A stretch of 64,000 bases of DNA from Ostrea edulis (Eukaryota). Under the pieces are notes generated by a model. It ran no database searches and had not been told where the DNA came from. It was given only the letters and a program-made list of their open reading frames with translations. Shown here one piece after another: positions 1 through 64,000 of this stretch (position 1 is the first letter of the stretch; each line of letters starts with the position of its first letter). Location of the stretch: the NCBI RefSeq assembly GCF_947568905.1, contig NC_079167.1, positions 124,001 through 188,000 of the forward strand, read 5' to 3'. The position numbers and the translations under genes were made by a program.

Positions 1-145
1 GCAGAGATGGCAAGGACTGCATGGCAGTGTTACCGACTGGATTCGATAAATCATTACCTTATCAACTAATCCTGTTGGTACAGAGAGAGACAGGGCGCCC
101 TGGGATTGCTCTTGTGTGTTGTCCTCTTGTTTCTTTGATAAAAGG

Positions 146-220
146 CTCAGGATATGAGGCTCACGGCGGGTGTGACCGGTCAACAGGGGATGCTTACTCC
201 TCCTAGGCACCTGATCCCAC
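146..220 (+). mobile_element. Fragment of the 3' terminal region of a Naiad-type Penelope-like element
   Basis: Matches the 3' UTR of the longer copies (1670-1740, 60425-60500): ggctcacggcgggtgtgaccggtcaacaggggatgcttactcctcct...cacctgatcccac. Confidence 0.85.
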
Positions 221-499
221 AAAACGTCATCGATATATCTAAATGTCGAATTGAAGGCCATAACAAGGGATTTTTTCTTCTCGCGTAGAAGTTTTTGAAT
301 AAATTCTGCTTCAATTCGTGCCCATGGGGATTCCAACAGACTGTTGGAAGATATGGTCAATGAGAAACTCTAGCATATTTTTTTTATTTCAACTTCAGAG
401 TACTTGTGCGTGGAATCATAGTGGTGAGTAAGTTTTTGAATGACTGATCACTAGATATGAATATTTCCGTTTTCCGTTTTTGTTGAAGAAGCAACTGTC
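221..499 (-). mobile_element. Inverted, internally deleted copy of part of the PLE RT (corresponds to about 809-1156 of the adjacent forward copy)
   Basis: Reverse complement encodes pieces CFFNKNGKRKYSYLVISHSK, HHxDSTHKYSEVEIK, FQQSVGIPMGTN, EAEFIQKLLREK, AFNSTFRYIDDV, with short internal gaps. Confidence 0.85.
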
Positions 500-1838
500 T
501 AAACTACATAAAAACCCTTACAAACAAAGATACATTGCTGGATCCAGTAAGTGCTCTACCAAGCCCCTATCTTTGCTCCTCACGAAAATGTTAACAGATG
601 TGAAGGAGAAACTTCAAACTTACTGTGCGACTACATATGCCAGAAGTGGTGTTAATCAAATGTGTATTCTAAGAAATTCTAAAGAACTTTTAGTAAACTT
701 GAAATCACAGAATTTTTCCCAAATCAATAACATTAAAACCTATGACTTTTCAACACTATACACGACCATTCCTCACGATAAATTAAAGACTAGACTTTTT
801 GACATCATAGACAGTTGCTTCTTCAACACAAACGGAAAACGGACATATTCATATCTAGAGATCAGTCATTCAAAAACTTACTTTTTTACACACCACTCTG
901 ATTCCATGCACAAGTACTCTGAAGTTGAAATAAAAAATATGCTAGAGTTCCTCATTGACAATACCTTCGTGGTCTTTGGTGATCAGGTCTTCCAACAGTC
1001 TGTTGGAATTCCCACCGGGACGAATTGTGTTCCTTTGTTAGCTGACCTGTTTCTATATTCATATGAAGGAGAAGTTATTCAAAAACTTCTACGCGAGAAG
1101 AACACATTTCTCGCTGTGGCCTTCAATTCGACATTTAGATATATCGATGACGTTCTGTCTATTAACAATAATAGCTTTCATTCATATGTCGATTTGATAC
1201 ATCCCTGTGAGCTGGAAATAAAGGACACCACAAAGTCATCCACTTCTGCTTCATACTTAGATATTTTATTGAAAGTAGACATTAACGGCAAACTGACAAC
1301 TCAACTGTATGACAAACGGGATGATTTCAGCTTCTCCATCGTCAACTTTCCATAATCATGTAGCAATATTCCATTATCACCTGCATATGGTGTTTATATA
1401 TTTCAACTGATTCGATATGCAAGAGCTTGTTTTGGGTATAGTCAGTTTTTAAATCGAGGTAAGCTACTGACAAACAAGTTGATGGTACAGGGGTTTCAAC
1501 AGTCTCTATTGAAGTCAACATTTCGCAAGTTCTATGGTCGTTATAACGATCTAGTTCGTCAATACAACCTCGCATTGGGTCAAATGCTGTCTGACGTGTT
1601 TCATACCGATTGTTAAGCCGTTCTTGGCACACTGATTTTGACTGCGGATAACTCCGTTTACCTGATCAGGATATAGGTCTCACGGCGGGTGTGACCGGTC
1701 AACAGGGGATGCTTACTCCTCCTAAGCACCTGATCCCACCTCTGGTGTGTCCAGGGGTCCGTGTTTGCCCAACTATCTATTTTGTATTGCTTCTAGGAGT
1801 TATGAGATTGATCACTGTTCGTTATCTTCACCTTGCAT
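499..1838 (+). mobile_element. 5'-truncated Penelope-like retroelement (Naiad-type RT), decayed
   Basis: PKLHKNPYKQRYIAG, YDFSTLYT, GIPTGTN, RYIDD, YLD, LYDKRDDF motifs; premature TAA at 1353-1355; thumb ends at VFHTDC with no C-terminal GIY-YIG; ~200-nt 3' UTR shared with many copies. Confidence 0.9.
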
Positions 1839-2059
1839 CTAGCAATTTAAACAAGTTGTTATTTTCAGGCGATTTGCTGATACATTGATGAATGAAAGAA
1901 AACAAATTATTTTTATGCAATACCTCACTTACAAATGTAAAGTGTGTGTGCTGTTGTAGAATGTAACATTTTCATTAACGAAGTTTAAGAAAAGAATTAT
2001 GACATACATTATTTTGGACTTACAAGATATGTATTTACTCGATATAGTTTATGCTACTT

Positions 2060-2345
2060 TAAAAGGGTAACACTAACTGATATATCAAGCTTTCTCGTAA
2101 ACCGCCCGCTTACATTTAAACCAGCCAATCAACGCGGCAGTAAAGGAAAACACTCATCCTATAGAATTATGTTAGGTTACGGACGTAGAAGTAAAAGAAT
2201 GTGTCTAATACAAACCAATAATGCGTTTCACGTGTGATGCTACACATACTTTATGCTTCAGGATTATTCAGAATGAAGAATAAGGTGGGTGATAAATTCA
2301 TTTCGATGAAAATTGCATTAAGATATGTATTTCTACTTTCGGTTT
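2060..2345 (+). promoter_or_regulatory. Diverged paralogue of the promoter-like region at 17035-17340
   Basis: Colinear blocks shared with 17035-17340 (gggtaacac.aactgatatat, ttctcgtaaac, cagccaat, ttcaggattattca, gaataaggtgggt, ctactttcggtttcat). Function is inferred only. Confidence 0.35.
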
Positions 2346-3159
2346 CATCCTTGAATGCAAAAATATACATTGGCAATATGATGTAATTGTTTAGGACAAT
2401 AGTCGAGTAAACATCATTTATCATCTTCCATGATTTATAAAATCGAGTGAAAGAGAAGCAAGGTTGAATATCTGCTCCAGTTACTTCGATCCTCAACACA
2501 AATTAACATTTTATGTTCCTCGCTTTTTGGTGCAGTTTATTAAACACAACTCTGTCAGCACTAAGAAAAGATACAACCCTATAATATCTTTCAATTCAAA
2601 ATTGAATTTTTTTTAATTGATTGCAATTCAAAACTTAATTACCTCTTTTTCTACAGCATTCGTCAATATTGAACCCATAGAAAAAAGATATTCTGTGATC
2701 GTCCCTATATGAATATTCACAACATGTATATGGCACATATTTGAAAACTGTCTCAGGAAGTTTGTTTATACGTATATAACTTGGTATAGTACAGTTATTA
2801 TCAAAGACAAATAAAGGTACACCACTTGAATTCGCAGGTTATCTATGGTCTTTATCGGTACGGTGTTTTAAATACTTTCAATTTGATCATTAACCTGCAA
2901 TACATACATTTCTATATATCATAACACATTGGGATCCACTTTTTCAACAGTCTTTCGTTTTAACATTATTTTGATAATTCTACAAAGAGCAAAGGAAAAC
3001 AATCAAAAACAAAAGAGCATGAAATAAAAAGTAAAACAACCCCCCCCCCCCAAAAAAAAATTGTTCATTTACAAAATTCATATCAAAATATTCTGATCAT
3101 TGCAACTTATAAAAGCATGATAATACGATGATTGCAGCTGGAACTAACAAATAAAACCA

Positions 3160-3499
3160 GGTCTGCCACACATAATCACATCAATATTAATATAAAAAAA
3201 TCAGATCCCCCACACATAATCACATCATCATTAATAAATAAAAACCAGATTAACCACACGTCATCACATTATCATTAACAAATAAAAACCCATATCTACT
3301 ATATGGTTTTTATTTATTAATGATGATGTGATTATGTGTGGTGGATCTGGGTGTTTATTTATTAATGATGATTTGATTATGTGTGGTGGATCTTGCTTTT
3401 TATTAATGATGATGGGATTATATGTGGTGGACCTGGTTATTATCAATGATGATGTGATTATGTGTGGTGGACCTGATTTTTATTTATTAATGATGATAT
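3160..3499. repeat. ~41-bp minisatellite arranged as a fold-back (inverted arrays around about 3296)
   Basis: Units ccacacataatcacatcatcattaat... at 3160-3290 are the reverse complement of units gatgatgtgattatgtgtggtggatct... at 3305-3499; centre aaaaaccatatctactatatggttttt. Confidence 0.85.
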
Positions 3500-3640
3500 N
3501 NNNNNNNNNNNNNNNNNNNNNNNNNNNNNNNNNNNNNNNNNNNNNNNNNNNNNNNNNNNNNNNNNNNNNNNNNNNNNNNNNNNNNNNNNNNNNNNNNNNN
3601 NNNNNNNNNNNNNNNNNNNNNNNNNNNNNNNNNNNNNNNN
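3500..3640. other. Assembly gap (141 N)
   Basis: Run of N. Confidence 1.
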
Positions 3641-4844
3641 CAGGGACCAAGCACTCTTTGTCACATACACAAGTAATGGCATACTTAGCTTAAGTGGTAC
3701 TCAATCATAAAGGGATAAACAAACAAAAACACTAACATATGCTGGTACCAATATTTCTAAAATACATTTAAAAATATCATACCATCATTCATTGTTCCAT
3801 TAATGAAAAAACAACAACAACCAAAAATCAGGATACCCTGAAAACTGAGACTCTCTTGAATCTTTCAAGTGATCATAGAAAATTGTTTTTAATTATTCGC
3901 CATAGCCAATTTTGCTGTACCTCTTATTATTTATATTTATTTTAGTATAAATTACAAGAATTACGCGTCGTTGCTTTTCCATGATATTGCACCATGGGGT
4001 AATGGATTTGCATCATTCAACCAAAAATGGTTGGTTTACTGAGAAAGTATTTGTGAACACAACTTTCTCATGGTTTCTCGGGCTTTACAATAAAAATTCA
4101 ATACATTCCTTTAACTGCGATTTTTAAGAATTAAACAGGCATGAAGTTTTTTTTCTATGAGTGAGGGTATTGGGTTTTTTTGCGGGGGGGGGGGGGGTCA
4201 TGGTTAGGAAGTGTTAAAAGAACAACATTCAAATTAAACACCATACTTGTAGATCTAAATTTAGGTTACTTTATTAATAAACACTTTAGTGTTCATGATC
4301 TGAAATTAACAATCATATCTGTAATTTGGGGAAGATAGGAAATATGTATTATTTGGGGAAGTAACAGTTTATAAATACCAATTTAGAAGAATCAGTATAA
4401 TTTAGATTTCTTGTACTGCTTGACATTGTAGAAATTTTAATACTGCTTTACTATTTCTTCTCCGAGAGCTTCATTCTGCTTCTGATATAATTTTTTTAAT
4501 GGGATTTCACTGTACATTTTCACAGATCCTTTCCCTACTACGATGTTAATTTTAACTTCATGATTGGTTAGGGAGGAAATGTGCAATTAATTAGTATTAG
4601 GATTTTTTGTACATTTATTATAGCTGATTATCTTTGTTAATGCTTTGCTTCTGTGATTAGCCTCTCTGCATGAAAGTTACACTTTGGACTCGTTGTGCGA
4701 CTTTTGAATGTTATTTACATGTTGTTACTTCAATATTAAAAAGTTTAAAATTCTCTTTTGAGAATCTTATACAACGAATTTGATGCGAGCATTTTGTAGA
4801 TTAAAAGTTAAAAACAGTGCTAGTTGTTTTTTGTTACCAATCCA

Positions 4845-6210
4845 TTATGTGTGATGGGTCTGGTTTTTATTTATTAATGATCATGTGATTAGGTGTGGTG
4901 GATCTGTTTTTTTTATTTATTAATGATGATCTGATTATGTGTGGTGGGCCTGGTTTTTATTTATTAATGAGAGTGTAATTATGTGTTGCGTATCTCGTTT
5001 TTATTTATTAATGATGATCTCATTTTATGTGGCTGATCTGCCTTTTTTATTTGTTAATGATAATGTGATTATGTGTGGTGGATCTGGTTTTTATTTGTTA
5101 ATGATGATGTGATTATGTGTGCGTGGGTAGGTTAAGGAATCCCTTATAGAATATCCCAGTGCACTTTATGCCTTTACTTCGCCGAACTACCAATAAATGA
5201 CGTCATAATGGAAAATTACGTCAAGTCACTGCAAAATTGAGCTGTTATGACTGGGAGAGTGTCAAAAACTTTAGACCTTATTTCAAACTGCCTACAAGAT
5301 GTCAGAACACTATAGCAAAAATTCTCGTGTCTGAATTGTATTTTAATATCTTATATGTCGGAATATTTTAAAATAGTTTGTTTAATTAACCTTAATTGAA
5401 ATTCAGCGTGTTTATACTGCTTTCAAAAAATATACTTTTGAAATCTACTCTGTTTTACACCAGTGATAAGAGGTAGAATTTTATGATGTGTTTATAAAAG
5501 AGTCTAGCGCAGGTAATTTATGAGGATTCATTTGATATCTATTACGGAAATCGTAAGAGGAGTTTGTTCTCTACCCGAATCTTGTTTGGTTAAATGTTTA
5601 ATGGCTTTGTTTGAATACAGATTACCATCAAATGTGTAGGTAAGTGTGTCCGTAAGTTGAACTCTTCATGAAATATATGTATTTTGTACGCAAGTAATAC
5701 TACCATTTTTCCCAAGCACATTTCGGGTACACAAAGATATGGTGAGTTCATTTATAAAACAAAAAGTTTAAAATCATTGTTAAATGAGCTGTGCTGAAGC
5801 CATTTTTCCCAAGCACATCTCGGGTACACAAGGATACGGTGAGTTCATTTATCAAACAAAAAGTTTAAAATCATTGTTAAATGAGCTGCGCTGAAGCGAT
5901 TTATGTGAAACACTTCAAACAATTATAAATGACCGTCACGTGATCAACGAAGTCATGTGATATCATAACAGATATGCTAATATATAGCCGAGAGAACCTT
6001 CTATATAAATTGTCTATACTTAAGTATATAAATTACAAGTGAAAACCAAAAACCGACCACGCAATCCAATGTATGTTCTGAACGCATTTCAAACTCTGGG
6101 AAGCCTTAACATAGCTGCGTGGTGGATCTCGTTTTTATTTATCAATGATGATGTGATTATGTGTGGTGGGTCTGATGTTTTATCTATTAATGATGATGTG
6201 ATTATGTGAT
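4845..6210 (+). repeat. Same ~41-bp minisatellite array, interrupted by a MITE at 5122-6119
   Basis: Repeated gatgatgtgattatgtgtggtggatctggtttttatttattaat units at 4845-5121 and 6120-6210. Confidence 0.85.
5122..6119. mobile_element. Non-autonomous DNA transposon (MITE), copy 1
   Basis: Imperfect TIRs cgtgggtaggttaaggaatccc / gggaagccttaacatagctgcg; homologous to 47777-48676; has an extra internal 98-bp tandem duplication; flanked by duplicated TG. Confidence 0.85.
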
Positions 6211-6439
6211 TCCCAATAAATTTGTCACAGAGAATGTTCATATAGTTTTGTGAAACATCCTAAATCGGTGTAAGAAATTTTAAAGTATGTGATATCATCT
6301 TGAAGTGTATTTTTGGAGACTACGGGAAATTCTGTATTTAAAAAATCCTGCAATTCTATGGCGTGGCGTGTAATTTTCTATCTTTTATGACATATTTCCG
6401 TGAAACACACAATAAAATATTTGGATTTTTAATCAATAT

Positions 6440-6698
6440 TGTTATATATGTATTATTTTAATGTTCTATATTCCAAAGTTCACACCTGCATCTCCAACAT
6501 AAATAAAACAATGTTAGGGTAGTAATTGATTCTGACGGTCGCTAATGGATAACCTATTAAAAGCTCTGACTCTACATAACTTGATATTTGATACTCTGTG
6601 AAACTCTTGTATTGTAGCTTAATGCATGTTAATGTATTATCAGTTAATAAAATGTAGCCACAGTGAACAGACGTGTTTGTATAGATTCATACACAACA
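6440..6698 (+). repeat. 5' LTR
   Basis: 259 bp; about 7 substitutions against the 3' LTR by eye. Confidence 0.95.
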
Positions 6699-6701
6699 AA
6701 T

Positions 6702-6715
6702 TGGCGACGAGGATG
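6702..6715 (+). promoter_or_regulatory. Primer-binding site, complementary to the 3' end of tRNA-Ser(GCU)
   Basis: TGGCGACGAGGATG, 3 nt after the LTR; eukaryotic tRNA-Ser(GCU) ends ...CAUCCUCGUCGCCA (from recall). Confidence 0.75.
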
Positions 6716-6808
6716 TTTTAAGATATTACTGATAATTCCATGGAAATTTTCGTGTCAAAGAATACTGCAAAGTTTCTGTGATTAACAGTTAAAGTCATCA
6801 TTACCAAA

Positions 6809-7530
6809 ATGGCAGGCTATATAGGAAAAATTGATCCCTTTGATGACAGCATTGAAACTTGGACTTCATATGTTGAAAGACTTGAACAATATTTCAAGGC
6901 TAATAAAGTGGACAACAATATGAAAGTACCGGCGCTGTTAAGTTTGATCGGAGGAAAAACGTATTCATTATTACGCGATCTCACCAGTCCAGAAAAACCG
7001 GTGGAAAAAAACATTGAGGACATTGTCAAATTGTTAAAGGACCATTTATCACCCAAACCTTCGGTAATCACAGAGAGGTTCAGGTTTAATCGACGACAAC
7101 AAATGGACGGCGAATCAGTAAATGAATACGTGGCAAAACTTCGAAAACTTGCTGAATATTGTGAATTCGGGGATAATTTAAATGACACCCTTCGCGACAG
7201 AATAGTGTGCGGACTAAACAACGAGCAAATTCAGAGACAACTGTTGTCTAAAACAACTCTCACACTGCAAAAAGCCATTGACATAGCCGTGGCCATGGAA
7301 ACTGCATCAAAGGACGCACAAGAACTTAGAGACAAGCAAGTCAGTGTCAACAAACTGAGTCATCAATGCAATCAATTACCAACAAAAGACCGACACGCCA
7401 CAGTCTAGCAAATGCATCCGATGCAAGGGCAAAAATCATGCATCAGCCGATTGCTACTTCAAAGATGCCGTTTGTCGAAAATGCAACAAGAAAGGTCACA
7501 TTAAACGAGCATGTCTGACAAAAGGTAAAC
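6809..7530 (+). pseudogene. gag: Gypsy gag with two CCHC zinc knuckles (frameshifted before the knuckles)
   Basis: WTSYVERLEQYF, LRDRIVCG motifs; CIRCKGKNHASADC and CRKCNKKGHIKRAC lie in a different frame at about 7410-7520. Confidence 0.9.
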
Positions 7531-7571
7531 ATAAATTTAAAACAGCCAAACAGAAGAAATATGCAAGGAAT

Positions 7572-10500
7572 GTGGACCAAACTGGAAGCGATGACAGCGA
7601 TTCGTCATGCGGAATAGAAAAATTAAGCATAAATTTCGTCATCAAAGCTGATGATTGTCCGATACCCTTAAAGGTCAGAGTAAATGGAAAGGATATTCAA
7701 ATGGAATTAGATACCGGATCAGCCGTATCCATGATATCAGAGGAAAGGTTCCGAGAAATATTCGGAAAGCAGCCATTGAAATCGAGCAATATCAAACTCC
7801 GTACGTACTCTGGAGAAAAATTAAAATCAGCAGGAGTTTTAGATGTTAACGTGGAACACAATGGACAAAGTGTCACTTGTGAGCTCTACGTGGTAAAAAA
7901 GGGAACAACAACCTTATTTGGAAGATCATGGCTAAAAGAATTAAAACTTGACTGGAAAAACGTCAAAAGTGTTATGAGTGTCACTACAATGAAAAGTGAA
8001 AGCAAAAGCAAAGTGCAAGTTATATTACAAAAATATAGCTCGGTGTTCAAAGACGGAATTGGTAGAGTTGAAGGAATTAAAGCAAACCTACATTTAAATG
8101 AAGATGCAAAGCCAATCTTCTGTAAAGCACGACCAGTTCCGTACGCCATGAAAATCAAAATTGAACAAGAACTAGAAAATCTTGAAAATATGGGAATTCT
8201 GGAGAAAGTAGACACAAGTGAATGGGCAACTCCGATTGTCGCGGTTCCTAAGAAAAATGGAAATGTTAGGATCTGCGGAGATTTTAAAGTCACAATCAAC
8301 CCCAAGATGAATGTCGATCAATATCCCTTGCCAAAAATTGAGGATATTTTTGCGTCATTGTCTCATGGAGAACATTTCTCTAAAATAGATTTGAGACAGG
8401 CTTATCTACACATGGAAATGGAGGAAAAGTCGAAAGCATACCTTACTATTAATACCCATAAAGGACTATATCGATACAACAGATTGTTGTACGGGGTAGC
8501 ATCAGCACCATCAATTTGGCAAAGAACTATGGACCAAATTCTTCAAGGAATACCAGGAGTTCACTGCATCTTAGACGACATGATTGTCACAGGTAAAACC
8601 GAAAAGGAACACTTATGGAATTTGGATAGTGTTCTTCAACGCCTCCAAAATTTTGGATTGAAAGCTAACATAGAAAAATGTAAATTTTTCACAGACAGTG
8701 TTAAATACTGTGGACATGAAGTCACAAAAGAGCGCATCTGGAAAACTAAAGACAAAATTGACGCAGTATTAAGGACGCCAGCTCCTGAAAATCTTACCCA
8801 ACTTAGATCATTTCTTCGTCTTGTAAATTATTACAACAGATTTTTACCAAACCTAACAAGCGAACTAAAACCATTGCATGAACTGTTGGAAAAAGGACGA
8901 AAATGGTCTTGGAAAGAAAACCAACAGAAAGCTTTCGAAAAAGCAAAAACGCTTATAACTTCCGATACTGTCCTGGCGCATTATGACCCCGACATGGACC
9001 TATGTCTCACTTGTGATGTCTCTCCATACGGAATAGGAGCTGTGTTGTCACACAAGTACGAGAGCGGAAGCGAACGACCGATTGCTTACATCTCGAAAAC
9101 GTTGACAAAAACAGAGCGAAACTATGCACAAATCGACAAAGAAGCACTGGCGATTTATTGGGCAGTTAAGAAATTTTATCCTTGCCTTTTTGGACGGAAG
9201 TTTACACTGATTACAGATCACCAACCATAAACATCTATTTTCAATCCTTCAAAAAGCATTCCAGTAACGTCTGCTTCAAGATTACAAAGATATGCTGTGT
9301 TTTTGTCAGGATTCACCTATGAAATTGTGTACACAAGTACCAAGAAACACACAAATGCAGATGCGTTGTCGAGACTACCTATGAAGTCAAATGACAACGA
9401 TGGGCCGGATGCATCTGAAATTTTTAACATTGAGCAAATAGAGAATTTGCCAATAACTGGAAAGGAAATTGCAAAAGAAACTAAAAGAAATCCGATGCTG
9501 AGTTGTGTCTACCAGCATGTGACATCGGGATGGAAGAAACCAGAGGACACATCCTTGATGCCGTTCTACAATCGTAGATATGAAATTACCACACAACTCG
9601 GATGTTTGATGTGGGGAATTCGAGTCATAATTCCAACAAAATTTCGGAAGAGAATATTGGAAACTCTTCATGTGTCGCACCTAGGAGTGGTGAAAATGAA
9701 GGGCATTGCGAGAAGTTACGTATGGTGGCCTGGAATTGATAAAGAAATTGAAAACATCACTAAATCTTGCAGTGGATGTGCTAAAATTCAAAACAATCCA
9801 AGCAAAGCACCAGTACATCCCTGGGAATGGCCTTCAGCACCCTGGCAGAGGATACATATTGATTTTGCAGGACCATTTTTAAATAAGAATTTTCTAATCA
9901 TGGTTGATGCGCACTCTAAATGGCCTGAAGTTTTCACAATGAATAAAATTACATCATTTAAAACCATTGAAATTCTTCGTACAGTTTTCGCAAGAAATGG
10001 AATTCCAGAGCAGATCGTCTCAGACAACGGATCACAGTTCACGTCACGTGAATTTGATGATTTTACAAAGAAAAATGGAATTAAACATTTCAAATCCGCT
10101 CCATATCACCCAGCAACTAATGGATTGGCCGAAAGATTTGTGCAAACTTTTAAACGAAACATGAACTCTATGAAAAACAAAGAAATGTCGCTCAACAAAA
10201 AGATTCCGAACTTCTTATTGCTGTATAGGAACGCACCTCATAGTGTCACCAATGAGACACCAGCAAAATTATTTCACGGAAGAAATCTACGGACATGCCT
10301 AGATTTGATACGACCCGATACCAGGGAAATCGTGACAGATGAAACCATGAAAAACGCCGTGGAGGAAAGAGGAACAATCCGAGAGTTCAAAGAAAATGAC
10401 CATGTGATTGTACGGGATTATCGAAATAATGATAAATGGATTAACGGACAGATTAGATCAAAATTAGGACCGTTATCTTACGAAGTCACCACAGAACAAG

Positions 10501-10751
10501 GAAGCGTGTGGAAAAGATACATCGATCAAATCCGCGATTCAAAACCGAAACCTGATGAACAGTGTTCTTTAAATGACCCTATGGCAGAAATATGTGAACA
10601 ACAAGAGTCCGTAACTTCTGACTCAAACGCGCCATGTAGCGAGTCTCCGGCCAGTACACACATAGAAAACGCGACATCCGAACAACAGTTAAATAAACGT
10701 TATCCGATGCGTGTGCGAAAACAAACCAAAAGACTCATTGAAGAGTGTTGA
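7572..10751 (+). pseudogene. pol: Gypsy pol (protease, RT, RNase H, integrase) broken by one stop
   Basis: LDTGS protease; ILDD RT; NYAQIDKEALA RNase H; TAA at 9228-9230 in DHQP*TSIF; integrase HxxHLG..CxxC, IDFAGP, SDNG, GLAERFV. Confidence 0.93.
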
Positions 10752-10863
10752 CTTTGTACATAAACATTGTAACATTAACATAATCTAATGAACTTTAATT
10801 ATCAATTAAGTAGAATAGTTTTGTGTTCTTTTGAATATTACAAATGTTTTATGTTCATAAAAT

Positions 10864-10874
10864 AGAAGGGAGGA
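10864..10874 (+). promoter_or_regulatory. Polypurine tract
   Basis: agaagggagga directly before the 3' LTR. Confidence 0.85.
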
Positions 10875-10876
10875 AT

Positions 10877-11135
10877 TGTTATATATGTATTATTTTAAAG
10901 TTCTATATTCCAAAGTTCACACCTGCATCTCCAACATAAATAAAACAATGTTAGGATAGTAATTGATTCTGACAGTCGCTAATGGATAACCTATTAAAAG
11001 CGCTGACTCTACAGAACTTGATATTTGATACTCTGTGAAAATCTTGTATTGTAGCTTAATGCATGTTAATGTATTATCAGTTAATAAAATGTAGACACAG
11101 TGAACAGACGTGTTTGTATAGATTCATACACAACA
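10877..11135 (+). repeat. 3' LTR
   Basis: 259 bp, TG...CA, followed by the AATAT TSD. Confidence 0.95.
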
Positions 11136-24525: not shown

Positions 24526-24948
24526 ATGAGCCATTTCCTGTCCATGGTGTTTCAAGAATTTACTAACTTTGACTATGTTGACACCATATATTGTGATGTT
24601 AATAATATTCCTTTCAACTTTAACAAAAATAACATTTCACTACAAATTCCATGTATGGATTTCTGTGATTCTCAAGTTGTTATATCCTTTAAGTACCTAG
24701 GTACACATAAAAACACTATTTACTACATAGGCAAACAAAGCAAAAAAGTTAGAGAATGCAAATACTTCCATACATTTTTATTACTAATATATGACACTGT
24801 CAATGAGCAAGGCATTATTATAAATACACCATTCACTAAATCTATCTCTTGGTTTGCACACAAAATGTACCACAATCTTAAACTTTCAGTGTGTTACGAT
24901 ATTTTCAGATTTTATTTCATGCACGATATAAATTTTTCTCATTGGTAA
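24526..24948 (+). CDS. Unknown 140-aa ORF2 downstream of the RT
   Basis: ATG-initiated, 140 open codons in very AT-rich DNA, same strand as RT; no domain recognised. Confidence 0.45.
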   Translation: MSHFLSMVFQEFTNFDYVDTIYCDVNNIPFNFNKNNISLQIPCMDFCDSQVVISFKYLGTHKNTIYYIGKQSKKVRECKYFHTFLLLIYDTVNEQGIIINTPFTKSISWFAHKMYHNLKLSVCYDIFRFYFMHDINFSHW

Positions 24949-25183
24949 ATATGTGTCTGTCTGAGGTTTATTGTGTTATACATGGTATTGGTTTTTTCAA
25001 CTAAACATATTCATAGACTACAGTATTTCATAAACTATAGCTACAGATTTAAATATATACATATACGGACTTTGTCAATGGATACGAAATATTAACACTA
25101 TATGTATGTTATTAAAAATAATATATATACTGTAATTGTATACAGAATATAAGCACGCTACATATGTTAGTACAATTTGTATA

Positions 25184-25297
25184 TATATAGACTTTATTAG
25201 TGTGTATGGACTATAAACACACTACTTGTGTTATAACACATTTATATAGACTTTGTTAGTGTGGATGGACTATAAACACACTACTTGTGTTATAACA
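25184..25297 (+). repeat. 59-bp tandem duplication inside the element
   Basis: tatatagacttt(a/g)ttagtgtg(t/g)atggactataaacacactacttgtgttataaca twice; mirrored in the left arm. Confidence 0.9.
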
Positions 25298-26194
25298 ATT
25301 CATATAATACATATAATTACACAAATGTACTAATTATTGTTATAGCAATATTTATACATCGCATTGTAATTATTTTTTTAAGTTATGACAATATAGTATA
25401 ACTTTTAGTCATAATAATATGTATTGAATTTTATGTGTACACATTATATATAGTATGATAAAGATATTACAATTTCCTCAATCTCCATTAAATCACTAAA
25501 ATTATTCAAATTAATCATATATATAATCACATATATAATCACAATTTCTTATTTTCATCTCAAATCAACATATTCATATTCATGTCAATATAAAAACCCA
25601 TGGTTTTTCTTTTAATTCCATTATCAATTATTATTCCTCACTCCATTATCTATTATCAATTATTATTCCCCATACTAATTTTAAATTAAATTTTTGTTTT
25701 TTTTAATATTGATTTTACATATATTAATTCATTATTTATACTGATTGATATTATTATTATATTATTTGTACTGATTCAATAAATTCATAAACTTCAAATG
25801 CTTCTACATTGTTATTTATATAACGGTATACCATATCACAGTTTTCGCGGAAAAATCACTAACTCAAATGCACGTCATAATAGTAACATACGCAATCAAT
25901 CACGTCATAACATTAACATACGTAATTAATCTCGTCATTTCCATTTCGAATCCTTTAGTTCAGTTGGGTTTTCACTAAGTTCCTTCCGTTTGGTAAGTAA
26001 AACCCATTTAAATATGTTATAATTACGTTATTATTGTCTACAACATTAATTAATTTAAGCACTTTTAGCGATCTTTACAGTCAATTCATTACCTATGCAT
26101 CTTTGTCGGCAATAACTTAATTGTTTAAAAAATTCTTTTATTAGTTATAGCATAAATTCTATTAGTTATAACTAAAATATACGTTCACCAAATA

Positions 26195-26505
26195 TCATTT
26201 TAGCACTATTAATTCAGCTAATGTTTACCACCATAACTAAAGGGTCCTTTCATCGTTCAAATGTTATATATCCGTCAATTACAGTTTAACATTATAAATT
26301 TATACACTATCTTTTTAGCACTGTAACATTAACAAATATTTACTACCATAAACAAAAAGGTTCTTATCGTACAGTGTATATGCTTTCATCGTTCAAATGT
26401 TTATACTAAATCCGTCAATTACAGTTTAACATTATATTTTATACGCAATCTTTAGCACTGAAACGTTAACAAATATTTACTACCATAACTAAAAGTTTCT
26501 TAACG
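26195..26505 (+). repeat. ~137-140-bp degenerate tandem repeat inside the element
   Basis: catcgttcaaatgtt, tccgtcaattacagtttaacattata and taccataa blocks recur at ~137-140-bp spacing. Confidence 0.8.
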
Positions 26506-26614
26506 TATATACTTACAAAACCGTACAACATCTAATTTTACAAACATCAATAATTATTATATTAAACTTAATCTTACAGCATTATAATAAATTTTTGGCC
26601 TTCGGTAGCGTATG

Positions 26615-26686
26615 GTCTCCGTGGCCGAGTGGTTAGAGCTCATAATCACAAGGTATACCGTCGAGAGTTCGAGTCCTGCTTACGCA
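26615..26686 (+). tRNA. tRNA-derived pseudogene / SINE-like head with intact Pol III A and B boxes
   Basis: A box TGGCCGAGTGG (26622-26632) and B box GTTCGAGTCC (26667-26676) at tRNA spacing (45 nt); acceptor and T stems pair poorly, so not a functional tRNA. Confidence 0.65.
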
Positions 26687-27044
26687 TATAAATAAATTTT
26701 TAACAAATTTTTTTTCTCTCTTTCTTTCTTTCCCTCTTTTTTCTCTCTATATGAATATGGATATGGATTACAATTATTATTATATTATATGTATATATCT
26801 GTGCATATGTAAATGTATGTTTATGTGTTTATATGTAAAATATTATGCTATAATATCACGGGTATAAAAATTTTTAAAATCAATTATTATAGCCATTAAT
26901 ATAGTCATAATTTAATCTATGTCATACTAATTTGTTATATGAACTAACTCACTAACCTTTTTACTTTATTACTTTATTATTTTATTACGATATACATCTT
27001 TAGTTTACATACATAATACATACTATCGAATAAGAGTTAGGGAG

Positions 27045-27114
27045 CCATGTCGTGCTATAAGCTGGATCTAGCTACAGAAACATGGTACAGGGTATGAGGT
27101 GTAGCACCTGATGA
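27045..27114 (+). ncRNA. Candidate hammerhead-like ribozyme with permuted segment order
   Basis: CCATGT-C-GTGCTA ... GAA-ACATGG ... TAGCAC-CTGATGA: stem III (6 bp), GUC site, stem I (6 bp) and both core strands present; stem II not resolved. Confidence 0.4.
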
Positions 27115-27845
27115 CGACCTCAAAATTCTTGCCTAATGACGATCTCAAAATTGTTGTATGGCAAAATTTATAATTAATAACTAATAACTAGTAGCACTCT
27201 ATTATCAAAATTTTCTTTGGCGACCCTACCCTAATTCTTTTCTGTATATATTTTAGTTATTTCACATGTATATACATACCTACATGTACATCCCTATTAC
27301 TATTACCTGTTACTAATATTACTAATTATTACCTTCTATTAAAATCCAAATCCAAATAAATATTAAATATTCTGTTATTTATAAAATATAATATATTAAA
27401 CATAAATTATTATTATAATTAGATCTATTATAATTATATCTATTAAATAAATCAAATCAAATAAAAATCATTATATTAAATTTTCTTGATCAATTTTATT
27501 AATCATTTATAAGTTACTTCTTTATTTGATTATAATTTATGACATATGACCACATGTATGTGTCCGGCCATCAAAAGACAGTACCACAGTCATTAGACGT
27601 GTTGGTACACGATGGTCCTTATTTATTTATATTTATTTATTTTTAAACCATGGGACAACCCATACGTCCCATACGGAGCATATGTATGTTACTACAACAC
27701 ACTTCAACTTCACTACGTTGGTGCATTTGGGAGGTGTTGGAGGGTGAGGCTGGATCGCAATGAGATGGATAGTATTATGGCAGATAATACAGTCACCATT
27801 CGGTTAACGATATATAGTTAACCAATCCTACGAATATCAAACAAA

Positions 27846-27903
27846 AAAAGAACCAACTTTGGTTGACAGGATCACGAAAAGAGCGAAATGCGCTTGATGT
27901 TCG
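27846..27903 (+). repeat. Right copy of the 58-bp target-site duplication
   Basis: See 18801-18858; preceded by c plus an A-run extended by 3 nt. Confidence 0.93.
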
Positions 27904-28230
27904 AACGTATTAAGCTTACAGATACACCAAAACTAACAGTACAAGGTGATGAACAAAAGGTATGGGGAGAAAAGGTATGTTTTATGACAAGGTATGAAGA
28001 TGGCGATACATCAAATAACTGGCCTATCACGTGGCAAAAGATTAGAGGAAACACAATAAAACAGCTAGACATAAGTACAGAGAGGTACAGAGGTAGCTCC
28101 AGTCAACAACTGGTGATCTCAAGGGTTAGCAAAGATGATCAGGGAGAATATCGTGCCACTGTATTACGTGAGGAGAAGGGAACGCACATCCTAATCCCTA
28201 GTAACACCATCTACCTTACGGTGACAGGAG
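27904..28230 (+). pseudogene. Remainder of copy-A exon (Ig-like domain) after the insertion
   Basis: Paralogous to copy B 32547-32873; ends GGAG|gtaat. Confidence 0.85.
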
Positions 28231-28556
28231 GTAATCACTTGAATGATCATGTTTTAAGCATTTAATTAATCGGAAAATGTGAGAAAATATATTGTATATC
28301 AGAAAATTAACACGCAGAGTTCATTTTCGCTATATTCACTGAAACAAAATTTCCGTTAATTTAACATTCAGTGAGTTAATCTTTCATATTCATACGAAAT
28401 CGGGTTCACAATATTAAGATTAGTTTTTCCGCGAATTAAACTTACCGCGATTTGTTGCTAAATGAAAAAAAAATCGAGATTTTTTCCCGACTGCGCTATT
28501 AACCTGCTATACAGTAATGTTCTTAAAGACGTTTAGTGCATGCAATAATCTTCCAG

Positions 28557-28829
28557 ATTTACCGATTTTGGAGATAGAAAATGCAATCGATGAAGGAGAC
28601 ATAATAACGATTCATTACTGCGTTTATGACAACGATCAATCACCAGCTGTGCATAATATTGTGTGGACCAACAACGGAAAATCTTTAGAGACAAATGCAG
28701 CTAAGTACAGCGGTGAACGATTAATGGATACATACTTAACGATACACTCTCCAACATTGACTGACATTGGGCAGTACAGTTGTGAAGTTTCCAACGCCGT
28801 GGGATCCGTCACGAAGTTCATAGATCTGC
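28557..28829 (+). CDS. Copy-A Ig exon (273 bp, phase 1-1)
   Basis: ttccag| ... |gtaag; DIGQYSCEVSNAVG; paralogue of 33047-33319. Confidence 0.75.
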
Positions 28830-29235
28830 GTAAGATATAATTTTATGATATTTGCACTTTTTTTACCTTACCAACTGCAGATGACAAAGAGTGAGCAATT
28901 TCATTGATGTTACAGGGATCTCAACAGTCCCCTTTAAAATCAGTATGTCGCCGATCTAAGAACAAGGTACGATTGTATAGGTAAAAAGGCCCAAAATTTG
29001 TTCTCTCTAAAAATGTGTCTGGAATTAACCTCAATAAGCGTTTTAAGAAAGTAAAATATATGCCATGTATACTATGTCAACATAATCAGAATGATATTTC
29101 TAATTGGATAGCATTATGACATCATGAATAAGACATTTCCCGCCTTTTTTGAAAATAAGCCTGAAAACTGTCAAATGTCATACAGATTATTGCTCAGGAA
29201 AAGATGTGCGCATTTGTCGAGCAAAATAAAGATGA

Positions 29236-29535
29236 TCTCTACAGCCCAGTAGCTAAGTACTTCGTTACTAGCTTGAAAATACGGATGTATATTTAATTGC
29301 TGTTATAAAACTTAGAAATTCATTTCAAAATTTAGGATTATCTCCCTCATGCATAGCTCTTATCCTTGGACGAATTTGGCTCCACTTTTTGGCACGCTGT
29401 TTTTGGCTATATTTACCTCCAAAACTTCATAGTTATTTCGGATTTCAAACATTTCGGTTGTGCATCACTGAAGAGGCATTATTTGTCGAAATGCGCATCT
29501 GGTGCATCAAAATTGATACCGTGTAAGTTTTACAT
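29236..29535 (+). mobile_element. Non-autonomous PLE-like tail carrying a hammerhead core (other copies about 33915-33990, 34030-34285, 41360-41655, partial inverted 56130-56182)
   Basis: CTGAAGA-GGCA-TTATT-TGTC-GAAA-TGCGC-ATCTG-GTGCA-TC (29468-29508); dispersed copies share the upstream ~250 bp. Confidence 0.7.
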
Positions 29536-31966
29536 ATATATTGTGTATTATTTTAAGATGAAAAACATATTTGAATATGAATTTGCTCGACGCAGGCGCT
29601 GTATGTTTTCTGAAGAGAAAACCACCTGAATTTATGGATTTTTTCATTGAAAATGGCATTTTTGCAATTTCATGCCAACTTCTAGCTCTCGTCATATGAC
29701 ATAAATCATTTACTGATCAAACTGAGCAGATTTTGATTTTGTTAATCCATTCCTTATTTGAATGCCAGGGTTTGAGCTCCAAGTGAAATCATCGATATTT
29801 CGGGCCAAATGACTTTAGAAACTGTACCTACTTCTTTAATTGACAAATACAACCTGTCATAAGGTCAAACCTGATGAGAATATAGGGCTCACGGCGGGTG
29901 TGACCGGCCGACAGGGGGTTCTTACTCCTCCTAAGTTACCTGATCCCACCCCTTGTGTGTCCAGGGGTCCGTGTTTGCTGTCTATATTGTATTGCTGATA
30001 GGAGTTATGAGATTGCAGAAATATCTACTCAAGCACCCATCACATCTAAAACATGTATGCCAAACCTCTTGGAACATGTCCACAGGGACGACCTTCTATA
30101 TATTGCGTAATTTGCGACCCCTCTCTTCATCAGTTTTAACATTTTAAAAGTGTTCTGGAACATTTTCTGGAATCCAGTCTGCATTTGCGTTTCTTTTTTC
30201 CCTCTTAGTTTTTCCCATTATTCTACAAATATTTAATTCATGTGTAGCATTATTTATTGTCCATAAGCTACCTGTACGTACCTTCATAGCTATATAGATT
30301 TAGAAACAATTTATTTACCTTGTCATGAATCTTTCAAGAAATATTTCATCTGTCAATCACTGTTTATACTCTTTTAAGTTAATTCAACTAGAAGTTGAAA
30401 TTTCACAAGGTATTTTAAATACTTTTAGAAATTTTACAATGCTTCATAAGGCTTGATAAAGATATATTGTATAGCTATATTGCTAAAGAAAGAGGCTGAA
30501 GTGGACCGTGGCAGCGATAAGATGTCTTTTGTTATATTGAACAGCCAAAATTTAATCGTAATTGATCAATTTTACAATCTATAATTAATGATAACACATT
30601 TTCTAAAAATAAGAATGAAAATGTATACTGTAAACATCAACATGCGGCACATCAAAGACTCGACGAAGATGTACCTTTTAAACGACACGTGACCCGAAAT
30701 ACACAAAATGAAGGGGGTAAGAAATACGCTATTAACTCCAACGAATTTATTGTAATTAAGTTTAGTAAAGTTGCATTCGAAAGTGTATAAAATTACCTTT
30801 CCGGCAGTATATAATGTGTATTGTTTCGTCAATCGTAACATTCACAACATTGATGAAAATAACAATGTCACCGTTTTGGACACGCAAAATTCTCCGATCG
30901 CGATTGCATGCCAATTAATAAAAGTGTTAATCATACTGTTTATTTTTAGCATATCACTTGTTAATTGTGTGAATACGTAGAATAAACCTTCCTGGACGTG
31001 ACTGCAACAATATTTTCTTTTTCTTTCACGTTTAGTGTGAACTGTTACTGAATAAACCCGACGACTTCCAATAATTGGGGTGCCCAAAATGACTAATTGT
31101 TCATGACACTATTAGAGGTTAACATCATTTTCACAACAGCAAGTCGCAATGACAATAAACGTAACAAAGTGAGCTTAAAATGCTTCAGAATTCAAACAGT
31201 CTACTGAATACAGATGACAAAAGTGAAGATAACGAAAAGTGATCAATGCAATCAACTGATTCCTAGAGCGAATACATTTTAATAGGACAGACACGGACCC
31301 CTGGACACAACAGTTGTAGAATGAAGTGGCTAGGAGTAAGCGTTCTCTGTAGACCGATCACATCTGTCTTTGTCAGACAAAAGAAGAAATGCGTAGTCAT
31401 AAGTATGTAAAGAACCTGCGAATTGGTATGAAATATGTCAGACAGACATCGTCCTAATGGCAGGTTGAATTTGTTATTAAGATATTATAAAGATCTTAGA
31501 ATTTACAAAATGTCCATTTAAAACGAGATCGTGGCAACCCCTTTCACATCAATCTATTTGTCAGCAGCCTGTCTTGATTTAAACAATGGTCATACACAGA
31601 ACAAGCTACTGTAGAGGAACATACGCGCCGTATACGCGAGAACATGCTATGTTTATGAGGCATTTTTAATTAAATGGTTTCGAAAGTCTGATTTAAAATA
31701 CACGTTTCGCAAATGTGTTTTACATCCTTCATATCAAATTTTAGGTCGGTTTTCGCACATTGATTTTGACCACCCATTACTCCGTTAACCTCTTCAAAAT
31801 ATAGGGCTCATGACAGGTGTTACTGGTCAGTACGGAATATTTACTCCTCACAAGTACTATAGCTTAGCTTTGTTCGTCATTATCATTTTTTTTTTATTCT
31901 GAAAGGTGACGTTAAAGAACATTCATAATACTTCATATGCATGCTTTTAGATGAGGTACTGCAATT

Positions 31967-32873
31967 ATGGCTTCAAAACATCTGGTACCCGAACAGCAAA
32001 ACTTTGTTCGACTATCTTTTGCCTGTTTGGATGAAATTCGAGTAATGCTGGGAGACATTCTACACTGCCAGATACCACCAGAAGATCTCTTCAAGAAAAT
32101 CCAAGCTACCACGACATTGTTAATCGGAAACCAACAGCTCAGTCCAGAACAATTAAAACTTTGTTATAATCCTTGTCCTTTTGTCCCAGACTATCAATAT
32201 TTCGATATCACCTTACTGTACAAGCTCATCCGGAACCTGTGTCAAACATTACAACCTTCACAAGGATGGGGACAAAAACCCCGCAAGACAGACATCAAAA
32301 TCGGAGATGATATTGAACGCCTCAGATTATTTAGAAATGGGATGATTGGACATGCGGGGTCTTCCTGTGTACCTGATGGTATATTTGCTTCCAAGTGGAG
32401 TGAGCTTGAAAATATTTTTAAGAGGATACAGGGATTTTTATCATTAAACGGAATCACAAAAAACTTCGTGGAACAACTTGTATCTCTCAAACGAACCGAC
32501 TTTGGTTGGCAGGATCACGAAAAGAGCGAAATGCGCTTGATGTTCGAATGTATTAAGCTCACAGCGATACCAAAACTAACAGTACAAGGTGATGAACAAA
32601 AGGTATGGGGAGAAAAGGCATGTTTTATGGCAAGGTATGAAGATGGCGATACATCAAATAACTGGCCTATCACGTGGCAAAAGATTACAGGAAACACAAT
32701 AAAACAGCTAGACATTAGTACAGAGAGGTACAGAGGTAGCTCCAGTCAACAACTGGTGATCCCAAGGGTTAGCAAAGATGACCAGGGAGAATATCGAGCC
32801 ACTGTATCACGTGAGGAGAAGGGAACGCACATTCACATCCCTAGTAACACCATCTACCTTACGGTGACAGGAG
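31967..32873 (+). CDS. Host gene copy B, coding exon 1: DZIP3-type HEPN plus first Ig-like domain
   Basis: Acceptor ttttag| at 31950; RLFRNGMIGH; DQGEYRATV; donor G|gtaatt; no signal peptide visible. Confidence 0.85.
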
Positions 32874-33046
32874 GTAATTGCTTGCATAATTATGGGTCAA
32901 AGTATTTTTAAATAATGGAATTACTAAAAAAAAAAAGAAATGATATAAGGTTTTTAAAATCGAACTGTTTAAGTACATGTAATATCAAAATTAATCGAAT
33001 CGATTGTGCATTCAAATATATATATTCCACATAATTATTATCTCAG

Positions 33047-33319
33047 ATTTACCAACTTTGGAAATAGAAAATGCAATATCTGAAGAAGACAGAATAATCA
33101 TTCATTACAACGTTAGTGTCGATGATCAATCCCCAGCTGTGCATAGCGTTATGTGGAGCAAAGATGGAGAACATTTAGAGAAAACTGGAGATAAGTACAG
33201 CGGTGGACAATTAATGGATACGTACTTAACGATACACTCTCCAACATTGAATGATGCTGGTCAGTACAGTTGTGAAGTTTCCAATGCCGTAGGACCCGAC
33301 ACGAAATCCATACATCTGA
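33047..33319 (+). CDS. Exon: Ig domain 2
   Basis: ctcag|...|gtaagt, 273 bp; DAGQYSCEVSNAVG. Confidence 0.85.
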
Positions 33320-33534
33320 GTAAGTTATTCCTATCTTAATAAAAATCAAATGGTGAAGATAGTGAACAGTTATCAATCTCATAACTTCTACGAAATTTAA
33401 AGTACAGCAAACACGGACCTCTGAGTATACTATAGATGAGATTGAATTTTGTTTTTAAACATCAACTTTGTTTATCCATTTTTATGATATACGTTATGAA
33501 CTTTTATCTAGTTTGTTTTTCTAATGAAAGGTGA

Positions 33535-34750
33535 AGATAATGAACAGTGATCAAACTCAAAAGCTACACAAAATAGACAGTTGGGCAAACACGAGCCTCT
33601 AGATATACCAGAAGTGGAATTAGGTACCTAGGAGGAGTAAGCATCCCCGTCACACTCGCCGTGAGCCCTAGATCGTGATCAAGAAAGTGGAGTTTTCTGT
33701 AGTAAAAATCATTGTGCCACAAATGGCCTAACAATCGGTATGAAACAGGATTTCACCTATTTATAGGCTGTACTGCCAAACTAGATCGTTATAACAACCA
33801 TAGAATTTGCAAAATGCTGCCTTTAAACGAAATTATTGAAACCCCTACACCACCAACTTGTTTATAAATAGCCTGCTTTGTTTTGAAAACTAATCATAGG
33901 CAGAAAAAGCTCTGTGGCTTGACCATCACTGAAGAGACATTATTTGTCGAAATGCGCATCTGGGGCATCAAATTAGGTACCGTAAAAGTTTTTCGTTAGG
34001 ACCCCTGAGCCACGGCCTCTGCTGGTGTCTCTACATTCCAGTAGCTAAATACTTCGTTACTAGCTTGAAAATACGGATATATATTCAATTGCTATGATCA
34101 AATTATGCATAGCTCTAATCCTTAGACGAATTTGACTTCAGGCTTTGGTACTCTGTTTTTCTTTTTAGTTTTTACAAATTTATTGTTATTTCGGGTTTCT
34201 GATATTTCCTTTTGAGCATCACTGAAGAAACTTTATTTGTAGAAATGTGCATCTGGTGCATCAGAATTGTTACCGTATAAGTTTTACATAAATGTGAGAA
34301 GCTGACGATGGAGATGCTAAAATCACCCCGTATGTCATAAAACTGAGTTGTTAGTTTGCCGTTAATATCAATTTTCAAAAAAATATCTAACTTTGAAGCA
34401 GAAATTGATGACTCCGCGGAGTCATTTATTTCGAGTTCACAAACATATATCGAATCGACATAGGAATGAAAATTATTATTGTTGATAGATGAAATGTCCT
34501 CTATGAAAGGTGGAAATAACGAACAGTGAGCAATCTCATAACTCCCACAAGCAATGCAAAATAGATAGATGGGCACGCACGGACCCCTGGACACAATAGA
34601 GGTGGAATCGGGTATCTAGGAGTAGGTATCCCCTGTCGACTAGTCACACCCGCCGTGAGCTCTATATCTTGATTAGGTAAACGGAATTACCCATTGTCAA
34701 AATCAGGGTACCAAGAACGGTTCAACAATCGCCATGAAACATGTCAAACT
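33535..34750 (-). mobile_element. Cluster of decayed Naiad 3' fragments with hammerhead-tail fragments between them
   Basis: Reverse complements of the Naiad thumb region and 3' UTR at about 33535-33905 and 34290-34750. Confidence 0.75.
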
Positions 34751-34861
34751 TGATTTCGAGTTTGGTTTTATATAAAAAGAAATAAATGACATTTGTGGGG
34801 GGGGGGGGGGCAAAATTTCATAAATGTTGCGTTTTCAATTTCAATCTATTCTTAAAATTAG

Positions 34862-35173
34862 GTGTGCCTTCCGTATCCATTATTGAGGTTCCAGAAGTTA
34901 TTGTAGGAAATCCTATCATCATTGTGCCTACCATTCAGTCTTGTCCAACACCAGTATCAGCAATATGGCAGAAAAATAACAGACATAATAATGAAGAGTT
35001 CGAAAGGCTAGAAATTAATGATTCCAAATACTTCGGGAGTAGCGATGATCCAGACGATCCGAGACTTGTCATGCAGAAAGTAACGCAAGAAGATGCATTA
35101 TATTACCGACTTATCGTGTCCAACGGGATAGCCCAGAGTGCAAGTAACACTATTTACCTGAAACTCATTGGAG
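34862..35173 (+). CDS. Exon: Ig-like domain 3
   Basis: ttag|...|gtagg, 312 bp; W..., DALYYRLIVSNG. Confidence 0.8.
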
Positions 35174-35331
35174 GTAGGTGCATACTTTTGTTGAGAAAAA
35201 AGTGAAATACATATTTCTCTTTGCGCAATTATGTACAGTACGAATGTATGAAATACTTTGTTTTATTTACTAAGAAGTATTTTCTTCTATCCTGATATCC
35301 TTGCCTATTTTACTTCAATTTTATTGAATAG

Positions 35332-35616
35332 GTGTCCCGTCTTTATATGTCCATCATGAAACGCATATTATGGAGAACAGTGTGACATTGGTATGTGAAA
35401 TGACCGTGCCAAATCATTCCCCAACGGTTTCTGATGTCTTTTGGACAAAAGATGACAGAAAGATTGACATTACAGGAAACGGAGAAAAATATTCAGGAGG
35501 GAGTATTGATAATCCCTCGCTAACTATCAAGACGGTGAACTCAAACGATGTGGGAATATATCAGTGTTGTGCGTCAAATTCTGTTGGAGAGATGTGCAGT
35601 GAGAAGATTTATCTTG
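35332..35616 (+). CDS. Exon: Ig domain 4
   Basis: atag|...|gtaaat, 285 bp; LVC..W..DVGIYQCCASNSVG. Confidence 0.85.
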
Positions 35617-36244
35617 GTAAATCAAGATGTCATATCATATCGTCCTATAAGCTATCTTGATCGTACATTTATATCGATCAGACGTTATCGATTACAGATT
35701 ATCATTGCGGCATTTATGAAATCAGCTGATTCAATAATGCAGCCCCGATACGGTTAAACTTGCCAAATAAAAAAAACTAACATTAGAGAAAGTGATCACG
35801 TGCGAAATAACATTAAAATCAAGCTTATCATTGCGTCTTGTTTGTCTGCGCTATGTTGAATACAGCTGATTCAGTAATGTAAATCAGACATGATTATACT
35901 CATAAGAATTATAGGAAGAGGAAGTTATCATGAGTATTATAACACTAAAATAATTAGAATCGTGATTTTATAGAAAAAGTTTCTAGCTTTATGAAGTATC
36001 AAACACAACTTAACTCATATTTCAGTGTAATATTCCTGTCTATCGAAAATTTTACCGACAGCTTGTTCAACACATAAAGATTCTGCGCTCACAGCGAGTG
36101 TGAACGGTCAACTAAAGTTTAAAAGTAAATTAATATTGGATTAGTGATATGTACAGGGAAATCCTTTATAAGTAATGAAATGTTCTAAATAGCGATTCAC
36201 ACACTCAACGGAAACTATAGTTAGTTATTTCATTATTTTGATAG

Positions 36245-36535
36245 GTCCACCTTCAATTGAGTTCGACAATCCAGACTTCGATGAATTACACAAAAGAGTC
36301 ACCTACATCGCTACGATCAAATCCATTCCTGTTGCTCTTAATGCTGAATGGAAAGTCAAACAAGATAGGAATGACGAATTTCAAGTTATAGATGTGCAAG
36401 ATCCGTTATACAGAGGGTCTATGATAACTTTGCCTCGTCCAAAACTGGTAGTAAACAAACACAAAGTCGAACAAGTAGAACCATTTCAACTTGAAGTTTT
36501 CAATTCCATCGGAAGTAGCAGAAAAAATACTCAAG
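36245..36535 (+). CDS. Exon: degenerate Ig-like domain 5
   Basis: atag|...|gtaac, 291 bp; similar to exons 1 and 3 (W, Y.GS, PKLVV, NSIG). Confidence 0.75.
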
Positions 36536-36719
36536 GTAACACAGAATTTCTTACATTCAGTTTTTCTGTCATCAACATATTTTGGTAGCAAAATTTCATA
36601 ATCACCTGCATATGGTGTTTATATCAACTTATTCGATACGAAAAAGCTTGTTATGCGTATGATCATCTTTTAAATAGAGACAGACTACTGCCAAATAAGT
36701 TGATGATAAGTTGTTAAGT

Positions 36720-37190
36720 AAGATGTTACAATAGGAGTGCCTTAGGGGTTCATATTGGGTCCATTGTTCTTCATTTTATTTGTTAACGATTATCCTAAAT
36801 ACCTAAAGCACTCAAATGCATTTGACGTAAAAGTTTGCAGACGACGTAAAATGCATATTTTCTGTGAAAGTTTCTTGCTTAAAGAATCAATGTGTACAGA
36901 CCAGGTTAGACATTCATCTATTTGTACACCAAGAAGTTTGGCCGTTTTAACAGTATCTAAAACAATATCTCCTACTTTGATACACATTTTTCTACACTTT
37001 GAGAGTTTTTGTGCAGTGCCAATCAACATACAGTGTGTTTTCATTAAATTCATCCTAAGTTTATTACTTTCCATCCATTTCATAGAGTTTAAAAGATCAT
37101 CATGTAACCTTTGCTCAATAACATCAATAGATTAATGTGAAACATCCTGAGATATATCATCTGCATATGTATTGTCAGCTTTTTTAGATT
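36720..37190. mobile_element. CR1/L2-like LINE RT fragment with internal inversion, nested in a Naiad fragment
   Basis: + strand GVP.GxILGPLFFILFVND (36733-36825); - strand YADD ... NKLRMNLMKT ... LGVQID (37190 to 36826). Confidence 0.7.
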
Positions 37191-37749
37191 GGTTGAGGCT
37201 ACTGACAAGCAAATTGATGATGCAGGAGTTTCGTTTAAAGTCTGCATTTCGCAAATCCTATGATCATTATAACGATATAGTTGCCAATACAACCCATCAT
37301 TGGGTCAAATGCTGTCTGACGTGTTTTTTTGCACACTGATTGTGATTCCGTTTAACTGAAAAAGATATCGGGCGTACATGAAAAACAAAATAAGGGGAAA
37401 TGCTCACTTTAAACAATACTGTTCAAATACTTATAACATTATTTTGTTTTTCAGTAACTTGCCTTGATTTAAAAGCTGATCATACAGAGAACAACTCTTG
37501 CGTATCGAATCAGTTAAGAAATATAAACACTAAATTATTTCATGAAAAGCGAAAACAATTGAATTCAATATAATTCTGTTTCCTTAGACATAGTTGTGGA
37601 CAGTCATGATGCTATTATAAACAAAGGTAAGATATCCCCAAATAAACCAATGCGTGCTCAACTTCTTCATCAATAGATATAATTTAAATTTTACATTTCA
37701 AAATTACGAGGAAATTAAATGTATCAAATTTTGACAATGTATATTTTAG

Positions 37750-37878
37750 AGATCCCAGTTCCTTTGATGAAATTCTACAGCAAAAGAGGTTCTAATGTTC
37801 TCTTTGCTAACCTCAGTGACGACCTGGTGAAATCAATTCCAGAGAATACACTTGACAGCCTCAAGCTCGTTCTTCTTG
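37750..37878 (+). CDS. Exon: N-terminal part of a death-effector-like domain
   Basis: ttttag|...|gtaagt, 129 bp; LFANLSDDL..NTLDSLKLVL. Confidence 0.7.
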
Positions 37879-38354
37879 GTAAGTTATACCTACCCATTAT
37901 ATACAGCTGGCACTTTGGAAACTGCTCCAACCTCTAGTAAATCCAGGGAGTCATGTTTCTATGTGGTCGGTGTTGATGTTTGGATTAGTAAGGGTTTGTA
38001 TTAGAGAATATTAACAGCCGAAAACTCAGCTTAGACATTCAAAACGTGTGTTTTCATCGATACCAATTAGAACATCGCTAGGTATATCCCTTATTTTTCA
38101 ACATAGGGTCAGGGTTACAACCAACTGCAGATTGTTAGGTCGTTCTTTTGATTACGGATATCTTTCTTTACCTCATCAAGATACAGGGCTAACGACGGAT
38201 GTGACCGATTGACAGAGGATGATTACTCCTATGTACCTGATCCGACCTGTACTGTGAACAGGGGTCCGTGTTTGTCCATCTCTTTATTTTCATTGCTTAT
38301 AAGTGTTACGAGTGATATATATCATTATATATCTACCACTACAATTGATTACTT

Positions 38355-38660
38355 GCATGTTCTATGGTCGTTATAACGATCTAGTTCGTCAATATAACCT
38401 CGCATTGGGTCAAATGCTGTCTGACGTGTTTCATACCGATTGTAAAGCCGTTGTTGGCACACTGATTTGACTGCGGATAACTCCGTTTACCTGATCAGGA
38501 TATGGGGCTCACGGCAGGTGTGACCGGTCAACAGGGGATGCTTACTCCTCCTAGGCACCTGATCCCACGTCTGATGTGTCCATGGGTCTGTGTTTGTCGA
38601 ACTATCTATTTTGTATTGCTTAAAAGAGTTATAAAATTGATTTATGTTCATTATCCTTAC
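38355..38660 (+). mobile_element. Naiad 3' end fragment
   Basis: ttctatggtcgttataacgatctagttcgtc... through the 3' UTR. Confidence 0.85.
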
Positions 38661-41600
38661 CATTCAGAGCTTGTAACACTCTTTTGATGGTTAAATCATG
38701 CATCATATGATGTGTTTTAAGGTAGTGATTGCAAAGCATCACACTATTTTCGTTTCCGATTCTGGAATACGTCAAGCGATAAGCATCAGTAATAACGACA
38801 GACGATGGAAACAAAGACTTGTCAGATATAACCAGACACATGATCAAGTATAAATATGTTTAGAAATATACAAGTAAACTAAAATACAAATGAAAAACCC
38901 TTTGTGTTTTTTTTTCAATATCTTTTAAATAATAGTTATAGTTTATTTCTCCATTATTCATATATAAATATATCCCAACCCCCGCTCCCCGGTTAATTGT
39001 AAGTCTTACAAAACTTAAAATCAATTCACAAACCACTGGGCCTATTAAATTTATAATAGATAATGTTATAAATTTCAAAACATGTATGTGGTGTTTGTGC
39101 ATAAAAATCTAAAATGCTGGATGTGTAATATCAGAGGGAAACATGGGTTATATAAACGCGTCATTTTGAGCAAAAATATTGACAATTTTAATAATATCTT
39201 TCCTAATTACACTATACATAGCTTTAAAACACTTTATTTTGCTGCAAGTATTATCATTGTCCACTTTAGGTCACCAAGAAATCATAGGAGTCTATTTTGT
39301 AACGTGAATGTTAAGACAAATCAAAAAGTGTGAATTTTGAATACAAAAGTTGCTGTTAATGATTTTCTCAATTAGTTCATTTATTTCATATAATTTAAAA
39401 AATAAAGAGAGTTTCGTTGTTTTGATAATCGCTTGGTTTGAAAGAGAAAGAGAAAAAATAATGTTGCAAGCAATACCACGTCACAATGCACACTTAACAT
39501 GGACTGTGTTATATTTTCCGTGTTTTAACATACACTTACAGAGCATAAATATACAAGAAATTTCAAACAGAACGTAGTAAAACATCTTAAAAGCAACAGT
39601 GCTATCATTCTATGTAAAAGTAATTCAATAGTAAACATCAAAACATATTTATAGTTTTAGCATGATACCCTCCGCCGTTGTCAGAATTTGAACACTTTTA
39701 AAAAACCATTTAAAAACACATCTTTTTAGACTTGCATATTATTAGTATTATAGGTGGTTATATCTTTGGTTTCTTTACCTTTATTTAAACATGACTTTTT
39801 CCAAGTGTATAAATGTATATTTATTTCAACTATTATATTTCATAGTATTTGATTATACGGCGTGGAACTTTTTTCATGCATATCATGTTTAAGATTTTCG
39901 TAATTTTATTTCACATTATTGATGTTTTTCTTGCATTGTCTTGATATTATCTGTCTTAGTGATATTATAATATCCTTTTACTACGTTTATAACATGCTGT
40001 ATCATTTTTATTGTGTGCTGCGCTTTAGAGTGGATATTTATAGTCATATAGGGCGCTATATAAATAGATAAATGTTATATAAATATTAAATACATGTAAG
40101 ATGCATATTTATTGTATTATCACCAACAGCATTTATGTAAGGAGGTGGAGGGGAGGGTAACTATAGTGTTCATAGCGCCATGGTAAACCTGAAAACCAAT
40201 ATTGATACTTTCAGAAAAAATTCCTACTAACATATGTTAAAACACATGTAAAAATAAAAAGAATTCATTGGTCTTTTTTTTTCAGGGGGTGAAAATATGT
40301 CTATTTTGGGGAATAATTGCCTTCTAAAAATTGCACAATTGCTCATAAGTAGCCGTGCTACTACTTCTTATGAAAATAAATGAATATCTTGATACAAATC
40401 ACATATCAATTTAAGCCTTAACTTCAATTTCATGGTACATTTGTATTACTTACTCTTTCTGTATCATTTTAAACACCATATGAAACACCTGTACCATTTA
40501 TTACAGAAAGTCGACAAGAAGGGTTAATGTGACAACCGTAGCGTCCCAATTTTAGTGAAAATCATATATGACTTTCATAATCAGTTATATATACTCATAG
40601 CTACAAAATATGTAAGAAGTCAACAAATTCATAGATTCATTGATTTTCAAAGACCCATGCAATCACTACCCTAACGAGCCATTCAATAAACGTTTAGAGT
40701 AATGAGAGCACTAATTATCTTAAACGATGGTCAGGCGGTATCACCCTGTACACGCACCTGTTAACTTGTTGAGTGACAAAAACTGTACAAAAAGTGTCAA
40801 TCAATTTGTAACTTGGAAAATCGCAAAAAAATACTCAATTAAGAAATAACAATGCTTTGGGGTATTTTCGCAAAATTTCTGATACACAAGAAGGACCTGT
40901 TACACAGTATTCTTATTCGATATGTTTTAACAAATTGGAAACGCAATTTTGTCGAATATTTGACCTGCTAAAATATTTCTTTCATGTACCATTAACTGCA
41001 CGAAACCCTGTATATGTGACCCCAATGGGATTTTTCAACACCAAGGAATGTTTTGATATGATAAATGTCCTAACTACCTTTCAGAGAGTGATTCACTCCC
41101 TTTGTGAAGATGATGACACAGCGAGAAATGGGACAATCATTTTCAAACCATACATGCACTCTTCCACCACTTGAATAAAGCAAAATTAACAGTGAACCTT
41201 ACAAAGTGTAAATTTAGTCAGGCTAACTTAGAATAGCTGGGTCATAAAGTAGGTTAAAGTCATGTTATTCCTATTTTGGCTAAAAGAAACAAACAAGTTA
41301 TTACAATTTTTCCGATTTGTAAAAACAAAAAATTAGTTGATTGTTAGAGGAATAAATGACTCTACAGCCCAGTAGCTAAGTACTTCGTTACTAGCTTGAA
41401 AATACGGATGTATATTTAGTTGCTGTTATAAAATCTAGAAATTCATTTCAAAATTAAGAATTATCTCCCACACGCATAGCTCTTATCCTTAGACGAATTG
41501 ACTCTGCTTTTTGGCACATTGTTTTCCCCATAATAGCTCTAAAACTTCATTATTATTTAGGATTTCAAATATTTCGGTTGAGCATCACTGAAGAGACATT

Positions 41601-41974
41601 ATTTGTCGACATGTGCATCTGGTGCATCAAAATTGGTACCATATAAGTTTTACATTATGGTTAAATTTGAATGCACTGTGACGAACGTTTTTTGTAAAAT
41701 CAAATCTGTCTCGCAGCAATTCAACTTCCCATTGATGCTAGTAATCATAATGTACGAGTCAGTGCTGTTTTCTATATCGAAACTGTAGTAAGAGTTACTT
41801 CATTTTTTCAAAGAAACTTACACAATGTCAGCAATATAATTCAACCATTGAAAAAGAATGTATTGCTGATTTTACATTGAATGTTACGGCAGGGTTAAGG
41901 TCAGGGTTAAGGTTAGGGTTAGGGTTACACCCAATTCGTATTTTTACGGATCAGAGCCCCTTCACTTTCTCATA

Positions 41975-42060
41975 TTATCAAGGTGGAATTTGTTGTGATA
42001 TTGACATTAAGCATATCAAAGGCAAAGACAATGTTATTACAGATGCATTGTCAAGAGTAT
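41975..42060 (+). mobile_element. Gypsy RNase H C-terminal remnant
   Basis: DIDIKHIKGKDNVITDALSR. Confidence 0.65.
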
Positions 42061-43849
42061 TGTCAATATGCTATGTTACAGTTTTAATCTATTTCTTTGA
42101 ATATTTGTAAATGTGTGCCATGCAAATATCGACACAATGTGGAGTATTTGGAATATATGACATGGGATATATGGAATATAGACGTGAAACGCTGAGAATT
42201 TATTGATATTATGAAAGTATGTTGATTTCATTCAATTACAAGTTTGTTTAACGGGGAAAACATTATATTTAGCATGTCGATCCGATTTTCCACAACTCTG
42301 CATACTTTGAAAAACTTTTTATACACAGTTTGAAAAGTCATAAATTAATGTACACGGCAATTACTGATAGACTCGTCTGTTAAGCAAACTTTTACAGAAA
42401 ACTGCAGAGCATCAGTGCAAAATGTCAAATATTGGCTAGATGGTTTCGTGTTTAAATGTTTAATAATTATTTCTTACTGAACGTGGTAAGATTATATCAG
42501 TAATTCTGATATATCATGGGTGTTGTACCGTCATCATCGCCAGTTAGACCAATATTTCAATCCAGGGGTAGTGTGCTACTTTTCCATTTTCTATAAAGAT
42601 ACATACTTGATCTATTTATAACAGTCATGCAATGACGTCAAATGGAAGCGCATGTTTGTCATGTTGTTATGATACAAAATGTTCTGATGTAAACAACCAA
42701 AATAGTTTTAAGAGTTAGTAGTCCATCTCTCTGTGTAGGACATATTTTTAAAAGTATGCAGTTTACGTGCTTAATGGAGCATGATCTGCTTTAACATACC
42801 CGCGTAACTCCGTTTCTTTTCATTGAGGTATTTTTCTGTAAATAAATTGATAAAAATGTGAATCCTTTGTGGTTGTTTTCGGCTTGTCAGGGAGTATTCC
42901 GACCCATAACAACATGACTTAAAGGACGAGTTTATTCCAGTTGAATTCTAACCTTTTCGTAGTTTGGCTGCAGAGAAAAAATATCTTAAATATATCTATT
43001 AGTTTTAGCATTTTCAAAAAGTTTATTGCAAAATTACATTTATTTACTTTAAATATAAAATAGCTCCGCTCGTGACGCAATAACGATGCTTTCCAAATAA
43101 TGTGCTATCGGTCAAAAACATGGGAAAGGCGAAGATAACGAACAGTGATTAATCTTATAATTTCCACAAGGAATTCCAAATGATGAGTTGAGCACCCCTG
43201 GACACACCAGAGGTGGGATCAGGTGTCTAAAAGACGTAAGCATTTCCTGCCGATCGGTCACACTGGTCGTGAGCCATATGTCTTTATCAGGTAAACGGAG
43301 TGATCAGTAATCAAAATCAGTTTGTCAAGAACTGCTTAACAATCGGTATGAAATACTACAAATAGCATTTTAGTCAATGATAGGCTATATGGACAAACAC
43401 ATTCGTCTCATCTTTAACTGTGTAACAACGCATCTCTAGCCGTGAAAAGGAAAACCACGAAAGACATTATGTCTAATACTCTTTTTGCAAGACAACCCAC
43501 AGTAACACTTCTAAAAACCAATGAAGCGCCAGCCATCGTGCCACCATCAACTCGCACTCTACATTCACTCCGCACACATCCATTTTAACTGTACAATCTT
43601 CACATCTCGATGACAAAAACCTCGATGATATTTTCGCTGATTTTGGACAACCTTCTATCCAGCTGCAACTACCAAAGTCCCGTCCTTCCAGGGATGCACA
43701 TTTCTCAATTTAAACATAGATTCGTGACTCTATGAATCACAACGATGGTAATCAACAAGTCTACGTCATATGTCACAGCTGCTGAAGCTTTGCTTGGGTT
43801 TACGCAAATATTAGAGGTCTATATATTGATAACTTTCGAAAATTAAACA

Positions 43850-44975
43850 CAGTACACGACACGAGTTTTATACACCCCACCGTGGAAAGACCACGGAGGA
43901 AAATCCACGGAGATACACGTCTGCAGTTTTGTTTCAATCGTTGTCAACTCTTTACTTTGTGATATTTTAAGACTACATGTACTCAATTCAATTTATTGGA
44001 TCTCATCACCATTATGCAATGGTATATAAAAATATAAAGACAAAAAACTGTTATATATACATTTAGTAAATAATACATGCGTGTAATAAAGTATTTATCA
44101 TGTTAGAAAAAAAAAACTTAAAAAAAATGTGTTATTATTAATGTGAAGTATGGGCATTCTAATGAAATTTTCCTAATGAAAGTACGAAGTTTTCTAAAGG
44201 TTTGTTTAAAAGTAAAGATAGTTTTAATATTTATTTGTTTAAGTGATAAAAATTTGATTCTTTGCTCACATTGCTTCACAGTTGAGTACATAATGAAATT
44301 CATATCCAATGTAAACATGTACATGTATATAGCTGACCTTAATCACATATTCCTAATTACAATGAAAACCTTAAGTAAAAATAAACTATTGCTTATGGTA
44401 CACATTTCTTTGAACTGCTGGTTATCAAATTGAAATTACTGGCATGTGATTGTCGTTGTTCATGACCCTTCTTTTATTTGGTGAAATTGTGCTGCACGTG
44501 CCGTGAAACAATGTACCGTACCGACGAGTGGTAGGAATAACACAGGTGTTTATATACAGGATGTCGATAATTTGGGCGTTTCATAAAAAGGTGTGATCGT
44601 CTGCAGGGAAGTCTACATACGGATATGAACTGAAAACACCAACGTATCATTAAACAAAAATTACAAGAATTGAATAATTTATAGCTAATTTCTAAATAAG
44701 TAATGGGGTGAGGGCATGTATGCTGGCCACGCGAAAAGGTTTTTTGGGTGAATCATTTCGGAAATTATTTCTTTGTTTTATCACACGGAGGTACACGGTG
44801 GCATCGACGGAGGTACAGGTGACATCCACGGAGATCCTCCGTGGACTTCAATGTCTAGCTCGCGCGGAAAAATAGGACTTCAAAGGTGCCGACAATTTTA
44901 AAGGTCCACCGTGTTTGGGGCAAATTTGTTCCACCGCGTTGCGTGGAACACGTATACAACTCGTGTCGTGTACTG
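43850..44975. mobile_element. Non-autonomous Tc1/mariner-type DNA transposon
   Basis: TIR cagtacacgacacgagtt / aactcgtgtcgtgtactg; TA on the right, CA on the left; subterminal ccacggag repeats. Confidence 0.75.
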
Positions 44976-45505
44976 TACAATGTTAAATTCTCAGAAAATA
45001 CAATTGTTCTTATTCAAAAGTTGTTTGTTAAAATAGTTTAAATATGTAAAAATAGAATTAAGAAATTATTTTTCTTTCCTGAAAGCATCTCCTCTCTTGA
45101 TTGTCCGATTTCTGCAGTAGAACATATTCGTTATATGGATTATTGGTGTAACGGCTCAGATAATTATAAACTTTGATAGGGAATGTGAGTTCTTATAACC
45201 TGCCAAGAATCCATATAACAAATATTGTTAAACGTCCTATTTCAGAATCTTTCACTATGTTTGGCGCGTATTGCCTTATATCAATAAGGATTTTTTATCG
45301 TTCCACACCTACTGTAACACGGGGCATCGAGCAAACAATGAGTACTGAGGACTTATTATAACGTTACCTCGTAATATTTGTTCAATGAGAAGTATCACGT
45401 GATAATAATCGGATCGGTATTTTTTGTTATTGTTGTTTTTGCATCTCTTTCTGTATCCTTTAAATTGCTATGATTTTCAATGCATTTTACATGTATTTCT
45501 ATCAG

Positions 45506-45715
45506 GTTTAAATGAAGTTGATGCAGAATCAATAAAGGAGTTGAAATCCGTCACAGAGCTGCTCATGCTTCTTCAAGAGCATAAACTCTTCACTCAGACA
45601 GACGTGATTTTCATGCAATATTTACTAAAAAGAGCCGGATGTCAGAAATTGTATGAGAAATGCGTTCATTATGCTAGACAACAGAGAGCATTATGTTTTT
45701 TTGAAAAAAACCCAG
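45506..45715 (+). CDS. Exon: remainder of the death-effector-like domain
   Basis: atcag|...|gtaac, 210 bp; SVTELLMLLQEHKLFTQTDVIFMQYLLKRAGCQKL. Confidence 0.75.
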
Positions 45716-45842
45716 GTAACATTTGTTATGCATTGGATTGTTTAAGAAAGCATCATTCTTATAATCTTCAAACTGTAAACGAATTCAATTGATTAAACTA
45801 TAATTGATACCTCACTGAAACGAAATACCCATATCATTGCAG

Positions 45843-46139
45843 ACAATGGATTTAAGCACGTCAAGTTTCACGTGGCAGGGAATTTTGAGATGTATTCACG
45901 AGAGGACATTGAGAAGATCAGAATAACAGTCGTTGCTATGTTATGCTGCGAAGATGGTGATGTTGTGGTAGACAAACTTGGCCCCGATAAAAGCTTCATT
46001 GTAGTCTTAGCCATCAAGGAAATATTCGTCAGCAAAATCTTACATATGGATCAGCAACACATTAAGAAACTCTGTGATTTGAAAGTGGACTACTTCATTT
46101 TGAACGACAATAAGTATTACACTGAAAGTCTTCTGAAAG
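45843..46139 (+). CDS. Exon: uncharacterised alpha/beta domain (possibly TRADD-N-like)
   Basis: ttgcag|...|gtaag, 297 bp, open in frame; family name is a tentative recollection. Confidence 0.65.
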
Positions 46140-46544
46140 GTAAGAATTTACTCGGGATATCAGACTAATTTTGTAATCTAATAGATATGGATAAAAACGA
46201 GATTGTTAAAATTTCCAATTTTCATAACAATATTTTATGTTCCAATCTTGCCCAAACACATTTGGGTTTTCTTCAGACTCTCTTATCATTATCGTGCAGC
46301 GATAAATACTAATACCCTGAACTTTATTTCGCAACCCTCAACTGTGTTTACATATACATGTTAGAACTATTTCCATATTCTGCATTTCATTGAATCTACA
46401 AACATGTACCAACTGAGCTGCAATGAATATTTTGTAAATACTAAAACCAATATGTTTATTTCCTCAATTGATCTTATTATAGAATACAATACTTGGTTCT
46501 CTTAGATATTGAGAAAGATAGACAAGAGTGGGTCTTCTGAAGCA

Positions 46545-47775
46545 TTAATGAAAGGTGAAGATAACGAACGGTGATCAATCTCATAACTCCTATAAGCAAT
46601 ACAAAATAGATATTTGGGCAACCACGAACCCCTGGACACACCGAGAGGTGGGATCAGGTGCCTGGGAGAAGTAAACATCCCCTGTCGACTGGTCACACCC
46701 GCCATGAGCCATATATAATAATTAGGTAAACGGAGTTATCCGTAGTCAAAATAAATGTGCCAAGAACGGCCTAACAATCGGTATGAAACATGTCAGACAG
46801 CATTTAACCAAATGGTAGGTTGTATTGACAAACTAGATCGTTATAACGATCATAGAATTTCCAAAATCTGGAGTTCAATCGAGACTGTTGAAACCCCTTT
46901 ACAATCAACTTCTTTGTCAGTGGCTTGCCTCGATTTAAAAACTGACTATACGCAGAACAAGCTCTTGCGTATCGAATCAGTTGAGAGATTTAAACACCAT
47001 ATCCAGGTGATAATAGAATATTCCTACATAGATTTGGGGAGTTGACGATGGAGAAGCTGAATCATCCCGTTTGTCAAACATTTCAGTTGTCAGTTTGCTG
47101 TTAACGCCTCCTTTCAATAAAAATATCTAAGTATAAAGTAGAAGTAAACGACTCTGTATAAACACCCTCACAAACAAAATGATGTTTCGTGGGTTTTTAT
47201 GCCTGGTTTTAAGCTAGCAACTTATACGCAGCTTATGCAACTTATATAGTCATTATAACAACTTATTTTGCCAATACTACCTGCCATTGGATCAAATACT
47301 GCCTGACGTGTTTCATACCAATTGTTAGACTGTTCTTGTAAATTTGAATTTGAATTTGACTACGGATTACTCATTTCTACCTGGAAAAGTTACAGGGTTT
47401 ACGGCTGTGACCAGTCAAGAGGATATGCTTATCATCCCTCTGTACCTGATCCCACCTCTAACATATTCAGGGATTCAAGTCGCCCAAGTCTTAATTTCAT
47501 ATTTCTTATGAAAGGTGAAGATAACGAACAGTGCTTAATCGCATAGATCCCATAAGCAGTACAAAATAGATAGTTGGGCAAACACGGACCCCTTGGACAC
47601 ACCAGAGGTGGGATCAGGTGCCTAGGAGGAGTAAGCATCCACTATCGACCTGTCACACCCACCCTGAGCGATCTATTTTGATCAGGTAAACGGATTTATC
47701 GTAGTCAAAATCATTGTGCCATGAACGGTCTAACAATCGGTATGAAACACGTCAGACAGCTTTTGACCCAACGAT
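46545..47775. mobile_element. Cluster of Naiad fragments in both orientations
   Basis: Minus copy about 46545-47140, plus remnant about 47200-47500, minus remnant 47505-47775 continuing after the MITE at 48679. Confidence 0.8.
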
Positions 47776-47776
47776 A

Positions 47777-48676
47777 CGCGGGTAGGTTAAGGATTCCCTT
47801 ATAGAATATCACAGTGCACTGTATGCCTTTACTTCTCTGAACTACCAATATATGACGTCATAATGGAAAATGACATCAAGTCACTGCAAACTTGAACTGT
47901 TATGACGGGGAGAGTGTCAAAAACTTTAGACCTTATTTCAAACTGCCTATAAGATGTCAGAACACTATAGAAAAATTCACGTGTCTGAATTGTATTTTAA
48001 TATCCTATATGTCCGAATATTTTAAAATAGTTTGTTTAATTACCCTTGATTAAAATTCAGCGTGCTTACACTGCTTTCGAAAAATATACTTTTGAAATGT
48101 ACTCTGTTTTATACCAGTGATAAGAGGTAGAATTTTATGATGTGTTTATAAAAGAGTCTAGTGCAGGTAATGTATGAGGATTCATTTGAGATCTATTACG
48201 GAAATCGTAAGAGGAGTTTGTTCTCTACCCGAATTTTGCTTGGTTAAATGTTTGATGGCTTTGTTTGAATACAGATCACCATCAAATGTGTAGGTTAGTG
48301 TGTCCGTAAGTTGAACTCTTCATGAAATACGTGTAGTTTGTACGCAAGTAATACTACCATTTTTTCCAAGCACATTTCGGGTACACAAGGATACAGTGAG
48401 TTCATTTATCAAACAAAAAGTTTAAAATAATTGTTAAATGAGCTGTGTTGAAGCGATTTATGTGAAACACTTCAAGAAATTATAAATGACCGTCACGTGA
48501 TCAACAAAGTCATGTCATATCATAACAGATATGCTAATATATAGCCAAGAGAACCGTCTATATAAATCGTCTGTACTTAAGTATATAAATTACAAGAGAA
48601 AACCAAAAACCGACCTCGCAATCCAATGTATGTTTTGAACGCATTTCAAACTCCGGGAAGCCTTAACATACCTGCG
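47777..48676. mobile_element. MITE copy 2 (900 bp) inserted into a Naiad fragment
   Basis: TIR cgcgggtaggttaaggattccc / gggaagccttaacatacctgcg; TA duplicated (47775-47776 and 48677-48678). Confidence 0.88.
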
Positions 48677-49439
48677 TAGGTTGTATTGGCAGTGTTTAAA
48701 TCGAGGTAAGCTACTGACAAACAGGTATTTGATGCAGAGGTTTCAACAGTCTCGATTAAAATCAGCATTTTGCAAATTCTACGATCATTATAACGATGAA
48801 AGATGAAGATAATGAACAATGGTCAATCTCATAACTCCTATAAGCAATACAAAATAGACAAGTGGGCAAACACGGACCCCTGGACACACCAGGGGTGAGA
48901 TCAGGTGCCTTGGATGAGTAAGCATCATTATAACAACCTATAATTGGGTCAAACGCTCTTGGCGATATCTGGTAAAGGAGAAACAGTCACTTATATCTTT
49001 ATGTCTGTGTTTATGTATCTTCCTTCTGGAAAGATTTTGTGAAATGGTACAATGAATTTGAAAAAGATTCTAAAATAACGAAAAGAATTATGTTACTAGA
49101 GCAACGGGTCAGAACAAACCTTTATAACAACATAGCAGAATTTACTATCAAAATGCGATTAAACTATCAATAAGATTTAATTACAATTAATAATTGATAG
49201 AAAATTGCAATAATAGCAAAATACTAACCTACGGTAGTTCAATAATAAATCCAAACAATCAAAAATAATAATCCAAAATCGTAGTTTGCAAAAATCGTAG
49301 TTTCCGGTATATAATTCCAAATGAATAAAAAGGTGTCTAACTAGGTTTTTTTTTTATTCTAAGAATTTCTGTTTATATATAATAGCATTACGTAACCTTA
49401 CTTCTAAAAATAGTTTAGTATAGAACAACATCGGTCATG

Positions 49440-50290
49440 GGTGTCAATGACAAGTAAACATAACTTTCCAAAATCATCCAGGCTAAATGTAAATACATTT
49501 ACACAACATTCCCCACCTCTAAAGGTTTTAATGACAATGAAAACTCAAATATACAGCGTACATCAATGAAATCAACAACAAAAGAACTAAACATTCTCAA
49601 GACACTCTTGACAAGGCATCTGCTATAACATTGCCTCAGCCTTTGATGTTTGATATCATTGTCATACTCTTGCAATGGTAAACTCTATCTTGTGAGTTTT
49701 TTTATTCTTGTTTGACCATTTATGCAAAATCGTGAGAGGGTTGTAATCCTTAGAAACATGAATTGGCTGTACAGTAACATTCAAATAAACAATATAATGT
49801 TGCAAAGCTAACAGCAAACCAAGACACTCTTTTTCAATAGCTGAATAATTCTGCTCGCAATTTGAACGTTTCTTGAAACAAAGCAGCACCGATTCCTACA
49901 TCACTAACATCTATAGTAAGCTTAAACTGCTTAGAAAAATCTGGAGCCGAAAGAACTGGACTACTCATAAAAGCAGATTTAATATTACAAAATGATTCAT
50001 TGCAGTCCTTTGTCGATACAAATTTAACCCTCATTTACACTAAGTTAGTAAGTGGACCAACTGTTGAAGAAGAATTTGGACAAAATTTTCTGTAAAAGCC
50101 TACCATGCCCAAAAATCTCATTAACTCTTTCTTGCTTGTAAAAATCAGGAACTCTGCATTAGCCTCCACTTTAGCCATAATAGGTGTAACATAACGTTGA
50201 CCTACTTTATGACCTAAATACTCTACAGTAGCGTAACAAAGGTCACTCTTTGCAAGGTTCACTGTAGAATTTGCTCTTGCCAGAATGTCT
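49440..50290 (-). mobile_element. Decayed 3' end of a Gypsy-like element: RT end, RNase H, then PPT and LTR start
   Basis: FLGMVGFYRKF, DVSDVGIGA, NYSAIEKECL, frameshifted DIKH..ADALSR, then agaggtggggaa-TGTTGTG at 49520-49502. Confidence 0.7.
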
Positions 50291-50537
50291 AAGAATTAGG
50301 AAATATTCCCCCCATGTGTTGCTGTACATTATCTGGTCAGCGCTTAGGGCCATTGAGCAGGGAGGGATCTTTATCGTGCCATACATGCTGTGACAATAAA
50401 TTTGTAAGAGCTAAAAGGAAAACTAGAGTGCCAAAAAACTGGAGCCAAATTCGTCCAAGGATCAAAACTATGCATCATGGAGATATAATCCTTGATTTTG
50501 AAATGAATTTTTAAATTTTATCCTAGCAATTAAATAC

Positions 50538-50645
50538 ACGGGACCACGGTTTTTGCGGTCACATCCGAAGGACCGCCCCATTTAGTCGCCTCTTACAACA
50601 AGCAAGGGGTACTGAGACCTATTCTAACCCGAATTTTCACGGGAT
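50538..50645. mobile_element. GC-rich dispersed repeat fragment, probably SINE-derived
   Basis: ccgaaggaccgccccatttagtcgcctcttac...ctaacccg resembles a common mollusc repeat (recall only). Confidence 0.35.
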
Positions 50646-51339
50646 GGTTTGAAACGAAGTTACAGCTCTATTCTTAAGGGCAGTTGTTTTTGTCTGAATG
50701 TTTCTCGACTTCCTAAATGTTAGCGGAAAATTTCAAAATACATTACCGAAACAAACTTAATGTGCATATGACTTCATTTTTGTGGGTCTTGAAACAAATT
50801 GATTGAAGATTAAATTTAACAAGTAATCACTAAACGTATTTACTTCAATTGAGCTTCTAGTTCTAGTTGTATATCATATTTTTGAAGTCCTTACTTCTAT
50901 AAGCAAATCTGAAATACACAACAACAGTACGTATATGACAGGTGTACCCTGTCACAGTTTATTTTTCGAAGCTATTGAAAATGTAGGTGTTTAGTAAGGA
51001 CTTAATCATTTATCCGTATATCTCTTAGTGGATCATATTTATGGGTTTTCCTTGTCTATTTTCGGTTACATTTTCCACATCACGCATCTTGCAGAAAGGT
51101 GTACCATCATACGTGTTTACTTAGTGTCACTGTGAAAGTAAGAACAAATTCGGACTGTTGATGTATCGTGACCAGAGAGTAGGTTACTGTGACCTCATTT
51201 CAAAATTACAAATCACGCCATGACAGATCTCCAGGATGAGAATAAATTATAAGTCTTATGCATATAGTTCCAGAATGGCGTAGCATGCACTCTAGTGGTG
51301 CACGTTATTCAATTTCAGAATAACTCTTGTGATTTATAG

Positions 51340-51453
51340 GTTCTTACCGGACAAAAACAAAAGAAGAGCAATGGAGAGAAAAGGACAAATCGTTTAAACC
51401 TATTGCTGATATTATCGGAGTAAAGCATCCAGAGCACTTGGTTTCTCGAATAG
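51340..51453 (+). CDS. 114-bp mini-exon, copy 1 (38-aa basic repeat)
   Basis: tttatag|...|gtaagt; GSYRTKTKEEQWREKDKSFKPIADIIGVKHPEHLVSRI. Confidence 0.7.
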
Positions 51454-52365
51454 GTAAGTCTGCGATTTTGAAAAATCTAGCTGTTATTCTTTCTTTATTT
51501 TCTATGGTCATTCAACAACTGGAGTCATGATGAAAAAGTGAAAATAATGAATAGTAATCAAGATACCATGACCTAAGACATGAAGATCTATTTAGATTTC
51601 AAACGAAATTACAGCACTATTCTTAAGGGCATCAACAGAAATTATCGTGCAGTTATGTTTATCTGAATATTTCTTGACTTTTAGCGGAAAATTGTAAACG
51701 GCATTATGGAATCAAAATAAAAGTTCATTTTTGTGGAACCCAGAAGCACCAACTCTTCAAGCAAATTGATTGAAGATGAAATTGGCTCAACAATTCTTAA
51801 ACGTATTTATCTACTTCAACTGAACTTTTAGTTCTAGTTGTATATTATATTTCAGAAGTCCTTGCTTCTATAACCAATTCTGAAATATACTATAACAGTA
51901 TATCACATTAACTCTCTATGATATTGAAAAATGTGTCTATCTTGATGGGTCATATTTAAGGGTTTTCTTCGATTCTTTGCTAGTTTTCTAGTGCTCGGTT
52001 ATAGGTTAGGTTTAGGATAACCCTAACCCACATGACGGATCTTGTAGAAAATGTGCCATTATTCAAAAGTACCTTTCTATGACTTCATTTTGGAATTATA
52101 TTGAAATACCTGTCCACCTAGTGTCACTGTGAAAGTAAGAACAAATTTGAACAATTGATTTATCTTGGGAAAGATGTGTCGTGACCAGAAAATAGGTTAA
52201 TGTGACCTCATTTCAAAATCACAAATCACGCAATGACAGCTTGTGATCTCCAGCGTGGTAATATATTGTAAGTCTTATACATATTTTTTCCAGAAGAGCG
52301 TATGATGTACATGTACACTAGTGGTGCACGTTATTCAATTTAAGAATAACTCTTGTGTTTTATAG

Positions 52366-52479
52366 GCTCTTACTCGACAAAAACAAAAGAAGAGCAATGG
52401 AGAAAAAAGAACAAATCATCTAAATTTAATGCTGATCTGATCAGATTGAAGCATCCAGCGCACTTGATATCTCGAGAAG
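52366..52479 (+). CDS. 114-bp mini-exon, copy 2
   Basis: Same splice sites and frame. Confidence 0.7.
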
Positions 52480-53089
52480 GTAAGTCTGCGATTGTCTCTT
52501 TTGAAGAATATGATTGTTATTCTTTCTTTATTTTCTATGATCATTCAACAACTTGAATCACCATGAAAAAGTGAAAATAACGAATAGTAATCAAGATACC
52601 ATGGCTATCTGATGCATGTTGGAGGTAATGTGTCGCAAATAGAATGCAGGTAATTAATGCCTCATTGCGAATGTTTAAGGCTATATATTGTTAAAACCCA
52701 AAGGCAAACTGAATCAATGACAAGGAATTCAAAGATTTAACAATTTAAAGAGAAATATATTAATGAAATACTACTAACATACATTAGGGCTAAACAAAGT
52801 ACATCAAACAGAGTGCAATGATGGTTTACTACAGAGCTGAATCGACCTTTAATTCCAATCCAAGTCCTTAACCCTAGTCCTGATGTAATTCTGCAGAGTC
52901 CTGCTGAACAGACGATTCTAGCCTTATTATTCAAGCTGTTCTGCTGAAATGAAGCTACCAGTGTATTTTATCGGTTTTTACATTATCTCTATATTAGATC
53001 CTGACCAATGTCGTTCTAAAATTAGAACATATCGAATCCCGTCTAGGTCACAAGTTTCTGATAACTAATAACTAAACTGTATGAAAAAC

Positions 53090-53595
53090 ACGATGATTTC
53101 AGCTTCTCCATATTTATGTAGCAATATTCCATTATCACCAGGATATGGTGTTTATATATCTCAACTGATTCGATACGCTAGGGCTTGTTCTGCGTTTAGT
53201 CAGTTTTTAAATTGAGGCAAGCTACTGACAAACAAATTGATGGTACAGTAGTTTCAACAGTCTCGATTGAAGTCAGCAGTTCGCCAATTCTATGGTCGTT
53301 AAAACGATCTAGTTCGTCAATACAACCTATCATTGGGTCAAATGCTGTCTGACATTTTTCATACCGATTGTTAGGCCGTTCTTGGCACACTGATTTTGAC
53401 TAAGGATAACTTCGTTTACATGATCAGGATGTAGGGCTCACGGCGAGTGTGACCAGTCGACAGGGGATTCTTACTCCTCTTAGGCACTTGATCCCACCTC
53501 TGGTATGCCCAGGGGTCTGTGTTTGCCCAACTATCTATTTTGTATTGCTTGTAGGAGTTATGAGATTGATTACTGTTCGCTATCTTCACCTTTCA
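53090..53595 (+). mobile_element. Naiad 3' fragment
   Basis: Thumb-coding region plus 3' UTR. Confidence 0.85.
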
Positions 53596-54752
53596 TATTC
53601 AAGTTTGTTACACGTTACACCCCCTTTTGATTTAAATTGACAACAATACAATGAATGTCATACATTCCAAAGCTGATCATAATTATTTGATGTCAAGCAT
53701 ACTACTGTTTCTTTTCATAACCTTGAGTACAAGTTCCCTATTCTTGTGAATAAAGTTGCATTAATTAGTTATTACCATACATTCTATAAAAAAAACACAA
53801 TCAAACAGCAAGATGGGAGGCTATCACCAAGATTCACACTACTGGGTGGGGTATAACAAGTACCAAGGAATGGAAACTCGTCTTGAGGAGTTGCTATTCA
53901 TGAACTCCAAAAAAAAACAACGGACGTTTTTAATTTCAGTTCCACGAAAAAGCTCTAATTCAATTAGATCCAGCACTGCGTTAGTTGTAGTAGGACGTCA
54001 AACATAGACCGTGATGTCTTACCTGTCGGTTTTTGGGTTGTGTGTTTTTTTTGTTTTTTGGTCATTATAGAACAAGTACTTTACAAAACTGCATCATAAA
54101 CATAATAAATTGCAACATTTACAAGTTGTATTTTGTGTTTAAACAAACGTTCACGTGGGTGTTTTTATTTTTTCTAAGTACAACGATTCAAAGTAGCTAA
54201 AAACCTTAATTTTAAAAATTTGCTGTTTTTCACCAATGGACACAGGACACATTTGCATGTATTGATACAAAAATCTATTTGGTAAGCATTTTATGTGCTA
54301 AGCCATAATGATTTGCAATTGTTCAACCTACTCGGTGAACATGAGTGCACAGTATGCACCCGTTAGGCCGGGAAATAATAGAAAGGAAAATTTAAAGATG
54401 TCTTATTTGAAGTGCATATTTCCATTATCACTGAGAATCCAGGGACAGATTTTTATACCAATATTGTAAATATGGGTGTTCTCTAGCAACTGAAAAAAGT
54501 TTTGATTGAATCTTAAACACTACCATTAGATTGATTGGTGTTTGAAAATCAGTGATTTTGCGAATTTTGTATAGCTTATAGGAGTATTAAGATTGATACA
54601 CTCCCCATTAATTTCAAAAGACGTATAAACAGCTGCGATATCAGACAGTAGTCATGATTTATACAGAGACAAACTGACATCGTTAATATTCTTTCCCTAG
54701 GAAATACAATGTGTTCTAATGTAACATTATTTCAAAACTTCTACTTACGCAG

Positions 54753-55394
54753 CATCAAAGGAATTGGACATTACCATCCAGAAATATTATGCTTCTCAGA
54801 TAACACACTTATTAGAAATTAATTTCCGAAGGATTCTAAGACGATATGTTCTAGAGTCCGATTTCGTGGCAAAAATCGAGGAGTGCAAAGAAAAACTCTT
54901 ACCTCTACTTGATGATGCACATCAAAGCTTGCTGTATCCAAAGAGAAGATCATTTTCTGTAAGTTATAGAGATTTAGATCTGCATCTATTGTACATTCTA
55001 CTCAAGAGTATATGTGGCATTGCTCCACACGAACGAGGTTGGGGTAATTCTCCAAATCCCACAGACACGTCTCTAGCCGCCAACATCGACAGAAACATGG
55101 ATATTCACAAAACCTACTGTGGCGATGTAGCTCACATGATTCTCAAACAATCAGATTTCGACAAAGTCATGAAAAAAGTCGTACGAATTTCTGAAAGGAG
55201 AGATGAAAACCTCGATGGTTCAACAGAGGATGTAAGCATACACGATCAGGACACTACAACCATACACGTCCTGGAGGAAGTTTTAAAACCTCTAAGAGAT
55301 AATATTATACACCATTATAGCAAAGAAAATGAAGACTTGATACATCAGTTTACTCAGTTTAGAAAACAAGAAGAAGCTTTAGGAGCTCTAAGAG
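54753..55394 (+). CDS. Exon: second, degenerate DZIP3-type HEPN domain plus helical tail
   Basis: cttacgcag|...|gtaag, 642 bp; LLYP, DLDLHLLYILLKSICGI, GWGN, SLAANIDR; the R-N...H motif is replaced by HKTYCGD. Confidence 0.75.
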
Positions 55395-58194
55395 GTAAGA
55401 TTATATATCATTATGCAAATAAGTAAGAGGAATTCATTTTAGTAGCATTCAGTTTTGACGGATGAAAATCACCATACAACTTTGTTACGAATACTTATTC
55501 TGGATTACAAGGCAATACATATACGAAGAGAGTCCAGATCATATCTTTCAGGGTATGATACCCATGGCTATCTGATACATGTTGGAGGTAATATGTCGCC
55601 AATAGAATGTAGGAATAGTACCTAAGTGCGAATGTTTAAGACTATACATTGTTAAAGGTCAGAATAAACCCAAAGACAAACTGAATCAATCACTAAGAAT
55701 TCTAAGACTTAGCAATTTAAAGACAAGTATAATTATGAAAAATTTCTAACTTACAATAGGGTTAAGCAAAGGTCATAAAAGATAATGTACAAGCAGGGTT
55801 TACCACAGAGCTGAATCGACCTTTAATTCCAATCAAATTTCTTAATCCTAGTTCTGATGTAATCCTGCAGATTCCTGCTGAACAGACGATTCTAGCCTTA
55901 TTATTCAAGCCATTCTGCTGAAATGAAGCTACCAGTGTCTTTTGGGGGTTATTACATCATCTTTATATTAGACTCTGACAAATGTTCTAAAATTAGAACA
56001 TCTCGAATATTGTCTAGGTCACAAGTATCAATTAAGAACAAAAGTATTAAATAACTCTTCCCCCTTTAATACAATTAAAATGTGACCCTCGGAGACTAAC
56101 AGTCTACCAGCAGAGGCTTCGACCCAGGGGTCATAATGTAAAACTTATACGGCACCAATTTTGATGCACCAGATGCGCATTTATATATCCGTGTGCTCAT
56201 TTGCATTCATATATTAGTTCGATATATCCCTGTGGTCTCGAGGTCTGAGACACCACGGAATCCTCCTTGTCTCCTTAGTGATTGTGTTTTTTATTGAAGA
56301 TAAAATAATGACGACATGCTTGTGGCTCGGCTTTGTGACATGCGAGGTGGTTTTGGCTTCTCCATCGTCAGGCTACTGACAAACAAGCTGATGTTTCAGG
56401 GGTTTAAATAGTCTCGATCTAATAGAATGCACTGGTGATAATGGAATATTGCTAATAAATATGAGAAGTTGACGATGGCAAAGCTGAATTAATTAGGGTT
56501 AGGGTCATAGAATTGAAGTGTTAGATTACCGTTAATATCTGTTTTCCATAAGCTATTAAGGTGAATTTAAAGAACAACATATACAAGGACAATCTAAAAG
56601 TGTAATTTTACTTCGACAGGAAGAACGATTACCTCACCAGAGATAGAGAAATCACTAGGACCCCAGTACTCACGATATCAGTCAGACGTGAGAGGAAGAA
56701 CAGATTTTTACCCGAAAATGTCAATTCCAGACTTTGACGACGATATATTTACGTCAGTAATTCGAAAGGATTCATCTAGGATATCTTCTCATGGTAAGAG
56801 GTTTGTGCTGAATTTGGACAAATTGAAATTGACATAAAAACAGTTTTAAATAGATCTTTGTATTTATGTCAGAAGTTCAAATAGATTCATTTACTCCTCC
56901 TGGGCACCTGATCCCACCTCTGGTGTGTCTAGGGGTCCGTGTTTCCCCAACTATCTATTTTGTATTGCTTGTAGGAGTTATGGGATTGATCACTGTTCGT
57001 TATCTTCACCTTGCATCTAAGCAATATGTTCATGGTAAGACTCGGGTGGTTAATTCATTGACTGGTTTTAAAATTTAAAATTCAGGCCCCTTTACGAGGA
57101 TCTACTGAAAATGACATCTAACAAGGGGATCCTTACTCCTCCTGGGCAGGGTCTCTATTTTGTTATGTGTGTTATATAATCTTTTGATGTATGTTAAATA
57201 TCACCTTATCCTTGTGTGTCCAGGGATCCGTGTTTGCCCAACTCTCTATTTCATATTGCTTATAGCAGTTATGAGATTGATAACTGTTCGTTATCTTCAC
57301 CTTTCATGGATCATTGTTCATTATATTCTCCTTTCACTTTACATCTGATTATATATTATGCGTTCTGCAAGCATGGTTTCCAGTTTTGTCTGATACCTAC
57401 CACGACACAAGACATGAAGATATATTTAGATTTCAAACGAAATTAGAAATATATTCTTAATAGCATCAACAGAACTTATCGTGCAGTTATGTTTATCTGA
57501 ATATTTACTGATTTCCTAAATGTTAGCGGAAAATTGTAAAATGCATTACGGAATCAAAATTAATGTGTATATGAGTTCATTTTTGTGGGACCCGGAAGCA
57601 CCAACTCTTCAAGCAAACGTATTTATCCACTTTTGAGCTTTTAGTTCTAGTTGTATATTATATTTTAGAAGTCCTTGCTTCTATAACCAATTCTGAAATA
57701 CACTATAACAGTATATCACATTAAGTCTCTATGATATTGAAAAATGTGTTTAGCAAGGACGTAATCATTTATCCGTGTGTATCTTGATATATTTATGGGT
57801 TTTCATCGTCTCTTTGCTAGTTTTCTAGTGCTCGGTTATGGGTCAGGGTTAGGATAACCCTAACCAACATGACGGATCTTGTAGAAAGTGTGCCATTATT
57901 CAAAAGTACCTCTCCATGACCTCATTTTGGAATTATATTGCAATACCTGTCCACTTAGTGTCACTGTGAAAGTAAGAAGAAATTTGAACAATTGATTTAT
58001 CTTGGGGAAGAGGTGTCGTGACCAGAAAATAGGTTACTGTGACCTCATTTCAAAATCACAAATCACGCAATGACAGCTTGATATCTCCAGCATGGTAATA
58101 TATTGTAAGTCTTCTACATATTTTCCAGAAGAGCGTATCATGTACACTAGTGGTGCACGTTATTCAATTTCAGAATAACTCTTGTGATTTATAG

Positions 58195-58308
58195 GCTCTT
58201 ACCCGACAAAAATAGAAGAAGAGCAATGGAGAAAAAAGAAGAAATCGTCTAAATCTAATGCTGATATGATCGGCTGGAAGCATCCAGAGCACTTGATTTC
58301 TCCGAAAG
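58195..58308 (+). CDS. 114-bp mini-exon, copy 3
   Basis: Same splice sites, open frame. Confidence 0.7.
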
Positions 58309-58648
58309 GTAAGTCTGCGATTGTCTCTATTTTGAAGAATATCATGATTGTTATTCTTTCTTTATTTTCTATGATCATTCAACAACTTGAATCACCATGA
58401 AAAACTGTGAAAATAACGAATAGTAATCAAGATACCATGGCTATCTGATGCATGTTGGAGGTAATGTGTTGCAACTAGAATGTAGGTAATAATGCCTCAT
58501 TATGAATGTTTATAGCTATACATTGATAAAGGTCAGGATAAACCCAAAGACAAACTGAATCAATCACAAAGAATTCAAAGATTTAACAATTTAAAGAGAA
58601 ATATATTAATGAAATACTACAAACTTTTACTAGGACTACTCAAAGGAC

Positions 58649-60595
58649 GCAATCCACCAACATGTTCTTGTTCTTCACCTTCTTTCAACTACAGTCCAGC
58701 TGGACATGTCATTACTGGTGATGTTGATATAGTTGAAAATGAGGACCTCAAATCACTTATTCTTAAAGGTCCTAAATACAGAGAACCTCGGTCTTTTAAT
58801 TGGCGACAGAACTTCATCTCTATTATGAGTTCTGTCGAAGATTATGCCAGACGATGGGCTAAATATGAAAAAGAAGAACTTGATACATTGTCAGAATGGG
58901 TTAAAAGCATAAAAGGGATATTAAAATCCCGCATTAGACACATGAAAACAAAAATACGTACCATCTATCCTTCTGTGTTTAGTAAACCAGAAGTGATAAA
59001 ATAATTAGATAGGTTACATGAGGAATATGTTTTGGTTTCAGCTGACAAAGCTAGTAACAACATTGTCTTTATTTGTAAGGCTCATTATTACAACTGTATT
59101 TTAAACGAACTTGGCATTAATTCCACTTTTGGCAATCATACTTATACTCCAACTGCCCTTTCAAAAGACGAAATTCTTCAAAACCATGCTTCAGTTTTAG
59201 ACACATTTAATATTCCAGTCAATGGGTCGAATGCATATGAGTTACCGTACCTATACTGGATTCCTAAACTACATAAAAACCCTTACAAACAAAGATACAT
59301 TGCTGGATCCAGTAAGTGCTTTACTAAGCCCCTATCTTTGCTCCTCACGAAAATGTTAACAGCTGTGAAGGAGAAACTTCAAACTTACTGTGCGACTACA
59401 TATGCCAGAAGTGGTGTTAATCAAATGTGGATTCTAAAAAATTCTAAAGAACTTTTAGTAAACTTGGAATCACATGATTTTTCCCAAATCAATAGCATTA
59501 AAACCTATGACTTTTCAACACTATACACGAACATTCCTCACGATAAATTAAAGACTAGACTTTTTGACATCATAGACGGTTGCTTCTTCAACAAAAACGG
59601 AAATATTCATATCTAGTGATCAGTCATTCAAAAACTTACTTTGTTAAACACCACTCTGATTCCACGCACAAGTACTCTGAAGTTGAAATAAAAAATATGC
59701 TAGAGTTCCTCATTGACAATATCTTCGTGGTCTTTGGTGATCAGGTCTTCCAACAGTCTGTTGGAATTCCCATGGGCACGAATTGTGCTCCTTTGTTAGC
59801 TGACCTGTTTTTATATTCATATGAAGCAGAATTTATTCAAAAACTTCTACATGAGAAGAAAAAATCTCTCGCTGTGACCTTCAATTCGACTTTTAGATAT
59901 ATCGATGACGTTTTGTCTATTAACAATGATAGCTTTCATTCATATGTCGATTTGATATATCCCTGTGAGCTCGAAATAAAGGACACCACAGAGTCGTCCA
60001 CTTCTGCTTCCTACTTTGATATTTTATTGAACGTAGACATTAACGGCAAACTAACAACTCAACTGTATGACAAACGGGATGATTTCAGCTTCTCCATTGT
60101 CAACTTCCCACATTTATGTAGCAATATCCCATTATCACCTGCATATGGTGTTTATATATCTCAACTGATTCGATATGCAAGAGCTTGCTCTGGGTATAGT
60201 CAGTTTTTAAATCGAGGTAAGCTACTGACAAACAAGTTGATGGTACAGGGATTTCAACAGTCTCGATTGAAGTCAGCATTTCGCAAATTCTATGGTCGTT
60301 ATAACGATCTAGTTCGTCAATACAACCTCGCATTGGGTCAAATGCTGTCTGACGTGTTTCATACCGATTGTTAAGCCGTTCTTGCACACTGATTTTGACT
60401 GCGGATAACTCCGTTTACCTGATCAGGATATGGGGCTCACGGCGGGTGTGACGGGTCAACAGGGGATGCTTACTCCTCCTATGCACCTGATCCCACCTCT
60501 GGTGTGTCCAGGGGTCCATGTTTGCCCAACTATCTATTTTGTATTGCTTGTAGGAGTTATGAGATTGATCACTGTTCGTTATCTTCACTTTACAT
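58649..60595 (+). mobile_element. Longest Naiad-type PLE copy (5'-truncated, inactivated)
   Basis: KGPKYREP, DKASNNIVFICK, IPKLHK, GIPMGTN, RYIDD; TAA at 59002-59004; 7-bp slippage deletion near 59595; empty site visible at about 63490-63500. Confidence 0.92.
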
Positions 60596-63069
60596 AAAAG
60601 ACAGTGTGCAATGATGGTGTACCACAGAGCTGAATCGACCTTAAATTCCAATCCAATTCCTTAACCCTAGTTCTGATGTAATTCGGCAGTCCTGCTGAAC
60701 AGACGATTCCAGTCGTATTATTCAAGTTAATCTATTTACACAACTATTCCCCCTTTAATAACGTTTGAATTACAATGTGAAACTTAATGACCCAATTTTA
60801 AATTAACGTCCCTAGATTTTACCAGTATCATGATCAATGGTAAACCACCTGTTAAACAAACATTTTATGATAGTTCTCAGGTGGATTAAAATCAGCAGAT
60901 ACCATGACCTGCAGTCACCTGAGAAAGCTGTTTCGATAATAATAATAGACAATAATTACCGACATTTATATTGATGTATTACCTTCGAGATATCAAACAT
61001 TTGTCATATGCACAGTCGTTAAATAGTCAACGTTGGTACAGAAATGAAAGTCAGTATACCCAAATATGAGATATGTTTTATGATTCTATTTCAGATCGCA
61101 TGCGCTCGATTTCAAAATGTTCTGTAACAATTGTAAAACTCGTTATATATTGATCGCTAGAAATTCAGTTAGTTTTAATTTCACCGGATATACTTTCTGC
61201 ACCAAAACTTTTCAGAATTTGACCTGTAAATCTTCTAACGTTGTGTCTTGCTGTGCCATTTCGGTATGTCAGCGGATTTTTGTCTGCACGCAGTGGTCAT
61301 TTTCATTCATATATTAGTTCGATATATCCCTGTGGTCTCGAGGTCTGGGACACCACGTAATCCTCTTTGTCTCCTTAGTGATTGTGGGTTTTTTTAAAGA
61401 TAAAATAATTACGACATGCTTGCGGCTCGGCTTTGTGACATGCGAGGTGGTTTTGGCTTCTCCATCGTCAGGCTACTGACAAACAACCTGATGTTGCAGG
61501 GGTTTGAATAGTTCGATCTAATAGAATACACTGGTGATAATGGAATATTGCTAATAATTATGAGAAGTTGACGATGGCGAAGCTGAATTAATTAAGGTTA
61601 GGGTCATAAACTGAAAGTGTTAGATTACCGTTAATATCTGTTTTCCATAAACTATTATGGTGAATTTAAAGAATAACATATCAAAGGACAAACTAAAAGT
61701 GTAATTTTACTTCGACAGAAATAACGATTACCTTACCAGAGATAGAAAAATCACTAGAACGCCAGTACTCACGATATTCATTTACTCCTCCTGGGCACAT
61801 GATCCCACCTCTGGTGTGTCTAGGGGTCCGTGTTTCCCCAACTATCTATTTTGTATTGCTTGTAGGAGTTATGGGATTGATCACTGTTCGTTATCTTCAC
61901 CTTGCATCTAAGCAATGTGTTCATGGTAAGAGTCTGGTGGTTAATTCATTGACTGGTTTTAAAATTTAAAATTCAGGCCCCTTTACGAGGATCTACTGAA
62001 AATGACATCTAACAAGGGGTGCTTACTCCTCCTGGGCAGGGTCTCTATCTTGTTATGTGTATTCTATAATCTTTTGATGTATGTTTAATATCACCTTATC
62101 CCACCTCTAATGTGTCCAGGGATCCGTGTTTGCCCAACTCTCTATTTCATATTGCTTGTAGCAGTTATGAGATTTATCACTGTTCGTTATCTTCACCTTT
62201 CATGGATTATTGTTCATTATATTCACCTTTCACTTTACATCTGATTATATATTATGCGTTCGGCAAGCATGGTTTCCAGTTTTGTCTGATACCTACCACG
62301 ACACAAGACATGAAGATATATTTAGATTTCAAACGAAATTAGAGCTCTACTTATCGTGCAGTTATGTTTATCTGAATATTTACTGATTTCCTAAATGTTA
62401 GCGGAAAATTGTAAAACGCATTACGGAATCAAAATTAATGTGTATATGAGTTCATTTTTGTGAGACCCGGAAGCACCAACTCTTCAAGCAAACGTATTTA
62501 TCCACTTTTGAGCTTTTAGTTCTAGTTGTATATTATATTTTAGAAGTCCTTGCTTCTATAACCAATTCTGAAATACACTATAACAGTATATCACATTAAG
62601 TCTCTATGATATTGAAAAATGTGTTTAGCAAGGACGTAATCATTTATCAGTGTGTATCTTGATATATTTATGGGTTTTCATCGTCTCTTTGCTAGTTTTC
62701 TAGTGCTCGGTTATGGGTCAGGGTTAGGATAACCCTAACCAACATGACGGATCTTGTAGAAAGTGTGCCATTATTCAGAAGTACCTCTCCATGACCTCAT
62801 TTTGGAATTATATTGCAATACCTGTCCACTTAGTGTCACTGTGAAAGTAAGAAGAAATTTGAACAATTGATTTATCTTGGGGAAGATGTGTCGTGACCAG
62901 AAAATAGGTTACTGTGACCTCATTTCAAAATCACAAATCACGCAATGACAGCTTGATATTTCCAGCATGGTGATATATTGTAAGTCTTCTACATATTTTC
63001 CAGAAGAGCGTATCATGTACACTAGTGGTGCACGTTATTCAATTTCAGAATAACTCTTGTGATTTATAG

Positions 63070-63167
63070 GCTCTTACCCGACAAAAATAGAAGAGCAATG
63101 CAGAGAAAACAAGAAATCGTCTAAATCTAATGCTAGAAGCATCCAGAGCACTTGATTTCTCCAAAAG
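63070..63167 (+). pseudogene. Mini-exon copy 4, 98 bp, frameshifted
   Basis: Splice sites intact, but 3-bp and 13-bp deletions give TGA after 28 codons. Confidence 0.7.
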
Positions 63168-64000
63168 GTAAGTCTGCGATTGTCTCTATTTTGAAAAATA
63201 TGCTTGTTATTCTTTCTTTATTTTCTATGATCATTCAACAACTTGAATCGCCATGAAAAACTGTGAAAATAACGAATAGTAATCAAGATACCATGGCTAC
63301 CTGATGCATGTTGGAGGTAATGTGTTGCAACTAGAATGTAGGTAATAATGTCTCATTATGAATGTTTATAGCTATACATTGATACAGGTCAGGATAAACC
63401 CAAAGACAAACTGAATCAATCACAAAGAATTCAAAGATTTAACAATTTAAAGAGAAATATATTAATGAAATACTACAAACTTTACTCAAAGGACATAAAA
63501 GACAGTGTGCAATGATGGTGTACCACAGAGCTGAATCGACCTTTAATTCCAATCCAATTCCTTAACCCTAGTTCTGATCTAATTCGGCAGCGTCCTGCTG
63601 AACAGAAGATTCTAGCCTTATCATTCAAGTTAATCTGCTTACACAACTCTTCCCCTTTAATAAAGTTGAAATTACAATGTGAAACTTAATGATCCAATTT
63701 TGAATTAACGTCCCTACATTTTACCTCTATCATGATCAATAGTAAACCACTTGTTAAGCAAACATTTTACGATAGTTCTCAGGTGGATTAAAATCAGCAG
63801 ATACCATGATCTGCAGTCACCTGGGAAAGCTGTTTCGATAATAATAATAGACAAAAATTACCGACATTTTTATTGATGTATTACCTTCGAGATATCAAAC
63901 ATTTGTCATATGCACAGTCGTTAAATAGTCAACGTTGGTACAGAAATGAAAGTCAGTATACCCAAATTAGAGATTGGCACGTTTCATTAAGAGATATGTT

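What the first reader, a model, noticed from the sequence alone, without database searches (positions are those of the whole stretch)
31967..58308. Modular HEPN-(Ig)5-DED-X-HEPN protein built entirely from phase-1 exons
Twelve exons join in frame to about 1,230 aa with no signal peptide or transmembrane segment visible. The order is putative RNase HEPN, five Ig-like domains (several lacking the canonical cysteines, as expected for cytosolic Ig), a death-effector-like domain, an unknown domain, basic repeats and a second HEPN. Linking an RNase effector, Ig sensor or scaffold modules and a death-fold suggests an intracellular immune or cell-death protein of a lineage-expanded family. Every intron is phase 1, allowing free exon shuffling and skipping.
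Basis: partly seen in the sequence, partly recalled or inferred. Interest (0 to 1): 0.7.

Follow-up and report, generated by a model that had tools for sequence, protein, structure and literature searches.

The report
Oyster HEPN-Ig-DED-TRADD-N immune gene
This is a flat-oyster copy of an already described, oyster-expanded family of cytosolic immune or cell-death proteins (an RNase-like HEPN head, five Ig domains and a DED plus TRADD-N adaptor pair); it may carry a second HEPN domain, but nothing yet shows that all twelve proposed exons make one protein.

Summary
The sequence features are real. Twelve AG/GT-bounded, phase-1 exons sum to 1,229 codons, and both HEPN domains, five Ig-like domains and a DED hold up in profile or fold searches.

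The "unknown domain" is a TRADD-N domain of the NCOA6 type. The order HEPN, Ig repeats, DED, TRADD-N, variable C-terminus is the oyster lineage-specific expansion described by Kaur et al. 2021 (eLife) in Crassostrea. The window is Ostrea edulis chromosome 4, near the chromosome start.

The single 1,230-aa protein is not shown:
- The model ends at a splice donor with no stop codon.
- It misses a 39-nt exon.
- NCBI's model for this locus (840 aa) stops after the DED.
- The "basic repeats" evolve neutrally.
- An NHL propeller exon, the terminal exon in the chromosome-8 paralogue model, lies 3.9 kb past the window.

Evidence that the second HEPN belongs to the gene:
- It has no ATG at its start.
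- dN/dS is 0.53.
- A second locus in this genome has the same order.
- Two Saccostrea RefSeq models join TRADD-N to this HEPN type.

No RNA data were available. Verdict: a new member of a known kind, of modest interest.

The parts
31967..32873 (+). Exon 1: start codon, HEPN_DZIP3 domain (motif RNGMIGH) and Ig-like domain 1; ends in phase 1
   Evidence: Pfam PF18738 E 8.5e-22. It is 100% identical to residues 1-302 of the O. edulis RefSeq model P0159. R, N and H of the motif are invariant in 7 homologues.
33047..33319 (+). Ig-like domain 2 exon (phase 1-1)
   Evidence: Pfam I-set 37.2 bits, above cutoff; splice sites; present in P0159.
34862..35173 (+). Ig-like domain 3 exon, without the cysteine pair
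   Evidence: Pfam Ig_3 E 2.3e-4, below cutoff; aligns with Ig5-type domains; present in P0159.
35332..35616 (+). Ig-like domain 4 exon, the only one with the canonical cysteine pair
   Evidence: Pfam Ig_3 38.1 bits, above cutoff; present in P0159.
36245..36535 (+). Ig-like domain 5 exon, no cysteines
   Evidence: No Pfam hit. AlphaFold model has pLDDT 90, and all top 50 Foldseek matches are Ig domains (basigin, titin, obscurin; TM 0.6-0.74).
37588..37626 (+).
   Evidence: Encodes residues 690-702 of RefSeq model P0159; AG/GT borders.
37750..37878 (+). DED exon a (helices 1-2)
   Evidence: Aligns to the N-terminal third of the DED alignment; conserved in the C8 paralogues and in Saccostrea.
45506..45715 (+). 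DED exon b (helices 3-6). The RefSeq model reads past this donor to a stop at 45790-45792.
   Evidence: Pfam DED E 4e-4, below cutoff. The family profile hits solved DEDs at 7e-11. P0159 tail.
45843..46139 (+).
   Evidence: 142 homologues found. 13 of 53 homologues hit Pfam PF13820, best E 6.9e-6. The model has pLDDT 92.5 and an RRM-like beta-alpha-beta-beta-alpha-beta fold; TRADD-N 1f2h gives Z 6.1. dN/dS is 0.47 against the C8 copy.
51340..51453 (+). Basic linker exon b1 (114 nt, phase 1-1)
   Evidence: Low-copy repeat, 6 copies in the genome. dN/dS among copies is 1.05. Homologous b exons are coding in the RefSeq C8 paralogue model P0161.
52366..52479 (+). Basic linker exon b2
   Evidence: Same evidence as for b1.
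54753..55426 (+). Second HEPN_DZIP3 exon. It has a phase-1 acceptor at 54753 and a possible donor at 55394; alternatively the frame runs on to a stop at 55424-55426.
   Evidence: Pfam E 4e-15. The first ATG lies inside the HEPN domain. dN/dS is 0.53 against the C8:430290 copy, p 0.002. This HEPN type follows TRADD-N at C8:0.43 Mb and in two Saccostrea RefSeq proteins.
56620..56793 (+).
   Evidence: 79% identical to residues 975-1025 of the C8 paralogue model P0161; AG/GT borders.
58195..58308 (+).
   Evidence: It lies in a 3.9-kb block that is 96% identical to C8:76.52 Mb.
63054..63243 (+). Fourth b copy, frameshifted
   Evidence: Located; three-frame translation shows the break.
18279..28828 (+). 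Upstream truncated duplicate of the gene's first two exons. Its HEPN exon is split by the retroelement pair at about 18859-27841.

Best explanation
The locus is an Ostrea edulis member of the oyster-specific family built as N-terminal DZIP3-type HEPN RNase, Ig repeats, a DED-TRADD-N adaptor dyad and a variable C-terminal module. Shown: the exons, their phases, the domain identities, and that the first part (HEPN1, Ig1-5, linker, DED) is an annotated gene. Inferred: the in-phase TRADD-N exon 127 nt downstream belongs to the same transcript. Also inferred: the transcript can go on through symmetric linker exons to the second HEPN exon, and possibly to an NHL beta-propeller exon 3.9 kb beyond the window. 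Because all these exons are phase 1-1, alternative inclusion would give several in-frame isoforms, including a short form ending just after TRADD-N, as RefSeq isoforms of a Crassostrea gigas relative suggest. Proposed mechanism, inferred from domain knowledge only: the protein is cytosolic. The largely cysteine-less, titin-like Ig array binds or scaffolds a ligand. The DED-TRADD-N dyad acts as a switch and homotypic adaptor that connects it to other proteins carrying the same dyad (RIG-I-like, cGAS-like, PARP14-like, STAND NTPases). HEPN1, with an intact R-N-x4-H motif, is the RNase effector that needs dimerisation. HEPN2, whose motif is off-register and not conserved across its clade, more likely acts as a regulatory or pairing partner than as a second nuclease.
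For: - **Domains:** Pfam HEPN_DZIP3 twice and Ig domains; Ig5 fold; DED family profile against solved DEDs at 7e-11, and DEDs above Pfam cutoff in more distant X-bearing proteins.
- **X is TRADD-N:** PF13820 is hit in 13 of 53 homologues.
- **Family already described:** Kaur et al. 2021, text and source table listing 'HEPN+Ig+Ig+Ig+Ig+DED+TRADDN-NCOA6' with or without Beta-propeller or Mab-21.
- **Annotated part:** RefSeq model P0159 matches exons 1-7 exactly.
- **Chromosome-8 paralogue:** model P0161 runs HEPN-Ig5-DED-TRADD-N-a-b-c-b-NHL propeller. NHL exons follow DED-TRADD-N exons at 8 loci, including C4:191931.
- **HEPN2 linkage:** only two HEPN2-type exons exist in the genome, and both lie 2-9 kb downstream of a TRADD-N exon on the same strand. 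Saccostrea cucullata XP_062566132.1 and S. echinata LOC133179911 join TRADD-N to this HEPN type. The exon has no ATG at its start.
- **Selection:** dN/dS is 0.44 for the gene against its C8 paralogue and 0.53 for HEPN2.
Against: - NCBI's model for this very locus ends after the DED at 840 aa.
- No O. edulis protein of 678-2,158 aa with an HEPN2-type domain was found in the protein database.
- No run on record as RNA holds the HEPN2 exon, and the three holders proved to be DNA.
- HEPN2 sits inside a recently rearranged, TE-rich tandem repeat, and similarity to the C8 copy stops at the exon borders.
- b exons evolve neutrally and b4 is broken.
- Several neighbouring family copies are decayed.
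- Every functional statement is inference from domain families; nothing was assayed.
Confidence: 0.6

Rival explanations
1. The gene ends where NCBI annotates it, or just after the TRADD-N exon. The b, c and HEPN2 exons downstream are unexpressed relics of a rearranged 3' region. On this view HEPN2 is an exon-sized copy of the chromosome-8 type gene that landed in the repeat array.
For: RefSeq model of 840 aa. The first poly(A) signal after the annotated stop is at 46750, just past the TRADD-N exon. C. gigas has 821-970 aa forms ending after TRADD-N. There is no RNA holder. The array is a tandem repeat with neutral b copies.
Against: HEPN2 keeps a 214-codon open frame, in-phase AG/GT borders and dN/dS of 0.53 (p 0.002). 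The same X-then-HEPN2 order occurs at C8:0.43 Mb and in two Saccostrea gene models.
Confidence: 0.25
2. There are two genes: HEPN1-Ig5-DED-TRADD-N, and a separate downstream gene made of HEPN2, linker exons and the NHL propeller.
For: HEPN_DZIP3 is usually N-terminal in this genome's 88 or more copies. An intact NHL exon follows at C4:191931. The 9-kb TE-filled gap after the TRADD-N exon could hold a promoter.
Against: No ATG in the open segment until inside the HEPN domain, and a phase-1 acceptor at its start. Saccostrea models place this HEPN type after TRADD-N in one protein. The C8 paralogue model links TRADD-N to the propeller through the same linker exons.
Confidence: 0.1
3. The whole locus is a decaying pseudogene in a cluster of broken family copies near the chromosome start.
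For: The upstream duplicate is split by a retroelement. The C4:78 kb copy has an indel in TRADD-N, C4:89 kb has a broken propeller, b4 is frameshifted, and the C8 copy's Ig5 matches in two different reading frames (suggesting a frameshift; not followed up).
Against: All thirteen exons from 31967 to 55394 are open with consensus splice sites. dN/dS is 0.44 with p 3e-11. NCBI annotates a protein-coding model not marked as low quality.
Confidence: 0.05

Closest known systems
Crassostrea gigas HEPN+Ig x4+DED+TRADD-N(NCOA6) proteins, with or without beta-propeller or Mab-21+TPR (e.g. LOC105331445, LOC105323062, XP_011454060.1; Kaur et al. 2021, eLife, PMC8195603)
   Same: Same order of N-terminal DZIP3-type HEPN, Ig repeats and DED-TRADD-N dyad, followed by a variable C-terminal module. 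A propeller exon lies downstream here too. RefSeq isoforms of LOC105331445 differ by 49-206 aa and include a short 970-aa form, which fits cassette use of symmetric exons.
   Different: Different genus (Ostrea). Five Ig-like domains are recognisable here rather than four. The published table rows read here (parts 100-101) list no member with a second HEPN after TRADD-N together with the N-terminal HEPN-Ig part. TRADD-N+HEPN is listed there only for C. virginica membrane-type proteins.
Ostrea edulis LOC125667384 (P0161, 1,358 aa), the paralogue at C8:76.5 Mb
   Same: 89% identical first exon and the same exon order through TRADD-N. It shares the b and c linker exons, and an NHL propeller exon lies downstream of both.
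   Different: It has no second HEPN exon and has an extra linker exon 'a' that the window lacks.
Saccostrea cucullata XP_062566132.1 (1,233 aa) and S. echinata LOC133179911 (1,072 aa)
   Same: The only database proteins found with HEPN, Ig repeats, DED, TRADD-N and a second HEPN of the same clade. They are 45-50% identical and colinear with the window's exons.
   Different: They are Gnomon predictions in another genus. HEPN2 is in or next to the terminal exon, followed by a charged repeat tail or a 28-aa exon. They have four Ig-like domains, and exon 1 is split by an intron.
Human DZIP3/hRUL138, DEDD2 and TRADD; Cas13 as a two-HEPN analogue
   Same: DZIP3 shares the HEPN family (PF18738). DEDD2 shares the DED followed by TRADD-N arrangement. 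Cas13 (from general knowledge) shows that two HEPN domains in one chain can build one active site.
   Different: No orthology. DZIP3 has TPR and RING domains, not Ig, DED or TRADD-N. Cas13 is unrelated apart from the HEPN fold. The Cas13 comparison is an analogy that was not tested here.

Membership tests
HEPN_DZIP3 (PF18738) | Profile match above Pfam's gathering score | tested here: met
   HEPN1 scores 77.9 bits and HEPN2 56.3 bits against a cutoff of 27.
HEPN_DZIP3 (PF18738) | Rx4-6H catalytic motif, usually with N after R (Anantharaman 2013; Takeuchi 2022) | tested here: inconclusive
   HEPN1 has RNGMIGH, with R, N and H invariant in 7 homologues. HEPN2 has RNMDIH, and most of its clade has R-x4-H. 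Profile alignment places this string 5 residues upstream of the HEPN1 motif, and two clade members have lost it (RIMDIS, NIMDIY).
Immunoglobulin-like (I-set / Ig_3) | Profile match or Ig beta-sandwich fold for each of the five units | tested here: met
   Ig2 and Ig4 score above cutoff. Ig1 and Ig3 fall below cutoff (E 1.6e-3 and 2.3e-4). Ig5 is supported by its predicted fold, whose matches are all Ig domains, and by alignment with Ig3.
Immunoglobulin-like (I-set / Ig_3) | Conserved B-F strand cysteine pair | tested here: not met
   Only Ig4 keeps both cysteines; Ig5 has none. This is common in cytosolic Ig domains and does not exclude the fold.
Death effector domain (PF01335) | Profile match above the gathering score | tested here: inconclusive
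   The window's exon b alone scores 20.9 bits against a cutoff of 35.9. The two exons were not joined for a search. Homologous DEDs preceding the same TRADD-N domain reach 44-53 bits. A family profile that includes both window exons hits PEA-15, caspase-8, FLIP and FADD DEDs at 7e-11 to 1e-6.
Death effector domain (PF01335) | RxDL charge-triad motif in helix 6 | tested here: not met
   The window has GCQKL where relatives have RxDL.
TRADD-N, NCOA6 clade (PF13820) | Profile match and RRM-like two-layer alpha+beta fold | tested here: met
   13 of 53 aligned homologues hit PF13820 (best E 6.9e-6) and 3 hit PF20694; the window copy alone does not. The model has a beta-alpha-beta-beta-alpha-beta fold at pLDDT 92.5. 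TRADD-N 1f2h gives Z 6.1 with 88 residues aligned, not distinguishable from other ferredoxin-like folds.
Oyster HEPN-Ig-DED-TRADD-N expansion (Kaur et al. 2021) | N-terminal HEPN, Ig repeats, DED immediately followed by TRADD-N, then a variable C-terminal module, in one protein | tested here: inconclusive
   Exon order, strand and phases fit. A single transcript is not shown: the annotated model stops after the DED and no RNA data were available.

The most novel reading that the evidence does not exclude
One locus offers alternative C-terminal modules (stop after TRADD-N, a second HEPN, or an NHL propeller) through choice among symmetric phase-1 exons. The second HEPN, whose catalytic status is unclear, pairs with the N-terminal active HEPN in the same chain, Cas13-like, to gate RNase activity until the DED-TRADD-N switch is triggered.
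Probability: 0.12. Interest if true: 0.6.

Novelty: new member of a known kind. Interest (0 to 1): 0.3.

Why it matters
The family is a striking example of invertebrate innate-immune domain shuffling, and no member has been studied at the bench. This locus adds an Ostrea member and a clear exon-level view: every module is a symmetric phase-1 exon. It also adds a little-noted variant with a second HEPN after TRADD-N. The finding does not open a new question by itself. Its value is as an annotation correction (TRADD-N and the downstream exons are missing from the current model) and as a candidate for expression studies in a species hit by Bonamia and herpesvirus disease.

Tried and rejected
- **RNA evidence.** The one run search, made with the HEPN2 exon, returned three runs of unknown kind. 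Laying them on 51300-57299 showed contigs running straight across both exon borders at even depth, so they are DNA. All reported joints were between repeat copies.
- **Sequence search for X.** Searching X against solved structures gave nothing, and Foldseek gave no match below E 0.001.
- **More exons between Ig5 and DED.** A tblastx search against paralogues gave mostly all-frame repeat matches. The mini-exon and DED exon a were found only later through Saccostrea and RefSeq proteins.
- **b-like peptides in relatives.** None were found in the 142 X-bearing proteins.
- **HEPN2 as the certain last exon.** I first took conservation of 'GALRGKI' across the 55394 donor as proof. I withdrew this because S. 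echinata splices at the homologous donor.
- **Data limits.** The annotated neighbourhood of P0159 is withheld.
- **Joined protein.** The joined, spliced protein was never built or searched. All searches were exon by exon or used natural database proteins.
- **N run.** The N run at 3500-3640 was left alone.
Full report
**Origin of the window.** The window is G000:C4:124001-188000 of an 895-Mb assembly. Two NCBI Ostrea edulis proteins found later sit on contigs of 94,441,566 and 77,126,126 nt. These are exactly the lengths of C4 and C8 here, and the proteins match the DNA at 100%. The genome is therefore the European flat oyster, and the locus lies near the start of chromosome 4.

**Check of the observation.**
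Each has AG/GT borders, every internal exon is a multiple of three, and every intron is phase 1.
- The exons sum to 3,688 nt, which is 1,229 codons plus one base. This reproduces 'about 1,230 aa'.
- The chain ends at the donor of the last exon (58308) with no stop codon, so it is not a complete reading frame.
- No N-terminal hydrophobic leader or convincing membrane segment is present.
- NCBI's model for this locus is P0159 (840 aa, named unc-89-like). It uses the first seven exons with identical borders, which is independent support.
Every search was made exon by exon or with natural database proteins.

**Domains.**
- *HEPN.* Pfam finds HEPN_DZIP3 in exon 1 (E 8.5e-22) and in the 54.7-kb exon (E 4e-15).
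- *Ig.* Ig2 and Ig4 pass Pfam's cutoffs, while Ig1 and Ig3 fall below them. Ig5 has no hit but aligns with Ig3-type units. Its predicted structure (pLDDT 90) matches only Ig domains such as basigin, titin and obscurin. Only Ig4 keeps the cysteine pair.
- *DED.* The DED is split over two exons (37750-37878 and 45506-45715) that tile a full DED alignment. A family profile hits PEA-15, caspase-8, FLIP and FADD DEDs at 7e-11 to 1e-6. More distant relatives carrying the same downstream domain have DEDs above Pfam's cutoff. The RxDL motif is not kept in the window's copy.

**Domain X is TRADD-N.**
- A profile of X from the window and two paralogues found 142 proteins.
- In the long ones, X always directly follows a DED. 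The pair precedes a RIG-I-like helicase, a Mab-21 (cGAS-like) domain, PARP14-type RRMs, nSTAND3-ankyrin, Roc-COR or a HEPN.
- X folds with high confidence (pLDDT 92.5) as beta-alpha-beta-beta-alpha-beta. Structure searches give only generic ferredoxin-like matches, among them TRADD-N (1f2h, Z 6.1).
- Scanning the 53 aligned homologues one by one gives Pfam NCOA6_TRADD-N (PF13820) in 13 of them, best E 6.9e-6.
- This agrees with Kaur, Iyer, Burroughs and Aravind 2021 (PMC8195603). [quoted passage not shown] They also describe DED-TRADD-N dyads on PARP14-like proteins.
- Anantharaman et al. 2013 and Takeuchi et al. 2022 had already noted the oyster expansion of DZIP3-type HEPN domains. This genome has at least 88 such exons.

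**What lies after TRADD-N.**
- The 'basic repeats' are a 114-nt exon-like unit, b, present six times in the genome. Four copies are in the window and two are in the paralogue at C8:76.5 Mb.
- The b copies sit in a tandem unit of about 5 kb together with a reverse-transcriptase element. Their flanks are as conserved as the exon. One block (57721-61656) is 96% identical to the chromosome-8 copy.
- dN/dS among b copies is 1.05, and b4 (63054-63243) is frameshifted.
- NCBI's model of the chromosome-8 paralogue (P0161, 1,358 aa) nevertheless uses the b exons. It runs TRADD-N, a, b, c, b and ends in an NHL beta-propeller exon.
- The window has an intact c exon at 56620-56793.
- The closest relatives of the propeller exon lie 3-27 kb downstream of DED and TRADD-N exons at eight loci. 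One of them is C4:191931-192824, only 3.9 kb past the window's end.
- In the chromosome-8 copy the propeller acceptor is phase 1. Everything from TRADD-N to the propeller could therefore be joined in frame, with or without any cassette.

**Does the second HEPN belong to the gene?**
- For:
  - The exon is an open 214-codon segment with a phase-1 acceptor and no ATG until inside the domain.
  - Its only close relative in the genome (59% identity at protein level, 80% at DNA level) lies 1.8 kb downstream of a TRADD-N exon at C8:0.43 Mb. All other HEPN exons are 43% identical or less.
  - dN/dS between the two is 0.53 (p 0.002).
  - Two RefSeq proteins of another genus have the colinear order HEPN, Ig, DED, TRADD-N, HEPN of this clade. 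They are Saccostrea cucullata XP_062566132.1 and S. echinata LOC133179911. In both, the TRADD-N exon is followed by the HEPN2 exon, directly or through a 37-aa linker exon.
- Against:
  - NCBI's model for this locus reads past the DED donor to a stop at 45790-45792 and ends at 840 aa.
  - No O. edulis protein of 678-2,158 aa with this HEPN type is in the database.
  - No RNA evidence exists. The three runs that hold the exon are DNA, with contigs crossing both exon borders.
- The first poly(A) signal after the annotated stop is at 46750, beyond the TRADD-N exon. A short form ending just after TRADD-N is therefore plausible, like the 970-aa isoform of C. gigas LOC105331445.
- I put the chance that HEPN2 is part of at least one transcript of this gene at about 0.6.
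- The C-terminus stays open. The frame can run past 55394 to a stop at 55424-55426. Alternatively the donor at 55394, which S. echinata uses at the homologous place, can lead on to exon c, b3 and the propeller.

**Catalytic motifs.** HEPN1 has RNGMIGH, with R, N and H invariant in seven homologues. HEPN2 has RNMDIH, and most of its clade has R-x4-H. MAFFT and hhalign both place this string five residues upstream of the HEPN1 motif. Two clade members have lost it. Whether HEPN2 is a nuclease is therefore undecided.

**Selection and state of the cluster.**
- Against the chromosome-8 paralogue the gene shows dN/dS of 0.44 (p 3e-11).
- dS is 0.09-0.13 in exon 1 and 0.33-0.74 in later exons. This points to recent sequence exchange between the two chromosome-end regions.
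- Neighbouring copies are decayed. An upstream duplicate of exons 1-2 (18279-28828) is split by the retroelement pair noted earlier by this scan. The copy at C4:78 kb has an indel in TRADD-N, and the copy at C4:89 kb has a broken propeller exon.

**Conclusion.** The sequence features and domain calls are right, and the immune or cell-death reading is right but already published for Crassostrea. The specific 1,230-aa protein is an incomplete and unproven splice model. The locus is best filed as a new Ostrea member of the HEPN-Ig-DED-TRADD-N family. It has a probable second HEPN and a likely NHL propeller option beyond the window. All mechanistic statements are inference from domain families.

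Noticed in passing
window 18279-28828: A truncated tandem duplicate of the gene's first two exons (HEPN 95%, Ig1 92%, Ig2 68% identical). Its HEPN exon is the 'oyster gene exon' interrupted by the head-to-head Penelope-like pair reported earlier.
   Followed up: partly
proteins P0008, P0021, P0082/P0149, P0015, P0023, P0032, P0075, P0059 (Saccostrea): The DED-TRADD-N dyad sits in front of a RIG-I-like helicase, a Mab-21 (cGAS-like) domain, PARP14-like RRMs, nSTAND3-ankyrin NTPases and a Roc-COR GTPase. It looks like a shared adaptor module across candidate pattern-recognition proteins.
   Followed up: partly
window 57721-61656 versus L011 (C8:76520035-76523972); exon 1 versus L008: Divergence from the chromosome-8 paralogue is mosaic. 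One 3.9-kb block is 96% identical, and exon 1 has dS 0.09 against 0.3-0.7 in later exons. This suggests gene conversion or exchange between end regions of chromosomes 4 and 8.
   Followed up: partly
window 58516-60371 (also 52640-52935, 55600-55750, 63372-63512): A reverse-transcriptase element with three long open segments (162, 203 and 268 aa) follows each b exon copy and is part of the ~5-kb tandem unit. The same element follows the b exon on chromosome 8.
   Followed up: no
window, e.g. 38481-38684, 46502-46705, 47432-47638, 53410-53637, 56854-57075, 57115-57345, 60409-60594, 61697-61966: A short repeat that translates to '...GMLTPPRHLIPPLVCPGV.VCPTIYFVLL...' occurs many times on both strands in the introns. 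It is probably an abundant small mobile element.
   Followed up: no
G000:C4:191931-192824 and seven other loci: A distinct subfamily of NHL beta-propeller exons lies 3-27 kb downstream of DED and TRADD-N exons at eight loci. More than a hundred further NHL exons of TRIM-like type are scattered over chromosomes 8 and 10.
   Followed up: partly
L005:209-871 (C8:430209-430871): The only close paralogue of the second HEPN has RIMDIS in place of R-x4-H and a stop right after 'GALRGKI'. An NHL exon follows 27 kb downstream at C8:458190.
   Followed up: partly
window 45790-46750: NCBI's model ends by reading into the 127-nt intron before the intact TRADD-N exon. No AATAAA or ATTAAA occurs until 46750, so the current annotation probably truncates the gene.
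   Followed up: partly
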